The position numbers and the translations under genes were made by a program. The notes under the pieces are model-generated. The model saw nothing but the letters and a program-made list of their open reading frames with translations, had not been told where the DNA came from and searched no databases. Below are positions 1 through 64,000 of a stretch of DNA of 64,000 nucleotides, one piece after another. This stretch comes from Nitrosopumilus sp. (GTDB lineage Archaea; Thermoproteota; Nitrososphaeria; Nitrososphaerales; Nitrosopumilaceae), in NCBI GenBank assembly GCA_965219345.1, contig OZ244732.1, positions 1,184,001 through 1,248,000 of the forward strand. The letters are read 5' to 3'. Numbering within the stretch: position 1 is the first letter of the stretch; every line of letters starts with the position of its first letter.

Positions 1-425
1 AAAAATTTCTCGAATTTTTCCAAACATTTAGACCTGTTTTTGCAGATGAGCTAGTTGGTAATTTAGAGAAAATTGGTCCACAATCAATTCATGGATCAAC
101 TGTTATGGAAAAATTAGGCAAAATTGGTGATAGTATCTTTGAATTAATGGCAGTATGCACTGAAAAATCTGGAATTATTGTATCTTATGGGAAAAAACTT
201 GTTTCATTTATCCGTAAAATAACTACTCCCCTTCTGGAAGGTTATTCAAATCATAAACATGACATGATTGATAACGGTTTTGCTCCAAAAACTTTGAAAA
301 TTCTTGGAATCTTTTTTTCTGCATTATCTGCTAATGATTTTATTGACACTTTTGATATCGTAGGTATGCCAATCCCATTAACTGACATTGGTGAATTTGG
401 TTGGGCAATTATTGCAAATGGATAA
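1..425 (+). CDS. Hypothetical protein, 5'-partial
   Basis: The frame of ORF 105..425 is open back to position 3 (KFLEFFQTFRPVFADELVG...). No recognisable motif. Confidence 0.55.
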   Translation, partial: KFLEFFQTFRPVFADELVGNLEKIGPQSIHGSTVMEKLGKIGDSIFELMAVCTEKSGIIVSYGKKLVSFIRKITTPLLEGYSNHKHDMIDNGFAPKTLKILGIFFSALSANDFIDTFDIVGMPIPLTDIGEFGWAIIANG

Positions 426-832
426 TTCTATGTCTTTTTGTCAGAATCATTCATAAAATCAGAGACTTTTTGATTAAATTCTTTCAATTCTGGCAAGTAC
501 TCTGGATGCTCAGGAGATGGACAAGCAAAAATATCTTTTCCTTCGGTTAAGGCCCCCACCAAAACATTGATTCAATTGCTCAAATGATGCTTTATCATGC
601 CTGATAGTAATTACAATTGCACCAAACTTTCCAAATCCTCCATATGACTCCTCCTAAGATTTAATGTCTGTATCAACTACTAACTCTGGACATGTCTTTG
701 ATAGTCTAAATTCTAAAGCTGGTAAAGCATCATTTGATGTCATGATTATTCACCATTCTCTACTTCTAATGTATGGATGAATAATTCCAAAGATTTCTTC
801 TTGTTTTACTTCTTTGGGGTTTAGTTTGTACA

Positions 833-3800
833 TTATTCATTTACCATCTTTGCATCACAAATACTCTGATATGAACAAAACTTACATGCCCGATAACTTG
901 GTGTCGGTTCAAAATTTTCTTTGAGAATCTCTTTTGTCATTTCCATAATTGGCTCTATTGCATCATCAACTGATTCTTTAGTCACTGGGTATTCTACCAT
1001 CTTGTCTTTTTCTACATAAAACAAAGATGCTTTGACAGGTAACTCGCCTTTCATTTTTTCAACTGCTTTAGCATAGATATTAAGCTGCGGATCTATCTTT
1101 GCTTTGTTTTTGGATTTAACTGAAGAGCCAGACTTGAAATCAACTACTTCATATTTTCCATCAGGATTTTTCTCCAACCTGTCAATTCTTCCGGTAAATG
1201 TAATCTCACCAATTTTTACTTCAAATGGAATCTCTGCATCTACTAGTGTATTTTTTGTCTCATCTTCCCATTTCAGATATGTGTCAATCATTTGTTCTGC
1301 CCTTCCCAGTGCTCTGTTCTCATCTGTTTGATTTTGATAAGAACGGAAAATCCATTTCTCTTTGAGTTTTTCCATGCCTTTCTTTTTGGTTAATTTCTTA
1401 CCTTTTGCTTTCTCATCTGCCATATCCTCAGCAACCGCATGAATTACAGTTCCAAGATCAGTAGCTATGCTTGCGGGTTGTGGAACTCGCATAATTTTTT
1501 GATACTTGAATTTCAAAGGACAGTCCTCATAGGCTTTGATACTGCTAGGTGACAGAGTGAATGTTTCTTTGTTGATCAGATGCTGTTTAATCCCCGCATA
1601 TTCTGAAGACAGATCCAAGTCACTGACATCAATTTTTAATATCGTTTCAGGCTCAAAACCCTCAAAATTTCCTTGTTTCTCATAGTGTTTTAGTCTGGCG
1701 AGCTCCACTATTCTATGAATTGCAGTAGTTAGATGAGATTGATTTATGGCGCTAGTTGCTTCTTTTTGAAGGTCCGACTTTTCTCTTTCAATTACATCTT
1801 CTGCTTCCATGTTAAGGTCATCCGATTCGTCAAAGTCAATTAGTTTGATTAGTGGATTCTTTTCATAATCTAATTCCTGCAAAAACTGTGATGGTGGTTT
1901 TTCATTGATGTTTCCAGTATATCGTTTTGGATATAACAAAAATAATTTGTTCATTGCTCTAGTCATACACACATAGAGTAATCTTCTCTCTTCTTCAATA
2001 TGTAACTCACCAGTATCTGCAGTTCTATCCATCCCTTTCATTAATTCTGTTGGTATTGTAAATGGCAGCTCTCTCCAATTTCCAGGGAATTTTCCATCAG
2101 CCAAATCAGTAACGAAAACGATTGGAAATTGTTTTCCTTTGCTTTTGTGCATTGTTAAAACATTAACAGTATCTTCTAGAATTATATCTTCAATTTCGAT
2201 CTCAAATTCACTTATAATTTCAATGTGTTCTAAAAATTCAGATAGCGGACTAGTAGGATAAATATCTTGAAACTCTTGTGCAATCTCATAGAATTTATTT
2301 AGTAATAAAATATTTTTTTTGTCATATGCTTTATCTGAATTTACCGATTTTTTATACAGATCAGAAATATTAAACATAATTTTATAGACCAGTTCGCTAA
2401 TTGCTGCATGAGCAGTCAGTCCCAGTACTTTGTCAATTTGCTCAATCAATTCTGCAATCTCTGATTTTTGTGCAATGTCAAATTTATCGTAATCCCTCAT
2501 AGTTTCCAAAACTAAATCTTGCTCTCCTGCATAGACATGTCTTGCTTTTTTATGTGCGGCATTGGTTAGAACTGCAATGTTTTGATCAGAGGTTCCATGA
2601 CTTTTGAGCAGTCGATATATTTCAGCTCCCGTTGTTGTAGGTGAATTGGCTATTTTTAGAAATGAAAATAAATCCAAAATGGCAGGACTGGTAAAGATAT
2701 TGGTCTCACCCACAAAGGTGGCAGGAATTCCAAAAGAGCGAAGGGATTTTGTAAATTTCTGGCCTTCAACTTTACGCCTAGATAGAATTGCAATGTCTTT
2801 GTAGGTGATTGGTGAGGTGGTACCGTCCCGTCTTTTGAGTGGTTTATCAATTAATGAGCGAATTGTCTTTACTGTAAATTCAACTTCACCATTGTCCGTT
2901 GGGGTTCTAACTACATTGACTAGATCCCCGTCTTCTTCATCAGAATATAGGGATTTTCTCTCTCTTTGTTTAATTGGATCTAATAGTTGATTTGCAAGCT
3001 TTACAATATTTTTTGTACTACGATAGTTTCTGGACAGTTCAATTTTTTTAAAACCAGAATATGTTTCCTCAAAGTCTTTAAAGATTCCAAAATGTGCTCC
3101 CTGAAATCTCATAATGCATTGATCATCATCACCTACTACCGTGATATTTCCTGCCTTGGCTAAAATTTTGACTAGTTGTAACTGAGAATAATTGTTATCT
3201 TGAAATTCATCTACAAGAATATACTTGAATTTATCCAGATAGTTTTGCAATACTGCTGGATCTTTTCTTAATAGTTCTATAGCTTTGGTTATCATATCAT
3301 CATAATCAATTAGGTTTTTCTCTTCACGATAATCTTCATATGCTTTGTATACTTTGTTAAATTCATTTAATCTATGGTAGAATTTTAATTCCTTTTGAAC
3401 TTCGACATCATCCTGCTCTGCCTTGCATAATTTTTTCAAATTTGAATCAATATATTTTTCTAATTCTTGTGGTGTGGTTATCTCTTCTTTGAAAGAACTG
3501 ATTGCTTTCAGTATTGCAGCATAGGTTCGTATCTGATTATTTCCAAGATCTAAATAATCCGTGTTAAAATCAAACTTGTCGGTATTTCTTATACACCAAA
3601 CAAGCTGTGATGTTTTTTTGAAAATTTTGGTTGACTTGCCCAAACCTGACTCGATAAAGTTGTCTTCAAGAATCTCTTTTGTAAATGCATGAAATGTGTT
3701 TATCTTTGTATCGAGTATTCCATGCTTTTCTAGCCTCAGTTTCATTTCACCTGCAGCTTTTCCAGTAAATGTCATACACAAAATCGATGATTGTGGAATT

Positions 3801-3934
3801 CCTGATTTAACTAGATTGAGAACTTTTTCGACAATGACAAAGGTTTTGCCACTGCCAGGACCCGCAATGATCATAGATGGACCTTGAGTTTGCTTTATTG
3901 CCTCTTTCTGTTGTTCATTAAGTTGTGAACTCAT
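833..3934 (-). CDS. UvrD/REP-family DNA helicase fused to a C-terminal PD-(D/E)XK nuclease (AddA/AdnB-like)
   Basis: Q motif LNEQQ, Walker A AGPGSGKT, Walker B VDEFQD, HKSKG, EEERRLLYV..TRA. The C-terminus has GRIDR..VVDFKSG and a CP...CxxCxxxxxC Fe-S staple. Start placed at MSSQLN. Confidence 0.9.
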   Translation of the reverse strand: MSSQLNEQQKEAIKQTQGPSMIIAGPGSGKTFVIVEKVLNLVKSGIPQSSILCMTFTGKAAGEMKLRLEKHGILDTKINTFHAFTKEILEDNFIESGLGKSTKIFKKTSQLVWCIRNTDKFDFNTDYLDLGNNQIRTYAAILKAISSFKEEITTPQELEKYIDSNLKKLCKAEQDDVEVQKELKFYHRLNEFNKVYKAYEDYREEKNLIDYDDMITKAIELLRKDPAVLQNYLDKFKYILVDEFQDNNYSQLQLVKILAKAGNITVVGDDDQCIMRFQGAHFGIFKDFEETYSGFKKIELSRNYRSTKNIVKLANQLLDPIKQRERKSLYSDEEDGDLVNVVRTPTDNGEVEFTVKTIRSLIDKPLKRRDGTTSPITYKDIAILSRRKVEGQKFTKSLRSFGIPATFVGETNIFTSPAILDLFSFLKIANSPTTTGAEIYRLLKSHGTSDQNIAVLTNAAHKKARHVYAGEQDLVLETMRDYDKFDIAQKSEIAELIEQIDKVLGLTAHAAISELVYKIMFNISDLYKKSVNSDKAYDKKNILLLNKFYEIAQEFQDIYPTSPLSEFLEHIEIISEFEIEIEDIILEDTVNVLTMHKSKGKQFPIVFVTDLADGKFPGNWRELPFTIPTELMKGMDRTADTGELHIEEERRLLYVCMTRAMNKLFLLYPKRYTGNINEKPPSQFLQELDYEKNPLIKLIDFDESDDLNMEAEDVIEREKSDLQKEATSAINQSHLTTAIHRIVELARLKHYEKQGNFEGFEPETILKIDVSDLDLSSEYAGIKQHLINKETFTLSPSSIKAYEDCPLKFKYQKIMRVPQPASIATDLGTVIHAVAEDMADEKAKGKKLTKKKGMEKLKEKWIFRSYQNQTDENRALGRAEQMIDTYLKWEDETKNTLVDAEIPFEVKIGEITFTGRIDRLEKNPDGKYEVVDFKSGSSVKSKNKAKIDPQLNIYAKAVEKMKGELPVKASLFYVEKDKMVEYPVTKESVDDAIEPIMEMTKEILKENFEPTPSYRACKFCSYQSICDAKMVNE

Positions 3935-4617
3935 AATTTCACCTGATAATACCAATAGATCTAGTGCCACATAACTTGGATCTTATTACGTAATTCTTGG
4001 ATTTTTCACTCATCTCAATTACCTTGATAAAACTTACTCCAGAAGGAAGTAATACTGCATCATCTTTATTTTGATGCAAAGGTGCGGTATTTGGATTTTC
4101 TTCTAATGACTTTTTTACTCTAAATATGATGATTGATTTGTGCCTGAAGTGTGATTGATTCAGTGATTTGATTGAAAATTTATGCTTGATTTTACGCATG
4201 CAAATCAATCAATAACTTCCCATATATTATAGAGGGGTCATGGTTTGATTGATTGATTCAATTGGAGTGACAACCATGATTATTGAAATCAAAAACGGAC
4301 TCGAGTAATATGGATTATTCATTAATCTAATAATTGAAGCACACGTGACATGCAGACAAGATTTTTAGGATTTTATAATGGATTTTGAATTTCCATTCCA
4401 GTCATAAAGTCTAGACGGCCCAGACTTTCATTTCATACCATGTTATATTCTACCAGAAGAAGATAGAAGTAGAATGGATGCAATTCAAAATGAAAGTGTT
4501 CATTGTGCGTCTTTGAGTGACTGTTCTGGCAATTATTGCCACATTTGGTAGTTTTTTAGAGAATTCTGGACTACTTCCCATTCTTTAAATCCTTACTGAC
4601 TCAATTTTTTATGGTTT

Positions 4618-5574
4618 ATGCTAGTACAACAGACTCCAGAACTTAAAGATGAGATTCTGAGACTCAAGAAAGAAAAAGATGTGATCATTTTGGCACACAA
4701 TTACCAGATTCCTGACGTACAGGATGTAGCTGATTTCACAGGAGATTCTCTGGGTCTTTCAAGACAAGCAGCAAAAGTTGATCAAAAAACAATTCTGTTT
4801 TGTGGTGTAAAATTTATGGCAGAAACTACTGCAATCATCAGCCCTGAAAAAAAAGTGTTGCTTCCGGATTTAGAGGCTGGGTGTTCATTATCTGACTCTA
4901 TTACTGTTGATGAACTACAAAATTGGAAGAAACAACATCTAGGTGCTATTGTAGTTGGTTATGTTAATACAACTGCAGAAATCAAAGCAGAACTTGATTA
5001 TTGTTGCACATCTTCAAACGCTATAAATGTTGTAAAAGCAATTCCTGAAGATAGGGAAATTTTATTTTTACCTGACATGTTTCTTGGCGCTTATGTTGCA
5101 AAAATGACTGGAAGAAAAAATATGCGCATATGGGCAGGTGAGTGTCATGTCCATGCAGGAATCACTCCTGAAGATATTGCCAAAAAATTAGATTCAATGA
5201 AAGATGCTGAATTTGTTATTCATCCAGAGTGTGGTTGTACTACTCCATTCATGTATGATATTGCAGATGGACGTTTTGATGATAAAAAAGTTTCAATACT
5301 TTCTACTGATGGAATGCTAAAACATGTCAATAAATCAAAATCAAAGAACTTTGTTGTTGCTACTGAAACTGGAATACTGTATAGAATGAGAAAAGATAAT
5401 CCTGGAAAAACATTTGTTCCTGCATCGGATAAAGCTGAATGTCAATACATGAAGATGATTACACTTGAAAAAGTGTATGATGCATTGGTAAATGAAAGAT
5501 ATCTTGTCACCGTTCCTAAAGAAATTGCCGATAAGGCTAGCCTGGCAATTAATAGAATGCTTGAAATCAAATAG
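4618..5574 (+). CDS. nadA: Quinolinate synthase
   Basis: ILAHNYQ, FCGVKFMAE, GCSL, YVNT, HPEC motifs. Confidence 0.95.
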   Translation: MLVQQTPELKDEILRLKKEKDVIILAHNYQIPDVQDVADFTGDSLGLSRQAAKVDQKTILFCGVKFMAETTAIISPEKKVLLPDLEAGCSLSDSITVDELQNWKKQHLGAIVVGYVNTTAEIKAELDYCCTSSNAINVVKAIPEDREILFLPDMFLGAYVAKMTGRKNMRIWAGECHVHAGITPEDIAKKLDSMKDAEFVIHPECGCTTPFMYDIADGRFDDKKVSILSTDGMLKHVNKSKSKNFVVATETGILYRMRKDNPGKTFVPASDKAECQYMKMITLEKVYDALVNERYLVTVPKEIADKASLAINRMLEIK

Positions 5575-5579
5575 ATTGC

Positions 5580-5981
5580 GTGGCTATTTTGGTTGGGTTA
5601 TTTAGTAGAACGCCAAAAGATTCTCAAACAAAAGATGATATCCGAAAATTCAAAGAACTCAAGAAACTTGTCAAAGAAAAAAAGTATCCAGCTGCATTAA
5701 AATCAGGCACAGAAATTTTGAAAAAAACCCCTAACCATCATGATGTTTTGTTTATTGTTGGCGGAATTTACTATATGAAAAACAAGTACAAGACTGCCAT
5801 TCCCTACTTTGACCGATCTCTTGAAATTGGTTCTCACGATATTGATGTCTTGCTTTTGAAGGCATATTCACATCAGAAATTGAATGAAAACAAACGAGTA
5901 CTCCAATGTTGTGAAAAAATTCGAGAAATTGATCCAAAAAATAAAGCAGCTTCTGAATTATTAGAACGATTGAATTCTTAA
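5580..5981 (+). CDS. TPR-repeat protein
   Basis: TPR-like helices (AIPYFDRSLEI..., EIDPKN). Confidence 0.75.
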   Translation: MAILVGLFSRTPKDSQTKDDIRKFKELKKLVKEKKYPAALKSGTEILKKTPNHHDVLFIVGGIYYMKNKYKTAIPYFDRSLEIGSHDIDVLLLKAYSHQKLNENKRVLQCCEKIREIDPKNKAASELLERLNS

Positions 5982-6796
5982 ATTTCTAAACTCATATCAA
6001 TTCCTTTCACAGAATTTGTAATGGCACCAATTGAAATAATGTCAACTCCAGTTTTGCCATATTTAGATATGTTCTTAGAATTTATCCCACCCGATGCTTC
6101 AAGCAACACCCTGTTTCGTAATTTCTGGTTCTTAAGAACTTTAATTGTTCTCTTGATTTGAGTTGGAGAAAAATTATCCAACATAATTATTGTTGCTCCT
6201 TCTTTTGCAGCAAGAACTGCATCCGGAATATTTTCAACCTCTACTTCAAATTTTTTATATCTTCTCTTTGCTCTTTTAATTATGAATGATAATGAATTTA
6301 CAACAGCAATGTGATTATCTTTAATCATAACCATTTCATCTAACCTAATTCTGTGCTTTTTACCTCCTCCTATCTCGACTGCTTCTTTGTCAAAGTATCG
6401 AAGACCTGGGGCAGTCTTTCTTGTTGCATACAATTTTGTTTTCTTTGGAATTTTCTTCACAAGTTCATTCGTTTGAGTTGCAATTCCGCTCATTCTTGTG
6501 AGAAGATTTAGTGCAGTTCTTTCACATGCCAAAATCTTTCCTGCATCTCCACTAATAATCATTATAGTTTGATTTGGTTTTATTTTGGACCCATCTTTTT
6601 TTGAAATTTTGACATTACATCCATTTAGTTTGAAAATTTCTTTTGCATGTATTGCACCTGCAATAATAGCATCTTCTCTTGAAATAATCCTAACAAAAAT
6701 TTTTATCTTGGGTAAAAGCGCACTTGTAATATCTCCTTTACCCATATCTTCAGCAAGAAATCGTGATAATTGTTTTTTAGAATTAAATGGCAACAT
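5978..6796 (-). CDS. nadC: Nicotinate-nucleotide pyrophosphorylase (carboxylating)
   Basis: ED..GDIT, TRKTAPG, IKDNH, EVEVE, IMLDN, EASGGI. Confidence 0.95.
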   Translation of the reverse strand: MLPFNSKKQLSRFLAEDMGKGDITSALLPKIKIFVRIISREDAIIAGAIHAKEIFKLNGCNVKISKKDGSKIKPNQTIMIISGDAGKILACERTALNLLTRMSGIATQTNELVKKIPKKTKLYATRKTAPGLRYFDKEAVEIGGGKKHRIRLDEMVMIKDNHIAVVNSLSFIIKRAKRRYKKFEVEVENIPDAVLAAKEGATIIMLDNFSPTQIKRTIKVLKNQKLRNRVLLEASGGINSKNISKYGKTGVDIISIGAITNSVKGIDMSLEI

Positions 6797-6837
6797 AATG
6801 TAAAATGTTAATGTAATTTTAAAGATTTAGAAATATC

Positions 6838-7026
6838 TTATGTCACTTTAATAGCGTACTTGCCTTTTTGAGTGATGCCAAGAGTTTTTGAAATTTCTGA
6901 ATTTGTTGGTTCAACTACAAGTACTATTCCATTCCAATCTGGCGTCAAGTCTGATGATTTACAAATTGGACAAACTTTTCCTGTTGTTATAAATTTGCAT
7001 TTTCTGCATGCCATTTCCCGTGCCAT
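6838..7026 (-). CDS. spt4: Transcription elongation factor Spt4 (RpoE'')
   Basis: MAREMACRKC...CPICKS..LT.DW.G...GKYAIKV; lies downstream of rpoE1. Confidence 0.92.
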   Translation of the reverse strand: MAREMACRKCKFITTGKVCPICKSSDLTPDWNGIVLVVEPTNSEISKTLGITQKGKYAIKVT

Positions 7027-7027
7027 C

Positions 7028-7624
7028 TTAACTTGCCTCCACTTTAGCTTCTTTTGCTGGTTCGTTCTTATCGCTACCAGATTTCTTAATCTCTTCAGCA
7101 ATCCATGCATCAGCACCAAGGAATGGTTGTCTACATGTAATTCCGATCTTGCCCATTGAAGCTGCTTTTCCTAATGAGACCGCAGTGATTCTTGCACGAA
7201 GTGTAGAGCCAACTTTGAGTGTTCTGCCACTTTGATTAGCTAGAATCATTCCAGATTTTACATCACTCTTAAGATAATCATCCATTACTTGTGACAAGTG
7301 AAGTAACGCATCAGTCGGACCAATTCTTACAAATGCTCCGAAATCTGTAATATCGACAATTTCTCCTAAAACAATTTCTTGTAATTTTGGATAAAATGTC
7401 AATACTTCAAATTCAACTTTATGAAATGTTCCGCCGTCACCTGCAATCATCTTCCCCATTTCATCAACTTTAGCATCTAAAATCATAATGATATAACCCA
7501 AGTCTGCACTAATCATACTCTCGTACTTGTCCTTGAGAATGTTTACTGTAGCCTTCTTGAGTGTAGTTCCAAACAGGCTTGGAGGAATCCTAACAACATC
7601 CAGTAGGGTAGATATAGAAAACAA
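7028..7624 (-). CDS. rpoE1: DNA-directed RNA polymerase subunit E' (Rpo7)
   Basis: DVVRIPP, S1 domain FGAFVRIGPTDALLHLSQ, KIGITCRQPFLG; TTG start inferred. Confidence 0.93.
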   Translation of the reverse strand: MFSISTLLDVVRIPPSLFGTTLKKATVNILKDKYESMISADLGYIIMILDAKVDEMGKMIAGDGGTFHKVEFEVLTFYPKLQEIVLGEIVDITDFGAFVRIGPTDALLHLSQVMDDYLKSDVKSGMILANQSGRTLKVGSTLRARITAVSLGKAASMGKIGITCRQPFLGADAWIAEEIKKSGSDKNEPAKEAKVEAS

Positions 7625-7771
7625 CTGTACTGTTTTTTTGAATTTCAATTTATGAATCTTTGGATGATTTAGGCCTGAATTTTCAAAGATTTTACTAATT
7701 TTCCATATAATTGTTAATTTCTTTTATTGTCTAACCTATGTTTAAATAATGTAAACGGACTTTTTTACACA

Positions 7772-8887
7772 ATGGTTGGAATCGATCAAGTTCTTGAAAA
7801 ATTAAGTACGGTCATTGATCCTGATTTGAAAAAAGATATTGTATCTATGGGCATGATAAAAGATATAGAACTTAATGAAGGAAGTCTGAAATTTACTTTA
7901 GAATTAACAACACCTGCCTGCCCTTTCAATGTCGAAATTGAAGAAGATGTTAGAAAAGCGATTGATGAAATTTCTGACTTGAAAAATTTTGATATGAAAG
8001 TAACTGCAAAAGTCATGGAAGGACGTTCACTTGATGCAGATACTGGAATGGCAACTGTCAAAAACATCATTGGTGTTGCTAGTGGAAAAGGAGGTGTAGG
8101 AAAATCAACCGTTTCTTTGAATTTAGCTTTGGCATTATCTCAAACAGGAGCTAAAGTTGGATTGTTAGATGCTGATATCTATGGTCCTAGTATTCCACTG
8201 ATGCTTGGAATGAAAGATACATTCATGCAAGTAGAAGAAAACAAACTTCAACCTGCTGAATCGAACGGGCTAAAGGTAGTCTCATTTGGTTTCTTTGCAG
8301 AGCAATCACACCAAGCAGCAATCTATCGCGGTCCAATTATCTCTGGAATATTAAAACAGTTTCTAGTTGATACTGATTGGGCTGATCTGGATTATCTTAT
8401 TGTAGATCTTCCACCAGGTACGGGTGATATTCCATTAACACTTGCACAAACAATTCCAATCACGGGTATTCTAGTCGTTACAACTCCACAAGATGTTGCA
8501 AGTAATGTAGCAGTCAAAGCAGTTGGAATGTTTGAAAAACTAAATGTTCCACTTATTGGGGTTGTTGAAAACATGAGTCACTTTATTTGTCCAAACTGTG
8601 ATGAGAAGCACTACATCTTTGGTGAAGGAGGTGCAAAGAGAATTAGCGAACAATTTAACATGCCTTTCTTAGGTGAAATTCCATTAAACTCTGGAATAAT
8701 GTCTGGTTCGGATTCAGGTAAACCAATCATGATTACAAATCCTGATTCTCCAAGTGCAATTGCTTTTCGAACAAGCGCAAAAAATATTGCAGCACAATGT
8801 AGTATACTTGCAGCAAAACTACAAGAAGAGATAGAATCTGAAGCATCTGAAAAAGAACAAGCACCAGAGGCAAGTACTTCTAACTAG
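7772..8887 (+). CDS. mrp: Mrp/NBP35 Fe-S cluster carrier ATPase with N-terminal DUF59
   Basis: VIDPDL..DIV, ASGKGGVGKS, DADIYGPS, DLPPGTGD, ENMS..CP.C. Confidence 0.93.
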   Translation: MVGIDQVLEKLSTVIDPDLKKDIVSMGMIKDIELNEGSLKFTLELTTPACPFNVEIEEDVRKAIDEISDLKNFDMKVTAKVMEGRSLDADTGMATVKNIIGVASGKGGVGKSTVSLNLALALSQTGAKVGLLDADIYGPSIPLMLGMKDTFMQVEENKLQPAESNGLKVVSFGFFAEQSHQAAIYRGPIISGILKQFLVDTDWADLDYLIVDLPPGTGDIPLTLAQTIPITGILVVTTPQDVASNVAVKAVGMFEKLNVPLIGVVENMSHFICPNCDEKHYIFGEGGAKRISEQFNMPFLGEIPLNSGIMSGSDSGKPIMITNPDSPSAIAFRTSAKNIAAQCSILAAKLQEEIESEASEKEQAPEASTSN

Positions 8888-8898
8888 CCACGATTCCT

Positions 8899-9393
8899 GT
8901 GAAATTACCAGATTCCTTGAGAGACCAATTGAAGATTCCTTTAGGAATACTCTTGCCTGAAAGTCAAGCCAATAAAACAAATATTGAAAAATATTTTTCA
9001 GAAAATTCCTATGTAATTACAGTTGGTGACCGAACAACTGAAAAAATGATTGAGTTTGACTTGATTCCCTCTCTGCAAATTATTGATGGTAAGGAAAAAA
9101 GAACAAAAAGAGAACCTCCAAAACTAGCAAATACTGCTGAATTAACTACAGACAACCCTGCAGCAGAAATTACTCCTCAAAGTATCGACATAATTAAGAA
9201 GGCCTTTACTATGCAGCCTCCTGTACGACTCAGTGTTAATGGCGAAGAAGATCTTCTGGTAATACCAGTTTGTATTTATGCTCCTGAAAATGCTATAATT
9301 TTGTATGGCCAACCAAACGAAGGGCTGGTTATAGTCAAAATCACTCCAGAAATTAGAAATAAAACACAAAAACTACTTGATTCAATGGAATAA
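8899..9393 (+). CDS. GTP-dependent dephospho-CoA kinase (DUF359 family)
   Basis: LKIPLG, TVGD, DGK..R, GEEDL, YGQPNEG. Confidence 0.85.
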   Translation: MKLPDSLRDQLKIPLGILLPESQANKTNIEKYFSENSYVITVGDRTTEKMIEFDLIPSLQIIDGKEKRTKREPPKLANTAELTTDNPAAEITPQSIDIIKKAFTMQPPVRLSVNGEEDLLVIPVCIYAPENAIILYGQPNEGLVIVKITPEIRNKTQKLLDSME

Positions 9394-9545
9394 TTGGGGT
9401 ATGATGAGACGGTGGCTGTATGATTAATGATTACACTACTAAAACTCTGACCCCGTTAATTCATAATTTTGAAGAATCAAAATAAACCAAATATCTTACA
9501 ACAATTGACATTTCCAGATAAACGCATATTTCATGATGTTCTGAT

Positions 9546-9908
9546 GTGAAGCTAGATCCTGACCTTACATTGCAAATTTTAGAGAAAGTTGGAATTTATT
9601 CAAATAGATTTTCTATTCCAGAGCCCAAGATCTTGTTTGTTACAAAAGATGTACTAAACATGCCACGTGAAATAACAGAAGGATGTAGAACCTCTGCCTA
9701 CAAATATTATGGTGTATCTTACCTTCAACACAATCTAGTTTTTCTTAATATCAGAAAAATCCCTGATGAGAAAACTCTAGAAAATACCATTGTTCATGAA
9801 TTGATCCATATGAGATTTCCATATCTTGCTCACGGTAAAAGATTCAACAAATTGGTAAGGCAAGGACTTGGAGGAAAAACATTTTCACCATACAAGAAAA
9901 GAAAGTAA
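9546..9908 (+). CDS. Small zinc metallopeptidase-like protein (SprT/M48-like)
   Basis: HELIH...HG..F motif. Confidence 0.65.
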   Translation: MKLDPDLTLQILEKVGIYSNRFSIPEPKILFVTKDVLNMPREITEGCRTSAYKYYGVSYLQHNLVFLNIRKIPDEKTLENTIVHELIHMRFPYLAHGKRFNKLVRQGLGGKTFSPYKKRK

Positions 9909-9958
9909 ATTTCCCTCATTGATTTATATTTCCCAGACTAGGGCAACCTGAGTATAAC

Positions 9959-11998
9959 ATGGAGATTCCAGAAATTCTGCCATTTGTTGCGGGCATTGCA
10001 TCATTTTTAGTCGCTGGCGGCTTGGTTGCATGGATTATGAAACAACCTGCAGGAACAAAAGAGATGATGGATATTTCAAATGCTGTCAAAGAAGGTGCAG
10101 CAGCATTTCTAAAACGAGAAATGATGATTATAGTTCCAGTTGCTATAGCATTATCATTAATTATTGGGGCATTTCTTCAACCATCAAATGGAATCGCATT
10201 TGCCGTTGGTGCAGCACTTTCTGCAGTTGCAGGAATTATTTCATTAAAAATTACAGTAAAAGCAGCAGTTAGAGCTGCAAATTTGAGCAGTAGTGGATTA
10301 GGAAAGACATTTGCTATGGCCTTTAGAGGTGGAGCTACAGTAGGGCTTGCAGTTCCGGCAATGGCATTATTGGCAATCACTGGTCTTTACATGATTTATC
10401 CAGATCCAATCACAATTGCCGGTGTTGGAATTGGTGCTAGTCTAATCGCATTATTCATAAGAATTGGTGGTGGCATCTTCACAAAAGCTGCAGATATGGG
10501 CGCAGACTTGGTAGGAAAAGTTGAAGTAAATATACCTGAAGATGATCCTAGGAATCCTGCCACTATTGCAGATAACGTGGGTGATAACGTTGGAGATGCA
10601 GCAGGAATGGGATCTGATGTTTACGAATCTTATATTGTTACAGTACTTGCAGCATTGTTAATTGCAGCATTAATTGGTGCACCAAACTTTTTCCTCTACC
10701 CAATTTTGATTGGTTCTTCTGGAATGATTGCATCAATTATTGGTGTTGTAATTGTTGGCTCTAAGAATATAACCGATGTAATGAAGCCTCTTAGTCGTTC
10801 ATTTTATGTTTCAGCAGCTATTGCAATTGGATTAAACTATGTATTTATTACACAATTCATCGGTGATTCTCCAACATCATATGCTTTGTTTGGAAGTACA
10901 GTAATTGGCGTGATTTTAGTTCCTGTAATACAAAAGATCACTGACAACTATACAAGTTACAAAAAAGGACCTGTAAAGGAAATTGCAGACTCTGCAAAGT
11001 GGGGATATGCATCATTAACTTTAATGGGAATTATCAAAGGTATGCAGTCAACAGGACCATTTATGATTTCATTGGTAATTGCAATCATTGTATCCTATAG
11101 CATTGCATCTGCTGCAGCACCTGAAGGTGCAGACCCCGTACTTTATGGAATCTTTGGAACAGCTCTGACTGCAATGGCAATGTTAAGTCTTGCCGGAATT
11201 GTCCTAAGTATTGATGCATTTGGCCCAATTGCAGATAATGCCGGTGGAATTGTTGAGATGACCGGAATGGGCGAAGAAAATCGTAAAGTTACAGATGAAA
11301 TTGATGCAGTTGGAAATACAACTAAAGCAGTTACCAAAGGATTTGCTATTGCTAGTGCTGCATTAGCTGCCCTGGCAATGATTCAGGCATTTCAGTTCGA
11401 AGCATCTCATATCTTTGAAGGTGTATTGGAATTAGATTACAGTTTAACAAATCCTGCAATAATTGTTGGATTGTTAATTGGTGGTTTGATCCCATTTATC
11501 ATTACAGGCCAACTCATTAATGGTGTTTCAAGGGCTGCAGGAAAAATGGTGGATGAAGTTAGACGGCAATTCAAAGCCGATTCTGGAATTCTTGAAGGAA
11601 CATCAAAACCAGATTATGCTAAATGTGTAGATATTGCTACTGTTGCTTCAATTAAAGAGCTTTGGAAACCGGCAATTGTCGCAATTCTTGCTCCAATAAT
11701 TTTAGGAATATTGTTGGGTCCGACTGCTGTAGCTGGATTATTAATGGGCGCAGTTATTACCGGAATCTTGTTGGCATATCACTTGGCAAATACTGGCGGT
11801 GCATGGGATAACGCAAAGAAACTAGTAGAGATGAAAGGTGAAAAGGGTTCTGAAATACATAAAGTTGCAGTTGTAGGTGACATTATTGGCGATCCTTACA
11901 AAGACACTGCCGGACCTGCACTTAACACTGTCATTAAATTACTAAACACAATTGCCATTGTCTTTGTATCTGCCTTTGTTGCAATACTTGCTATCTAA
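9959..11998 (+). CDS. hppA: Membrane-integral pyrophosphatase, K+-independent H+-pumping type
   Basis: GGGIFTKAADMGADLVGKVE, DNVGDNVGD, GDPYKDT. GNTTKA carries Lys at the K+-dependence position. Confidence 0.95.
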   Translation: MEIPEILPFVAGIASFLVAGGLVAWIMKQPAGTKEMMDISNAVKEGAAAFLKREMMIIVPVAIALSLIIGAFLQPSNGIAFAVGAALSAVAGIISLKITVKAAVRAANLSSSGLGKTFAMAFRGGATVGLAVPAMALLAITGLYMIYPDPITIAGVGIGASLIALFIRIGGGIFTKAADMGADLVGKVEVNIPEDDPRNPATIADNVGDNVGDAAGMGSDVYESYIVTVLAALLIAALIGAPNFFLYPILIGSSGMIASIIGVVIVGSKNITDVMKPLSRSFYVSAAIAIGLNYVFITQFIGDSPTSYALFGSTVIGVILVPVIQKITDNYTSYKKGPVKEIADSAKWGYASLTLMGIIKGMQSTGPFMISLVIAIIVSYSIASAAAPEGADPVLYGIFGTALTAMAMLSLAGIVLSIDAFGPIADNAGGIVEMTGMGEENRKVTDEIDAVGNTTKAVTKGFAIASAALAALAMIQAFQFEASHIFEGVLELDYSLTNPAIIVGLLIGGLIPFIITGQLINGVSRAAGKMVDEVRRQFKADSGILEGTSKPDYAKCVDIATVASIKELWKPAIVAILAPIILGILLGPTAVAGLLMGAVITGILLAYHLANTGGAWDNAKKLVEMKGEKGSEIHKVAVVGDIIGDPYKDTAGPALNTVIKLLNTIAIVFVSAFVAILAI

Positions 11999-12183
11999 TC
12001 TTTATCTTCAACAATCAATGTCATATCTAATTCATCAATCTGGGCATGTATTGCTTTTTTCAAAGTCTCATTATGTGAATTACAGAATTTGAAATAACCA
12101 TCAGCTGTTTGAAAACACCCGCAAATCCATTTTGTTTTCTTGTCTCCTTCCACTGTCCACTTTGAGTACTTGTGTTCTGACAT
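11995..12183 (-). CDS. Small hypothetical protein (CGC...C.H)
   Basis: 62-aa ORF with typical codon usage, convergent with hppA. Confidence 0.6.
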   Translation of the reverse strand: MSEHKYSKWTVEGDKKTKWICGCFQTADGYFKFCNSHNETLKKAIHAQIDELDMTLIVEDKD

Positions 12184-12242
12184 GCTATCTCTACGTCCAT
12201 TAATCTAAAAAATATAGTCTTTTAGAAAAAGAAAAAAAGTGT

Positions 12243-12500
12243 TTAAGGACAGCCTTCCATTTTTTGGATAAAGTAGCCGTTTTCCTTAATTGCCTGTTCA
12301 ACAGGCTCTGGCGCATTTTGCGAATGGCAGAACTGACATTCGTTTGTTGTCATTTCTGCATTTTCTTCGCCAACTGATTTTAACCACTCTTTGCCATATG
12401 TGAGGGCTTTATCGTGGTCTTTTTCACCAGTAATGACATCAAAGTGCATGGTATGACCATCTGCTGCTTTGACATAGGTATCGTATACGTGAATTTCCAT
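12243..12500 (-). CDS. DUF2024-family protein
   Basis: VYDTYV..DG..MHFDV...CQFCH. Confidence 0.8.
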   Translation of the reverse strand: MEIHVYDTYVKAADGHTMHFDVITGEKDHDKALTYGKEWLKSVGEENAEMTTNECQFCHSQNAPEPVEQAIKENGYFIQKMEGCP

Positions 12501-12555
12501 GATTATTATTAAAAAAAGGGATATTTAATTCAAAACATCTTCTTGAAATCTTGAA

Positions 12556-12948
12556 TTATTTCTCTTCAATTGGAATTTCTATTATATCTGATTCAAGAAA
12601 ATATGCTTTGAAATCCTTGTTAATGCCAGAATAAATTATCCATACCACTGGATTGCTGCGCATGAATTTTTTGTCTGTATTTGATGGGTATGCGTCTGAA
12701 TTAGGATGTGAATGAAAGATGGCTATAACTTCGACCTTTTTTTCTTCTGCAGTCTTATATCCCTCAATTAACTGCTCATTTGAAATTGTGAAACTAACTG
12801 GCGATTCCCGGATATTTTTTGTTAAAAATATCTCTGAGACAAGGTTGTCATTGCCAAATAGCATAGCACATGACTCATTAGGTTTCTCAGTTTCTGCATG
12901 TTCGGTCAGTATTTTTTTGTCTGATTGTGATAAGATAATTTTCTGCAA
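12556..12948 (-). CDS. JAMM/MPN+ (Mov34) metalloprotease
   Basis: PNESC...FHSHP...PS.TD. Confidence 0.9.
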   Translation of the reverse strand: MQKIILSQSDKKILTEHAETEKPNESCAMLFGNDNLVSEIFLTKNIRESPVSFTISNEQLIEGYKTAEEKKVEVIAIFHSHPNSDAYPSNTDKKFMRSNPVVWIIYSGINKDFKAYFLESDIIEIPIEEK

Positions 12949-12950
12949 AT

Positions 12951-14081
12951 CTATTCTACGTTAACTGTTCCAATCATCCATGGATGGAATGTGCAATAGT
13001 AATCTTGACTTCCTGCATCTGTAAACGTAAATTCATACTTGTCTCTTGCTACCATCACTTCTGAATCAAACATTTCACTTGGTCCTCCAGTTGGATCCCC
13101 TGCAGTTACTGTATGTACTGTATTGTCTAGGTTTTCCCAGGCAACTGTAGTGCCAACTGTTACATCAATTATTTGGGGATCATAATGGATTTGTCCTTCT
13201 TCGGGGATTCCTGCTCCTTCTGGAATTGTTACTCTGATTGGCTGTTTTGGTTCTTCAATACTTAATGTTGCAATCATCCAAGGATGTATGATGCACAAAT
13301 ACTCGTATTCTCCTATTTCCAAACTAGCTGTATCTAACGTAAAGATATCTCCTGCATTCATTATGCTAGAATCAAATGTGTCTCCAAAGTCTACTGCACT
13401 AGTAACTGTATGTGCAACTGAGTCTGCATTTGTCCATTCAATTGTATGCCCTTGTGTAACAACTGCAGCATCCGGTTCATAATCCGGATTTCCTTCTTCA
13501 GCTGATCCTTCCAGAACTTGAATTGCAAAGATTGACCCTGTCGACATTGCTTCTTGAATTGCAAAGATTGACCCTGTCGACATTGCTTCTTCAATTGGTT
13601 CTTCAACTTCAACTTGTTGAGGAATCATGTATGCGTCAGGACTCACGAATCCAAATGCAAACCACATGATAATTCCTGTTGCTGCAGCCATTCCAACGAT
13701 GGCACCAACTGGTTTTACTATGGTTGGGTGCTTCATTGCTAGATATGCTATGATGATTGCCGGGAACCCAATGGCCATTAAAATTCCTGCTAACGTAACT
13801 GTAAAGTCTGATGTATTCATGATTGCTAAAGCGTACATTCCAAATGATAATGAAATTCCCAAAACTACCAAAGTAGTTGCCTTTGCCTTATTGCTGGTTG
13901 AAATACCTCCATCTAAGATACCCACTGCTAAGAAAATCAGTCCTACAAACATAGTAAGACCAGATAATGCATGCATACCATCGATGAAAGTATGTGCAAT
14001 GCCCGCATAAGCTAATACGACACCAGCTAAACCTATAGCTGTTAATCCCATCCCTGGCATCATGAGGTCCCAGTTGCTCAT
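12951..14081 (-). CDS. Membrane-anchored blue copper protein with two cupredoxin domains
   Basis: N-terminal TM helices and two HTVT...YxCxxHPWM type-1 copper sites. Confidence 0.9.
   Translation of the reverse strand: MSNWDLMMPGMGLTAIGLAGVVLAYAGIAHTFIDGMHALSGLTMFVGLIFLAVGILDGGISTSNKAKATTLVVLGISLSFGMYALAIMNTSDFTVTLAGILMAIGFPAIIIAYLAMKHPTIVKPVGAIVGMAAATGIIMWFAFGFVSPDAYMIPQQVEVEEPIEEAMSTGSIFAIQEAMSTGSIFAIQVLEGSAEEGNPDYEPDAAVVTQGHTIEWTNADSVAHTVTSAVDFGDTFDSSIMNAGDIFTLDTASLEIGEYEYLCIIHPWMIATLSIEEPKQPIRVTIPEGAGIPEEGQIHYDPQIIDVTVGTTVAWENLDNTVHTVTAGDPTGGPSEMFDSEVMVARDKYEFTFTDAGSQDYYCTFHPWMIGTVNVE
13517..13591. repeat. Exact 36-bp tandem duplication, in frame (EAMSTGSIFAIQ x2)
   Basis: cttgaattgcaaagattgaccctgtcgacattgctt occurs at 13517 and 13553. 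Confidence 0.95.
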
Positions 14082-14174
14082 TCAACGTAGCTGGCAGGGC
14101 TGAGATACTTATTCCTTTTGAAACATTATGGATCACATGGACGAAGAAATTAAATGGCTTTGGAATAGGGTAGA

Positions 14175-15068
14175 GTGAGATTGGGATTTAAAGAAATAAT
14201 GGAGATATCCAAACCCAGGATAGTTGTTCTTCTAGTTATTACTGCAATAACTTCAATGTATGCAGCAAGTAAACTGGTTGATGGTGTCCCGGAACTTGAT
14301 AATTGGTTATATCTACACATAATTATTGCAGGTGCATTGGCATCTGCAGGATCCAGTGCTCTAAATCACTATTATGACAAAGACATTGATCCTAAAATGA
14401 CGAGAACTAGTACAAGACCTATTCCATCTGGACGTATGGCAGCATCTCATGTATTCATTTATGGATTTGTTGTAAGCTGCGTATCTGTAATCTATGGTTA
14501 CTTTACTCTAAACCCTGTATCTGCTTTCTTTATTGCTGTTGGCATATTCTCTTATGTGATTATTTATACAGTTTGGCTAAAACGTCTAAACTCTTCCAAC
14601 ATTGTAATTGGAGGAATTGCTGGCAGTGCTGCAGCTTGGGCTGGATGGTCTGCAGCTACTGGCAGTATGGATTTGTTAGGATTCTTAGTTGGATTCTTGG
14701 TCTTTGTTTGGACTCCTTCTCACTTTTGGTGTCTTGCAATGAAGATTAAAGATGAGTATGCACAAGCTGAGATACCTATGTTACCTGTTGTAATTGGTAT
14801 GCAAAAAACATCAAAGTACATTTTAGGAAACACGATAATTTTAATTCCTTATTCTTTGACACTTTCATTTATTCCCAATGGTTTGGGAATTGTTTACACT
14901 GTAATTGCGCTGGTCTCTGGTGGACTGATGCTTGCATATCACTACAAGCTAACAAAGAATCCTACATCTGAATTTGCTTGGAAAGCATACAAAGTTACTG
15001 CTCCATATCTTACAATAATTTTTGTAGCAGTAGCATTGGATGCTGCATTTCATTTCCCTCTGTTCTGA
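14175..15068 (+). CDS. cyoE: Protoheme IX farnesyltransferase (heme O synthase)
   Basis: KPRIV, NHYYDKDID.KM.RT..RPIPSG, YT.WLKR, WTPSHFW. Confidence 0.93.
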   Translation: MRLGFKEIMEISKPRIVVLLVITAITSMYAASKLVDGVPELDNWLYLHIIIAGALASAGSSALNHYYDKDIDPKMTRTSTRPIPSGRMAASHVFIYGFVVSCVSVIYGYFTLNPVSAFFIAVGIFSYVIIYTVWLKRLNSSNIVIGGIAGSAAAWAGWSAATGSMDLLGFLVGFLVFVWTPSHFWCLAMKIKDEYAQAEIPMLPVVIGMQKTSKYILGNTIILIPYSLTLSFIPNGLGIVYTVIALVSGGLMLAYHYKLTKNPTSEFAWKAYKVTAPYLTIIFVAVALDAAFHFPLF

Positions 15069-15072
15069 GGCA

Positions 15073-15369
15073 TTATTTTTCAAAACCTGGGAAACTTGCT
15101 TCATAATCTTTTTCTACCATTTCCTTATTTTGCTCTTCAATTTTGTCTTCCTCTTTTTCAACTACAACTATTTCTATTCTACGCTCATCTTTTGTAATCC
15201 ATATTACTGTGATGAGGCCAAGAACCTCTAAATCTAAAAGTATTTTGTTGAATTTGTCTTCAGGAAGAGTATATCCTTCTTTTACTAAGATTTTAAAAAG
15301 CTTAACATCCGTTAAGGAATTTGCCTCCTTGATCTTGTCATATACTGTATTTCGTATTGGAATTGTCAT
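15073..15369 (-). CDS. Conserved hypothetical protein (winged-helix-like)
   Basis: 98-aa ORF coupled downstream of cdc48. Confidence 0.7.
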   Translation of the reverse strand: MTIPIRNTVYDKIKEANSLTDVKLFKILVKEGYTLPEDKFNKILLDLEVLGLITVIWITKDERRIEIVVVEKEEDKIEEQNKEMVEKDYEASFPGFEK

Positions 15370-15371
15370 TT

Positions 15372-17540
15372 TTATCCGTAGAATGTTTTATCCCCTGTCT
15401 TAGGTACAACGTTAGATATACTTTCTCTTATAGTGTTGTACCATTGATCAACTTCCTTAGTTATAGATGGTTTGACCTGCTTCAAACTACTTGCAAAATC
15501 TTGACTTGAAATTTTTGACGAATTGTTTTTCATTGCTTGAACTGCTGCTTCTCTACAAAGTGCTGCTAAATCTGCACCAGTATAGTTTTGTGTGGCTACT
15601 GCAATCTCTTGTAATTTTACGTCATTTACTAGTGGCATCTTTTTTGTTAAAATCTTAATAATTTCTAATCGTCCTTTTTCATCTGGAGGCTCTACATATA
15701 GAACTAAATCTAGTCTTCCCGTTCTTAGCAAGGAATTATCCAAAACATCTGGTCTGTTTGTAATTCCAATTACCACAACTCGTGAAGAAATACCTTCTTC
15801 AATCTCTGTTAGCAATTGACTTAGAACATTTTCACTTGCTCCTCCTTCTCCTGACTTGTAACGTGCCAGTGAATCAAGTTCGTCAAAAATTACTACACAT
15901 GGCGCTGCTGCTTTTGCTTTTCTGAATATTTCTCTAACAGCTTTTTCAGATTCTCCAATCCATTTTGAAAGGATCTCAGGACCTCTAACTAGAATCATAT
16001 TTGCACCAGTTTCAGTTGCAAGCGCTCGTCCAAGCAATGTCTTCCCACATCCTGGAGGACCATAAATCAAAGCTCCTCTTGGCGGTCTAACTCCCATCTT
16101 TGTAAACTTGATTGGCTCCTTCATTGCTACAATAAGATTGTCTGTTAATGATTTTTTTATATAATCTAACCCTCCAACGTCTTTCCACCAGACTTTAGGT
16201 CTTTCGACATAAAATTCCCTCATTGCCGTGGGAACTACCTCGTGCATTGCATCGTAAAAGTCAATTAACTTGATCTGCATTGATTGCAACACTTCAGAAG
16301 GAATCTTTTCTGTTTCAAGATCTATTTCCGGCAGGTATCTCCTAATTGACTTCATTGCAGCTTCCCTACAAAGTGATTTGATGTCCGCACCTGTGTATCC
16401 GTGTAGTTCTGATGCCAAGTCTTTCAGATCTACATCATCACTTACCGGCATTCCTCTTGTGTGAATTAAAAGAATCTCTAACCGTCCGTCTTCGTTTGGT
16501 ACAGATATTTCAAATTCTCTATCAAATCTACCTGGTCTTCTAAGTGCTGGATCAACACTTTCTGGTCTATTTGTAGCGCCAAGTACAATTACATTTCCTC
16601 GGTCGGTAAGACCATCCATTAGTGCTAACAATTGAGCAACAACTCTTTTTTCAACGTCACCATAAGCCTCTTCTCTTTTTGGAGCAACTGCATCAATCTC
16701 ATCAATAAAGATTATGCTTGGAGAGTTATCTTTCGCTTCTTTGAAAATTTCCCTAATTTTCGCTTCGGTTTCACCATAATATTTGTTCATTATCTCTGGA
16801 CCATTTATTAAAAACATGTTAGCTTCTGATTCACTGGCAAGAACTTTTGCAAGCAATGTCTTTCCACATCCTGGAGGTCCGTAAAGTAAAATTCCACTAT
16901 GTGGCTCAATCCCTAGTCTTGTAAATAACTCGGGATGTCTTAATGGAAGCTCTACAATCTCTCTCATTGCTTTAACTTCCTGCCTAAGTCCTCCAACCTC
17001 CTCATATGTCACTCGAACTTTTCTATCAACTGCAGTTTCTGTTGAAATTTTAAGATTTGTAGTTCGATCTATCTTTACTACTCCTTTTGGAGAGGCCTTT
17101 GTAATTTTAAAGTCCATAGAATTTCCTAATATCATTACAGAAATTTCATCACCATGAGTAATTGGCAATCCTTTCAATCTGTTTTTAACAAAATCTGTAA
17201 ATTCTTTATCTACTGTAACGGAATCATTTACAGGTGTTAAAGAAATTGTTTTTGCAATCTTTGATACCCCTTTTCTAATTTTTACAATATCATTTAGTGA
17301 TGCTCCGACATTTTTTCTTGTCTGTCCATCAACTCGTATGATATCTGGAAACTTTTCATCTTCATCAACTGGCCAAACAACTGCACAACTGGATCTTGAA
17401 CCCATCACTTCAATTATGTCGCCAGGAGTAACTTTGAGAAAATCCATGGCTTCAGGTCCAATTCTAGCTCGTTTTTTACCAACATCCCTTTGCTTTGCTT
17501 CTCCAATCCGCATTTGCAAAGGCTCTTCTTTGCGTACCAA
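15372..17540 (-). CDS. cdc48: CDC48/VCP family AAA+ ATPase
   Basis: Two AAA modules (GPPGCGKT x2, [18 protein letters not shown]) plus N-domain. Confidence 0.96.
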
Positions 17541-17548
17541 AAAATCAC

Positions 17549-17830
17549 CTATTTCATGTCAACTGACATTCTACTCATATTGAGGACTTCTAATTCACTA
17601 ACGCCCTCAGTTGATTTAACAGAATTTTCTAATGAGTCCATTTGTCCTTCCTTATCATCTAAGATGAATTCTGCTTTTAGAAATTCTAATCCAAACGCCA
17701 ATGGTTCTTTGACATGTCTTTTCATCGTTATTCCTTCTTTTAGTGATAACTTGATAAATTCTGCTAGTTTATCCAGATCCACCTCAGTGTCTTTAGGAAG
17801 AATTTTTGTAATTAACAGTAATTGAGCCAT
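17549..17830 (-). CDS. ef1b: Translation elongation factor 1-beta
   Basis: [21 protein letters not shown]. Confidence 0.88.
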
Positions 17831-17834
17831 TTTT

Positions 17835-18014
17835 TCAAGGTCCCTGAAAATTACATGAAGAACAAGTGTAGTTTCTTGCTGCTTCTCTGCAACTTTGACA
17901 TCTCCAAATTAAATCAGCACCACAATCAGGACAATTGAATTTTACACATTTATCATTAGGCATAACATGTCTGTGACAGCAGCTACATGTAGGTAATGAA
18001 ATAGTAGATGACAT
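17835..18014 (-). CDS. Zn-ribbon RNA-binding protein (DUF1610-like)
   Basis: CSCC...FNCPDCG...WRCQSCR...YTC..C.F.GP; conserved position upstream of EF-1beta. Confidence 0.85.
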
Positions 18015-18067
18015 ACCCCGATTTTCTGTCAACATCATTTATACCTTCCTTAGAATTTGAGCACATT

Positions 18068-19204
18068 TTAGCTCACCAATTTTTTCAACTCTCCGCCAAT
18101 TAGAGTTTGTGCAGTTTTAATCGAACCTTTCATTCCTAGTAATCTTATGATGGAACTAGTATGAAAATCAAAATCATCTTTCTCTGAAATTTCTTTTATA
18201 ATCTCTGGTGTAATTGACTCAAATAGTTTATTGATTGTTTCATTGTCTACTCTCTCCAAAATCTTTCTTGCAAGTATCTGTTTTGTAAACTCTTTACCAA
18301 ATCTTTTTGTCCATTTTTTTTGATATTGTTCAAGATCTGACATGTTATTTGTTTTCAAAAACTCGGATATTGCCTGTCCTGCATAAACACCTCCCATTCC
18401 GCTGGTGAAAATTCCTCCTGCAGTAGTTGGTTTTGCCTGTCCTGCAGCATCTCCAATAGTTACTGTCTTTCCTTCTACAAAGTTTGCAATAGGACCTTTT
18501 ATCCAGATTGGAGCAAAAATTTTTCTAATTGTTGAATAATTTCCTTTTTCTTCAAGAATTTTATCTAGTGTTTCAGCTACGTTGATTCCTCTCCCGGCAA
18601 CTCCTACCTTGCCTTTGCCTTCATTAGATGGAATGACCCATGCAAAGAATCCTGGATATTTTTCTTGATCAAAAATTACTTCTACTTTTCCTTTCTTGAT
18701 CCAATCTGCATAAATTTCGTATTGCGCTGATAATAAAATTCCAGTTCTGTCTTTGTTTACAAGTGAGGAAACTCCTCTTGCATCAACAAAAATCTTACAA
18801 CCAATTATCTCTTCATTTGTTCTAATCCCTGTATCTGTAATCTCTTGAAAGCTTGTTCTGACTTTGATCACTGCGCCATTTTTCTGAGCTTGAAAAGCTA
18901 TCTGCTTATCTAACTCTCTTCGACTAATTTCAACTACTTTTTGTTTCTCCGAGTTAATTGTAAAACTATTCCCATTCGGTGCCGTGATTTCAGCAGATTC
19001 TATCATATGATCAAAAGTTTTTCTAAATGGGATTACTCCTAGTTCTTCTAATCCTGTCATGCTAACTAATCCCCCACAATGTTCGGGGGTTCCTATCTCA
19101 TAATCTTCTTCAATTACAAGTACTGAAAATCCCTCTGAAGCAATTTCTCTTGCACATAATAATCCTGCAACACTCCCTCCGGCAACTACTACGTCAAAGT
19201 TCAT
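18068..19204 (-). CDS. Geranylgeranyl reductase-family FAD oxidoreductase
   Basis: DVVVAGG..AG, CGG, FAWVIP, GDAAGQ.KP.T.GGI. Confidence 0.85.
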   Translation of the reverse strand: MNFDVVVAGGSVAGLLCAREIASEGFSVLVIEEDYEIGTPEHCGGLVSMTGLEELGVIPFRKTFDHMIESAEITAPNGNSFTINSEKQKVVEISRRELDKQIAFQAQKNGAVIKVRTSFQEITDTGIRTNEEIIGCKIFVDARGVSSLVNKDRTGILLSAQYEIYADWIKKGKVEVIFDQEKYPGFFAWVIPSNEGKGKVGVAGRGINVAETLDKILEEKGNYSTIRKIFAPIWIKGPIANFVEGKTVTIGDAAGQAKPTTAGGIFTSGMGGVYAGQAISEFLKTNNMSDLEQYQKKWTKRFGKEFTKQILARKILERVDNETINKLFESITPEIIKEISEKDDFDFHTSSIIRLLGMKGSIKTAQTLIGGELKKLVS

Positions 19205-19270
19205 AGATTTTGTTTCTTTGTCAATTATTTAACTCAAAAGTTTTTCATTGGGCCTGTGTTTCATTACAGT

Positions 19271-19624
19271 ATGGGAAACATCAAACAAGTAATTGTTGTT
19301 AGAACTGATCTAGACATGGGAAAAGGAAAAATAGCAGCCCAAGTGGGTCATGCCTGCGTTCTTGGATCCGAACATGTGAGAAAATCCCATCCTGAATGGT
19401 ACACTGAATGGTCGAATGGACAAGAGAAGGTCGTCCTTAAGGTTTCTAGTATCAAAGATTTACAGGAAGTAAAAAGGCACGCAATTGATCTGAATCTTCC
19501 ATGGTCTGAAGTCACCGATGCCGGACATACACAGATAGCTCCTGGAACAACAACATGCATCTCAATTGGCCCAGCTCCTGAAAACCTGATTGATAAAATA
19601 ACTGGCGATCTAAAATTACTATAA
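19271..19624 (+). CDS. pth2: Peptidyl-tRNA hydrolase Pth2
   Basis: KQVIVVRTDL.MGKGKIAAQ, DAGHTQ, GPAP. Confidence 0.95.
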   Translation: MGNIKQVIVVRTDLDMGKGKIAAQVGHACVLGSEHVRKSHPEWYTEWSNGQEKVVLKVSSIKDLQEVKRHAIDLNLPWSEVTDAGHTQIAPGTTTCISIGPAPENLIDKITGDLKLL

Positions 19625-19676
19625 TTTGTACACTTGTTGGGAATAAGATATAACACGGCTAGATATTTTTTGAGAT

Positions 19677-21278
19677 ATGAAGAAGAAAGGACTCGTAGTG
19701 GTATTCTTTTTTGGTGGAATCATGGTAACGTCAGGGTTTGGACTGCAAAGCATGATGGGACCTCCTCCTGAAGACAGTCTGGAGTTCACAGTCACTGGAA
19801 CTCCAGCTGATAATTTTCCTGATGAACAACGTGCTCAATTTTGTGGTTCTGGTGATCCCAAATTTACTGACTATGTTCAAGAATTCTCAATTCCAACACC
19901 ATGCACAAATCCATTGGCAGTTGTAACAGATTATGATGGAAATGTTTGGTTCGCTCAAACAAATACTGGTAAACTAGCAAAATTTGATCCATCTACTGAA
20001 AGATTTACAGAGTATGACAATCCTTCATGGCCGCCAGGAGAACGTTCTATGATGTGGGGAATTGATTATGCGCCAGATGGTTCTGTATGGTTTACTGATG
20101 AAAGAACTGATTCAGTATGGAGGTTTTCAACTATTGATGAGAAGTATGAACGAATAGCATATCCTTCTGAAGGAAACTCTTTACCACAAAAACTCAAAAT
20201 TGATGGCTCTCAGATTATTATCAATGATTTTACTGGAAATAAACTCACATTATTAGATCCCAATCCCTCTAGCGGTGAAATAAACTATCTTAGCATTCCA
20301 TCCCCTGTTGATAATTCTGTAACTGCAGATTTTGCAGTTGACCCAAATGACAATATCTGGTTTACAAATTGGTTATTCCAACAAGGTGGGGTTTTAGTAA
20401 AATTTAATCAAAATGGATATCGTGATTTATCTACAAATTCTGGTGAACAATTTCTTCCTTTACAAGATTTTGTTGAAGTCTATCAATTGCCGCCAGAACT
20501 ACTTACTCCAAACGGTGCTGTGGTAGATGATGATGGAACTATTTGGTTAACAGATACTACGTCATCTTCCTTCTTCAATTTTGATCCTTTCACTGAACAA
20601 TTCACTCAATATGTTACATCTGAACCCCAACTTAGTACATATGGAAATCAAACAGGAGTTGTAACGTCCCCCATTTCTAGACCTTATTGGATTGAAACTG
20701 ATGGACTAGGACGCATTGTTTTCAATGAACAAACTGCAAACAACATTTCTGTAATGGATCCAAAATCCCAATCTCTTGTGGAATATCACGTTCCTTCTAA
20801 GAACCCTTACTGGGGTGATTGTAATCCTGGAACTGGTATAATGTCAGCTAATTGCGGTATAGCTCAAATCTTTGACTTTGCAATTTATGGTGAAAAAATT
20901 TGGTTTACTGAATGGGTAGAAAATAATATTGGAGTAGTTGATACCTCCGTTCCATTACCAATTGAAATTCAACTAGAATCTGATTCCTTAACTCTTACGC
21001 CTGGAGATTCACAACACCTAGACTTTGTTGTATCTCCTACGTTACAAAAAGATCTGTTTGATGTTTCATTGATTCTAATCACAACTCATGATTTTCTAAA
21101 TATTGATCTTACTAGTGGCACTCCTGAAATATTCCAATTAGATTTTGATGGATCAAGACACATTCTCACAACTATCTCAGCCTCAGAAGATGCTATACCT
21201 GGCACATACAAAGTTCTACTGGGAGCACAATCTCCTGATATTGCAATTAGCAAATTTGTTACAGTGACAATAGAGTGA
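19677..21278 (+). CDS. Secreted Vgb-lyase-like beta-propeller protein
   Basis: Signal peptide; repeated DG.VWF(T)/PxG motifs. Confidence 0.75.
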   Translation: MKKKGLVVVFFFGGIMVTSGFGLQSMMGPPPEDSLEFTVTGTPADNFPDEQRAQFCGSGDPKFTDYVQEFSIPTPCTNPLAVVTDYDGNVWFAQTNTGKLAKFDPSTERFTEYDNPSWPPGERSMMWGIDYAPDGSVWFTDERTDSVWRFSTIDEKYERIAYPSEGNSLPQKLKIDGSQIIINDFTGNKLTLLDPNPSSGEINYLSIPSPVDNSVTADFAVDPNDNIWFTNWLFQQGGVLVKFNQNGYRDLSTNSGEQFLPLQDFVEVYQLPPELLTPNGAVVDDDGTIWLTDTTSSSFFNFDPFTEQFTQYVTSEPQLSTYGNQTGVVTSPISRPYWIETDGLGRIVFNEQTANNISVMDPKSQSLVEYHVPSKNPYWGDCNPGTGIMSANCGIAQIFDFAIYGEKIWFTEWVENNIGVVDTSVPLPIEIQLESDSLTLTPGDSQHLDFVVSPTLQKDLFDVSLILITTHDFLNIDLTSGTPEIFQLDFDGSRHILTTISASEDAIPGTYKVLLGAQSPDIAISKFVTVTIE

Positions 21279-22471
21279 TACCAAATTTAGATTCTAAAGT
21301 AGGTATTTCTATTTACAGTACAGAGTTTAGTGGAATTGGAGGGAAAATTAGAGTTGAACCTGAAGATTTCCAAGTAACTGAATTAATTTCTCAAAGAGCA
21401 CAAAACTCCATTAATGATCAAGAAGGTTATGCTGTTTACAAATTAAAAAAGAAAAAGATTGATACTAACCATGCTTTATCTGATGTTTTTAGAAAAAAAG
21501 GAACTCGCTTAAAGGCTCTAGGACTAAAAGATGCATCCGCTATAACAGAACAATTTGTTTGCTCTGGAAATAAAGGAAAAACAATTGAAAATTTTTCAAC
21601 TAACAAATATTCTCTTGAAAAAATCGGCTTTGTAAAAAAACCATTATCAAAAAAAGATATGATATCAAATCATTTTAAAATTAAAATCTCTGATTGTTCT
21701 GATGATTTGTCTTCTTTTAGTGAACATACTAAAATTCTGAACTTTTATGGCTATCAACGCTTTGGTTCCAAGAGACCCGTGACTCATCTTATTGGAAAGG
21801 CAATTCTGCAGAAAGATTTTAAAAAAGCTGTTGAATTGATTTTATCTTTTACATCTCCTTATGACTCGAAGGAAAATACTGAGATTCGTGAAAAACTCTC
21901 TGATAAGGAGAACTATAAAAAATATTTTGACCAGGTTCCATATCAAATGGATATCGAAAGAATTGTTCTAAAAGAAATGATTGAACATGGTGATGCCCTT
22001 CGTGCAATTCGCTCAATTCAGATATCATTGCGTAGATTTTACGTTCAGGCCTACCAGTCTTTTCTCTTTAATCAGTCTTTAAGTACAGCCTTTTCTGATG
22101 GCGAAAACCTGTTTGAAGCACGACCAAGTGATATTTGTTTTGATTTTCATGGAGTGATTGGAAAATATGTGAAAGGAATGGAACAACGATTAGCATTGCC
22201 GTTTGTTGGATACTCTTATTACAAAAAAACAAGATTTGATTATCAAATCTCCAAAATATTGGAACAGGAAGAAATTGCTCCGAAAGACTTTTTCATAAAA
22301 GAGATGCAGGAAGTAAGTAGTGAGGGAGGTTTTAGACAAGCTGCCATATGTTGTTCTGACTATTTATCCAATGATACTATCGTAGAGTTTTCATTATCTC
22401 GAGGTTCTTTTGCAACAATCCTATTAAGAGAAATAATGAAACCAGAAGATCCAATAATTGCAGGTTTTTGA
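21275..22471 (+). CDS. truD: tRNA pseudouridine(13) synthase
   Basis: PEDF.V.E, GLKD..A.T.Q, NFYGYQRFG, F.L.RGSFAT..LRE. Confidence 0.93.
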   Translation: MIPNLDSKVGISIYSTEFSGIGGKIRVEPEDFQVTELISQRAQNSINDQEGYAVYKLKKKKIDTNHALSDVFRKKGTRLKALGLKDASAITEQFVCSGNKGKTIENFSTNKYSLEKIGFVKKPLSKKDMISNHFKIKISDCSDDLSSFSEHTKILNFYGYQRFGSKRPVTHLIGKAILQKDFKKAVELILSFTSPYDSKENTEIREKLSDKENYKKYFDQVPYQMDIERIVLKEMIEHGDALRAIRSIQISLRRFYVQAYQSFLFNQSLSTAFSDGENLFEARPSDICFDFHGVIGKYVKGMEQRLALPFVGYSYYKKTRFDYQISKILEQEEIAPKDFFIKEMQEVSSEGGFRQAAICCSDYLSNDTIVEFSLSRGSFATILLREIMKPEDPIIAGF

Positions 22472-22531
22472 GATCTATTTTACTGAAATAATTCTTTAGA
22501 TGTCTTTAAGTTAGCCTATTTTTTAGAAAAT

Positions 22532-22771
22532 ATGATTGAAATGGATAAAGCTTACATGTTAATTAGTTGTGAAATGGGAGAAGAACAGTTACTATATTCG
22601 CAACTAAAAGAGATTCCTGAAGTCAAAGATTGCACGATAACTTTTGGCAGTTATGATGTTGTTGCTGAATTTGTCACCGACACTCCTTCACAAATGAATG
22701 AAATAATTATATCTAAAATTAGAAAACTCCAAAAAATTAAAAGCACAATTACCCTTCGTGTGATAAACTAA
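22532..22771 (+). CDS. Lrp/AsnC ligand-binding (RAM) domain protein
   Basis: AYMLI.C..G, FG.YDVV, IRKL..I.ST.TL. Confidence 0.85.
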   Translation: MIEMDKAYMLISCEMGEEQLLYSQLKEIPEVKDCTITFGSYDVVAEFVTDTPSQMNEIIISKIRKLQKIKSTITLRVIN

Positions 22772-22977
22772 CTTCTTTTGATTTTATTAATCCCTGTTCC
22801 TACTACAACTATGATTATTCCTAATACTGTAATTTGAACACCATAAGTAACCCAATCTGGATTTGAATACATAAAAGAGGATTCTGGTCCTAATATCGAT
22901 TTTCCTTGAAGATGGAAGATTAGGCCAAAAATCAAGATAATTATGCCTATTATGACTAATGGTTTTGCTCCTTTCAC
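22768..22977 (-). CDS. Small two-TM membrane protein
   Basis: Two hydrophobic helices flanking QG..GP.SSFM. Confidence 0.7.
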   Translation of the reverse strand: MKGAKPLVIIGIIILIFGLIFHLQGKSILGPESSFMYSNPDWVTYGVQITVLGIIIVVVGTGINKIKRS

Positions 22978-23080
22978 GAAGAATCTATTTGATTTCAGGT
23001 AAAAAGGGTAAACAGAATTGATAATTTGACCAAATGATTTTTTGATTTGGTCTTTAATGATTTTCTTAATAAATCAAAAG

Positions 23081-23767
23081 ATGTACAACTGGAATAGTCT
23101 ATCAGAGTCAAATGGTCACAAACATCTGGGTTTGATATTATTTGGTATGGCTGCTTCACTCGCAGTAATTTTATTTCTGATTTTTCACCCTCAAATTGAG
23201 TCTATCAACAAGGAATCTCCTATCTTGATCAATATTATGTTCATTCCTGCTATGGCGGTGGGGTTTCTTTATGGAGTTAGAATTACAGAACGTGCAGTCA
23301 ACCCTTCAGAAATTCGCGGTGGATTAAAAAGATCAATTGTAAAAATCTTCTTGTTCTTGTTTGTAATTGGCGGTATGTTCAGTTCTGTAAACTTTGCAAT
23401 AAATGGAGGCAGTGTAATGCCTGATGTCACAATTTTAGATGATGGACTTTTGATTTGGTTAAATGCATTTATTACAGTAAATGGCGGGGCAACTTTTCTG
23501 ATAATTACTAGCATTGCATTGATGGCAGCAGCTTCCAAAAGAATTGTTGGAATGGACTTTGGATTTTTAAATAGAATGGTAACATTTGTTGGAACATTTG
23601 TATTCTTTACGATGCTTGTTCTAAGTTTTACAAAATCTGATCCAACATCATCAGGTGTTTTCTTGTATACCTTTTATCAAGCAGGAATTGTTGGTGGTGC
23701 ATTTTATGCAATGAATAGACTAACAAAAAATAAAAACATGCTAGAAGACTTTAGTAAAGGATACTAG
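23081..23767 (+). CDS. Multi-pass membrane protein
   Basis: About six hydrophobic segments. Confidence 0.7.
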   Translation: MYNWNSLSESNGHKHLGLILFGMAASLAVILFLIFHPQIESINKESPILINIMFIPAMAVGFLYGVRITERAVNPSEIRGGLKRSIVKIFLFLFVIGGMFSSVNFAINGGSVMPDVTILDDGLLIWLNAFITVNGGATFLIITSIALMAAASKRIVGMDFGFLNRMVTFVGTFVFFTMLVLSFTKSDPTSSGVFLYTFYQAGIVGGAFYAMNRLTKNKNMLEDFSKGY

Positions 23768-23769
23768 TT

Positions 23770-24018
23770 TTAGTCATCTAGATCTATATAAATTCCTGAG
23801 ATATCATTGTTGATTCTATCCCAGTATTTTTCACAACCATCGGATTTGAAATCATTCTCCTTACATTCATTGAAATGAGCTGTATTTCCTCTTTGTATGT
23901 TATCTGCAAAAAGCACATCATTACCAATTGCTAATCCTATAAGAGCAACTGCTACAAGACTAGCGGCAACCACAATCATGGCAAATCCTACTTGTGCATG
24001 ATTGCCATATCCTGTCAT
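23770..24018 (-). CDS. Small membrane-anchored hypothetical protein
   Basis: N-terminal TM helix and a Cys pair. Confidence 0.65.
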   Translation of the reverse strand: MTGYGNHAQVGFAMIVVAASLVAVALIGLAIGNDVLFADNIQRGNTAHFNECKENDFKSDGCEKYWDRINNDISGIYIDLDD

Positions 24019-24139
24019 TTACAAAAAATCCCTAACTCTCGAATTTAATCTTTTCAAGTTTGGATTTTGCGATCAAATTAGTGATACTAGTATAGTTTTT
24101 TGGGAAAAAAAGAAAAGAAAGCACTCAAAACTACCATCA

Positions 24140-24637
24140 TTGAGCATTCAAATCCTCCAGTTTGAGTTTTTAGGACCTGTTCCTCTTGATGAATGGGGAC
24201 CTCCTATGGAAAAAGTGGTATACTTGATCTTTTCTAGAGACAAAGACAAATTCAATATTGTTTATGTTGGTGACTGTGAAAAGACTGATGACAAGTCTTT
24301 TTTTGTTCAACATTCACATTTCAAATGTTGGGTTCAACAATCCAGGTCTGAAAAATCTTTGTACCTTGGAATATTGCCTATGTTTGAATCGAATAGTAGT
24401 GCTAGACAAAATGTACTCAATAAAATAATGACTTACTACAAACCACCTTGTAACTCAAAAAAACCTGAAGTAAAACCTGATTATGTTGTTAGAAAAACCG
24501 AAGAACCAAATTTAGAGCAAGAAAAATTTTCCTGTCCGTGTTGTGGTTCTGAAATGAAATCTGAAAAAATTCTTGAAAGATCTACTCTCTATCGTTGTAC
24601 TGGTTGTGGGATAAGTGATACCAAGCTTAACTCTTGA
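24140..24637 (+). CDS. GIY-YIG-like domain protein with C-terminal Zn ribbon
   Basis: VVYLI...IVYVG...Y.PPCN and CPCC...CTGC; TTG start inferred. Confidence 0.6.
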   Translation: MSIQILQFEFLGPVPLDEWGPPMEKVVYLIFSRDKDKFNIVYVGDCEKTDDKSFFVQHSHFKCWVQQSRSEKSLYLGILPMFESNSSARQNVLNKIMTYYKPPCNSKKPEVKPDYVVRKTEEPNLEQEKFSCPCCGSEMKSEKILERSTLYRCTGCGISDTKLNS

Positions 24638-24860
24638 CTTTGTTTTGTACATCAAACAATTGCAACATTAACAGGTCCATACCTTTTTTCAAATGCTGAA
24701 ATTCATTAATTGAATGCATTTGGCCTTCCACTAGAGATCTCATGATCTTGATTGAATTTTTTTGATAATCATCTGATGCAACAATTTCCATGGCATTAAG
24801 TTTTGATAATATGTTATCCAGATCTTTAATCATTTCATCTGATGGTTTGTGTTTATCCAT
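24627..24860 (-). CDS. Small helical hypothetical protein
   Basis: 77-aa ORF with typical codon usage. Confidence 0.7.
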   Translation of the reverse strand: MDKHKPSDEMIKDLDNILSKLNAMEIVASDDYQKNSIKIMRSLVEGQMHSINEFQHLKKGMDLLMLQLFDVQNKVKS

Positions 24861-24893
24861 AACTTATCTTGAAAGATTTTGATATATGAATCG

Positions 24894-25046
24894 TTACAAC
24901 AGATCTTCATCAATCTTTTGGATTGGATCCAAGAATTGCTGGCATGTGCATGTTGGGATTTGACATTTACCTACCTTAATCATTGAACTGCTATCTTCAT
25001 TTGGAATGTGTACTTCGTCTGTATGATGACATCTCTTACAATTCAT
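24894..25046 (-). CDS. Small Cys/His metal-binding protein (50 aa; below the ORF-track cutoff)
   Basis: MNCKRCHHTDEVH...GKCQIPTCTCQQF...; fills the intergenic gap. Confidence 0.7.
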   Translation of the reverse strand: MNCKRCHHTDEVHIPNEDSSSMIKVGKCQIPTCTCQQFLDPIQKIDEDLL

Positions 25047-25082
25047 ATCAAAAAATCACTTTTCCCAATATTTAAGCCCAAA

Positions 25083-26117
25083 TCAAGGAATCAGAACTGC
25101 TCTTGCCTCAATTTCTGAATCTTTTAATTTTTTGAGTACTTGATTTGCGCTTTCCAATGGAAATGTTTGAGAAATCACTTCGATGTTTTTTTCATCACAT
25201 ATCTTAATTACTTGTTCCATGTCTTTTGTTGTACCTATTAGAGTTCCCCTGATTGTCTTTTCTTCAAATGCCATGAATGCTGGATTTTCTCCAACCGTTG
25301 CAATTACAATCAATCCTCCCTTCTTTACTGATTTAATTGCAGTATCTGTAACAATATCTGCTGGTGCAAAAACTATGGCAGCATCTAGCATTCCATGTTT
25401 TTCTTTTAATTTACCTAGAAACTCTTCTTGATTTTCAGAAAAAGTCATTGTATCTATTGCACCTAATCTTTTTGCAACATCTAGATGATTTTGAGCTCGG
25501 GAAAATGCGATGACATCACAATTTTCTACCTTGGCAAATTGAACTGCCATGTGGCCAACTCCACCAATTCCAAAAATTCCAATTTTTTTATTTGGTTTTG
25601 GTTCTGCAGCTTTGACTGCTTTGTATGCTGTGATTCCAGCACAAAACAATGGTGCAGCATATTCTGGTTTCATACTTTCTGGAACTTTTGTTGCAAAATC
25701 CTCTGCCACTGTAATGTATTCCGTATATCCTCCCTTGAAAGATTCTCCTGTTATTGTCGATGATTCACAAAGATTCTCTTTTCCTTCTTTGCAATATTGA
25801 CAATCTTTACATGACTCAAGAAGTGGAGTAATCCCCGCCCTATCTCCAACTTTGAATTTAGTTACATCATCTCCAAACTGAACTACTTTTCCAACCAGTT
25901 CGTGACCTGGAACTGTTGGGAGAGTTGGTGGAATTCCTATGTCTTTCCAATCTCCTTCAATTCCGTGAAGCTGAGAGTGACAAACCCCACATGCCTCAAT
26001 TTTTAGTAAAATCTCATTTGGCCTTTGAATTTCATGCCTATCTATCTCAGTTAGTTTCAATGGGTTTGTCTCTATTTTAGCACATTCAGAAAGTACCATT
26101 GCACGCATCTTTTCCAT
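25083..26117 (-). CDS. Zinc-dependent alcohol dehydrogenase (MDR family)
   Basis: CGVCH, GHE..G, structural CxxCxxC...C, GIGGVG. Confidence 0.92.
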   Translation of the reverse strand: MEKMRAMVLSECAKIETNPLKLTEIDRHEIQRPNEILLKIEACGVCHSQLHGIEGDWKDIGIPPTLPTVPGHELVGKVVQFGDDVTKFKVGDRAGITPLLESCKDCQYCKEGKENLCESSTITGESFKGGYTEYITVAEDFATKVPESMKPEYAAPLFCAGITAYKAVKAAEPKPNKKIGIFGIGGVGHMAVQFAKVENCDVIAFSRAQNHLDVAKRLGAIDTMTFSENQEEFLGKLKEKHGMLDAAIVFAPADIVTDTAIKSVKKGGLIVIATVGENPAFMAFEEKTIRGTLIGTTKDMEQVIKICDEKNIEVISQTFPLESANQVLKKLKDSEIEARAVLIP

Positions 26118-26190
26118 AATCTCAAAAATTAAGCACGAAATTTTAAGATTCGCACATTAGAAAAATAAAGGACTGATATTGTACCATACC

Positions 26191-26424
26191 ATGACTCAAA
26201 TTTCAAATGAAGATCGTGAAAGAGTTAAACTATTACGACTTGTTTCAGACTCCAAAAATGAATTCAAAAAACTCTCCTTGGAACAATTAAAACGCTTGGA
26301 AGAACTAATTGAAAAAAAAGATTACAGTCATGACAAAAAAGCTCACAAATCAAAAGTGAAATTACTTAAAAAAATTAATGTTAGGATTTACGAAATAACA
26401 GAAGGAAGAAGTATATGGGGATAA
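26191..26424 (+). CDS. Small basic hypothetical protein
   Basis: Lys-rich ORF upstream of the YyaL-family gene. Confidence 0.7.
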   Translation: MTQISNEDRERVKLLRLVSDSKNEFKKLSLEQLKRLEELIEKKDYSHDKKAHKSKVKLLKKINVRIYEITEGRSIWG

Positions 26425-26467
26425 TCAAACCAATTAAGTACAAATATCCTAATGATTTTGATTAACT

Positions 26468-28495
26468 ATGGCAGAAAACAGTCTAATTAATGAATCAAGT
26501 CCATATTTGCTTCAGCATGCACACAACCCTGTTGATTGGTATGCATGGAATAATGAAACACTAAAAAAAGCAAAAGATGAAAACAAGCCAATTTTTCTGA
26601 GTATTGGATATAGCTCATGTCACTGGTGTCATGTAATGGCACACGAATCATTTGAAAATGATGAAGTTGCAAAATTTATGAACGAAAATTTTGTGAACAT
26701 AAAGGTTGATAGAGAAGAGAGACCTGATATTGATGATATTTATCAAAAAGTTTGTCAGATGGCAACTGGTCAAGGTGGTTGGCCATTGAGTATCTTTCTA
26801 ACTCCAGATCAAAAGCCATTCTATGTTGGAACTTATTTTCCTGTATTGGATTCTTATGGACGTAAAGGATTTGGAAGCATTTGCAGACAACTCTCACAAG
26901 CATGGAAAGAAAAACCAAAAGATATTGAAAAATCTGCTGAGAGCTTTCTTGATGCACTACATAAAACCGAAACTCGCACGGTTTCGTCAAAATTAGAACG
27001 AATCATCCTTGATGAGGCTGCCATGAATTTGTTTCAAATAGGCGATTCAAGTTTTGGTGGATTTGGTTCTGCTCCTAAATTCCCTAATGCTGCAAATATT
27101 TCGTTTTTGTTTCGATATGCAAAACTTTCAGGTCTCTCAAAATTCAATGAATTTGCGCTCAAAACTCTCAATAAAATGGCAAAGGGCGGAATCTTTGATC
27201 AAATTGGAGGTGGTTTTCATAGATATTCAACTGATGCAAAGTGGTTGGTTCCTCATTTTGAAAAGATGCTTTATGACAATGCTCTGATTCCTGTAAACTA
27301 TGCAGAAGCCTACCAAATAACAAAAGACCCTTTCTATCTTGATGTATTACAAAAAACACTTGATTTTGTACTACGTGAAATGACTCTGCCAGAGGGTGGA
27401 TTCTATTCTGCATATGATGCAGACTCTGAAGGAATAGAAGGAAAATTCTACGTCTGGAAGAAAAGCGAAATCAAAGAAATTCTTGGCAATGATGCTGATC
27501 TCTTTTGTCTTTATTATGATGTTACTGATGGAGGGAATTGGGAAGGAAACAATATCCTGTGTAATAATCTCGATATCTCTAATGTTGCTTTCAATTTTGG
27601 AATCCCAGAAGAGAAGGTTAGAGAGATTTTAAAATCATGCTCTGAAAAATTATTAAAAGTTCGTTCAATGAGAGTTTCTCCAAGTTTAGATGATAAGATT
27701 TTAGTTTCATGGAATTCATTAATGATTACCGCATTTGCAAAAGGCTATCGTGTAACAAACAATCCAAAGTATCTGAATGCTGCAAAAACCTGTATTGCAT
27801 TTATTGAAAGTAATCTTTTTGCGGATGGAAAACTATTACGAACTTACAAAAATGGAACTGCAAAAATTGATGGATATCTTGAAGACTACTCTTATTTTGT
27901 TAATGCATTATTAGATGTATTTGAAATTGAACCTGAACCAAAATATCTTAAACTAGCTTTGAAACTGGGACATCATTTAGTTAATCACTTTTGGGATTCT
28001 GAGAACAATAGCTTTTTTATGACTTCAGATGATCATGAGAAACTAATCATTCGACCAAAAAGCAATTATGATTTATCTTTGCCCTCAGGAAATTCTGTTT
28101 CTGCTTTTCTAATGCTCAGATTGTATCATCTATCTCAAGAGCAAAATTTCCTTGAGATTGCTACCAAAATTCTGGAATCTCAGGCACAAATGGCAGCTGA
28201 AAATCCCTTTGGATTTGGATATCTACTTAACACCATTTCTATCTACTTGCAAAAACCTGTGGAAGTTACCATTATCAATACAGAAAATTCCGAGCTCTGC
28301 AAATCTCTTCTTACAAACTATTTGCCCAATTCCTTTATGGTTATAATTCAAAATTCCAACCAGTTAGAAAGTCTGTCTGAGTATCCTTTCTTTACTGGAA
28401 AAAGTTTTGAAGCTAAAACTTCAGTTTTTGTTTGTAAAGATTTTTCTTGTTCTTTACCATTACACACAATTGATGAAATAAATTCACATCTTTAG
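26468..28495 (+). CDS. Thioredoxin-domain protein, YyaL/SSP411 (DUF255) family
   Basis: [38 protein letters not shown]. Confidence 0.92.
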
Positions 28496-28812
28496 ATTTT
28501 TTTCAAATCTACTTCAATTGTATTCCCAACTTGGGGCCTTCCAATATTGCTATATCTTGATTTTGGCATTGTTATTACGATTTGTGTTTGTTGATAGGTT
28601 TTGATATTGACATTTGGTTGAGCTTGTAATATTGCTTCTAGCAATGGCATTACCTGTTCTTTAGTTTCTGAATCAAGCTTTTTTGAAACATTTTCAATAA
28701 TCATTTGTTTCTGTGAAACTGGCTCAGTAGAGACATTTTCAATTAATGTTAATTGAACCATTTGAGCATTATCCACTATTTGTGAAATTTTAAATTCATT
28801 TGTTTCTGACAA
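28492..28812 (-). CDS. Hypothetical protein
   Basis: ORF with inferred TTG start; ends GRPQVG.TIEV. Confidence 0.6.
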
Positions 28813-28843
28813 TGTCTTATTTGATTTTCTTGATGATTTATCT

Positions 28844-28936
28844 TTAACGAATAGAGAAATACAGCGCAAACACAGCTATCCCAACAGCTGAGATTACTCC
28901 TAGACCAAAGATGATTTTACTCCCATCTATCTTCAT
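28844..28936 (-). CDS. Putative 30-aa single-TM peptide
   Basis: MKIDGSKIIFGLGVISAVGIAVFALYFSIR. Confidence 0.4.
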   Translation of the reverse strand: MKIDGSKIIFGLGVISAVGIAVFALYFSIR

Positions 28937-28988
28937 AGTTCTTTTTCTTACAAATACCATTAAACTGTAACTAATTTTCTGCCGAATC

Positions 28989-29312
28989 TTAATCGGATTT
29001 GTTTTCTGATTCCTTTTCACCAGCTTGAACTTCAGAGGACCCAAGTATGGATTTTTTGATTTTAGGGGCTTGCTCTTTTATTATTTGATTAAATTCTTGC
29101 ATATCTTCTAAACTTGGTGTCTCTTCTTGGTTTTGACATGCTTGCAAAAATCCAGAATAAACACATCCTGTGATGATTCCAAAAGCCGTGTCTGGAACAG
29201 ATTCTACCTCTGGCACAAAATTTTCTGCAATCTGTCTATATGATTCTGATTCACTAATGTAGTAATCAATCAAACTACCGATGAAATCCTTATTCTCTCT
29301 AGAAATTGCCAT
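28989..29312 (-). CDS. Conserved hypothetical protein
   Basis: 107-aa ORF with DTAFGII.G motif. Confidence 0.7.
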   Translation of the reverse strand: MAISRENKDFIGSLIDYYISESESYRQIAENFVPEVESVPDTAFGIITGCVYSGFLQACQNQEETPSLEDMQEFNQIIKEQAPKIKKSILGSSEVQAGEKESENKSD

Positions 29313-29386
29313 GACTTTTTCTATTTTCCCTAGTTTATTTAATTGTCTTCGATAAATCGTTTATTTATTCATAAATTATTTTCTAG

Positions 29387-29845
29387 ATGTTGTGGAAATT
29401 AGAATTAGATGAAGGTTATTTTCGTATATTTGATTCCAAAAAATTGATTGTAGGATATTTTGATCCTGATTATGGTGAAATTTTTCCAAAGGAAAATTCT
29501 GAAGAAATTATTTTATCCATGTTAAAAAATCATGACAAAATTTTAGGTGGAGTAATTATGATCCCTCTTGTCAAGTTTGGATTATTCGATACTGATTTGG
29601 ATACCAGTATTTCCGAAGTGGAACAAAATGTAAATCGAGTATCTGAACATTTACAAAAATGGAAAAATTTCTTATCTCAAACAGACCGTCATGTTCACTC
29701 TATTAGAATATCTCATACTGATCAAGATATGTTAACAATTACTTTTAAGATGGAATTTTCAAAACCAACACCTCTAGAAAAAACAAAGCTAATTGGGGAA
29801 ATTTTTCCTACCTTAGATTTGTTGCAGAAATCAGGTTTGGTATGA
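29387..29845 (+). CDS. Hypothetical protein
   Basis: 152-aa ORF. Confidence 0.7.
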   Translation: MLWKLELDEGYFRIFDSKKLIVGYFDPDYGEIFPKENSEEIILSMLKNHDKILGGVIMIPLVKFGLFDTDLDTSISEVEQNVNRVSEHLQKWKNFLSQTDRHVHSIRISHTDQDMLTITFKMEFSKPTPLEKTKLIGEIFPTLDLLQKSGLV

Positions 29846-30566
29846 TTCTGCCTGAATACTTAGTGATCCCAATATATGCAGATAATGTCCCTACTAACAA
29901 AACAAATGTTCCAGCAGGAAATTCTGGAACAGCTGCGTACTCTTCTGATTCTGCAATCAGTGTGTAATCATTTATTCCAGCAGTCTGGATTTTGTCAGAT
30001 ATTGCTACAACAAAGAACGCATTATCGTCTACTCTCAGGTAATCTGGTTCTGGGTGAACTCTAGACACTGCTGCAACATTTCCTTCTTTGTCGTAAAGTG
30101 TCGCAATCACTGCCACAGTGTTAGCTGTAATATCACCTTTATTGGTAACAGTGCCGGTTATCACCAAATTATTGTAATTATCTCTAGACAACTCTGATTC
30201 AATAATGTCTATGACCTGATTTTTTGGCGGACTAACCTTGTAATCTAATTCCAATGAGTATGATTTAGTTTTTTTTACTTCATAATCTGTTATAATAAGA
30301 TCAAATGGACTTTTCATTCCTGGCATGATTATGTTTACTAAGGAATTTGTCTCCTTTGTAACAATTAGGTGTCCATTTTCATCAAGTAAAGTTACATGAA
30401 CATTAATTTGGTTTAATGGAACTTCCAAGTTGTTTATAATTTCACCAATAATATGAAGTGCGTCATCATCTCCTATATACTGTTGATCATTTTGGATAAA
30501 CACTTCTCCAAATGCTAGTGGCGTTAATCCGACAAAAATAATTGTAATAATGAAAATTTTTTCCAT
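29808..30566 (-). CDS. FxLYD-domain surface protein with PEF-CTERM-like anchor
   Basis: Signal peptide, two Ig-like repeats (TLLDENG / TLYDKEG), C-terminal VPEFP followed by a TM helix. Confidence 0.75.
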   Translation of the reverse strand: MEKIFIITIIFVGLTPLAFGEVFIQNDQQYIGDDDALHIIGEIINNLEVPLNQINVHVTLLDENGHLIVTKETNSLVNIIMPGMKSPFDLIITDYEVKKTKSYSLELDYKVSPPKNQVIDIIESELSRDNYNNLVITGTVTNKGDITANTVAVIATLYDKEGNVAAVSRVHPEPDYLRVDDNAFFVVAISDKIQTAGINDYTLIAESEEYAAVPEFPAGTFVLLVGTLSAYIGITKYSGRIIPNLISATNLR

Positions 30567-30615
30567 GATTTCCTTGTGTTATATTCTTTAAAGAAGTTTA
30601 TGTCTAAATTTCTAT

Positions 30616-31305
30616 TCAAGGTAGGTGTTCAGTCTTCCATTTTTCTGCTTCATTGATACAATTGAACCAATCAATTTCCATACTATCCGAATCAAATTCC
30701 CCTGATTCGTTTCTAAATTCAGTATTACATTGACTTTTCTTATTTTCTGATACTTGGATGACTTTTTGTGTTAAACCACTTTGTGGGGCATCAAACTTTT
30801 CTCTTTCGTCATAATTTTTTACACCTGTCTTTGCTGAATAAAATTCAACTAATCCTTGCATCTCATATTCTAAAGCTTCTTGAAATTGCGTGTCTGATCT
30901 TATTTTTGCTGATTCATCTCCTGTTTTTATCCATTCAATGAGTTGTGAGTCACTTCCTAACTGAGTTTCAGATGAAATTTTTAACAATTCTACAGAACTC
31001 TTGAACAGTTCTGGCGGAGATAATTCATCATACCTAGAAATTATCTCTTTGAACTTCTTCAAGTGTTTTTCATAGTATTCCAACAATTCTTCTTTTGAAA
31101 TATCCCCTTCATTCCATCTAGTTTTTTCAGAATAGAACTTAATTTGTAACTCTTGAACCTCTTCTTGAATTTGTTCTAATCCAATTCCAAACTGTAGGCC
31201 TTTTTGTTTGGTTTGTTCAACTGAATAACTGTATGCTGCAATTGATCCAATAATTAGAATAGCAACTGAAGCAATTATGATGTTTTGAATTTTCTTTTTT
31301 TTCAA
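30616..31305 (-). CDS. Membrane-anchored helical hypothetical protein
   Basis: N-terminal TM helix and coiled-coil. Confidence 0.7.
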   Translation of the reverse strand: MKKKKIQNIIIASVAILIIGSIAAYSYSVEQTKQKGLQFGIGLEQIQEEVQELQIKFYSEKTRWNEGDISKEELLEYYEKHLKKFKEIISRYDELSPPELFKSSVELLKISSETQLGSDSQLIEWIKTGDESAKIRSDTQFQEALEYEMQGLVEFYSAKTGVKNYDEREKFDAPQSGLTQKVIQVSENKKSQCNTEFRNESGEFDSDSMEIDWFNCINEAEKWKTEHLP

Positions 31306-31592
31306 AGATAATCCATATAATTTCCGTTTTCGTCTAACTTTAGTTCAATTGTAAATTCAGTACCGCTGATAAATGAATCATTGCGAGTTGTTCTCACTCT
31401 TGCTATGACAAGCTCATATGGCCAAATCTCAACTACTATTGCACCTACTTTTGCAGTTGGTGTTTCTGTTAGTACAATGTCTTCACGCTTTACTCCGTGT
31501 TTTTCTAGCATGTGAAGAGTATGGTCTACTAGTGGTTGAGGATTGTTATAATTTAGCACCCAAACTGTTCCTTCATAATCAATTTTTTGCAA
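31302..31592 (-). CDS. Hypothetical protein
   Basis: 96-aa ORF overlapping the next gene. Confidence 0.65.
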   Translation of the reverse strand: MQKIDYEGTVWVLNYNNPQPLVDHTLHMLEKHGVKREDIVLTETPTAKVGAIVVEIWPYELVIARVRTTRNDSFISGTEFTIELKLDENGNYMDYL

Positions 31593-31918
31593 TTTGAAAT
31601 AATCCTAACTAACTCATATAACAATTATTCAATCTACTAATTTCATGCCTGTTTTTTAACATTATAACAAATTTACTAATTAAAAATTATATTAATCTTG
31701 GTTAAAAAAACTATTATTTAACTTTAATTCTTAAGTAGATTCACTGGTTTCTGATTTTTTTTGTAAATACTGTAAATATGTACATCCATCCTTTATACCC
31801 AAATATTCTATCATATTTTTATGTAGTTACATACCCTTTCAAATCTTTTACAATGTTTTTGATTTGTTTTTCAGTCAAAGCATCTTGTCTTCTCATCAGA
31901 AAGAAATTGATTTTATCC

Positions 31919-32819
31919 AAGCTATGACAATAATATAATAAATAATATTCAACTTAATCTGCTTTTACTAAAAAATAACATTCATCACTCAACAGTGTTA
32001 CAATAGCACCATTACAGTTCTCAGCATGTTCTTGAAATTCATATTCATACATATTATTCATAATGATCTTACCATGCCATACGTCAAAATTAAATCTATA
32101 TTCATATTCATCAGAAAAAAAACGACCATCACCCCAATACTCAGGTGGTGTAAGATCATTAGGAATTTGTCCTTTATCTATTAAAGATAGAGTATCTGGA
32201 ATGCCGTCATAGAAATGGATTAACCTACTGTCTGCCAGTTTAAGATACCAAATATCAGCATTAGAACGGTCATCATTTTTAGCATAGTTTGGTATGAAAT
32301 CACAATAACGAAATGAAAAATGATTAAATTCAGTTATAGAACCAAATGCTTTCCCTCCCGATGCTTTTAAGTTATAAATAGAAAGCATTTTGAATAAATC
32401 CATACAGTCTTGTGGATCTGTTGATATGTTAAATTCAAGTAAACATGGTTTAGATGAATTTATCACATAAACACATAGAACATCACCATTTCTTGAAATT
32501 GCACAATCAGAGTCAATATCAAGAAGATCAATGAATTCTGTACTGCATTCTTTTGCAAGGTTTACACCATTAGTAGCAAATCCTCTCTCTGTTAATTTTT
32601 TGATTGAATCATCATATACATAAATTATATGATTGTTTTGTTTCTTCATTACAGAATAATCTTCAAACTTGTAAGCATATGCTTCGGCACTTGTAAAACC
32701 CATAACTAAAAAGCATACAGGAATTACTAAAAGAAATAATTTATTGTACATTATTGAAGTTGTAATGCAGTTTTTGTATTTTCCCAAGATGAAAATATCT
32801 TATATGGTGTATCATCAGG
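31919..32819. repeat. 901-bp direct repeat, copy 1 (copy 2 at 40375-41275)
   Basis: Ungapped match at offset 8456, about 98% identical. Confidence 0.95.
31954..32751 (-). CDS. Secreted Cys-rich hypothetical protein, copy 1 (protease partner)
   Basis: MYNKLFLLVIPVCF...AEA signal peptide; ATG overlaps the stop of the upstream protease gene (TAATG). Confidence 0.75.
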   Translation of the reverse strand: MYNKLFLLVIPVCFLVMGFTSAEAYAYKFEDYSVMKKQNNHIIYVYDDSIKKLTERGFATNGVNLAKECSTEFIDLLDIDSDCAISRNGDVLCVYVINSSKPCLLEFNISTDPQDCMDLFKMLSIYNLKASGGKAFGSITEFNHFSFRYCDFIPNYAKNDDRSNADIWYLKLADSRLIHFYDGIPDTLSLIDKGQIPNDLTPPEYWGDGRFFSDEYEYRFNFDVWHGKIIMNNMYEYEFQEHAENCNGAIVTLLSDECYFLVKAD

Positions 32820-34853
32820 ATTACATCGAGCAAAACCAGGTGTTAGATCAACGTCAAAAGATCGTCCATCAGCATAATTAGTAAATTCACAAATGTAACC
32901 CATATGAACACCAACTAGATGATTAACACCGTTAATGGTTGTGATAATTGGAGCTCCACTATCACCTGTAATACTATCATAATTTGATATTGATGTGTTA
33001 GTCAATGTAATGTCAGATTGACGTATTGTAGTTGCGTTTGTTACTGTAACTGAGCCTTGACTGTTAGTAAAGATACCAAGCATTTTAATGCTTAAATTTG
33101 GAACTAGAATATTTGTAGAATTAGTATATACATTGATAATTGTTCCATCTAATTTTTTTATTTGATTTGCAGAAACAGTAAAGTTATCATATTCAGTTAT
33201 TGGTTGGAAAGATACATCAGTTTGATGTCCAAGTTCAATTTGAGGGGTTGTGGAATTTGCTCGAATAAGATCAGATCCAACATAAATGCCTACAAAATCT
33301 ATTCCAGATTCTACTTGAAGATTGTGACCAGCAGTTACAAATCCCACATCGCCATTAGTTTTAGTAGCGCCAATAGTTATTGTACCATTACCATTATGAG
33401 GAGTACTCGTTCCATTATCAAATTGTTTCAACTGCATTAAATCACCACCATAAAACATCATTGGCATATTTTGAGAAATTGCAGAAATCTCTACATCATC
33501 AATTCCAACCTCCTCACTAGAAGAGCTCATAGAGGCTACAAAACGTAATGAAAAATCAGTGTTGTTATACATAGAAATATCATAACTCTCTTGATGCCAC
33601 ATTCTATCATTATCATTATTCTCAGGTGACCACAAATCAAGTAATACCCAAGTAGTGCCATTATACACCTCGGCTTTGAGATATTCTGTATTATCTAATG
33701 ATCTATCAATGAATCTGAGAAAACTTAGTGTAGAGTTTGTAGAGGCAGATAAATCAATAGAGTTTGCAAATGTTAGTGTGCATACAGTATCACAATTATC
33801 AGCTTCAGCTACTTTGTTTTGATTATCATAACCACTAGGTACAATATTCCCATCAAGTCTATCTGCCCTCCAATCTAATTCATCAGATTCAATCCATTTG
33901 TTTAAAGTTCCATCCTCAAAATCATCAGAAAACAACACAACACTATTAACATTCATCAAAATAGGTGTAGGCTCTATTGGTTCTGGTTCAGATACAGAAT
34001 TACTAGTAATGGTTATAGTAAAACTAGCAGTTGCAGTATTTCCAGCAGTATCAGTTGCAGTACAAGTAACAGTATACACACCAACAGTATACCAACCAGT
34101 CTCCCTATTACAAGTTACATCAACTATGTTATCTACATCATCAATAGCAGTTACAGTGAACTCTACAAATGAACCTAAAACAGGAGATCGTTCTTGACGA
34201 ACAATATTATCAGGTGTTGTAATTACAGGAGGTGTAGTATCTTGAGGGGTGGGTGGTGTTACTGGAGGAATAACAACAGTAGAAGGTGGTTGCCACATAT
34301 TATTTGAATCAAGTACATAATGATTTTGGGTTCCTAGATTAAATGCAAGAGCTTGACATAGTCCATTATCAGTAGGGGAACTACATCGGACATTGTACAG
34401 AGAAATCCATGAATTAATTAATGACTGAGATGACGGATTTACATGACTTTCAGGGATAAACACACCATAAGATACAGAAACATCAATGTCATTATTTAGC
34501 AGAGATTTAACATCAGATGAATCATACTCTAATCCTAAACTTAGTAGTATTGGATCAAGCATTACAACTAGAGTATTATTTTCCTCATCAACAAAAGTCA
34601 TTGTAAATACAAACTCATTGGCTAAAGAATAATTATTATTGGAATGATCAATCATCATACTTGTAATATCACTGTGAGCTTGTTGTAGTTCATCTGTAAC
34701 TCCAACTGCACCTTTTGGTAGAGTTGGAATTAAATCACCTAAATCCACATTATCATTGTTATTCTCATCTGTAGTTTGAGCTGATACTATACCAACTGGC
34801 ATAATCATAATTATTGCAAAAATCAGAGGCAATAGTTTTTTATTTAATATCAT
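32751..34853 (-). CDS. Secreted multidomain trypsin-like (S1) serine protease: signal, pro-region, HYR domain, jelly-roll domain, protease
   Basis: DTTPPVIT...VTCTATDTAGN (HYR), FSDDFE (jelly-roll), catalytic VTAGH, D and GDSGAP. Confidence 0.8.
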   Translation of the reverse strand: MILNKKLLPLIFAIIMIMPVGIVSAQTTDENNNDNVDLGDLIPTLPKGAVGVTDELQQAHSDITSMMIDHSNNNYSLANEFVFTMTFVDEENNTLVVMLDPILLSLGLEYDSSDVKSLLNNDIDVSVSYGVFIPESHVNPSSQSLINSWISLYNVRCSSPTDNGLCQALAFNLGTQNHYVLDSNNMWQPPSTVVIPPVTPPTPQDTTPPVITTPDNIVRQERSPVLGSFVEFTVTAIDDVDNIVDVTCNRETGWYTVGVYTVTCTATDTAGNTATASFTITITSNSVSEPEPIEPTPILMNVNSVVLFSDDFEDGTLNKWIESDELDWRADRLDGNIVPSGYDNQNKVAEADNCDTVCTLTFANSIDLSASTNSTLSFLRFIDRSLDNTEYLKAEVYNGTTWVLLDLWSPENNDNDRMWHQESYDISMYNNTDFSLRFVASMSSSSEEVGIDDVEISAISQNMPMMFYGGDLMQLKQFDNGTSTPHNGNGTITIGATKTNGDVGFVTAGHNLQVESGIDFVGIYVGSDLIRANSTTPQIELGHQTDVSFQPITEYDNFTVSANQIKKLDGTIINVYTNSTNILVPNLSIKMLGIFTNSQGSVTVTNATTIRQSDITLTNTSISNYDSITGDSGAPIITTINGVNHLVGVHMGYICEFTNYADGRSFDVDLTPGFARCNPDDTPYKIFSSWENTKTALQLQ

Positions 34854-34937
34854 TGGATCATAATATTAGAGAATAGTATTAAAACATAGATTAAATTGGT
34901 TCTGTGTAATCTTCGGGTGCCGATTTTCTCAAAAAAA

Positions 34938-36056
34938 TTACTCAGCAGCCGTACTGAGTGAGGCGTTTTGGATTATGGTTTTCCACTTGTTAACCCCATC
35001 AACCTCAATGAGTGATGCTTCCGCAGGGGTCTTGCCTTTGAGTGCAGAGTGCTTCTTGGTATAGTTGTAATAGACTCTCATGCCATCCAGTATGGCTGTG
35101 TCCATTTTCTTCAGGCCTCTAAAGACTTTCTCACGGTCACGGATTTCAGAATTTAACCTCTCTTGCTTGTTGTTATTGTCTTCGTCTCGTTTCCCAGCCA
35201 GGTGAATGTGCTTTACGTGGTTTGTCTTTTTGCCAAAGACTTTTTTGGATGATTTGGCATAGGCTGGAAGCCCGTCAGTGATGAAGTTTCTGGGGGATTT
35301 GCCAGCTTGTTTCTTGGTCATGTCAAGGAGTGAATCCGCATTGTGCTGGAATTTGTTGTCGGCTAGGTCACTAGCCAGCCAATACCTCGTGTCATCATCC
35401 ATGCTTGCAAACAGATAGCATTGCTTTCCGTTTATCTTTATCCACATCTCATCAGCCCTGAACCAGTTGCCAACCCTAGGTACTATTCCGTTGAGGTATT
35501 CGGCAGCCAATTTGGAGTATTTGTCGACCCAGTTGTAAACGGTCTTGTGGCATACGTCTATTCCCATCATCTCATAGTGGTCGGCAATATCCCTGACTGA
35601 CATTCCTGTAAAATACATCTGTAGATCTCCGGTGATTATCTTATCGTCAAACTGTTTCTTCTCGAAGCCAAAGTTTGCTGTAAAACGTCTCTTGCAGTCA
35701 AGACACTGGAACCTCTGGACATTGCCATTCTTGGTCTGTCTTGTGCCGTTCTTCTTGATATTGCCAGAGTCACAATACTTGCAGAGTTGCAGCTTGGATC
35801 TTTCCAAGATTCTAAACATGTTGTTTCTGTAACCGCCATTTCGTCTCATCATATCCAAGACAATCTTGATGTGCTTGCAGTCTGCGTTTCTGCTGGTATG
35901 GTCTGGATACTCACATACCAGCTTCTCACCATTTGTGACTGTATAGAATTTTGTAGGATCGGTTTGTGATCTTACTTTGAATCTGTCGTGGTCAATCTGG
36001 GAGCAATAACCGCTTGTTGACATGATTTGTTTTGCACGTTCCATTCTTGGGTTCAT
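34938..36056 (-). CDS. DDE transposase, IS6/IS240-like, with SWIM-like and IS1-type Zn-ribbon N-terminal domains
   Basis: CKH; CKYC...CLDC; HTH; ADEMW, ITDG, ERLN catalytic motifs; YN..K.H..L.G.TPAE. Confidence 0.92.
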   Translation of the reverse strand: MNPRMERAKQIMSTSGYCSQIDHDRFKVRSQTDPTKFYTVTNGEKLVCEYPDHTSRNADCKHIKIVLDMMRRNGGYRNNMFRILERSKLQLCKYCDSGNIKKNGTRQTKNGNVQRFQCLDCKRRFTANFGFEKKQFDDKIITGDLQMYFTGMSVRDIADHYEMMGIDVCHKTVYNWVDKYSKLAAEYLNGIVPRVGNWFRADEMWIKINGKQCYLFASMDDDTRYWLASDLADNKFQHNADSLLDMTKKQAGKSPRNFITDGLPAYAKSSKKVFGKKTNHVKHIHLAGKRDEDNNNKQERLNSEIRDREKVFRGLKKMDTAILDGMRVYYNYTKKHSALKGKTPAEASLIEVDGVNKWKTIIQNASLSTAAE

Positions 36057-36105
36057 GCGTGATTCCCCGTGAAAATTAATATAGAATGAAAAGAAATGAC
36101 ATGTG

Positions 36106-36191
36106 CGGCAGGAGTGGGATTTGAACCCACGATCTCGGCGAGAGACACAGATTCTGAATCTGTCGCTTTAACCTTGCTAAGCAATCCTGCC
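36106..36191 (-). tRNA. Non-canonical type II tRNA, anticodon CAG, discriminator G73 (Leu anticodon, Ser-like body)
   Basis: Acceptor GGCAGGA/TCCTGCC+G; D stem GCTT/AAGC with GG; anticodon arm ACAGA-TTCAGAA-TCTGT; variable arm TCTC-TCGCC-GAGA; T arm GTGGG-TTCAAAT-CCCAC. Confidence 0.88.
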
Positions 36192-36196
36192 ATGTA

Positions 36197-36246
36197 TATA
36201 TTATGCGTACACATAATATAATCCTTGCTATTAAGGGTACACATAA
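36197..36246. promoter_or_regulatory. Divergent promoter/operator: 24-bp near-perfect palindrome plus a GTACACATAA direct repeat
   Basis: TATATTATGcGTACaCATAATATA at 36197-36220; GTACACATAA at 36207 and 36237. Confidence 0.55.
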
Positions 36247-36270
36247 ATATCAACAATTCCTACGTATTGC

Positions 36271-36435
36271 ATGACAAGGTGGAAAAAAGACGAGACGGAA
36301 TTTCCGGTCAGCGTAAGCTCCAACGGACATACAAAGTCATGCAGGATTCCAAAGCCCATACTTGAACTTCTTGACAACCCAAACTCGCTAAAATTTATCG
36401 TCAAGGGGAAGCATGTAGAGATCGAGGGCGAATGA
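36271..36435 (+). CDS. Small AbrB/MazE-like DNA-binding protein (54 aa; not in the ORF track)
   Basis: MTRWKKDETEFPVSVSSNGHTKSCRIPKPILELLDNPNSLKFIVKGKHVEIEGE, with an IPK.I...L pattern. Confidence 0.65.
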   Translation: MTRWKKDETEFPVSVSSNGHTKSCRIPKPILELLDNPNSLKFIVKGKHVEIEGE

Positions 36436-36613
36436 TAGTGCTTTCATCTAATAGAATTAAGCGAGAATTAAGCGAGAATTACCCTCGACATGGGGGCTTT
36501 AGTTTCTCCAAATCTAAATGCAACCATATTGAAAACAAATCCCTAATTCCAAACAATCCTCCGAATAAGTTTGGGATTTTCACTGCAACAGGCAAAAAGG
36601 TGGTTAATCCACT

Positions 36614-37621
36614 ATGACATCAAACAATGCCTCACTTAGCAATGCAAGAGCTACCAAACAAGACGAGTTTTACACGCAACTTGTAGATATTGAGAACGAG
36701 CTTAAACACTATCAAAATCACTTTAGTGACAAGACTGTCCTTTGCAACTGCGATGATCCACGAATCAGCAGCTTCTTCCACTATTTTTCATACAACTTTG
36801 AAAGACTAAAACTGAAAAAACTCATCGCAACCTGTTATAAAAACCAGCAGATGGATTTGTTTAGCCGGAATAAATCAGAATGTGCAATATATCTCGAATA
36901 CAATGGTGACAAAAACCAAAACAAGGTTCCTGATCCTAAAGAAATTGGAATACACTACTTTAAAAAAGACGGGGATTTTCGCAGTGATGAATGCATTGAA
37001 ATCCTGAAACGTGCAGATATTGTAGTGACGAATCCACCATTCTCACTATTTCGGGAATACGTTGCACAGTTGATAAAATACAAAAAACACTTTCTAATCA
37101 TAGGAAATCAAAATGCCATAGCCACCAGAGAAATATTTCCTTTAATCAAAGATAATAAAATGTGGTTAGGTGAGAGTATACATAGTGGGGATAGAGAGTT
37201 TGGTGTTCCAGACAATTACACATTAAATGCTGCTGGATTTAGGATCGATGGGGATGGAAGAAAATTCATAAGAGTAAAAGGGGTTCGTTGGTTTACCAAC
37301 ATTGATTACAAGGAACGCCATAAAGATTTGATCCTTTACAAAAAATACAACAAGACAGAATATCCAAAATATGACAATTACAATGCCATAAACATCAACA
37401 AAACAAAAGAAATTCCAATGGATTATGACGGAATAATGGGTGTGCCAATAACATTCGTGGATAAATACAATCCAGAACAGTTTGAAATAATAGATTTGAT
37501 TAATCGATATAGTTTGTTGGACGGCCCGACACCCACAACGAAAGGAAAATACCTAACAGAATTAGGAGATAAACGAAAATATTCTCGCATCATAATCAAA
37601 CACAAAAGGATTGCCCGTTAA
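36614..37621 (+). CDS. Adenine-specific DNA methyltransferase, EcoRI-family-like
   Basis: DEFYT, VLCNCDDP, GDFRS.EC, DIVVTNPPFSLFREY, MGVPITF.DKY. Confidence 0.88.
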   Translation: MTSNNASLSNARATKQDEFYTQLVDIENELKHYQNHFSDKTVLCNCDDPRISSFFHYFSYNFERLKLKKLIATCYKNQQMDLFSRNKSECAIYLEYNGDKNQNKVPDPKEIGIHYFKKDGDFRSDECIEILKRADIVVTNPPFSLFREYVAQLIKYKKHFLIIGNQNAIATREIFPLIKDNKMWLGESIHSGDREFGVPDNYTLNAAGFRIDGDGRKFIRVKGVRWFTNIDYKERHKDLILYKKYNKTEYPKYDNYNAININKTKEIPMDYDGIMGVPITFVDKYNPEQFEIIDLINRYSLLDGPTPTTKGKYLTELGDKRKYSRIIIKHKRIAR

Positions 37622-38703
37622 TGAATATAGAACTCAAAAAAATCACTGTCAAGGAGTTATCCAAAGATTATGTGGATAATGCAGAAGAAGGCGTTTTAGG
37701 CTATGGGGGTAAACTAGACATTAGACCACCCTATCAAAGGGAATTTATTTACAAAGATAAACAACGGGATGCGGTAATTGATACAATCACCAAGAAGTTC
37801 CCACTCAATGTCATGTATTGGTCAGTACGGGATGATGGAAATTTTGAGATTATCGACGGGCAGCAAAGGACAATATCCGTCTGTCAATATATCACTGGGG
37901 CATTTTCGTTTAATTCAAAATATTTCCACAATCTACAGGATGACGAACAGAAAAAAATTCTCGATTATGAGTTGATGGTTTACCTGTGCAGTGGAACGGA
38001 CAGTGAGAGGCTAAAGTGGTTTGAGACTATCAATATTGCAGGAGAAAAATTAACTTCCCAAGAACTTAGAAACGCAGTCTATTCAGGATCATGGATTTCA
38101 GATGCCAAACTCTATTTCAGTAAAAGGAACTGCGCAGCTTATGGAATTGCCAGTGATTATGTAAGTGGCTCTGCTATCCGTCAGGAATATCTTGAAACAG
38201 CTATAAGGTGGATTTCAAAGGATAGCATAAATGAATACATGGCCAAACACCAGCACGACCAAAACGCCAACATATTGTGGAATTATTTTCAGGCCGTGAT
38301 TAACTGGGTTGAGACCACATTCAAAATCAAGAGAAAGCAGATGAAAAATGTGGATTGGGGTCCCCTGTATAACAAATACAATGATACACAGATGGATACA
38401 GAACAGATTGAGGAAGAAACGAAAAAACTGTTTTTGGATGATGATGTTACCAAGAAAAGCGGGATTTATCCATACATACTTACACGGAATGAAAAATATC
38501 TCTCGATCCGTTCATTTACAGAAAATATGAAGCAAAAAGTCTATGAATTACAGAAGGGCAAATGTGTAAAATGTCAGGAACATTTTGATCTATCTGAAAT
38601 GGAGGCAGACCATATCAAACCTTGGCATGAAGGCGGTAAAACGACAGAGGAAAACTGTCAGTTACTTTGTAAGAACGACAATCGTGCAAAGTCAGGAAAA
38701 TAG
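37621..38703 (+). CDS. DUF262 (ParB-like) plus HNH endonuclease (GmrSD-like restriction protein)
   Basis: RP.YQREF, IDGQQR, F..IN..G..L; C-terminal CxxC, DHI.PW..GG.T...NCQLLC. Confidence 0.85.
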   Translation: MNIELKKITVKELSKDYVDNAEEGVLGYGGKLDIRPPYQREFIYKDKQRDAVIDTITKKFPLNVMYWSVRDDGNFEIIDGQQRTISVCQYITGAFSFNSKYFHNLQDDEQKKILDYELMVYLCSGTDSERLKWFETINIAGEKLTSQELRNAVYSGSWISDAKLYFSKRNCAAYGIASDYVSGSAIRQEYLETAIRWISKDSINEYMAKHQHDQNANILWNYFQAVINWVETTFKIKRKQMKNVDWGPLYNKYNDTQMDTEQIEEETKKLFLDDDVTKKSGIYPYILTRNEKYLSIRSFTENMKQKVYELQKGKCVKCQEHFDLSEMEADHIKPWHEGGKTTEENCQLLCKNDNRAKSGK

Positions 38704-38725
38704 GAAATCCGTCTAGGTACAATCT

Positions 38726-38773
38726 AGAGAAGATCCACATTCCACACCCATATCACGATAACTTAGCAGAACC
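38726..38773. mobile_element. Orphan right end of a type-B element nested inside element A
   Basis: AGAGAAGATCCA...ATAACTTAGCAGAACC matches 51513-51559. Confidence 0.8.
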
Positions 38774-38999
38774 CGTGCCCGTACAGGTCAAACGCTGGAA
38801 GCACAAGGTCGGGCGGCCAGAGATAGACAAGTTTAAGACGGCAGTGGAGAGGGACAGGAAGAAATCCGGTATTATAGTGGCACATGAGTTTAGTAGGGAT
38901 GCAATTAACGAGGCTGCACGAATTAAGAGTGATACTGGCATATCAATAGAATTGAGACCGGTGAAGGACGTTTTTGGTTGGTCTAAATACGATGTTTAG
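38774..38999 (+). pseudogene. C-terminal fragment of an Mrr-like restriction endonuclease domain
   Basis: PVQVKR...VGRPEIDKF..A......GIIVA..FS; begins right at the nested IS end and lacks its N-terminus. Confidence 0.7.
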
Positions 39000-39156
39000 C
39001 TAGGCATAAATTTCATCTCGGAGAAAATTTACATTCCATGCCAGCACCCGAAGATTACACAGAACCGACAATAGGTTCTATTATCAATGGCTATGAACTT
39101 GATGAAATATTTACCTTTGAGTTTTTTGGTCTATATCTTTAACTGGATCGACAAGA

Positions 39157-39633
39157 TTATAGCTCTCTCCATTCTATTCCTATATGTTTAGGTGTATTGG
39201 TAAGCACACCTGTTGCACAGCACAGCATTACTTTGAGTCCAGTTTCGGTTTTTCCTCTTATTTGGGCATTACTAGCTTTACTGTGTCCTGATTTTGCCTC
39301 TATCCACATAAAGTTCTCTACTTTAACATTCTCAATATTATCTAATGTGCAATTTCCCCCAAGATCATACCCTAAAAAGTCATAAAGATATCTAGGCCTG
39401 TACATATTGCCAACTTTGACTATCTTGCATATCTCATGATGTATGTCATTTGGTATTTTTATTGATATTCTGCTTTCTTTAAAGTCAAATAATATATCTT
39501 TTACAAATAATCCTCCTTGTAATATTCTATCAAAGTCAACACATGCAATGTTTTTCTCAAAAAGAAACTTTTTACAGTAAATTTCGCCTAGCATTCCCAA
39601 TAATTGGTCATCTACATTAAGATAGTGTAGCAT
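39157..39633 (-). CDS. Putative PD-(D/E)XK nuclease-fold protein
   Basis: G.LGE, YDF, WIEAKSG...S.AQ. Confidence 0.6.
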   Translation of the reverse strand: MLHYLNVDDQLLGMLGEIYCKKFLFEKNIACVDFDRILQGGLFVKDILFDFKESRISIKIPNDIHHEICKIVKVGNMYRPRYLYDFLGYDLGGNCTLDNIENVKVENFMWIEAKSGHSKASNAQIRGKTETGLKVMLCCATGVLTNTPKHIGIEWREL

Positions 39634-39741
39634 ATCTATATTTTTTTGATTTTTTATTAAAGGCTTTTTACTGTAATATTCCTTACAATTTTGCTTGGAA
39701 TTGGTTTAATTCCCATTAAAACTTGTGATAATTCGTTGATT

Positions 39742-39885
39742 TTATTCTGTTATCTTTATGATATTCTTACAACTAGGACAAGCTAGAGTTATCTGTCTCT
39801 TTGTTATCTTATTTGCTACTACTTTACGGCAATATTTGGTGCATACTATCTGAAATTCATGCAATATTGCATATCTTACTGACAT
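39742..39885 (-). CDS. Small Zn-ribbon protein (47 aa; not in the ORF track)
   Basis: MSVRYAILHEFQIVCTKYCRK...ITLACPSCKNIIKITE. Confidence 0.55.
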   Translation of the reverse strand: MSVRYAILHEFQIVCTKYCRKVVANKITKRQITLACPSCKNIIKITE

Positions 39886-39898
39886 TATTTATCACACA

Positions 39899-40374
39899 TT
39901 ATACAAAGGTCTCAAGTGTTTGTTGTGCTATCATGGTTTTTCTAGGCTTTGTTTTTTTCACTGCATCTCTAGTGTCTTTTTGCCAGTGTTTGATTCTACT
40001 TGTGCTTATTTTGCAATTATGAGAGTCTTGCTCAATTAGGATATAGTTTCTTTGTAGTAATGTTGCTGCAATACCAGTTGTACCAGATCCTGCAAATGGA
40101 TCAAGTATTGTATCTCCTTTTCTACTTTCCATTGTGATTAGATGTGCCATTAGTTTGATTGGCTTTATGGTTGGATGTGTATTTTTTCTCGGGGTCTCGC
40201 CTCTGTGACCTGGGGTGTCGTTGCTTTTCTTACGTCCTTTTGATGTTATTTTTTCCATTGGCATATTCTCTAATCCTTTTTCTTTTTCTGCACGTGATGG
40301 CTTTGGGGTAATTACAAACTGTGAGATGTATTGTTTTTGCCACCACATATCAAGATCAAAGTATCTAGGGAAAG
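39899..40374 (-). pseudogene. C-terminal fragment of an N6/N4 (beta-class) DNA methyltransferase
   Basis: HPTIKPIKLM, ILDPFAGSGTTG; the catalytic DPPY half is missing and the gene is cut at the edge of repeat copy 2. Confidence 0.8.
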
Positions 40375-41275
40375 AAGCTATGACAATAATATAATAAATA
40401 ATATTCAACTTAATCTGCTTTTACTAAAAAATAACATTCATCACTCAACAGTGTTACAATAGCACCATTACAGTTCTCAGCATGTTCTTGAAATTCATAT
40501 TCATACATATTCTTTATAATGATCGTACCATGCCATACGTCAAAATTAAATCTATATTCATATTCATCAGAAAAAAAACGACCATCACCCCAATACCTAG
40601 GTGGTGCAATATCAATAGGAATTTGTCCTTTATCTATTAAAGATAGAGTATCTGGAATGCCGTCATAGAAATGGATTAACTTACTGTCTGCCAGTTTAAG
40701 ATACCAAATATCAGCATTAGAACGGTCATCATTTTTAGCATAGTTTGGTATGAAATCACAATAACGAAATGAAAAATGATTAAATTCAATTATAGAACCA
40801 AATGATTTCCTTGCCGGTGTTTTTAAGTTATAAATAGAAAGCATTTTGAATAAATCCATACAGTCTTGTGGATCTGTTGATATGTTAAATTCAAGTAAAC
40901 ATGGTTTAGATGAATTTATCACATAAACACATAGAACATCACCATTTCTTGAAATTGCACAATCAGAGTTAATATCAAGAAGATCAATGAATTCTGTACT
41001 GCATTCTTTTGCAAGGTTTACACCATCAGTAGCAAATCCTCTCTCTGTTAATTTTTTGATTGAATCATCATATACATAAATTATATGATTGTTTTGTTTC
41101 TTCATTACAGAATAATCTTCAAACTTGTAAGCATATACTTCGGCACTTGTAAAACCCATAACTAAAAAGCATACAGGAATTACTAAAAGAAATAATTTAT
41201 TGTACATTATTGAAGTTGTAATGCAGTTTTTGTATTTTCCCAAGATGAAAATATCTTATATGGTGTATCATCAGG
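40375..41275. repeat. 901-bp direct repeat, copy 2
   Basis: Matches 31919-32819. Confidence 0.95.
40410..41207 (-). CDS. Secreted Cys-rich hypothetical protein, copy 2 (diverged orphan paralogue)
   Basis: 17 amino-acid differences from copy 1; preceded by only the last ~22 codons of the protease gene. Confidence 0.7.
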   Translation of the reverse strand: MYNKLFLLVIPVCFLVMGFTSAEVYAYKFEDYSVMKKQNNHIIYVYDDSIKKLTERGFATDGVNLAKECSTEFIDLLDINSDCAISRNGDVLCVYVINSSKPCLLEFNISTDPQDCMDLFKMLSIYNLKTPARKSFGSIIEFNHFSFRYCDFIPNYAKNDDRSNADIWYLKLADSKLIHFYDGIPDTLSLIDKGQIPIDIAPPRYWGDGRFFSDEYEYRFNFDVWHGTIIIKNMYEYEFQEHAENCNGAIVTLLSDECYFLVKAD

Positions 41276-41454
41276 GGGCAAACTTGTCTCCTTTTTTCAG
41301 TATTGATAAGAGGCTGCACATCTTTGGCTGGACGTTTATGCTGTACTTCTTTTTTGGGGTGTCATAGTCTTCTAATACTGTATATTGGCTATCTATCATG
41401 ACTAATATTTGTTATAATGATAAATAAATATAATGAAGTTATAATCTAAAACAA

Positions 41455-41688
41455 TTATTCGGGGTTGGTAACATTCAGCGTCATTGTGCTAACAACTCTG
41501 GAAAGTTTTCTAATTGTTGCAATTGCTTTTGCAAATTCTTCTTGGTCTTCTGTTTGAATTTCTGCAATTACATCATATGCCCCAAAAGTAAGATATGCGT
41601 TAATGACGACTTGTATCTGTTTTAACTCATCTACAATGTATTCTTCAGCGCCAAGATCACAATTTAATAAAATGAATCCTTTGTTCAT
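41455..41688 (-). CDS. Lrp/AsnC ligand-binding domain protein
   Basis: FILLNC..G.E, FGAYDVI, IRKL..V.STMTL. Confidence 0.85.
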   Translation of the reverse strand: MNKGFILLNCDLGAEEYIVDELKQIQVVINAYLTFGAYDVIAEIQTEDQEEFAKAIATIRKLSRVVSTMTLNVTNPE

Positions 41689-41743
41689 TACTTTATCTTA
41701 AAATAATTTATGAAGTTCAAGTCTTTAAGTTTTATAGTTATTA

Positions 41744-43108
41744 CTATCTACTACGGCCGCCGTAGCTATTTTTACCGCCTCCATCACTGTATCTTCTTCT
41801 ACCGCCTCCATCACTGTATCTTCTTCTACCGCCTCCATCACTGTATCTTCTTCTACCGCCTCTATCATCTCTTGAATCCCCACTGTTTGATCTTCCATAT
41901 CTTCCAGAACGCCCTCCTCTGGAATAGTTAGATCTTGATTGACCTCCATATCTTCTTGATGGCATTTGTCTTTTTAGAGGATCTGGAATTGAAATTTGAA
42001 TTCCCATTGCTTCATTCAAATCTTTGATAGGAACTTTGATTTGACGTTTGATAAGATTCCAATCCCCAACAGATGAATATGAAACAAATGTTATTGCTTT
42101 ACCTTCTGCACCTGCTCTAGCTGTTCTTCCAATTCTGTGAAAATATGTCAGTTCTTGATTTGGAACATCATAATTGATTACTAGTTCTACTCTTGGAACA
42201 TCTATGCCTCTTGAGGCTACATCTGTTGCTACAAGAATGTCAGCTTTCCCACTTCGGAATTTTCCCATTGCTTGCTCTCTCCTGTGTTGTGACATGTCTC
42301 CTTCTATTGCTACTGCATTGAACTTTTCTTGATGAAGGAATTTTGCAACATCTCTAGTTCTATATTTTGTTGAGCAAAATACAATAGCTTGATGTTTTAC
42401 CGGCTTGATGAAATCAATTAGATACTTGAACTTGTCTCTGTCTTTAATCACTAAAAATGATTGATCTATTCCTTCCCCACTAAGATCATCCGCATCCAAT
42501 AGAAACTGTTTTGGATTATTCAGATATTCTTCAGAGAGTCTTAGAATCTCCGTTGGCATTGTTGCTGAATACAATGACATTACTCTCTCTTCTGGTGCCA
42601 GATCTAAAATAAATTGGATATCATCAATGAATCCCATATCTAACATTGTATCTGCTTCATCAAGAACAATATGGGTGACATCTCTTAGTTCTATTGTACC
42701 TCTTTTGAGATGATCTATCAGTCTACCTGGTGTTGCTACGACAATTTCTACTCCCCTGTCAAGAGCGTCCAATTGGATTCCCATTCCTTGTCCTCCATAA
42801 ACCGTCGCCACTCTGATTTTGGTATATTTTCCAAATTTCTTTATTTCATCAGTAATCTGTATTGCCAGCTCTCTTGTTGGAGCCATGATCAATCCTTGAA
42901 TTCCATTTTTTGGTTTGATATCTTGTAACATTGCTAATGCAAAAGCAGCAGTCTTACCAGAACCTGTATGGGCTTGTCCTACAACATCCCTTCCTGTAAG
43001 TAATACTGGAATTGCTGCTTCTTGTATTGGAAATGCTTCTTCATACCCAAGATCGGTAATTCCTTTCAGTATCTCTTCTTTTAATCCTAATTCTTGAAAT
43101 TTTGTCAT
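41744..43108 (-). CDS. DEAD-box RNA helicase with R/G-rich tail
   Basis: Q motif, AHTGSGKT, PTRELA, DEAD, SAT, HRIGRTAR. Confidence 0.95.
   Translation of the reverse strand: MTKFQELGLKEEILKGITDLGYEEAFPIQEAAIPVLLTGRDVVGQAHTGSGKTAAFALAMLQDIKPKNGIQGLIMAPTRELAIQITDEIKKFGKYTKIRVATVYGGQGMGIQLDALDRGVEIVVATPGRLIDHLKRGTIELRDVTHIVLDEADTMLDMGFIDDIQFILDLAPEERVMSLYSATMPTEILRLSEEYLNNPKQFLLDADDLSGEGIDQSFLVIKDRDKFKYLIDFIKPVKHQAIVFCSTKYRTRDVAKFLHQEKFNAVAIEGDMSQHRREQAMGKFRSGKADILVATDVASRGIDVPRVELVINYDVPNQELTYFHRIGRTARAGAEGKAITFVSYSSVGDWNLIKRQIKVPIKDLNEAMGIQISIPDPLKRQMPSRRYGGQSRSNYSRGGRSGRYGRSNSGDSRDDRGGRRRYSDGGGRRRYSDGGGRRRYSDGGGKNSYGGRSR
41773..41862. repeat. 27-bp tandem repeat x3.3 (GGRRRYSDG) in the helicase tail
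   Basis: taccgcctccatcactgtatcttcttc at 41773, 41800 and 41827; partial copy at 41854. Confidence 0.95.
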
Positions 43109-43210
43109 TTTGTTTTTTCTCTTAAGCAACGACGAAAAAGCTCATTGCCTACTCGTCATTATTCCGATATCTGCCGTCTCGATTTCGGTCTAATAAACGC
43201 TTGTTATTTT

Positions 43211-44047
43211 TTACAAACCTAATTGAGAATCAATAACTTTTTTGAAACTTTCAAATGGCTGGGCTCCCTTTAACTCAACATATCCTATTTGATCATTACC
43301 TACAAAGAATCCCGGTGTTCCTGAAACTCCATAGTCTCTTCCATCATCAAGATCTTTTCTAATTTCTTCAATATACTTTCCATTAGTAAGACATGAATCA
43401 AAAACTTCTCGTTCTAGCTGCATCTCTTCAGCATATTGACTAAACAATGATAATGCAACAGCAGTTTCTTGACTGTTCCATTCATTTTGTTTTTCAAATA
43501 GTACGTCATGCATCTCTTTGAATTTGCCTTGTTCATTTGCACATTCTGATGCAATAGACGCAGGTACTGCATTTGGATGAATACTTTGAATTGGGAAATC
43601 TCTGAAAACCAAGTTGACTTTTCCTTGGTCTATGTATTCCTCGTAAATTAGTGGAAGTGTTTGAGTGTAGAATCTTGCACAAAATGGACATTGAAAGTCT
43701 GAAAACTCAATTATTGTGATTGGTGCGTCTATGTTTCCAATAATTGGGTCATTATCTACTGAAATTTTCATTGGAAGTTTTGGTTGTTCTGCGGGTAATT
43801 GATTTTGTAGTATTTTGAGTTCTAATTTGGCTATTGCCTCTTCCAGATCTTCCTCTGAAATCTGATTTGAGCTTTGATTTGATATGTATGATCCTGCAAA
43901 AAACGCTGCAATTCCTATCACTATAATTAATCCTATAATTAATCCGTTAAATGTTGATTTTTTTACAGATATCTTCCCAGAATCATTTTGATTTAACTCA
44001 AAATCATCAGAATCATTTTGATTTAACTCAAAATCATCAGAACTCAT
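43211..44047 (-). CDS. Membrane-anchored DsbA-family thiol-disulfide oxidoreductase
   Basis: FSDFQCPFC, GVSGTP.F, GAQP. Confidence 0.9.
   Translation of the reverse strand: MSSDDFELNQNDSDDFELNQNDSGKISVKKSTFNGLIIGLIIVIGIAAFFAGSYISNQSSNQISEEDLEEAIAKLELKILQNQLPAEQPKLPMKISVDNDPIIGNIDAPITIIEFSDFQCPFCARFYTQTLPLIYEEYIDQGKVNLVFRDFPIQSIHPNAVPASIASECANEQGKFKEMHDVLFEKQNEWNSQETAVALSLFSQYAEEMQLEREVFDSCLTNGKYIEEIRKDLDDGRDYGVSGTPGFFVGNDQIGYVELKGAQPFESFKKVIDSQLGL
43978..44042. repeat. Exact 30-bp tandem duplication (SDDFELNQND x2)
   Basis: cagaatcattttgatttaactcaaaatcat occurs twice. Confidence 0.95.
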
Positions 44048-44173
44048 TTAAATTCATTCCAAAGCCTAGCATACTTAATCGTATTGGCAAACCTAACAAT
44101 ATATGTCAAGTATAATTTTTGAAAACAAAGTAATTTCCTATGACTGAAAAAATTACTCCCAAATCTAGTTTGA

Positions 44174-45493
44174 CTATCCTAATCCTATAGCTCTAAAGTT
44201 TAGCTTTGAAAACTTTGTAGGATTCAAAACTCTCCTTGCATCAATAATGTTTGGGTGACTCATGTTCTTTTCAAATTTGGCAGGTACTAGTATTTTGTAC
44301 TCATCCCAGTCGGTTAGGATTATGCAGCAATCCGAATTATTCAAACACTCTTTGACGCTAGTACAATAGTTTATTCTATTCCTGAAAATAGCCTTAAAAT
44401 TGTTCATGGCCATTGGATCATGAACTCGAACTTTGAGACCTCTCCTAGTAAGCTCTTTTACAACATTAATGGACACAGCAGATCTTATATCATCAGTATC
44501 TTTCTTAAATGAGAGACCCAAAATTGAAACGGTCTTTCCACTAGAACATGCTTTGAGTTCTTTCATCAATTCAATGATTTTTTTAGGTTGTGAATCATTA
44601 ACGTTTTTTACAGCTCGCAGAAGGGTATTGGCATTACCCAACTTTTCAGAATATTTGAGTAATGCCGAGAGATCTTTTGGCAGACAGCTACCCCCGAATC
44701 CAGGCCCTGCATTGAGAAACAAAGAACCAATTCTCGGATCTTTTCCAATTGCAGCAGCTATTGTAGTTATATCTGCATCTGGTATTTTTTGACATGTGTT
44801 TGCAATCGAGTTAATGAAGCTAATCTTTGTTGCCAAAAACGCATTGTTTGTGTATTTTATCATCTCAGCAGTAGAAAAATTGGTATGAATAATCTCAAAT
44901 GATTTTGAATAAAAGGAACGATAGTATTTTTCCAAAAACAGGCCACTTTTTTTGTTGCGCTCCCCTATTACTATCAGGTGAGGGTTTTCAAGATCATGTA
45001 TTGCACTTCCCTCTCTGAGAAATTCCGGATTGACTAGGACATCTACATTTTTAGAGTCTATCAGGTCTTGTAAAATTGGAAGAATCTCTAGTTGAGTAGT
45101 TTGTGGTACTACTGTACTTTTTACTACTATTACATGATAACTAGATTTTTCTTGAAGAATTGTATGGATTTGTTTTGTGGCCTTTTTGATAAAATCAAGA
45201 TTTATTGTTCCCGAACTTGTTGAAGGAGTGCCAACAGTAAGGAAGGTTAGGTCACTATTCGTTATTGCATTTCTCAGATTGGTAGTAAATTCCAAATTTT
45301 TGGATTTGATGGATTTCTTAAGATATTTTTCAAGATTATGCTCAAAGATATCTGGTTTGCCAGACTTTAGATTGTGAATTTTTTTCTCATCAATATCCAC
45401 ACCGATAGTATGAAAACCACGCACCGCATTTACTACTGCCAAAGATAGTCCTACAAAGCCAAGACCAACTACTGAAATTCTAATTTTTTTCAT
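44174..45493 (-). CDS. ugd: UDP-glucose/GDP-mannose dehydrogenase
   Basis: GLGFVG, VGTP, KSTV, NPEFLREG, GFGGSCLPKD, FK.DTDD.R. Confidence 0.9.
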   Translation of the reverse strand: MKKIRISVVGLGFVGLSLAVVNAVRGFHTIGVDIDEKKIHNLKSGKPDIFEHNLEKYLKKSIKSKNLEFTTNLRNAITNSDLTFLTVGTPSTSSGTINLDFIKKATKQIHTILQEKSSYHVIVVKSTVVPQTTQLEILPILQDLIDSKNVDVLVNPEFLREGSAIHDLENPHLIVIGERNKKSGLFLEKYYRSFYSKSFEIIHTNFSTAEMIKYTNNAFLATKISFINSIANTCQKIPDADITTIAAAIGKDPRIGSLFLNAGPGFGGSCLPKDLSALLKYSEKLGNANTLLRAVKNVNDSQPKKIIELMKELKACSSGKTVSILGLSFKKDTDDIRSAVSINVVKELTRRGLKVRVHDPMAMNNFKAIFRNRINYCTSVKECLNNSDCCIILTDWDEYKILVPAKFEKNMSHPNIIDARRVLNPTKFSKLNFRAIGLG

Positions 45494-45501
45494 AAGCCAA
45501 A

Positions 45502-46341
45502 TTAATTTTTATTGTAAAACTCATAGGATAAATTAAGACATTCAATGTAACTTTCCGCACTTCCAAAGTCTATGCGCTTTTCATCATCATTGAGTTGTAC
45601 AGCCACACTCTTTTTGTTTTCGATCATTTTTTTCATTGCATCAGAAAGCTGAATCTCGTTATTTTTATCAGGTTCTACCTTTTCCAGAAAATCAAAGATT
45701 GTTGGTTTGAAGATATACGTTCCAATAACAGCAAGATTAGACTTTGGCTTTTTTGGTTTTTCTTCCATATTTTCTACTTCAATTATGTCATCTTTTTGCT
45801 TTCCCTCAACTACCCCATATGGTCTCGGGTCATCAACTTTAGCTACCAAAAATGCCATGTCAGCATCATACTTGAAGAATGCTTCTTCAAGTCGTTGTAA
45901 ATGATTATTTTTTTTTGATAGAATCACATTGTCTCCTGCTTGTAATAGAAAATTATTATCTTCAACAACGGGTTTGGCTCTTAATACTGCATCTCCAAAT
46001 CCTAAAGGAAATGGTTGTTGTGCAAAAACAATATTGCTGCTTTTTACCATGGAGAAAAATTGTTTTATTGTAAAATCTACAGTAGTTTTCTCATTATCAA
46101 AATCCGAAAGAAAATAATCTACTACCGATCTTTTGGAGCTTCCAACAACAAAACTAAAGTCCCTAATTCCAAAATCAAATACAGATTCAAAGATTATCTG
46201 AAGGAGAGGTTTCAACACAGAATCATTTCTGCCATTTTTTACATAAACTGGCAACATCTCTTTGGGAGCGGCTTTAGTATAGGGTAATAGTCGTTTACCA
46301 CGACCAGCTGCTGTAATTACTGACTTTGCTATCCTTGTCAT
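45502..46341 (-). CDS. galU: UTP-glucose-1-phosphate uridylyltransferase-like nucleotidyltransferase
   Basis: AAG.G.RLLP.TKA.PKEMLP, Q..PLG.GDAV, EKP, EIQLSDA. Confidence 0.8.
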   Translation of the reverse strand: MTRIAKSVITAAGRGKRLLPYTKAAPKEMLPVYVKNGRNDSVLKPLLQIIFESVFDFGIRDFSFVVGSSKRSVVDYFLSDFDNEKTTVDFTIKQFFSMVKSSNIVFAQQPFPLGFGDAVLRAKPVVEDNNFLLQAGDNVILSKKNNHLQRLEEAFFKYDADMAFLVAKVDDPRPYGVVEGKQKDDIIEVENMEEKPKKPKSNLAVIGTYIFKPTIFDFLEKVEPDKNNEIQLSDAMKKMIENKKSVAVQLNDDEKRIDFGSAESYIECLNLSYEFYNKN

Positions 46342-46453
46342 TATCTACTTTGATTAATTACTTCTTTATTTTAATGATTGACGTTAATCAAACATATTTT
46401 TCCTAAAATTTTCTATGTTTCAAAGAGGAATGGGCTTTAAACATAAGAAGTAA

Positions 46454-46527
46454 AGCCAATGACGGGATCTGAACCCATGACCTGCTGATTACAAATCAGC
46501 TGCTCTACCAGGCTGAGCTACATTGGC
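46454..46527 (-). tRNA. tRNA-Thr(TGT)
   Basis: Canonical cloverleaf GCCAATG...GCTGA-TTTGTAA-TCAGC...CATTGGC-T. Confidence 0.95.
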
Positions 46528-46665
46528 ACAAAATAAAATAAAATTTTTCAGGTTTAAAGTGTTACCTGTGGTTTATCTAAAATACTTTTTTGTTTCAAAC
46601 TAATCGAATTATCCGTCAGTTTATAATAATGCCATATTTTGATATCTGTTATGAGAATAAAATAC

Positions 46666-46884
46666 ATGCCACCACTTAGAGTAAAGGTTCTGATGATGAT
46701 GTTTTTTGGAACAGGTGCGATGGGAATGGTTATGGGATTATTTATTGCTCCTCCTTCAATGACTGTGTTTCTTACTTTATTGGGAGTAATTAATTTTGGA
46801 TTGGGTGCATTTTTTACATTTATCTTTTTAACACAAACTCCAAACACCCCTGATAAAAGAAAGAAAAAGAAAAAAGATAGATGA
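46666..46884 (+). CDS. Small two-TM membrane protein
   Basis: Two hydrophobic helices and a basic tail. Confidence 0.65.
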   Translation: MPPLRVKVLMMMFFGTGAMGMVMGLFIAPPSMTVFLTLLGVINFGLGAFFTFIFLTQTPNTPDKRKKKKKDR

Positions 46885-46986
46885 TTATGCAAGAAGGTCA
46901 AGATTTTGCTAATTTTTTAAATCGGTTATGAAAAATGTCTATCTCAATTAAAGTATAAATAATGATATTCTTTCATCAATTCAGAA

Positions 46987-47538
46987 ATGTTTGACTTTGT
47001 AGCCAAGAAATTATTCCTTACAAAAGGTAAAGGGATTCATGCAGATAGATTGACAAGTTTTGAATATGCTCTTAGAGATGCTGGAATAGCAGGAACAAAT
47101 CTTGTGTTGATTTCAAGTATCTTTCCACCACATGCTAAATTAATCTCTAGAAAAGAAGGTCTAAAAAAAATTAAACCAGGCCAGATTCTATTCACAATTT
47201 ATTCCAAGAATCAAACTAATGAACCACATAGAGTGTGTGCTGCATCAGTAGGTCTTGCACAACCAAAAGATGTGAAAAGATATGGTTATCTATCCGAATA
47301 CGAATCTTTTGGTCAAAACGAAAACCAAGCAGGTGACTATGCCGAAGACATTGCAGCACAAATGCTAGCATCTTCCTTAGGAATTCCATTTGATGTTGAC
47401 AAAAACTGGGATGAAAAAAGACAGCAATGGAAAATTTCAGGCCAGATCTATAACACTCATAATATTACTCAATCAACTAAAGGTAACAAGGATGGAAAAT
47501 GGACAACTGTATTTGCAGCAGCGGTACTCTTACTGTAA
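46987..47538 (+). CDS. pdaD: Pyruvoyl-dependent arginine decarboxylase
   Basis: LTSFE.ALRDAGI...NLV..SSI.PP, GYLSE, WTT..AAAV. Confidence 0.9.
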   Translation: MFDFVAKKLFLTKGKGIHADRLTSFEYALRDAGIAGTNLVLISSIFPPHAKLISRKEGLKKIKPGQILFTIYSKNQTNEPHRVCAASVGLAQPKDVKRYGYLSEYESFGQNENQAGDYAEDIAAQMLASSLGIPFDVDKNWDEKRQQWKISGQIYNTHNITQSTKGNKDGKWTTVFAAAVLLL

Positions 47539-48690
47539 TTACTTTTTGTATCCTTTAAGATAAAACATCGCAGCTGCAATTGCCACTATTGTTATTATAA
47601 TTACTACAGCAATTGATTCGTCAAACTCAACATTTTCAGGTTGTGTAGTTTGCTCTCCACCTAGTGAAAATTCTAATTCTTGTTTGCTTACTGATACTTT
47701 TTCACCAAAAATGTATTTACCTTGAATCCTTTGTCCTTCTTCAGGATCAAAAACCCATCCTTCTTTTGAAATGTCTGCAGGAATCTTTTCATTTTCTATG
47801 ATTTGTGTAGGGACAATATTTCCTTTGACATCTGAAACATTTGTATTCTCAGATGATAATACTATCACTTGAATTATTGAATTTAGGGGATACAGTCCTG
47901 ATGAAAAATAATCTGATCTCTTTAGATTTTCAACTTTGAGAAATTCTAATGGGCTAATTTCAGAAATTATTGTGCCTTTGTTTGGGTAATCAACTGATAA
48001 TTTTAACTGTAAAAGTGATTTTGATTCTAATGCGATAAACGAAAATGTCATTTTTGAGTTTTCTTCAAATGATAGATCCTTTGCGACATCATAAAATCCT
48101 CCTCCGTCTCTAATTATCTTTGGAATAAGTATTGTTGAAATCTTTTCATACATTGAATTTGTGTCTTCCATAGGCATTGTGTACACTGCTGAAATTATGC
48201 CCTTACTTGAAATTACTCCCGAAGTTTCAAGTGCTTCATTTATTTGATTACTACTGTGGATGAAAACCGAATGAAATTTAGCATCTGTGTCGAATGCCTG
48301 ATTAATTTCATCAATGTACAAATCACCAATCTCTTTTGTAGAATCTTGAATTGCAATAATTCCCTTATCTGCAAAATCTCTTTCTACATTTATCATGATA
48401 CATGATTGGTCAACAACTCCTAGAACACATTGGTCGTGATTAGTCAAAACTATGGCTTTAATTCTCTCGTTTTCTCTAATTTTTTGCTCCAATTCTGCAG
48501 GAATTCTAATTTCTTGAGTGTTAGTACTTTGTAATGTAATTGACGCTGTAACATTTTGTGAGATGCTATTGTCTACAATTATCTGTGCATTTTCCTGAAA
48601 AGTTGCAAGACCGAGTTCTTGTGAATAGGCATAATTTGTAGAAATTCCAATCAATGCAATTAATGCAAAGAAAAATACCTTTTTTCGCAT
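47539..48690 (-). CDS. Secreted, C-terminally anchored hypothetical protein
   Basis: Signal peptide and C-terminal TM helix followed by KGYKK. Confidence 0.75.
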   Translation of the reverse strand: MRKKVFFFALIALIGISTNYAYSQELGLATFQENAQIIVDNSISQNVTASITLQSTNTQEIRIPAELEQKIRENERIKAIVLTNHDQCVLGVVDQSCIMINVERDFADKGIIAIQDSTKEIGDLYIDEINQAFDTDAKFHSVFIHSSNQINEALETSGVISSKGIISAVYTMPMEDTNSMYEKISTILIPKIIRDGGGFYDVAKDLSFEENSKMTFSFIALESKSLLQLKLSVDYPNKGTIISEISPLEFLKVENLKRSDYFSSGLYPLNSIIQVIVLSSENTNVSDVKGNIVPTQIIENEKIPADISKEGWVFDPEEGQRIQGKYIFGEKVSVSKQELEFSLGGEQTTQPENVEFDESIAVVIIITIVAIAAAMFYLKGYKK

Positions 48691-48739
48691 AAGTTGTCAC
48701 TCTGGAAATCAAATTATTAAATTTACTCTTATTTTGGGA

Positions 48740-48788
48740 GGTGTCAAGTTATGGTGACCTGGCGAAGGGTGTCAAGTCGGTGACCTGG
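48740..48788. repeat. Imperfect tandem repeat GGTGTCAAGT-n-GGTGACCTGG x2 (possible mobile-element end remnant)
   Basis: Copies at 48740-48762 and 48768-48788; GC-rich against the background. Confidence 0.55.
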
Positions 48789-48789
48789 G

Positions 48790-49146
48790 TGGGATCTAAC
48801 ATCTTCGTGTGCTAGAACACACTGACAGAGTCAGAACTTCTCGCTTGAAGAGGGATCCTTTACAGACAGATATCACCTGAGAATCTTCAATGGTGGTCAG
48901 GACACACACAGTGGTGGATTCAACTACTGGTCAGTCGGTGCTATACACAGAGAAAACTGTACTCCTTCATGTCACACACTGTATTCTAATGCTTGGGAAA
49001 CAGCCGAGTCACACCTAAAAAGCGATCTTAGCTCAACACTTGGCATTCTAAGTGTGGGAACAATCAATTTATCCAATTCAGGATCTTATGGTTCTCCAAC
49101 TTCATACTGGAACAATGGAATAGCAGGTAAAATCAAGGTACAGTAA
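48790..49146 (+). pseudogene. 3' fragment of a foreign gene (RYHLRIF...WSVGAIHRE...)
   Basis: Open frame 48826-49146 with no start codon and an in-frame stop just upstream. Confidence 0.55.
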
Positions 49147-49226
49147 TATGCTTCCTTTTTTCTTTCTTTCACTATGAGGTTCTGCTAAGTTATGGGAATA
49201 TGAATTATCCAAATTGAATTTTGTAC

Positions 49227-50665
49227 CTATTCGGAATCAATCCTGCCGAACTTCATGCCTTCCTGGACCAAAAGTGCATTAAGTTCTGCCATGATAAGTT
49301 TTCCACCTTTTCTGCGGTTGCAGTTACCGCAAAGTAGCTGAAGATTCCCATCGTCATCAATGCCTCCCTTTGCCTTTGGCATTATGTGGTCTACTTCAAG
49401 ATCTTTGAACTGGTAGTGGTACCTGCATCCGTTGCAACAGCCTTGTTGTATACCGTATAGGGTATGTTTGATATTTTTCGATCTGTTTCCCTTTCTATTT
49501 GGTATGTCAGTTCTATGTATGACCTGCCCTGCTCCTGTGATAAATTTGGCAATGCCTGCATCCTTTCTTAGTCTTTGCTCGATTAGGGAATAGGCCCGTT
49601 CTGATATGTCACACCCTATCCATTGTCTGCCCAGTCTTTCTGCGGCCAGACATGCAGTGGCACACCCATAAAAAGGATCAAATACAATTTCACCAACACC
49701 ACTGCTACTTTCAATTATTCTTTCCAACAATGCAAGTGGTTTTTGGGTAGGATAGCCAAGTCTTTCTTCACCTTGAACATTCTGTATATCTGTCCAAATA
49801 TTCTGTAATGGTATCCCTTTTGCCTCATCAAGATATATCTTGTATCTGGGAATGCCGTTCTTGCTCTTTGGCATATGTATTCTTCCTTTTTTTTCCAATT
49901 CAAGCATTGATTCCAACGGCCTTTTCCATATTCTTACGTGTCCTTTGTACTCATATTCATATCCGCCGCCAGCCAGGCTTTCTGCGGTTAACATTATGGA
50001 ATTATACCTGCCACGTTCATCCTCGTTTCTAAAATATCTTTTAATATCCTTCTCTGAGTATGGCTTGTAGACGGCATGCCAGTTATAATTTTTTGTCTTT
50101 GTGTAAAATAATATTTGATCAGACACCTTGCCATATCTCTTTCCGTCATTATGGACGTTTGGAGTCCTTCTCCATGTAATATCATTACAAAATGATCCAG
50201 ATCCAAATATTGCATCAAGAACCAGCTTGAGATAGTGACTCATGGTAGTATCACAGTGCAGGTACAACGAACCTGTCGGTTTCAGAATCCTGTACATCTC
50301 CAAAATCCTGATTGCCATGTATATCAGATACGACATGGCAGAATCCCCGCCTATTTTTCCAGCCGTACCTATGATTGAATACAGCGGATAATTCTGTTCT
50401 GCAATTTCACCCCACCACGACGTATCAATGTCACTCAAGGTCCATGTGTCCCTGAACTCTGCACCTGCAGCCTTGGAACCGATAGGTGCCGCATAGTTAT
50501 GCTTTGAGTTGAAGGGAGGATCAAGATAGATTAAATCAACAGAATCATCTTCCATGCCCCTCATAACAGGCAGATTGTCTTTTATGAAGATTGTACGGTT
50601 TTTGATTCCATTTGATTTCGGGGGGGGGGGGCGGGCGGTGTGGGGATTCGTGCTTTTGAGGTCAT
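49227..50665 (-). CDS. N6/N4 (beta-class) DNA methyltransferase fused to HNH nuclease; frameshifted at a G12 tract near the 5' end
   Basis: DLIYLDPPFNS, YPTQKP..LLERII, FDPF.G, C-terminal CNGC..DHI.P.AKGG...NLQLLCG.CN. The likely start at 50665 is out of frame by 1 nt. Confidence 0.85.
50620..50631. repeat. G12 homopolymer
   Basis: 12 consecutive G in AT-rich DNA, inside the 5' coding region of the MTase gene. Confidence 0.9.
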
Positions 50666-50805
50666 CTTACACGTTCCTTATTCCAATATGGGGAATTGCA
50701 TTTCTTATTGTTACAGTTCTTTGGTGATTCATTTCTGCTATACCATATTTCACTGCATCTGTTACACTCATGTCTCCAATATGCACCATCTACTTTCATA
50801 CTCAT
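50662..50805 (-). CDS. Small Zn-finger protein (47 aa; not in the ORF track)
   Basis: MSMKVDGAYWRHECNRCSEIWYSRNESPKNCNNKKCNSPYWNKERVR; its stop overlaps the MTase ATG (ATGA). Confidence 0.75.
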   Translation of the reverse strand: MSMKVDGAYWRHECNRCSEIWYSRNESPKNCNNKKCNSPYWNKERVR

Positions 50806-50924
50806 ATCGATACCGTAAATTCATCATTATATAATCATTTACTACATATAGCCAAAAAGTATAGTATATATGTAGGTAAAAAATATAGTATGATATGAAA
50901 TGTGTAATGATGAAAAATAAAATC

Positions 50925-51250
50925 AAAGGCATGGAAAAATAACTACAAGGCAAAAAATCCACTTTGGAAAGACACTGAACATGTCAGACACATTCACATG
51001 AAAGGTGACAAAAACAATAATCGCGTGGAACGTTTGAACGGTACAATCAGGGACAGGGAAGTCTCATACAGGGGGATAAAGAAAATGAAGTCCACTCTTT
51101 GCAGGATTTCAGACATTCTACAATTTCTCAAAGAAGCATGGAGGTATAGGCAAAAAGACACCAGCTGAGATGGCAGATATTCTAGTTGATGGGAATAACA
51201 AGTGGAAGACCGTAATCCAAAATGCCAGTCTAAACAAAAATTACGTCTAG
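50925..51250 (+). pseudogene. C-terminal remnant of an IS6-like transposase
   Basis: HVRHIHMKGDKNNNRVERLNGTIRDRE..RG.KKM, frameshift near 51100, then YNF..KH....KTPAE.A...VDG.NKWKTVIQNASL; homologous to the transposase at 34938-36056. Confidence 0.88.
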
Positions 51251-51290
51251 GCATAGAAACTTTTTATTTAGTAGTTTGACTAATAAAAAT

Positions 51291-51383
51291 GGGCTTAAGT
51301 CCCTCTCTGTCTTGGTCGTTGTGGTTCGCTATCACAATATAGACAGTAAAAAATGAAGCCTTATACCCCGCATGGCATAAGGT
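51291..51383 (+). ncRNA. Candidate structured RNA (three hairpins) between the transposase remnant and the tRNA
   Basis: GGGC/GTCC; CTGTCT..TTGTGGT/ATCACAA..AGACAG; GCCTTAT/ATAAGGT; TATA-like TTTTTATTTA at ~51261. Confidence 0.4.
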
Positions 51384-51416
51384 GGATTTTTATTATTTTT
51401 AATTTTTCAAATCTTT

Positions 51417-51498
51417 GCTACGATACGCAAGCTCGGTATGCGGGGAGCCTCCTAAGCTTCTGCCATGCGGTTCGGGGGTTTAAATCCCTCTCGTAGCG
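51417..51498 (+). tRNA. Non-canonical tRNA, anticodon CCT, 13-nt variable arm, G73 (Arg anticodon, type II body)
   Basis: Acceptor GCTACGA/TCGTAGC+G; D stem CGCA/TGCG; anticodon arm GGAGC-CTCCTAA-GCTTC; variable arm GCC-ATGC-GGT; T arm GGGGG-TTTAAAT-CCCTC (C56 replaced by T). Confidence 0.8.
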
Positions 51499-51660
51499 TT
51501 GTTTTTCAATTCAGAGAAGATCCATGTTTCATTCTATATCCCCATAACTTAGCAGAACCACATTTTGAAATGGTATAATTAGATGAACTTTTTTTATTTT
51601 TTTACGAAAATGCATTATCTGCTAGCTAATATTGTTATTTATGCAAAAATCTAGTTAGTA

Positions 51661-52233
51661 ATGGCCCTAATCCCACTTCCTGTTGATATTTTCCAAGATC
51701 CCATAATTCAATTAATTGCAGTTCTGAGTGCTTGTGGAATTGGTATATTTCAAGGAATTATTTTAGGACGAGCTATTCTTGTGAGATTCCCACGCCTCCA
51801 AAATCATGTAAAGACTGTGTCTATTACTTTGTTTATCATATTTTTGGCAAATGCTATTTTGAGTGTTCCACGTTTTTCTTCTCCTGAAAAAATTGATCTC
51901 TCAAATATATCAGCAGGTAGTGCAAGCGAAGTTGCCTCCTCCATCTTTTTGATTTTTGGAATGAATACTGGATTTCTAACTGTACTAGCTATTTCTGTTA
52001 CTGTAATGACTTTTGTTCTTTTAAAATACACAAATATTCATGGGATATCCAGAGCATTTGTCTTCCTTTTTAGCGCTCTTATCCTACTTCTAACTGGTCT
52101 GAGCAGACTCACGGATCTTACACCTAGCTCATTTGAGGTACTTTTGTATTTTCTTTATCAGTTAGGGATTACAATTGGTATTCTAGCTGGCACAATCAGA
52201 AAGATTAAACCAAAAAAATTGGACTTGAAATAA
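51661..52233 (+). CDS. Multi-pass membrane protein
   Basis: About five TM segments; loosely resembles the protein at 23081-23767. Confidence 0.7.
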   Translation: MALIPLPVDIFQDPIIQLIAVLSACGIGIFQGIILGRAILVRFPRLQNHVKTVSITLFIIFLANAILSVPRFSSPEKIDLSNISAGSASEVASSIFLIFGMNTGFLTVLAISVTVMTFVLLKYTNIHGISRAFVFLFSALILLLTGLSRLTDLTPSSFEVLLYFLYQLGITIGILAGTIRKIKPKKLDLK

Positions 52234-52261
52234 TTTCAAACGTTTAAATCAGATTATCTTT

Positions 52262-52334
52262 GGGTTGATTATGACATCGAATTCAAACCGTTCGGGGAAC
52301 AAGCTGGCAGTCCATGCGTTGGACTGTCAGCCCC
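52262..52334 (+). ncRNA. Candidate small structured RNA between convergent genes
   Basis: 11-bp hairpin CTGGCAGTCCA/TGGACTGTCAG closed by GGGG/CCCC; TTTAAAT at ~52243. Confidence 0.4.
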
Positions 52335-52347
52335 ATTATTATAAAAT

Positions 52348-54120
52348 CTAATTCAATGATGATAGTGCTTTAACTTGCTCATCGACATAATCAAAACCTT
52401 CTTGCCAAAACTTTGGAGATCTGATATCAAATCCATATTCTGAGAGGAGTTTCTCTGGTTTCTTAGAGCCCCCTGCAGCAAGAATGTTGATGTATGACGG
52501 AACAAAGTCTTTTCCCTCTTTTTTATATCTCTGAAATAGAGATAGTGCAAGCAAATTTCCAAAAGAGTATGCATAGCAGTAAAATGGCGTATGATAAAAG
52601 TGGGGAATACAACTCCACTCTATTGCAAAGTCTTCAGAAAGGCTCACTGAATTCCCAAATTGTTCTTTAAGATTTTGTAGATATGTCTTTGAAATCTCAT
52701 CCATTGTAGTTCCTTTTCCAATCTGCTTATGAGCATCGACTTCAAAGATTGTGAAAAATGATTGTCTAAGAATTGTTGCATACAAATCATCAATTTTTTC
52801 TGATAATGCGATCTTTTTCTCATCATTCGAAATCTTGTCAGATAAATTGTCATACAATAACAACTCTGAAAAAGTAGATGCTGTCTCAGCTAAAGGCAAT
52901 GGAGCGTCTTGAACAAGAATTGATCTATCTTGTGCTGCTTGACTATGCACTGCATGACCCAATTCATGAGCTAAAGTAAAAACATCTCTTGACCTTCCTG
53001 TAAAGTTTACTAGGACATATGGTGTGATTTTTGGTGTAAGAGTACTGCAAAATGCACCCTCTCTTTTTCCTTGTCTTACAGACGAATCAATGTGATTCTC
53101 ATTGAAGACTTTTCTAGCAAATTCTTCTAGTGTTTCACTAAACTTTCCAAGTGATTCAAAAACTAGTTTTATAGATTTATTGTATGTGTAATTTTTTTCC
53201 TTGATGTTAGCTGCCGCTGGAGCATACAAATCATATCTTCTCAGCTTTTTCATTTTTAACATCTTCGCCTTTTGGACAAAAAACTTTTGAAAAATTGAGG
53301 AATTTTTTTTACAAACCGAAAGAAGAGATTCTATAGTTTTATCATCAATATCATTTCCAATATTTCTCATTGATATTGGAGTTTTGTATCCTCTTATTTC
53401 GATACCTTCATCCTTCCAATTAAGAACAATATTTTGATATATCTCGCCTACCACTCCTTTATTTTCGGCATATTTTGTAAGAATGGTTTTGTAGGCGGTC
53501 TCACGGATCTTTGGATTTGTACTTCGGACGTAGTTTGTAAGTTCTTCTCTTGTCATCGTTTTATTTTTATTTCCTACTTTCATTTTGTATTCATAGGCAT
53601 TAGTTATCTTGTCATACAGTTTTACAAGTGCAGATATGCCTGTAACATCTAATGTGTTGATAATTCTCTCTTCAGGTTCACTAAGAGCATATTTTGCAAA
53701 TAGTCTTTTACGTGACAAATATTCTGTGAGTTCTCCTGCATCTTTCATGAGTCTTTTTGCATTTTTTTTGTTTACTTGTGTTTTCCACCATAAATCAAAA
53801 AATAAAATCTTGTTAGAGATCTCAGAACCTAGTTTTGACATCTGAGTCATTAGGGATGTTGCTTCATCTGATTGGGTATCTGAAGAGTATGACAATGATG
53901 CATATCCGCCAATCTTACTCATCTTCTCAGACATTTCTTCAACTTGGTGTAGAATATCCATGAATTTTTTGGAAGACATTTTGGGGTCTAGTTTTGATTT
54001 TATCTTTTCAAACTTACTTGCTTGCAATTCTAATTTCTGAATCTGTTTTTGAAATGCTGGGCCCTTTGGGTTCTTTGTCAATTCTGAAAGATCCCATCTC
54101 CCAAGTTGAGTTTCTGACAT
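52348..54120 (-). CDS. pepF: Oligoendopeptidase F (M3B family)
   Basis: WDLS, GK..GAFC, HELGHAVH, AETAS, W..IPHFY..PFY.YAY. Confidence 0.92.
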   Translation of the reverse strand: MSETQLGRWDLSELTKNPKGPAFQKQIQKLELQASKFEKIKSKLDPKMSSKKFMDILHQVEEMSEKMSKIGGYASLSYSSDTQSDEATSLMTQMSKLGSEISNKILFFDLWWKTQVNKKNAKRLMKDAGELTEYLSRKRLFAKYALSEPEERIINTLDVTGISALVKLYDKITNAYEYKMKVGNKNKTMTREELTNYVRSTNPKIRETAYKTILTKYAENKGVVGEIYQNIVLNWKDEGIEIRGYKTPISMRNIGNDIDDKTIESLLSVCKKNSSIFQKFFVQKAKMLKMKKLRRYDLYAPAAANIKEKNYTYNKSIKLVFESLGKFSETLEEFARKVFNENHIDSSVRQGKREGAFCSTLTPKITPYVLVNFTGRSRDVFTLAHELGHAVHSQAAQDRSILVQDAPLPLAETASTFSELLLYDNLSDKISNDEKKIALSEKIDDLYATILRQSFFTIFEVDAHKQIGKGTTMDEISKTYLQNLKEQFGNSVSLSEDFAIEWSCIPHFYHTPFYCYAYSFGNLLALSLFQRYKKEGKDFVPSYINILAAGGSKKPEKLLSEYGFDIRSPKFWQEGFDYVDEQVKALSSLN

Positions 54121-54225
54121 TTTATATTCATACTTTTTATACATCCTTATGTATGATTACCTAATTTCGCAACTTCATCGATACCATAGCATGTTTTTAT
54201 ATTACAGAATAATGTGATCATGTGC

Positions 54226-54564
54226 ATGCCATTTAAAAGAAAATTTTCTTTTCTTAGCATATCTTTCGGTGTAATTTTAGCACTTTTGTTATTCGTTTCA
54301 CCTTCAGCATTTGCTGCAGAAGAAAGCTCGTCAGACGGTTCAGATTTGACGAAACCCATGTTGGCTATAGCTGCTGCCATTGCAATAGCTGGTGGTTTGA
54401 TAGGTACTGGAAATGCACAACAGGGAATAGGTGCTGCCGGTATGGGAATTATTGCAGAAAAACCTGAGAAGTTTGGTCAAGTGCTATTTTTCTTTGTAAT
54501 TCCAGAAACACTTTGGATCATTGGCTTCGTTTTAGGAATTATCTTATTGCTTGATATACTCTAG
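54226..54564 (+). CDS. atpK: V/A-type ATPase proteolipid subunit K (c) with N-terminal leader
   Basis: GTG.AQQGIGAAG.G.IAEKPE.F...IPETLW. Confidence 0.92.
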   Translation: MPFKRKFSFLSISFGVILALLLFVSPSAFAAEESSSDGSDLTKPMLAIAAAIAIAGGLIGTGNAQQGIGAAGMGIIAEKPEKFGQVLFFFVIPETLWIIGFVLGIILLLDIL

Positions 54565-54573
54565 GAAGGTACT

Positions 54574-55131
54574 ATGAGCATAGATATCTTCTTAGATGAA
54601 ATAGAAAGTAGGAAAAAAAAAGAAATCAATGATCTCGACAAAGAATTCGATGATAAAAAATCAGAAGCTGAAATAAAAAAAAACACAACTATAAAAGAAC
54701 TTGAAGAACATTATTCAAAGGAAGCAAAAACAAAATCTGAGAAAGAAGCATCAAAAATAGTTGAAGCTGGAAAGTTAGAAGCAAAGAAGATCTTGTTTGA
54801 CGCAATCAACCAAAATCTAGATTCTACATTTGATAAGATAAAACAAGAACTTGGTAACTATGCCCAAACTTCAGAATATAACAAAAAATTACAGAAAATG
54901 GCTGAAACTGCAAAAAATACATTGGGTGATAGTATAGTAATTCATTGTAGGGAAGAAGATAAGGCTGTCTTTGGCAGCCAAGATATCACTATTGGTTCCC
55001 CGATTCAAATCTTAGGTGGATTAGTAGCTGAAAACAACGATGGCACAAAGGAACTGGATCTTACATTTGAAGAGTTACTGCGAACTCATGAAGATGAAAT
55101 TAAAACTACAATTTTGGAGAAGATACTGTAA
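54574..55131 (+). CDS. atpE: V/A-type ATPase subunit E
   Basis: Coiled-coil N-terminus, ILGG, DLTFE; operon position. Confidence 0.85.
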   Translation: MSIDIFLDEIESRKKKEINDLDKEFDDKKSEAEIKKNTTIKELEEHYSKEAKTKSEKEASKIVEAGKLEAKKILFDAINQNLDSTFDKIKQELGNYAQTSEYNKKLQKMAETAKNTLGDSIVIHCREEDKAVFGSQDITIGSPIQILGGLVAENNDGTKELDLTFEELLRTHEDEIKTTILEKIL

Positions 55132-56195
55132 TGGGGGCTTCACCATATTCATCTTCTTTTGGCAGATTACAGTCAATATCCATAAGTTTTCTTAAACCAG
55201 AATTTTTGGAAAGCCTTCTAAAGGCAACCGATGTAAATGAGATGATCAAGCTTTTAGAGCCAACCTGGTATGGTGAGAAGATTAAAAAATATGCTTCAGT
55301 CTATCAAGGTACAGAACTTTTAGAAGTGGCACTTAACCGTCATCTGGTTGAAATTAATAGAATTATTTTGGAATCAGCACCCTATAATGGAAAAAACGTT
55401 GTTCGGGCTTATTTGGCAAAGTGGGATCTCTATAACATTGAACTAATTCTTTCTTCTAAAATGATGGGCAGAACCATCACAGAAACAGAGTCATTGTTGG
55501 TTTCTAGTCGTAATGTGCCTGCAGGAATTGCGGCTGGTAACATTCCACTTGATGAAATTAAGATTATACTTTCCGAAGCAGATGTTGGTGGTGTCGTTAA
55601 TAAACTTACGAAATATGATTATGGCGTGGTATTGATGAAACACATAGACGAATTCCAAAAGACAGGTGATCTAGGACCAATGATGTCTGCTTTACATGAA
55701 TCATATTATCAAAAGTTACTAGAGTCATTAAAATTCTTTCAAGGTGATGAAGGTCCTATTAGAGAATTATTCCGTGCTGAGATAGACAAGAAAAATATTC
55801 TAAACCTTCTGAAGGCAAAAGAGTCCAACGTTGAAAAAGAAGTACTAGCAAGACATCTTGTTGAGGGAGGACGAATAACTTCAAAGGAATTAACTGAAAT
55901 TTATGAAGTTAAAGATGTTACAGAAATCATAGGAAGAATAGAACCCTTCTTTAAAATAAGTGAGTCATTAGAACAGTATGAGACCTCGAAAAACTTGATT
56001 GATTTTGAAGTAGCTATTACAAAATTTATCAATATTACATATGTAAGGAAATTAAAAAATATTGCACTTTCTATTGGTACTATTTTCTATTTTATCATTA
56101 ACGCTGAATATGAACATGAAAATCTTAAAAGAATTTCATATGGAAAACGATACAATCTTTCAATTGATAAGATTAAGGAGCTGTTACTAACTTGA
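55131..56195 (+). CDS. atpC: V/A-type ATPase subunit C (d)
   Basis: WDLYNI, EIDKKN, E..NL..I..GK. Confidence 0.88.
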   Translation: MGASPYSSSFGRLQSISISFLKPEFLESLLKATDVNEMIKLLEPTWYGEKIKKYASVYQGTELLEVALNRHLVEINRIILESAPYNGKNVVRAYLAKWDLYNIELILSSKMMGRTITETESLLVSSRNVPAGIAAGNIPLDEIKIILSEADVGGVVNKLTKYDYGVVLMKHIDEFQKTGDLGPMMSALHESYYQKLLESLKFFQGDEGPIRELFRAEIDKKNILNLLKAKESNVEKEVLARHLVEGGRITSKELTEIYEVKDVTEIIGRIEPFFKISESLEQYETSKNLIDFEVAITKFINITYVRKLKNIALSIGTIFYFIINAEYEHENLKRISYGKRYNLSIDKIKELLLT

Positions 56196-56548
56196 GTGAA
56201 CAAACATCAAAACAAAAAACCGATGCAACAGGTAGATTGGCCATTGTAGGTGAACGTGAACTCGCAATTGGGTATCGTCTAATTGGGATAGATGATACAT
56301 TTATTGTAAATGATGAAGAAGCAAGTAAAAAAATTCAAGAACTATACTCCTCTGGAGAATTTGGTTTAATCATCGCCAGTGACTCAGTACGATCTAAAAT
56401 TCCATCTAAATTTCTGTCAGAAATTGAGGGTTCAATTGAACCATTAGTATTATTTTTACCATCTCTAAAAGAAACTACCGAAGAAGACAAAGAATCAATC
56501 GCCGCATTAGCAAAACGCGTACTGGGAATAAATATAGAGGCAAGTTGA
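56192..56548 (+). CDS. atpF: V/A-type ATPase subunit F
   Basis: AIVGERE..IG.RL.G, AKRVLG. Confidence 0.88.
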
Positions 56549-56555
56549 TGATAAT

Positions 56556-58319
56556 ATGGTTGATGCTTTAGTTTCAAGAATTTCTGGACCTGTTGTGGTA
56601 GGTAAGGGTCTTGGAGGCGCACAGATGTTTGACGTTGTTCGTATTGGTGAAATGGGTCTTGTGGGAGAAATCATTCGTTTAGAAGGAGATACTGCCCAAA
56701 TTCAAGTTTATGAGGACACTTCAGGCCTAAGACCTGGAGAAAAAATAGTAAATACAAACAAACCACTTTCTGTGCAACTTGGACCCGGATTACTAAAGTC
56801 AATTTATGATGGTATTCAAAGACCTTTGGATGTATTAAGAGAACAAAGTGGAGACTTTATCAGCAGAGGAAAAATTATTCCAGCTCTAGATCAAAAGAAA
56901 AAATGGGATTTTATTCCAATTAAGAAGAAAGGAGATAAAGTTTCTCCCGGTGAAATAATTGGTGAGGTTCAGGAAACCCCACTGATCAAACACAAAATTA
57001 TGATTCCACCTGATGTTTCTGGTGAACTTGTAGAAATTTCCGAAGGACAATTTACCGTTAACGATAATGTCGCAGCTGTAAAAAACGATAAGACAACTGA
57101 TATTGGGTTATCTAGTTGGTGGACAGTTCGAATACCAAGACCAGTTCTGAAAAAACTTCCTCCTGAAGAACCATTGATTACCGGTCAACGAGTTATTGAT
57201 ACATTTTTCCCAGTTGCTAAAGGCGGAACTGCTGCAATTCCTGGACCTTTTGGAAGTGGAAAAACAGTAACTCAACAACAGCTTGCAAAATGGGCTGACA
57301 GTGAAATAATTGTGTATATTGGCTGTGGTGAAAGAGGAAATGAAATGTGTGAAGTTCTAACTGAATTCCCTAAATTGATAGATCCAAAATCAAAACGACC
57401 TCTCATGGACCGAACCATTCTAGTTGCTAACACTAGTAACATGCCAGTAGCAGCAAGAGAAGCAAGTATCTATACTGGAATTACAATAGGCGAATATTAT
57501 CGTGATATGGGCTATGGTGTTGCACTTATGGCAGATAGTACTTCTAGATGGGCTGAAGCATTAAGAGAAATTTCAGGAAGATTGGAAGAAATGCCTGGTG
57601 AAGAAGGATATCCTGCATATCTTGGTAGGAGACTAGCAGAATTTTATGAAAGAAGTGGAAAAAGTATTGTTATTTCTCCTGAACAACGTCAGGGTTCTCT
57701 ATCTTTAATCGGTGCAGTTTCTCCACCTGGTGGAGATTTTTCAGAACCAGTTTCACAAAACACACTAAGAGTTACACGTGTCTTCTGGGCACTTGACGCA
57801 GGCTTGGCAAACCGAAGACACTTCCCATCAATCAACTGGTTGACTAGCTATTCTTTGTATGACAATGATTTGTCTGATTGGTACAAATCTAACGTTTCTA
57901 AGGACTGGGTTGATCTTAGAAAGGAAGCATTAGAAATCTTACAGAGAGAATCAGAATTACAAGAAATTGTTCAGTTGGTTGGATACGATGCGCTTCCTGA
58001 ACCCGAAAAAGGTGTTTTAGATACTGCTCGTTCAATTCGAGAAGATTACTTACAACAAAGTGCATTTGATGAAGTTGATACTTACACATCGATTGAGAAA
58101 CAATCCAAGATGTTAAAATACATTTTAGAATTTGGTAGGATGGAAGCTGATGCAATTAAGAAAGGAGTCTCTGCTGCCAAAGTATCTTCACTTGAATCAA
58201 GAGGAATGATACCTAAAATGAAATGGACAAAAGAAGAAGAACTAGAACAGTTAGTTAATGACATTCAATCTAAGATGAATCAAGAATTTGATAATCTTTC
58301 AAAGGAGGTTTCTGATTAA
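56556..58319 (+). CDS. atpA: V/A-type ATPase catalytic subunit A
   Basis: [40 protein letters not shown]. Confidence 0.97.
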
Positions 58320-59722
58320 TGGCTAATGTTTCATTCAAATCACTTGACAAAGTTGCTGGGCCTTTGATATTTGTCAAAGGAGTAGACAACGCTGCTTACG
58401 GCGAAATGGTCGAAATAAAATTGCCCAATGGGGAAAGACGTCAGGGTCAAGTTTTAGATACAAGTCAGGGACTAGCTGTAGTTCAAGTATTTGGTTCAAC
58501 ACTAGGTCTAAACACTACTGGTACTTCCACAACATTTCTTGGAGAAACTGCCCAGTTAGCAGTTTCTGACGAAATGCTTGGAAGAGTATTTGATGGACTT
58601 GGAAATCCAAAAGATAATGGTCCAAAGATTGTATCAAAAGAAAAGTTTGATCTAGTAGGCGCAGGTATTAATCCATATTCTCGAGAAGAACCATCCGAAT
58701 TCATTCAAACAGGAATATCAAATATTGATGGAATGAATACGTTGGTAAGAGGTCAAAAACTACCAATATTTTCTGCATCTGGTCTTCCACATAACTTGCT
58801 TGCATCCCAAATAGCAAGACAAGCACAAGTTCTTGGAACTGAAGAAAAATTCTCTGTTGTTTTTGCAGCAATTGGAATCACAAGTGAGGAATCTAACTTT
58901 TTCATTAAACAATTTGAAGAAAGCGGATCATTAGAAAGAACTGCTTTGTTTCTTAACCTGTCTTCTGATCCTTCTATGGAACGTATCCTTACCCCTAGAC
59001 TTGCATTAACTACTGCAGAATATCTTGCCTACGAACGTGGAATGCATGTTCTAGTTATTATGACAGATATGACAAATTATTGTGAAGCATTAAGAGAAAT
59101 ATCTGCAGCACGAGAAGAGGTTCCCGGAAGAAGAGGCTATCCTGGATATCTTTACACTGACTTGTCTTCAATATTTGAACGTGCAGGAAAAATTAAAGGC
59201 AGAAGTGGTTCGGTGACACAATTACCAATTCTTACTATGCCGGCTGATGATATTACACATCCAATCCCTGATCTTACAGGTTACATTACTGAAGGTCAAA
59301 TTGTAATGAGTAGAGAGTTACATAGAGGAAACATTCAACCTCCGGTTGACGTTCTAACAAGTTTATCGCGTTTAATGAATTCGGGAATTGGTGAAGGAAG
59401 AACAAGAGAAGATCATAGACAACTTGCAGATCAACTTTATTCTGCATATGCACAAGGAAAAGATGCAAGAGCATTAGCTGCTATAGTTGGTGAGGGCGCC
59501 CTAAGTGATTTAGATAGAAAATTCCTTGACGTGGCAAATAACTTTGAACAAAAGTTTGTTAACCAAGGTTTAGATGAAAATCGTTCTATTGAACAAACAC
59601 TTTCAATTGGTTGGGATCTATTATCCGGTCTTTCAGAAACAGAACTGACTCGTATTAAACCTGAATTTATTGCAAAATATGCAAAGAAGACTAGTACTGG
59701 TGATACAACAAAATCAAAGTAG
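58319..59722 (+). CDS. atpB: V/A-type ATPase subunit B
   Basis: [44 protein letters not shown]. Confidence 0.97.
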
Positions 59723-59732
59723 GTGATATGGG

Positions 59733-60398
59733 TTGACAATTGGTTCTGATATTCGTCCTACACGCCTTGAATACTTGCGTGCAAAAAAGCGAATAAAAAT
59801 TGCCCAAAAAGGATTGAAACTTTTAAAACTTAAACGTCAAGCACTGATTTTAGAATTTTTCAACATTAGCAAGTCATCCGCTAAATTGAGAGGCGAGCTA
59901 AACTCGGAACTTGTCAAAGGCTACCAAAGTATTCGAATGGCAGAAATGCTTGATGGTGAGATGAGGCTAGAAAATGAGGCAATGAAAATTCCACAACTAA
60001 AGAAACTGCTCATAACACCAAAAAACGTGATGGGAGTTAAAATTCCAAGACTGGAAGGCGGAACTAGGGAACAAGCTCTTACAGAATATTTGTTAGAAAT
60101 CCCAATTTCAATTAGCGAAGCTATGAAGGCATTTCAAGAAGTTCATAAGATAGTGTTAGATGTTGCAGAGAAAGAGACAACTTTACGAAAACTTCTCAAT
60201 GAAATAGAGAAAACAAAACGTAAGGCAAATGCAATTGAAAATGTCTTTATTCCAAGATTGGAAGAAGCCGTTAAATTTATTCTATTTAGATTGGGAGAAA
60301 TTGAACGCGAAACATTTGCTATGTTAAAGACTGTTAAGCGAAAGATTAGTGAAAGAGAAGAGCAAGCTAAAAAGGAGGCAGACATAGTTGCAAACTAA
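59733..60398 (+). CDS. atpD: V/A-type ATPase subunit D
   Basis: PTR.E, G.KLLK.KR.AL, NVMGV.IP, EI.KT.R..NAIE. Confidence 0.93.
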   Translation: MTIGSDIRPTRLEYLRAKKRIKIAQKGLKLLKLKRQALILEFFNISKSSAKLRGELNSELVKGYQSIRMAEMLDGEMRLENEAMKIPQLKKLLITPKNVMGVKIPRLEGGTREQALTEYLLEIPISISEAMKAFQEVHKIVLDVAEKETTLRKLLNEIEKTKRKANAIENVFIPRLEEAVKFILFRLGEIERETFAMLKTVKRKISEREEQAKKEADIVAN

Positions 60399-60512
60399 TT
60401 TTAAAAATCCTCAACAAAAAAAATTCTATTTTATAAAACGAGTAATTATGAGAGCTAATATCGTCATCGCAATTTTTGCCATTTTGTACTTTGCCAAAGA
60501 ACTTATGGGTGT

Positions 60513-64000: not shown

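What the first reader, a model, noticed from the sequence alone, without database searches (positions are those of the whole stretch)
34898..51559. Candidate new system: IS6-like cargo transposons that each carry a non-canonical tRNA plus methylase/HNH defence genes
Seen: two elements with different perfect TIRs (A 34898-39066, 23 bp; B 49178-51559, 19 bp; both begin GGTTCTG). Each has a homologous DDE transposase (intact ORF in A, remnant in B), a small putative DNA-binding ORF oriented away from the transposase (AbrB-like in A, Zn finger in B), DNA-methyltransferase plus HNH cargo, and one tRNA gene on the transposase strand inside the TIRs. The two tRNAs differ in sequence and in position (5' vs 3' of tnp), yet both have a long variable arm and G73 with a non-Ser anticodon (CAG, CCT). 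Known: tRNAs near mobile elements are usually integrase target sites, and DDE IS elements do not need them. SerRS ignores the anticodon and reads the long variable arm. Inference: the tRNAs are selected cargo. Possible roles are mistranslating tRNAs, rare-codon supply for the cargo, decoys or replacements against tRNA-targeting nucleases, or processing signals for the tnp mRNA. I am not aware of a described archaeal IS family with this design, but I could not search.
Basis: partly seen in the sequence, partly recalled or inferred. Interest (0 to 1): 0.9.

Follow-up and report, generated by a model that had tools for sequence, protein, structure and literature searches.

The report
Transposons carrying odd tRNA genes
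Two jumping-gene elements in a marine ammonia-oxidising archaeon each carry, besides DNA-methylase/nuclease genes, an extra well-preserved tRNA gene whose body and anticodon do not match, and such tRNAs recur in related elements, so they look like selected cargo of unknown purpose.

Summary
Elements A (34898-39066) and B (49178-51559) have the stated inverted ends. Both carry an IS6-type DDE transposase (intact in A, remnant in B), methylase/HNH cargo, a small DNA-binding ORF and one internal long-variable-arm tRNA with G73 (CAG, CCU).

Neither tRNA is the host's standard gene. A canonical Leu(CAG) and an intron-bearing Arg(CCU) lie elsewhere. In at least 6 genus relatives the site of B is empty.

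The link recurs. In this genome 7 of 11 odd tRNAs, against 0 of 41 standard ones, lie within 300 bp of a transposase match. In relatives, elements bounded by 8-bp target duplications enclose such tRNAs with other anticodons.

Selection is evident. Stem changes are all compensatory, and four copies of A's tRNA keep 80 of 86 columns while their flanks are scrambled.

Carriage is a minority trait: 0 of 80 metagenome loci have it. It is not needed for transposition and is not tied to the methylase cargo. Similar tRNAs also sit beside IS66 and IS1595 transposases.

Function is unresolved. The identity elements point to serine charging, as in bacterial allo-tRNAs, but the elements' own genes use the standard code. 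I found no prior description.

The parts
34898..34920 (.). Left inverted end of element A (GGTTCTGTGTAATCTTCGGGTGC)
   Evidence: 23-nt perfect inverted repeat with 39044-39066
34938..36056 (-). IS6-type DDE transposase, 372 aa. It has an N-terminal CxC..CxH-like finger and an IS1/IS1595-type zinc ribbon. Tyr50 stands where at least 90% of 13 homologues have Cys.
   Evidence: Pfam PF13610; NCBIfam transpos_IS6 at 120.8 bits and the Zn domain at residues 92-127; alignment A2
36057..36104 (-). Spacer with a TATA-like box (TTCTATATTAATTTTC) about 25-30 nt before the transposase ATG. The T-rich stretch just after the tRNA is a likely terminator. Both readings are inferred.
   Evidence: Read from sequence; conserved in A, C, L001, L003 and L010
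36106..36191 (-). Class-II tRNA, anticodon CAG, discriminator G73, G30:C40, 16-nt variable region, 7/5 stems. Its T arm and variable arm resemble the host tRNA-Leu.
   Evidence: ARAGORN; RF00005 at 58.8 bits; arm table; 80 of 86 columns invariant over four copies in three genomes
36192..36270 (.). Divergent promoter region between the tRNA and the small ORF. A TATA-like TTATATTA lies about 23-30 nt upstream of the tRNA (inferred).
   Evidence: Read from sequence. It is homologous to the transposase promoter of tRNA-free relatives L039 and L043.
36271..36435 (+). 54-aa AbrB/MazE/VapB-fold small protein, a conserved partner gene of this transposase lineage and probably its regulator
   Evidence: tblastn matches at E<1 in 31 loci fetched up to then plus 4 places in G000; 23-sequence alignment; AF2 pLDDT 88; Foldseek top hits MazE/VapB/AbrB; no Pfam or PDB sequence hit
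36432..36617 (+). 61-aa ORF of unknown function
   Evidence: ORF list; no Pfam hit
36614..37621 (+). EcoRI-like adenine DNA methyltransferase
   Evidence: PF13651, E 1e-137
37621..38703 (+). GmrSD_N (DUF262-type) + HNH nuclease
   Evidence: PF03235 and PF01844
38728..38773 (.). Right end of a B-type element inside A, evidence of a nested insertion
   Evidence: 25-nt repeat at 88% with 49178-49202; alignment with the right ends of B and L024
38775..38999 (+). C-terminal fragment of an Mrr-type restriction endonuclease, cut off at the B-type end
   Evidence: PF04471 profile positions 52-101 of 115
39044..39066 (.). Right inverted end of element A
49178..49202 (.). Left inverted end of element B (GGTTCTGCTAAGTTATGGG...)
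49227..50564 (-). N6/N4 DNA methylase fused to an HNH nuclease (445 aa)
   Evidence: PF01555 and PF01844
50662..50805 (-). 47-aa zinc-ribbon ORF (CxxC...CxxxxC). A related sequence lies upstream of the transposase in L005, L007 and L013.
   Evidence: alignment A3
50950..51250 (+). Transposase remnant (residues 270-368) with a frameshift
   Evidence: tblastn; translations
51255..51504 (+). About 250 bp present between the transposase stop and the right end in B but absent from the intact sibling element C1:745195-749172. It holds the tRNA and an AT-rich upstream region.
   Evidence: Alignment A4. Contigs of runs X1, X2 and X4 join 51242 to 51514 with 25 other letters; they probably come from the sibling copy.
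51417..51498 (+). Class-II tRNA, anticodon CCU, G73, G30:C40, 13-nt variable region. The T loop reads TTTAAAT (U56). D and T arms resemble the host tRNA-Ser.
   Evidence: ARAGORN; RF00005 at 44.9 bits; arm table; 5 compensatory stem changes against the homologue at C1:1718374
51536..51559 (.). Right inverted end of element B

Best explanation
A and B are two separate, partly decayed members of a zinc-finger-extended IS6-type transposon lineage that is common in Nitrosopumilaceae. Unlike classical IS6 elements, these carry passenger genes inside their inverted ends. The passengers are mostly DNA methylase plus nuclease modules, and a small divergent DNA-binding gene accompanies the transposase.

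Some sublineages have also acquired a separately transcribed class-II tRNA gene. It sits either between the promoter and the transposase start (as in A) or between the transposase stop and the right end (as in B).

Shown:
- These tRNA genes are extra to the host's standard set.
- They move with the element.
- They are under purifying selection for a full tRNA fold, and in A's type for nearly the whole sequence.
- They outlast decay of the transposase.
- Their anticodons change between close relatives.

Inferred: they act in trans as real tRNAs. They carry the anticodon-independent serine identity set (long variable arm, G73, G30:C40) and lack the discriminator expected for their anticodon. SerRS therefore most likely charges them, and they would decode CUG (A) and AGG (B) ambiguously at a low or regulated level. 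That makes them an archaeal, 7/5-shaped counterpart of bacterial allo-tRNAs. What benefit this gives the element or the host is not known.

On the confidence figure: I put about 0.85 on the shown part (selected, mobile, non-core tRNA cargo of IS6-type passenger transposons) and about 0.35 on the inferred serine-charging, ambiguous-decoding mechanism. The single figure given is a compromise between the two.
For: Family and mobility.
- The transposase matches IS6 profiles.
- The ends begin GGTTCTG.
- 8-bp target duplications flank sibling elements that enclose a tRNA: C1:1729074-1732317, L003, L004, L019 and L015.

Extra to the core set.
- A canonical Leu(CAG) and an intron-bearing Arg(CCU) lie elsewhere.
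- B's site is empty, with flanks 1-20 nt apart, in G242, G380, G013, G394, G079 and G038.

Association.
- 7 of 11 odd tRNAs against 0 of 41 others lie within 300 bp of a transposase match. Fisher p = 2.5e-6; 2.1% of the genome lies that close.
- 6 of 21 related genome loci have a long-arm tRNA within 120 bp of the transposase.
- In G151, 4 of 5 odd tRNAs adjoin IS6 parts.

Selection.
- Six positionally homologous tRNAs have 102 of 102 stem cells paired. 9 of 17 stem positions show changes on both sides and none a one-sided change.
- B against its homologue: 34 of 34 paired, 5 compensatory.
- A's tRNA type keeps 80 of 86 columns over four copies in three genomes. The flanks keep 23 of 108 and 28 of 115. 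The transposases of A and C are only 75% identical in DNA.
- A copy in G063 shows uncompensated decay.

Acquisition.
- Relatives L039 and L043 have the same small ORF and transposase without the tRNA.
- B has about 250 bp more than its intact sibling.

tRNA-like detail. All 18 examined have a 7-nt anticodon loop with U33 and a purine at 37, GG in the D loop and a T loop.

Serine identity.
- G73 occurs in 15 of 18 in the table. By my reading of that table, G30:C40 occurs in 10 of the 16 that are IS-linked or odd, A and B included.
- The review PMC9976931 (passages read) names the variable arm, G73 and G30-C40 as serine determinants. It names G73 as an anti-determinant for archaeal LeuRS.

Anticodon switching. 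In four near-identical tRNAs, 4 of 7 loop columns vary against 6 of 88 elsewhere (p = 0.002).
Against: No RNA data exist: no RNA holder was listed. So expression, CCA ends and charging are all untested.

Carriage is rare.
- 0 of 80 metagenome loci, and at most 1 ambiguous case in 20 further genome loci.
- A's tRNA type was found in 5 of 401 family genomes.
- Elements with target duplications but no tRNA exist: L006, L009 and C1:1007879-1010720.

The elements' own transposase genes use the cognate codons at columns where homologues have Leu, Ile or Phe. Serine insertion would therefore harm them.

Several anticodons (UAU, UAA, AUC) read common host codons, at 21-46 per 1000. Efficient serylation would be toxic there.

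Position 37 does not follow the usual rules for the codon read.

A's type keeps Leu-box anticodons (CAG, and GAG in G039) and resembles the host tRNA-Leu. That would also fit leucine charging if the thaumarchaeal LeuRS tolerates G73.

One odd tRNA (C1:1038939) lies 9 bp outside a GGTTCTG end. With the tests used, four in relatives showed no IS feature within 1.3 kb.

Only ARAGORN and Rfam were used. No isotype models (tRNAscan-SE) were available.
Confidence: 0.5

Rival explanations
1. Codon-supply tRNAs. The cargo tRNAs are charged with the amino acid of their anticodon and raise translation of the element's genes. Those genes are richer in G+C than the host, as with tRNA genes carried by phages.
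For: - The transposase genes have 42-51% G+C against 36% for the genome.
- A's transposase uses CUG for 7 of 22 Leu codons, against 10% in the genome. B's methylase-HNH uses AGG for 9 of 29 Arg codons, against 15%.
- CUG and AGG are the rarer host codons, at 8.2 and 5.5 per 1000.
- A's tRNA type keeps Leu-box anticodons (CAG, GAG) and has a Leu-like T arm and variable arm.
- The elements' own genes use the standard code.
Against: - The carried anticodon does not track codon use. L001 carries UAU yet is richest in CUG and AGG, and tRNA-free L002 has the same usage.
- G73 replaces the A73 found in all three host Leu tRNAs examined. B and its homologue lack the class-I shape, and by my reading the A20, of the host Arg tRNAs.
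- Anticodons such as UAU, UAA and AUC read codons that are already common.
- An A34 anticodon (AUC, L019) is not a normal archaeal decoder; this rests on recall.
Confidence: 0.2
2. A role outside decoding. The tRNA-shaped RNA would be a decoy or replacement against anticodon-loop nucleases or other tRNA-targeting toxins, or a regulatory RNA. It is recognised through its anticodon loop and need not be charged.
For: - Change is concentrated in the anticodon loop of near-identical paralogues (4 of 7 against 6 of 88 columns). This looks like diversifying pressure on what the loop is recognised by.
- The tRNAs persist beside dead transposases: B, L145, L155 and L182.
- The neighbouring cargo is defence-type.
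- Bacterial allo-tRNAs with UAU were inactive in translation assays and lie near toxin-antitoxin loci (PMC5389517, passages read).
Against: - No tRNA-cleaving nuclease (PIN, HEPN or PrrC type) was found in the elements examined.
- Conservation of the whole tRNA body, with intact D/T-loop contacts, fits many translation partners better than recognition of a single loop.
- A role acting in cis on the transposase mRNA is unlikely, because position and strand vary.
Confidence: 0.2
3. No function. These would be decaying duplicates of host Leu/Ser tRNA genes that transposons happened to pick up, or that lie next to preferred insertion sites.
For: - The anticodons seen lie at most one mutation from Leu (NAG, NAA) or Ser (GCU) anticodons (my reading).
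- Some copies are clearly degenerate: C1:334078 has a T stem with 3 of 5 pairs, L193 is decayed, L167 has a 6-nt loop.
- Transposons also land beside normal tRNAs. L124 has a canonical Ala tRNA 145 bp from a transposase.
- Carriage is rare.
Against: - Changes are compensatory only: 9 two-sided and 0 one-sided in one family.
- 80 of 86 columns are invariant while the flanks are scrambled.
- Anticodon-loop geometry is intact in all 18 examined.
- The CCU anticodon is kept across strongly diverged bodies: B, C1:1718374 and L159.
- The tRNAs lie inside elements that have target duplications.
Confidence: 0.07

Closest known systems
IS6 (IS6/IS26) family insertion sequences, especially the zinc-finger-extended clade h and the single passenger-carrying member ISDsp3 (Varani et al. 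2021, PMC7986276; passages read)
   Same: A DDE transposase with an IS6 profile match. Short inverted ends that begin with GG. 8-bp target duplications. An N-terminal zinc-finger extension giving a protein of about 340-370 aa. A 983-bp minimal relative occurs in the same genome.
   Different: These elements are archaeal (Nitrosopumilaceae); the review says the extended type is mostly clostridial. They are 2.4-5 kb long, with passenger genes inside one pair of ends as the rule rather than the exception. They have a conserved divergent small regulator gene, and some carry a tRNA gene. The word tRNA does not occur in the review. The NCBIfam score lies just under the family cut-off.
Bacterial allo-tRNAs (Mukai et al. 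2017, PMC5389517; review PMC7609411; passages read)
   Same: Long-variable-arm tRNAs with serine identity elements and many non-serine anticodons. UAU is frequent in both. They lie near transposon-related genes and AbrB/VapB-type loci, and their function is unresolved.
   Different: Allo-tRNAs have 8/4 or 9/3 acceptor/T stems and are bacterial. The tRNAs here have the standard 7/5 shape, are archaeal, and lie inside defined DDE transposons that have target duplications.
Nematode nev-tRNAs (Hamashima et al. 2012, PMC3333845; abstract seen in the listing) and the Ser-tRNA(CAG) of CTG-clade yeasts (recalled)
   Same: Class-II tRNAs whose anticodon (UAU, CCC, CAG) does not fit their charging identity, giving possible ambiguous decoding.
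   Different: Those are chromosomal eukaryotic genes, not cargo of prokaryotic transposons.
tRNA genes carried by phages and integrative elements
   Same: Extra tRNA genes travel on a mobile element.
   Different: Phage tRNAs are normally canonical for their anticodon. Here the discriminator and the class do not fit the anticodon, and the carrier is a small DDE transposon. This comparison rests on recall.

Membership tests
IS6 family | DDE transposase that matches the family profile | tested here: met
   Pfam PF13610 at 50.2 bits, cut-off 27. The best NCBIfam match is transpos_IS6, E 5.8e-35, covering 1-201 of 202 profile positions, but its 120.8 bits are under the equivalog cut-off of 125. 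D202, D261 and E299 with R306 are invariant in 13 homologues.
IS6 family | Short terminal inverted repeats with GG at the tips | tested here: met
   23-nt and 19-nt ends begin GGTTCTG.
IS6 family | 8-bp target-site duplication | tested here: inconclusive
   Absent at A and B themselves. Present at sibling elements C1:1007879-1010720, C1:1729074-1732317, L003, L004, L006, L009, L015 and L019.
IS6 family | Compact element of about 0.7-1.8 kb with only the transposase gene | tested here: not met
   A is 4169 bp and B 2382 bp, both with passenger genes. Siblings are 2.7-5 kb. A 983-bp version exists at C1:401802 and C1:1450318.
IS6 family | Transposition through cointegrates | not testable with these tools
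   No test was possible.
tRNA (Rfam RF00005) | Covariance-model score above the gathering score | tested here: met
   58.8 bits (A) and 44.9 bits (B) against 29.
Canonical tRNA-Leu(CAG) or tRNA-Arg(CCU) of the host | Discriminator and class as in the host's own isoacceptors, and the only copy in the genome | tested here: not met
   Host Leu tRNAs have A73, whereas A has G73. Host Arg tRNAs are class I, whereas B has a long arm. Canonical copies lie at C1:491458 and C1:638710.
allo-tRNA | 12-bp acceptor branch in 8/4 or 9/3 form | tested here: not met
   All have 7-bp acceptor and 5-bp T stems.
allo-tRNA | Long variable arm and serine identity elements with a non-serine anticodon | tested here: met
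   A and B both have the long arm, G73 and G30:C40, with anticodons CAG and CCU. The identity rules come from PMC9976931.
allo-tRNA | Charged with serine in cells | not testable with these tools
   No RNA or biochemical data were available.
AbrB/MazE/VapB (swapped-hairpin) DNA-binding domain | Profile or fold match | tested here: inconclusive
   No Pfam hit and no PDB sequence hit. The predicted fold (pLDDT 88) gives MazE, VapB and AbrB as top matches with prob 0.99 and TM 0.63, but E is 0.2.
Type II restriction-modification module | Methyltransferase together with a cognate endonuclease | tested here: inconclusive
   The methylase domains are clear. The partners are HNH, endonuclease VII, BglII or GmrSD-type nucleases. 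Cognate specificity was not tested.

The most novel reading that the evidence does not exclude
Transposon-borne tRNAs of serine type that switch anticodon are a mobile device for changing how chosen codons are read. One form would be a repressor-controlled toxic tRNA. The AbrB/VapB-fold protein shares the tRNA's promoter region and would hold it off. The tRNA would be released on stress or infection, corrupting protein synthesis at chosen codons. That would be a new kind of toxin-antitoxin or abortive-infection module riding with restriction-modification cargo. The concentration of change in the anticodon loop would then reflect selection for new target codons.
Probability: 0.12. Interest if true: 0.95.

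Novelty: new variant of a known kind. Interest (0 to 1): 0.74.

Why it matters
Three things would follow if this holds.

- It extends the puzzle of long-arm tRNAs with 'wrong' anticodons from bacteria (allo-tRNAs) and nematodes to archaea. Here it comes in a tractable setting: a small, defined transposon with a conserved neighbouring regulator, copies with different anticodons, and both living and decayed examples. The long-open question of what such tRNAs do becomes testable by tRNA sequencing, charging assays and proteomics in ammonia-oxidiser enrichments, or by expression in a model archaeon.
- It shows that thaumarchaea have passenger-carrying DDE transposons that spread restriction-modification modules. 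A 2019 survey said this class had not been detected in archaea (PMC6563490, passage read).
- If the tRNAs are charged with serine, genetic-code ambiguity would be a horizontally mobile trait.

Tried and rejected
Recoding lock. I tested whether the element's genes need its tRNA because conserved Ser positions are written with the cognate codon. In 8 transposases the cognate codons sit at Leu, Ile or Phe columns. The exceptions are few: L010 F19 (others mostly Ser), L191 F44 (4 of 21 Ser) and L191 F267 (others mostly Ser). Rejected.

Codon supply matched to the carried anticodon. No correspondence was found.

Anticodon loop paired to the element ends. CAGAA in A's loop equals the CAGAACC end motif, but no other anticodon fits. 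I treat this as coincidence; it was read from sequence only.

Initiator-like tRNA. None has the A1:U72 pair or the three G:C pairs that I recall as archaeal initiator marks.

One composite A-to-B transposon. Rejected, because housekeeping genes and a normal tRNA-Thr lie between them.

Expression. No RNA holder was listed for the stretch. The four DNA runs laid are contigs only. The joints at 34919>39045, 36083>36343 and 36365>38773 have sides of 20-23 letters, so I set them aside as repeat effects.

Viral carriage. Four weak transposase relatives turned up in viral contigs. I did not scan them for tRNAs or pursue them.

Empty site for A. Its left flank has no match in 100 genus genomes, so no test was possible.

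Small ORF. Pfam and PDB sequence searches gave nothing.

Literature. These searches found no description of tRNA genes inside IS6-type or other DDE insertion sequences of archaea:
- Thaumarchaeota / mobile genetic elements / IS6 / cargo
- long variable arm / anticodon / mistranslation / transposon / SerRS
- allo-tRNA / transposable / anticodon
- insertion sequence / tRNA gene / passenger / IS6 family / archaea
- V-arm-containing / tRNA / anticodon
- Nitrosopumilus / tRNA / transposase / variable arm, with 0 papers
- class II tRNA / transposase / anticodon
- mistranslating tRNA / mobile genetic element / archaea

Supplementary tables are closed. Table S1 of PMC6563490 lists the IS families per thaumarchaeal genome and could bear on whether IS6 elements were already counted. 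'IS6' as a whole word does not occur in that paper's main text.

Circularity. I called a tRNA 'odd' by its structure and anticodon, so 'none has a serine anticodon' is not a finding.

Full report
**What is there**

The window is G000:C1:1184001-1248000 of a 1.91-Mb, 36% G+C genome of the family Nitrosopumilaceae. The family follows from the record titles of related loci.

Element A (34898-39066) has perfect 23-nt inverted ends. Element B (49178-51559) has ends identical for 19 nt. All ends begin GGTTCTG.

A encodes a 372-aa DDE transposase. It matches Pfam DDE_Tnp_IS240, and its best NCBIfam match is the IS6 equivalog model, at 120.8 bits just under the cut-off of 125. An IS1/IS1595-type zinc ribbon lies in front of the catalytic domain. 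B keeps only a frameshifted remnant covering residues 270-368.

The cargo is an EcoRI-like methylase plus a GmrSD_N-HNH protein in A, and a methylase-HNH fusion in B.

A is nested. A B-type right end at 38728-38773 is followed by the C-terminal half of an Mrr nuclease gene. Neither element has a target duplication. Housekeeping genes and a normal tRNA-Thr lie between them, so they are two independent insertions.

**The small ORFs**

The 54-aa ORF that diverges from A's tRNA has no Pfam or PDB sequence match. It does have homologues next to the transposase in 31 of the loci fetched by then. Its predicted structure (pLDDT 88) is closest to MazE, VapB and AbrB. B has a 47-aa zinc-ribbon ORF in the same place, and a related sequence lies upstream of the transposase in L005, L007 and L013.

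**The two tRNAs**

Both are called by ARAGORN and score 58.8 and 44.9 bits on Rfam's tRNA model, whose gathering score is 29. Both have 7-bp acceptor, 5-bp anticodon and 5-bp T stems without a mismatch. Both also have a 7-nt anticodon loop with U33 and a purine at 37, a long variable region, G30:C40 and G73.

A's long arm is normal for a Leu anticodon. Its oddity is G73, where the three host Leu tRNAs examined have A73, together with a divergent body. B combines an Arg anticodon with a serine-like class-II body.

They are not the host's standard genes. A canonical Leu(CAG) lies at C1:491458. A class-I Arg(CCU) with an intron in the D loop lies at C1:638710-638803.

**B is an insertion**

In G242, G380, G013, G394, G079 and G038 the sequences that flank window 48736 and 51560 are 1-20 nt apart. 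G310, G325 and G362 hold other inserts of 1.4, 21 and 32 kb at that place. So the standard locus has neither the element nor the tRNA. A's left flank has no match in 100 genus genomes, so no such test was possible for A.

**Recurrence in this genome**

The transposase gives 44 matching pieces at about 30 places. Many pairs of GGTTCTG ends bound 2.8-4.2-kb elements that hold a full transposase and cargo. Two have exact 8-bp target duplications and a third has 7 bp.

One of them, C1:1729074-1732317, carries a tRNA that differs from A's at 1 of 87 positions. It sits at the same place, 49 bp before the transposase start.

Of 52 ARAGORN genes I classed 11 as odd. Nine have a long arm with a non-Ser/Leu anticodon or with a non-canonical body and G73. 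Two have 8-nt loops. Seven of the 11 lie within 300 bp of a transposase match, against 0 of 41 others (Fisher p = 2.5e-6). Only 2.1% of the genome lies that close.

An eighth (C1:951658) is 92 bp from a homologue of the small ORF. One (C1:1038939) lies 9 bp outside an end. The long Val(CAC) gene proved to be a standard gene with an insertion in the variable region, conserved in the relatives G151, G080, G152 and G153.

**Recurrence in relatives: loci centred on the transposase**

| Set of loci | Result |
|---|---|
| 21 genome loci (Nitrosopumilus / Nitrosopumilaceae MAGs) | 6 have a long-arm tRNA within 120 bp of the transposase: UAU twice and GAA upstream; UAA twice and AUC downstream, on either strand. 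A seventh (L015, UAU) lies inside an element with a target duplication. |
| 20 further loci from family genomes | 1 ambiguous case (L135, 95 nt, A73, possibly an intron). 1 normal Ala tRNA lies 145 bp from a transposase. |
| 80 metagenome loci | None has an adjacent tRNA. |

Target duplications flank L003, L004, L015 and L019, which hold a tRNA, and L006 and L009, which do not. The transposase family itself was found in 64 of 151 family genomes.

**Recurrence in relatives: survey centred on tRNAs**

I surveyed long tRNA hits in four genomes. This added 14 odd class-II tRNAs.

- Five have an IS6 transposase or small-ORF homologue within the flanks fetched.
- Three of the 14 adjoin an IS66 transposase and one an IS1595 transposase; two of these four are among the five above.
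- Four showed no IS feature with the tests used.

**Evidence for selection**

The upstream-type tRNAs of A, C, L001, L003, L015 and L010 are positional homologues. All 102 stem cells pair. Nine of 17 stem positions changed on both sides, and none on one side only. B and its homologue at C1:1718374 differ by five compensatory pairs.

Four copies of A's tRNA type in three genomes keep 80 of 86 columns. The adjoining 108 and 115 columns keep 23 and 28. Their small ORFs are only about 45-47% identical to A's. The transposases of A and C are 75% identical in DNA.

A copy in G039 has the anticodon GAG, further compensatory changes and the same layout. A copy in G063 shows uncompensated decay.

**How the tRNAs got in**

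Relatives L039 and L043 have the small ORF, the shared promoter and the transposase, but no tRNA. In A's lineage about 130 bp, comprising the tRNA and a second TATA-like box, sit at the former transcription start (the promoter reading is inferred).

B has about 250 bp, including the tRNA, between the transposase stop and the right end. Its intact sibling C1:745195-749172 lacks this segment.

**Anticodons**

Close homologues differ in anticodon. The upstream family has CAG, GAG, UAU and GAA.

A second family of 95-nt tRNAs has UAG, GAA, GAU and CAG on nearly identical bodies. In it, 4 of 7 loop columns vary against 6 of 88 elsewhere (p = 0.002).

Conversely, CCU, UAU and CAG each recur on strongly diverged bodies.

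All anticodons seen are at most one change away from Leu or Ser anticodons. This is my own reading.

**What they may do**

Position and strand vary, and each gene has its own TATA-like box. This argues for a trans-acting product rather than a signal within the transposase mRNA.

The identity elements fit serine: the long arm, G73 and G30:C40 (rules from PMC9976931). G73 is reported to block archaeal LeuRS. Serine charging, and so ambiguous decoding as shown for bacterial allo-tRNAs (PMC5389517 and PMC7609411, passages read), is the reading I rank first.

Three points weigh against it.
- The elements' own genes use the standard code at these codons.
- Several anticodons read common codons.
- Nothing is known about expression or charging.

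Codon supply has weak support: the transposase genes are richer in G+C and in CUG and AGG than the host, but codon use does not track the anticodon carried. A decoy or regulatory role would fit the concentration of change in the anticodon loop, but no matching nuclease was seen.

**Cargo in general**

Clear methylase and/or nuclease cargo occurs in 8 of 12 delimited elements examined: A, B, L003, L015, L006, L009, C1:1007879-1010720 and C1:1033406-1036785. The partners are HNH, endonuclease VII or BglII nucleases, or large fused enzymes of the Eco57I/MmeI type. The other four gave no such hit among the ORFs I scanned. In three of those four, some cargo ORFs were not scanned.

A 2019 survey stated that passenger-carrying transposons had not been detected in archaea, thaumarchaea included (PMC6563490, passage read). 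The IS6 review lists a single passenger-carrying member and never mentions tRNA (PMC7986276, passages read).

**Verdict**

The central inference, that the tRNAs are selected cargo, is well supported. The idea of one integrated tRNA-plus-defence system is not supported. The function remains open.

Noticed in passing
L151:1500-1595, L164:1301-1396, L165:1299-1395, L166:1300-1396 (genomes G151 and G080): A family of 95-nt long-arm tRNAs with nearly identical bodies but four different anticodons (UAG, GAU, CAG, GAA). About 350 nt upstream are shared by three of the four, and about 45 nt downstream by all four. In L164 an IS66-type transposase gene ends 63 bp after the tRNA, and the same spacing is seen in L145.
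   Followed up: partly
G000:C1:787949-788026 and C1:1438222-1438294: Two tRNA-like genes of 73-78 nt (RF00005 at 39 and 48.6 bits) that ARAGORN draws with 8-nt anticodon loops. Each lies 29-153 bp from a transposase remnant.
   Followed up: no
L182:1436-2437: After the same small ORF and CAG tRNA as in A comes an IS1595-type transposase in place of the IS6 one. Its first residues (MNAR...) resemble the start of the IS6-type protein, which suggests an insertion or fusion at the 5' end of the old gene.
   Followed up: partly
window 34938-36056 (residue 50): A's transposase has Tyr where at least 90% of 13 homologues have the second Cys of a CxC...CxH finger. The copy may therefore be impaired, although its frame is open.
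   Followed up: no
window 48737-51559: The gap between the gene at 47539-48690 and the one at 51661-52233 is an insertion hotspot in the genus. Most relatives are empty there, but G310, G325 and G362 hold 1.4, 21 and 32 kb. G000 has 440 unexplained bases (48737-49177) besides element B.
   Followed up: partly
window 50621-50640: A run of G (GGGGGGGGGGCGGGCGG) between the methylase-HNH gene and the zinc-ribbon ORF varies in length among contigs of the four runs: +G in two runs and +GA in one.
   Followed up: no
window 41762-41867 and 43978-44037: Three 27-nt tandem repeats lie at the 3' end of the DEAD-box helicase ORF. Two exact 30-nt repeats lie at the 5' end of the thioredoxin-like ORF, and one run's contig lacks one 30-nt unit.
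   Followed up: no
G000:C1:638710-638803 and C1:1280474-1280567: The standard tRNA-Arg(CCU) has an insertion of about 17 nt in the D loop. The standard tRNA-Val(CAC) has an insertion of about 20 nt in the variable region, conserved in G151, G080, G152 and G153. Both look like non-canonical introns, and the default ARAGORN settings missed or misread them.
   Followed up: partly
G000:C1:909864-912145: Eight evenly spaced hits, 306 bp apart, from a low-threshold ARAGORN run. They lie inside a 7.4-kb element bounded by GGTTCTG ends (C1:907137-914500). This looks like a tandem array of unknown nature.
   Followed up: no
window 39899-40408: A truncated N6/N4 methylase fragment (profile positions 136-219 of 221) lies just outside A's right end. 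Together with the strain-specific left flank, this suggests that A sits in a variable island.
   Followed up: no

Follow-up and report, generated by a model that had tools for sequence, protein, structure and literature searches.

A transposon-borne class II tRNA with anticodon CAG and serine-type identity elements in an ammonia-oxidising archaeon: a candidate missense tRNA

Introduction

CTG-clade yeasts have a serine-type tRNA with the anticodon CAG, and in these yeasts CUG is reassigned or stochastically decoded genome-wide. The yeast tRNA-Ser(CAG) is chromosomal and vertically inherited and carries G33 and m1G37. In Ascoidea, the tRNA-Ser(CAG) competes with a tRNA-Leu(CAG). Mismatched-identity tRNAs are so far known from a few bacteria, where they are called allo-tRNAs, from nematodes and from these yeasts.

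[quoted passage not shown] The nev-tRNAs of nematodes are class II tRNAs whose anticodon (e.g. UAU) is mismatched with the class II identity and which are charged with leucine (excerpts of PMC3333845). A full-text literature search returned no report of identity/anticodon-mismatched tRNAs in archaea, and excerpts of a survey of the thaumarchaeal mobilome (PMC6563490) report no such tRNA.

In this work, a class II tRNA with the anticodon CAG, referred to as the odd tRNA, is examined together with its genomic surroundings. It lies in a window of 64,000 nucleotides, by which we mean the whole stretch of DNA that was analysed, and the host is a thaumarchaeon close to Nitrosopumilus. An earlier note on this DNA had proposed that the tRNA would be serylated and insert serine at CUG codons, and had cited the CUG reassignment of CTG-clade yeasts.

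Structure of the odd tRNA

36106..36191, minus strand: class II tRNA, anticodon CAG, 7/5 acceptor/T layout (ARAGORN, Rfam, structural parse, fold)

ARAGORN calls the gene a tRNA-Leu(cag) at 36105-36191 on the minus strand, and the Rfam tRNA model RF00005 matches 36106-36191 minus over the full model (1-71); the score is 58.8 bits, with E 1.1e-10, and the gathering score of the model is 29. The structural parse gives an acceptor stem GGCAGGA/UCCUGCC with G1:C72, G2:C71 and C3:G70, followed by U8 and U9, a D stem GCUU/AAGC with a 10-nt D loop, and G26. The anticodon stem is ACAGA/UCUGU, which includes G30:C40, and the anticodon loop UUCAGAA contains U33, CAG (plus-strand CTG at 36154-36156) and A37. 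The variable region, GUCUCUCGCCGAGAUC, is 16 nt long and forms a 5-bp stem whose first pair is G.U; the T arm is GUGGG UUCAAAU CCCAC and the discriminator, at 36106, is G73. In the four main stems, every one of the 21 pairs is of the Watson-Crick type. The fold energy is -35.3 kcal/mol as compared to -21.0 +/- 3 for shuffled sequences (z = -4.75), and none of the 200 shuffles was as good.

What the earlier note had read from the letters, namely the cloverleaf with its Watson-Crick stems, CAG, the long variable arm, G73, G1:C72, C3:G70, G30:C40 and A37, was seen again by ARAGORN, Rfam and the parse, and its argument that intact stems speak against random decay holds for 21 stem pairs without a mismatch. 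It had also raised the possibility of an assembly error. As far as public contigs go, they speak against such an error: runs X1 and X3 have a 123-nt contig that spans 36071-36193, although these runs are possibly the source of the window itself and the agreement does not count as independent support. The contig departs from the window at a single letter, 36120 T>C, and the same single change separates the tRNA of the window (copy A) from a second genomic copy (copy B); the contig is covered roughly two times as deeply as the contigs that flank it (104 as compared to 46-47 in X1).

Identity elements

Rules for archaeal leucine and serine identity are described in excerpts of PMC9976931. In H. 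volcanii, Leu identity depends on A73 and the variable-loop bases A47c, G47d and U47h; recognition by LeuRS is counteracted by G73, an antideterminant. In M. barkeri, G73 is followed by the weaker element G30:C40, and both are strong for the bacterial-like as well as the methanogen-specific SerRS. The anticodon plays no part in serine identity, and a human tRNA-Leu in which A73 is changed to G becomes a serine acceptor (PMC9976931).

The host genome follows the same division at the discriminator position: A73 is found in all four Leu tRNAs called by ARAGORN, including the intron-bearing Leu(CAA), and G73 in all four Ser tRNAs, including the intron-bearing Ser(GGA). Three intron-less Leu tRNAs and three Ser tRNAs were parsed as the host set. 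The three Leu tRNAs share the variable region UCU(C/U)(U/C)(U/C)AGGAGUUC and have a 3-bp D stem with an 11-nt loop, and their variable arm is either.(((....)))... or unfolded. The three Ser tRNAs have a D loop of 7 or 9 nt and a variable arm of the form (((((....)))))., in which the 5-bp stem starts at the very first base and leaves a single base unpaired at its 3' side. The odd tRNA has a 4-bp D stem, a 10-nt D loop and the variable arm (((((.....)))))., a layout like that of the three parsed Ser tRNAs and unlike that of the three parsed Leu tRNAs. Its variable loop, UCGCC, lacks the AG of the host Leu loop YYAG, and the 3' GUUC tail of the host Leu arm is missing. The geometry of the variable arm and the D arm matches the tRNA-Ser set of the host and not the tRNA-Leu set.

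Taken together with the published rules, G73, a serine-type long variable arm and G30:C40 are all present in the odd tRNA, while A73 and a Leu-type variable arm are both absent. Comparison with the host sets thus bears out the proposal of the earlier note that these elements favour SerRS over LeuRS. Other features count against serine identity. The 2:71 pair is G:C, where every host Ser tRNA has C:G, and the T arm is that of the host Leu tRNAs; over 57 fixed positions, the odd tRNA is 56-63% identical to host Ser tRNAs and 54-61% identical to host Leu tRNAs, so that neither set is nearer. The A37 that had been read as a pointer to serine loses this meaning, because the host's own tRNA-Leu(CAG), with the anticodon loop UUCAGAU, also carries A37.

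The host genome encodes one SerRS, in the C1:858545 region, which is of the bacterial type with an N-terminal arm domain, and one LeuRS above the cut-off, at C1:152313-155138; no additional synthetase was found in it. By the archaeal identity rules, the odd tRNA would be a substrate of this single SerRS and an anti-substrate of LeuRS, with G73, G30:C40 and the serine-type variable and D arms as the predicted deciding elements.

The transposon unit and its neighbourhood

36214..36221, minus strand: TATA-like box TTATATTA, -30 to -23 from tRNA position 1 (read from the sequence)
36199..36246, minus strand: 18-nt direct repeat in two copies, TTATGTGTACCCTTAATA at 36229-36246 and TTATGTGTACGCATAATA at 36199-36216 (read from the sequence)
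36057..36105, minus strand: 49-nt spacer, T-rich tracts followed by the conserved TTCTATATTAATTTTC.GGGG before the transposase ATG
34938..36056, minus strand: IS6-like DDE transposase of 372 aa with an N-terminal zinc-binding region (Pfam, NCBIfam)
34898..34937, minus strand: conserved right-end motif ...GAGAAAATC...ATTACACAGAACC, downstream of the transposase stop codon
36271..36435, plus strand: 54-aa ORF (MTRWKKDETEF...), divergently transcribed
36614..38703, plus strand: restriction-modification-like pair (Pfam)

The box TTATATTA, which is preceded by a purine-rich GCAAGGA, may serve as a promoter. From its spacing, the transcript start is predicted at G1 or at most 2 nt away, and the same layout is repeated in copy B, G325, L031, L033 and L040. 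The box is flanked by the 18-nt repeats, whose sequence is specific to each element copy and which may act as an operator or binding site. The T-rich tracts of the spacer are a possible terminator. The odd tRNA would then be transcribed from its own TATA-like box and stopped at the T-rich tract.

The transposase matches the Pfam family DDE_Tnp_IS240 (E 3.7e-13; 50.2 bits as compared to a threshold of 27) as well as rve, and it reaches 120.8 bits with the NCBIfam IS6 model NF033587, just below the cut-off of 125. The right-end motif lies 40-95 nt past the stop codon in copies A, D and E and in L031, L032, L033, L035 and L036, and it is where the homology between copies A and B stops. An ungapped scan of 400 nt on each side of 17 copies found no convincing terminal inverted repeats, the longest inverted match being 8-11 nt. 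The 54-aa ORF is kept beside the RNA in copies A, B and I, in G325 and G217, and beside a GAU tRNA at C1:951658; an AbrB-like identity was considered for its product and dropped, as Pfam gave no match.

Within the restriction-modification-like pair, 36614-37621 encodes an EcoRI-type adenine methyltransferase (Pfam E 1.1e-137) and 37621-38703 a protein with GmrSD_N and HNH endonuclease domains (Pfam E 1.1e-17 and 7.7e-13). A methylase also adjoins the G217 copy. The linkage is shown for copy A and G217 and is read from N-terminal motifs for copies E and I; beside copy B, the four neighbouring ORFs had no Pfam match.

Mobility and conservation

Copy B of the odd tRNA is identical to copy A at 86 of 87 positions, and in both copies the tRNA lies 49 nt upstream of an IS6-like DDE transposase, with spacers that agree at 46 of 49 positions. 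The 1.26-kb unit of tRNA and transposase is found at two unrelated loci, and in G325 the same tRNA cassette precedes a transposase of the IS1595 family. The odd tRNA is therefore the cargo of a transposon and moves with the transposase, which agrees with the word mobile in the earlier note. At third codon positions, by contrast, the two transposases share no more than 52% identity, and their silent sites are saturated, which speaks for selection on the RNA; the near-identity of the two tRNAs could also reflect recent exchange of the cassette instead of long purifying selection.

Changes in the relatives preserve the structure. The G325 copy has a compensatory change from G2:C71 to A2:U71, and the G217 copy, which is 85% identical and has the anticodon GAG and G73, has two-sided changes at 7:66, 31:39 and 50:64 with pairing kept. 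The promoter-like box and the T-tract are retained in all copies. The odd tRNA was found in 4 of 401 genomes of the order (a set that includes the unpublished G271 and G108), one of which has a 5'-truncated copy; the G367 copy is without its 5' half.

Wider searches covered metagenomes, viral contigs, phages and plasmids. A degenerate D-arm/anticodon-arm pattern hit at least 114 stretches in metagenomes, mainly bacterial tRNA-Tyr(GUA) and tRNA-Ser(GCU/UGA), and proved too generic, with no class II tRNA with CAG, GAG or GAA among the 148 loci listed. An exact 24-nt stretch of the odd tRNA occurred in no viral contig, and the spacer motif occurred in seven, all in unrelated coding sequence without a tRNA or transposase. 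In phages, BLAST matched nothing beyond 29 nt of the T arm, in the tRNA-Met genes of Caulobacter phages (17 genes), and BLAST against plasmids returned no match.

The small-RNA slot

In paralogous elements, the position upstream of the transposase is occupied by C/D-box-like sRNA genes or by other class II tRNAs. For both RNA classes the distance to the downstream ATG is about 50-60 nt, and one conserved motif, TTCTATATTAATTTTC.AGG, comes after either of them; paralogues with C/D-like sRNAs have this motif in common with the spacer of the odd tRNA. The first nucleotide of the tRNA is the G of an ATG, at the point where the start codon lies in paralogues without an RNA. The Rfam matches to C/D RNAs in the slot are below threshold (sR1, 26.9 bits in L058; sR14, 22.7 bits in L042). 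When exact complements of 10-12 nt were sought for six guide stretches, most of the hits were self-matches, and no rRNA or tRNA stood out as a target.

In all, 18 transposon-linked or odd class II tRNAs were collected. G73 is present in 16 of them, and a serine anticodon in none; the odd tRNA belongs with these class II tRNAs, a family that is linked to transposons and reads codons other than those of serine. The anticodons are CAG, GAG, GAA, UAU, GAU, UAA, CCU, UCU and AUC, several of which recur on very different scaffolds (UAU three times, GAU twice, GAA three times, CCU twice). Standard pairs make up 369 of the 378 stem pairs, all 18 tRNAs have U33 and a purine at 37, and the 7-nt anticodon loop and the canonical T-loop and D-loop elements are kept. 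Degenerate tRNA-like genes with 8-nt anticodon loops lie near transposase fragments at C1:787949 and C1:1438222, and in the UCU tRNA at 334078 and the UAU tRNA at 903933 the T stem or the acceptor stem is broken. The UAU tRNA at 1038939 is a mutated copy of the host tRNA-Ser(UGA) (79% identity over fixed positions).

The meaning of CUG in the host

A canonical tRNA-Leu(CAG) with A73, the presence of which the earlier note had suggested checking, was found elsewhere in the genome, which also has a tRNA-Leu(UAG). In 193 orthologue alignments with one relative, 78.4% of 435 CUG codons stand opposite Leu, as often as other Leu codons do, and Ser is outside the six commonest residues. In the linked transposases, all 11 CUG codons (7 in copy A, 4 in copy B) fall in Leu or hydrophobic columns, so that serine at these positions would harm the element's own transposase. 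Reassignment of CUG to serine, for which the earlier note had cited the yeasts, finds no sign in these three lines of evidence, and recoding of the linked transposase was rejected. As judged from the alignments, CUG remains leucine in the host. A comparison with the relative G151 for CUG depletion is uninformative, since the G+C content of that genome is 54% as compared to 36% here. CUG occurs at 8.1 per 1000 codons, which would make a strongly expressed odd tRNA costly.

Possible functions of the odd tRNA

We propose tentatively, with a confidence just short of even, that the odd tRNA has serine identity and is a missense tRNA borne by a transposon, and that it corresponds in archaea, with a 7/5 layout, to the bacterial allo-tRNAs. 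In this proposal, the intact class II tRNA gene would be maintained by selection, and an IS6-like transposon would carry it as cargo in a small-RNA slot close to the promoter. Given its serine identity elements and CAG anticodon, the tRNA, if expressed, would insert serine at CUG and compete there with the canonical tRNA-Leu(CAG) and with tRNA-Leu(UAG), and it may thus be a mistranslating tRNA that leaves the genetic code unchanged. A stronger version, which we regard as improbable, is that the slot of thaumarchaeal transposons is exchangeable and reprograms host translation by means of either C/D guide RNAs or serine-identity tRNAs directed against chosen codons (CUG, CUY, UUY, AUA, AUY and AGR). 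In one form of it, inducible proteome-wide mistranslation would be an addiction, stress or abortive-infection device run by the copy-specific promoter repeats.

The anticodon may instead have no decoding role, the odd tRNA being a non-translational RNA module of the transposon; we consider this somewhat unlikely. A stable, processed RNA would have taken over the original leaderless promoter of the element and would end in the T-tract, and it would buffer, insulate or time transposase expression or otherwise serve the transposition machinery. The presence of C/D-box-like sRNAs in the same slot suggests that just any stable small RNA may be needed there: two unrelated RNA classes occupy one position ahead of one motif, and the tRNA begins at the start-codon G of RNA-less paralogues. 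Mukai et al. likewise held most allo-tRNA(UAU) to be unused in translation (excerpts of PMC5389517). This account sits poorly with the intact 7-nt anticodon loop, U33, purine 37 and canonical T/D-loop elements of all 18 class II tRNAs, and with anticodons that recur on different scaffolds and are never serine, which would not be expected of a freely drifting loop. We know of no mechanism that links a tRNA to a DDE transposase.

The CAG anticodon could also be taken at face value, as that of a leucine-accepting helper tRNA that serves a CUG-rich transposase gene in an AT-rich host in the manner of phage tRNAs. Close relatives have GAG and more distant members UAA, both of which are Leu anticodons, and the T arm is that of host Leu tRNAs. 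CUG makes up 7 of the 22 Leu codons of transposase A and 4 of the 17 of transposase B, as compared to 9.8% genome-wide, all of them needing Leu, and the over-use in transposase A would fit a leucine-charged helper better. We nevertheless judge a helper to be quite improbable. In place of the A73 of all four called host Leu tRNAs, the tRNA has G73, which is the LeuRS antideterminant of H. volcanii and the base whose exchange for A73 makes human tRNA-Leu accept serine (excerpts of PMC9976931), and it has UCGCC in place of YYAG and no 3' GUUC tail. Additionally, the host already has tRNA-Leu(CAG) and tRNA-Leu(UAG), sister tRNAs with Ile, Phe and Arg anticodons are built on the same G73 class II frame, and CUG is also frequent where the linked tRNA reads AUA (13 of 22 Leu codons in the L031 transposase). 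Least probable of all is a decaying or silent pseudo-tRNA, a functionless leftover of tRNA genes captured or duplicated by the transposon. The truncated G367 copy, the degenerate neighbours of transposase fragments and the plainly mutated copy of tRNA-Ser(UGA) at 1038939 are in its favour. Against it, the odd tRNA itself has no mismatch in 21 stem pairs and is 86/87 identical in two copies, although silent sites are saturated between their transposases; in G325 and G217 its changes are compensatory, and a promoter-like box and a T-tract are present in all copies.

Comparison with known systems

If the missense proposal is correct, two copies of a CUG-pairing, serine-looking tRNA in an ammonia-oxidising archaeon may mean deliberate mistranslation and not a change of code. 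The locus offers a clean, standard cloverleaf in a sequenced ammonia oxidiser and a defined context, a transposon slot that is shared with guide RNAs and often adjoins restriction-modification genes, so that whether and why natural mistranslating tRNAs are used is directly testable. If reprogramming through the slot were true, mobile elements would have a class of cargo not described before, and archaea their first natural system of mistranslating tRNAs. For annotators, class II-length genes labelled "tRNA-Leu(CAG)", "tRNA-Ile(UAU)" or "tRNA-Arg(CCU)" in these genomes probably have another identity than the anticodon suggests.

The odd tRNA shares the serine-type frame and CAG anticodon with the tRNA-Ser(CAG) of CTG-clade yeasts, but here the gene is mobile, CUG is leucine, and the anticodon loop has U33 and A37. 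The transposase resembles the IS240/IS6-type DDE enzymes of the IS6 family, and many copies and fragments are present in this genome, although its score lies under the family cut-off and no terminal inverted repeats were found; the elements described here carry small-RNA cargo, of which excerpts of the thaumarchaeal IS survey (PMC6563490) make no mention. The nev-tRNAs show the same mismatch between class II structure and anticodon, but they are eukaryotic and are not reported on transposons in the excerpts of PMC3333845.

The closest resemblance is to the allo-tRNAs, as described in excerpts of PMC5389517 and PMC7609411. They too combine a long variable arm and G73 with a non-serine anticodon, their anticodons include UAU, Arg and Asp anticodons and in some cases Leu anticodons, and they lie near transposon-related or toxin-antitoxin genes, as the odd tRNA lies near a transposase. 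Unlike them, the odd tRNA comes from an archaeon and is a standard 7/5 cloverleaf without the 12-bp 8/4 or 9/3 layout, and it occupies a fixed slot of IS6-like, and once IS1595-like, transposons that alternatively holds C/D-box-like sRNAs.

Structure and predicted identity of the G73 tRNA(CAG)

ARAGORN calls three tRNAs in the window, one of which is a tRNA-Leu(cag) at 36105-36191 on the minus strand. The whole Rfam tRNA model is covered by 36106-36191 (58.8 bits, gathering score 29, E 1.1e-10), and this sequence folds far better than its shuffles (z = -4.75). An earlier note had described a leucine anticodon combined with serine identity features, and this observation is confirmed: CAG (36154-36156), G73 (36106), G1:C72, C3:G70, G30:C40, A37 and stems that are entirely Watson-Crick are all present.

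Parts of the G73 tRNA(CAG), window 36106-36191, minus strand
Acceptor stem: GGCAGGA/UCCUGCC
Positions 8 and 9: U8 U9
D stem: GCUU/AAGC, loop AGCAAGGUUA
Position 26: G26
Anticodon stem: ACAGA/UCUGU
Anticodon loop: UUCAGAA
Variable region: GUCUCUCGCCGAGAUC
T arm: GUGGG-UUCAAAU-CCCAC
Discriminator: G

The sequence recurs in public contigs of two runs; their sole variant, 36120 T>C, is also the single difference of a second genomic copy, and contig depth over the tRNA is roughly twice the depth of the flanks. As the assembly may have been built from these runs, the agreement is a consistency check only.

The host genome (1.91 Mb in two contigs, 36% G+C) has 52 tRNA calls by ARAGORN; Rfam also gives 52 tRNA matches (E <= 0.01), of which 50 exceed the cut-off. 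A separate canonical tRNA-Leu(CAG) was looked for and is present at C1:491458-491544; the genome also has Leu(GAG), Leu(UAG), Leu(CAA), Ser(GCU), Ser(UGA), Ser(CGA) and Ser(GGA). The earlier note had also taken A37 as a sign against leucine, G37 being expected beside G36, and this argument fails in the host because the canonical tRNA-Leu(CAG) itself has A37 (loop UUCAGAU). The Leu(CAG) genes of family f9 likewise have A37 (loop CUCAGAA), and Leu(GAG) and Leu(UAG) have G37.

Host class II tRNAs compared with the G73 tRNA(CAG). The discriminator covers all four host Leu and all four host Ser tRNAs; the other rows cover the three intron-less Leu and three Ser tRNAs parsed.
Discriminator: host Leu, A73; host Ser, G73; tRNA(CAG), G73
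D stem: host Leu, 3 bp; host Ser, 4 bp (Ser(CGA) 3 bp); tRNA(CAG), 4 bp
D loop: host Leu, 11 nt; host Ser, 7 or 9 nt; tRNA(CAG), 10 nt
Variable arm: host Leu, UCU(C/U)(U/C)(U/C)AGGAGUUC, weak 3-bp stem, 3 unpaired 3' bases; host Ser, 5-bp stem, tetraloop, 1 unpaired 3' base; tRNA(CAG), 5-bp stem, 5-nt loop, 1 unpaired 3' base

As the variable arm and discriminator match the host Ser tRNAs and the D arm nearly does, the tRNA has serine architecture. Its T arm is of the Leu type, and its 2:71 pair differs from that of the host Ser tRNAs. In overall sequence it is equidistant from the two host sets, being 54-63% identical to their members across 57 fixed positions, and it is not a recent copy of either.

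[quoted passage not shown] For M. barkeri, the strong elements reported there are G73 and, after it, G30:C40, for both the bacterial-like and the methanogen-specific SerRS. Serine identity is described as dependent on the variable arm and independent of the anticodon. By these rules, which come from H. volcanii and M. barkeri enzymes rather than thaumarchaeal ones, the tRNA(CAG) should be serylated and not leucylated. The genome encodes one SerRS with an N-terminal arm domain and one archaeal LeuRS above the cut-off, and SerRS and LeuRS family searches found no spare synthetase.

The transposon carrying the tRNA

The second copy (C1:1730533-1730619) is identical at 86 of 87 positions, and both copies lie 49 nt upstream of a DDE transposase (372/373 aa) on the same strand, so that the tRNA is transposon cargo and its mobility, proposed earlier, is borne out. 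The transposase matches Pfam DDE_Tnp_IS240 and rve, and NCBIfam IS6 with 120.8 bits, slightly below the cut-off of 125. The two loci have in common only a 1.26-kb unit, which begins 42 nt before the tRNA and ends ~40 nt after the stop codon of the transposase. Between the window copy (A) and the second copy (B), identity is 52% at transposase third codon positions, 98.9% in the tRNA and 46/49 in the spacer, and this uneven divergence points either to strong constraint on the RNA block or to its recent exchange. In the host genome the transposase family accounts for 44 tblastn segments, and 14 of the 52 host tRNA calls lie within 3 kb of such a segment; in the genus, 20 of 61 genomes have the family (E <= 1e-40).

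Features around the window copy
34898-34937, minus strand: right-end motif, ...GAGAAGATC...(A/T)(T/C)ACAGAACC
36199-36246, minus strand: direct repeat (12-18 nt across element copies) on both sides of a TATA-like box
36271-36435, plus strand: conserved ORF (MTRWKKDETEF...; 54-57 aa across copies)
36614-38703, plus strand: EcoRI-type methyltransferase and GmrSD_N+HNH nuclease, after the small ORF

The motif past the stop recurs in other copies, 40-95 nt downstream, and is the probable right-hand terminus of the element; a search on the left side gave no inverted repeat to match it. The direct repeat has equivalents elsewhere with a sequence that differs per element copy, and in RNA-less copies it occurs many times (e.g. 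ATAACCTA in locus L034); this copy-specific repeat looks like a candidate operator. The small ORF is divergent from the tRNA promoter in several copies and has no Pfam match. In G217, a genome of another genus, the gene order is methylase (N6/N4), small ORF, tRNA and IS6-like transposase, and the elements may be mobile restriction-modification units.

Relatives of the tRNA cassette

In a DNA search of the order (401 genomes), matches were kept if they spanned 60 or more of the 86 nt; they comprised the two host copies and relatives in other genomes. The G325 copy is 98% identical, retains CAG and G73, and has a compensatory change from G2:C71 to A2:U71. The G217 copy is 85% identical, with GAG, G73 and pair-preserving double changes at 7:66, 31:39 and 50:64. 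The G367 copy is 5'-truncated, with anticodon GAA and G73, and a decayed transposase lies downstream. Matches in three genomes of family f9 are ordinary tRNA-Leu(CAG) genes with A73.

In G325 (locus L002, G325:C1:613542-616625; tRNA 1499-1584, ORF 1634-2635) an IS1595-family transposase, and not an IS6-like one, lies downstream of the cassette, which is made up of a promoter-like region, the tRNA, the spacer motif and the initial MNARQ codons. The cassette therefore looks like a module of its own, and it seems to move between transposon families. Additionally, a class II tRNA at locus L008 (G012:C1:800562-800650) combines A73 and a 20-nt variable arm with GAA, the anticodon of a Phe codon reader, and has its acceptor and T arm in common with the tRNA(CAG); this would be a leucine-type frame with a Phe anticodon.

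A small-RNA slot upstream of the transposase

The position just upstream of the transposase ATG holds tRNAs in some copies and C/D-box-like sRNAs in others.

Contents of the slot
Host genome, 8 near-full-length copies: tRNA, 2 (A, B); C/D-box-like sRNA, 3 (G, H, I); none, 2 (E, F); ambiguous, 1 (D)
Other species, 13 loci that include the N-terminus: tRNA, 3 (L031 and L033, UAU; L040, GAA; all G73); C/D, 3 by eye (L037, L042, L049); none, 7
Genus, 28 further loci: tRNA, 1 (truncated G367 copy); C/D, 1 clear (L058); none, the rest

C/D-box-like sRNA genes in the slot
Host genome: C1:1035451-1035510, C1:212620-212690, C1:1717015-1717075
Other loci: L058:1393-1451; L042:1396-1451; L037 and L049, ~50-110 nt before position 1501

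These sRNAs have a terminal stem followed by RUGAUGA, CUGA, UGAUGA and CUGA boxes. Weak Rfam matches, full-length and sub-threshold, were obtained to sR1 (26.9 bits, L058) and sR14 (22.7 bits, L042), and exact-complement searches gave no clear rRNA or tRNA target.

Further class II tRNAs with G73 in the host genome
C1:951658-951748 and C1:969887-969977: GAU, perfect stems, 20-nt variable arms
C1:903933-904019 and C1:1038939-1039023: UAU
C1:334078-334164: UCU
C1:1718374-1718456: CCU

The annotation of these six as Ile or Arg tRNAs by anticodon is probably wrong. The slot layout is complete at the GAU tRNA at 951658, where the transposase is decayed. Class II tRNAs also lie just past the transposase stop in L042 (UAA, G73), L049 (AUC, G73) and L034 (UAA, A73), and between a transposase remnant and the right-end motif in the case of the UCU tRNA at C1:334078 and a CCU tRNA in the window. 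The latter (51416-51499, plus strand) is of class II length, with G73, a 13-nt variable region and T loop UUUAAAU, and is flanked by transposase remnants (~50950-51235) and a copy of the right-end motif; it is called by ARAGORN and absent from the Rfam matches of window and genome. An ordinary short tRNA-Arg(CCU) is missing from the ARAGORN calls of the genome. Two tRNA-like genes with 8-nt anticodon loops (ARAGORN 'tcgt' and 'tccg'; C1:787949-788026 and C1:1438222-1438294) lie 153 and 29 nt, respectively, from C-terminal fragments of the same transposase family.

Of 18 such class II tRNAs pooled from the host genome and other loci, all retain U33 and a purine at 37 within a 7-nt anticodon loop, 16 have G73, and none has a serine anticodon; in their stems, 369 of 378 pairs are standard. 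The anticodons number only nine, and several recur on scaffolds that differ widely. The UAU tRNA at 1038939 can be recognised as a mutated host tRNA-Ser(UGA) (79% identical, loop CUUGAGA to CUUAUGA), and therefore at least some members arose from tRNA-Ser by anticodon change.

The meaning of CUG

CUG makes up 9.8% of Leu codons in the host (8.1 per 1000 codons). When host ORFs were aligned to 400 kb of a congener (193 alignments, mean identity 70%), the 435 CUG codons faced Leu in 78.4% of cases, compared with 77-82% for the other five Leu codons, and Ser was outside the six commonest partners. CUG codons of the linked transposases fall in Leu or hydrophobic columns (7/7 in copy A, 4/4 in copy B), and AUA codons adjoining tRNA(UAU) fall in Ile or Val columns. 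Reassignment of CUG to serine is contradicted by these results; as CUG still means Leu, any serine insertion would be mistranslation that also hits the element's own transposase. The earlier interpretation was thus half right, as serine-type identity architecture and mobility stand and reassignment does not. In G151, a genome placed in the same genus, G+C is 54% over 400 kb (C1:100001-500000, loci L082-L101) compared with 36% in the host, and CUG makes up 42% of Leu codons.

Interpretation and comparison with known systems

The best-supported explanation is that the tRNA(CAG) would be a transposon-borne missense tRNA with serine identity, a reading from sequence to which we give somewhat less than an even chance. 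It is less probable, though still a sizeable possibility, that the RNA is a non-translational module, as the same slot holds tRNAs and C/D sRNAs; the well-kept anticodon loops and the recurrence of anticodons argue against this. A leucine-charged helper tRNA would make biological sense given the CUG-rich transposase but breaks every known LeuRS rule and is considered improbable, and a pseudogene, which is contradicted by the compensatory changes, is the least probable of all.

Beyond the missense reading of this one tRNA, the wider pattern is a putative exchangeable small-RNA slot on thaumarchaeal transposons, filled by identity/anticodon-mismatched tRNAs or C/D-box-like RNAs, and this lifts the interest above that of a single gene. 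No archaeal or IS-borne case of such a mismatched tRNA was found by a full-text literature search of main texts, or in the insertion-sequence section and other passages of a thaumarchaeal mobilome paper. The closest known systems, as described in parts of PMC5389517 and PMC7609411, are the bacterial allo-tRNAs, which have serine identity and 35 different anticodons (UAU being the commonest), adjoin transposon and toxin-antitoxin genes, and in some cases insert Ser at Leu codons in E. coli. Allo-tRNAs are bacterial and have by definition an 8/4 or 9/3 layout, whereas the tRNA(CAG) is archaeal with a 7/5 layout, so it is predicted to be allo-tRNA-like in its working and is not a member of that group.
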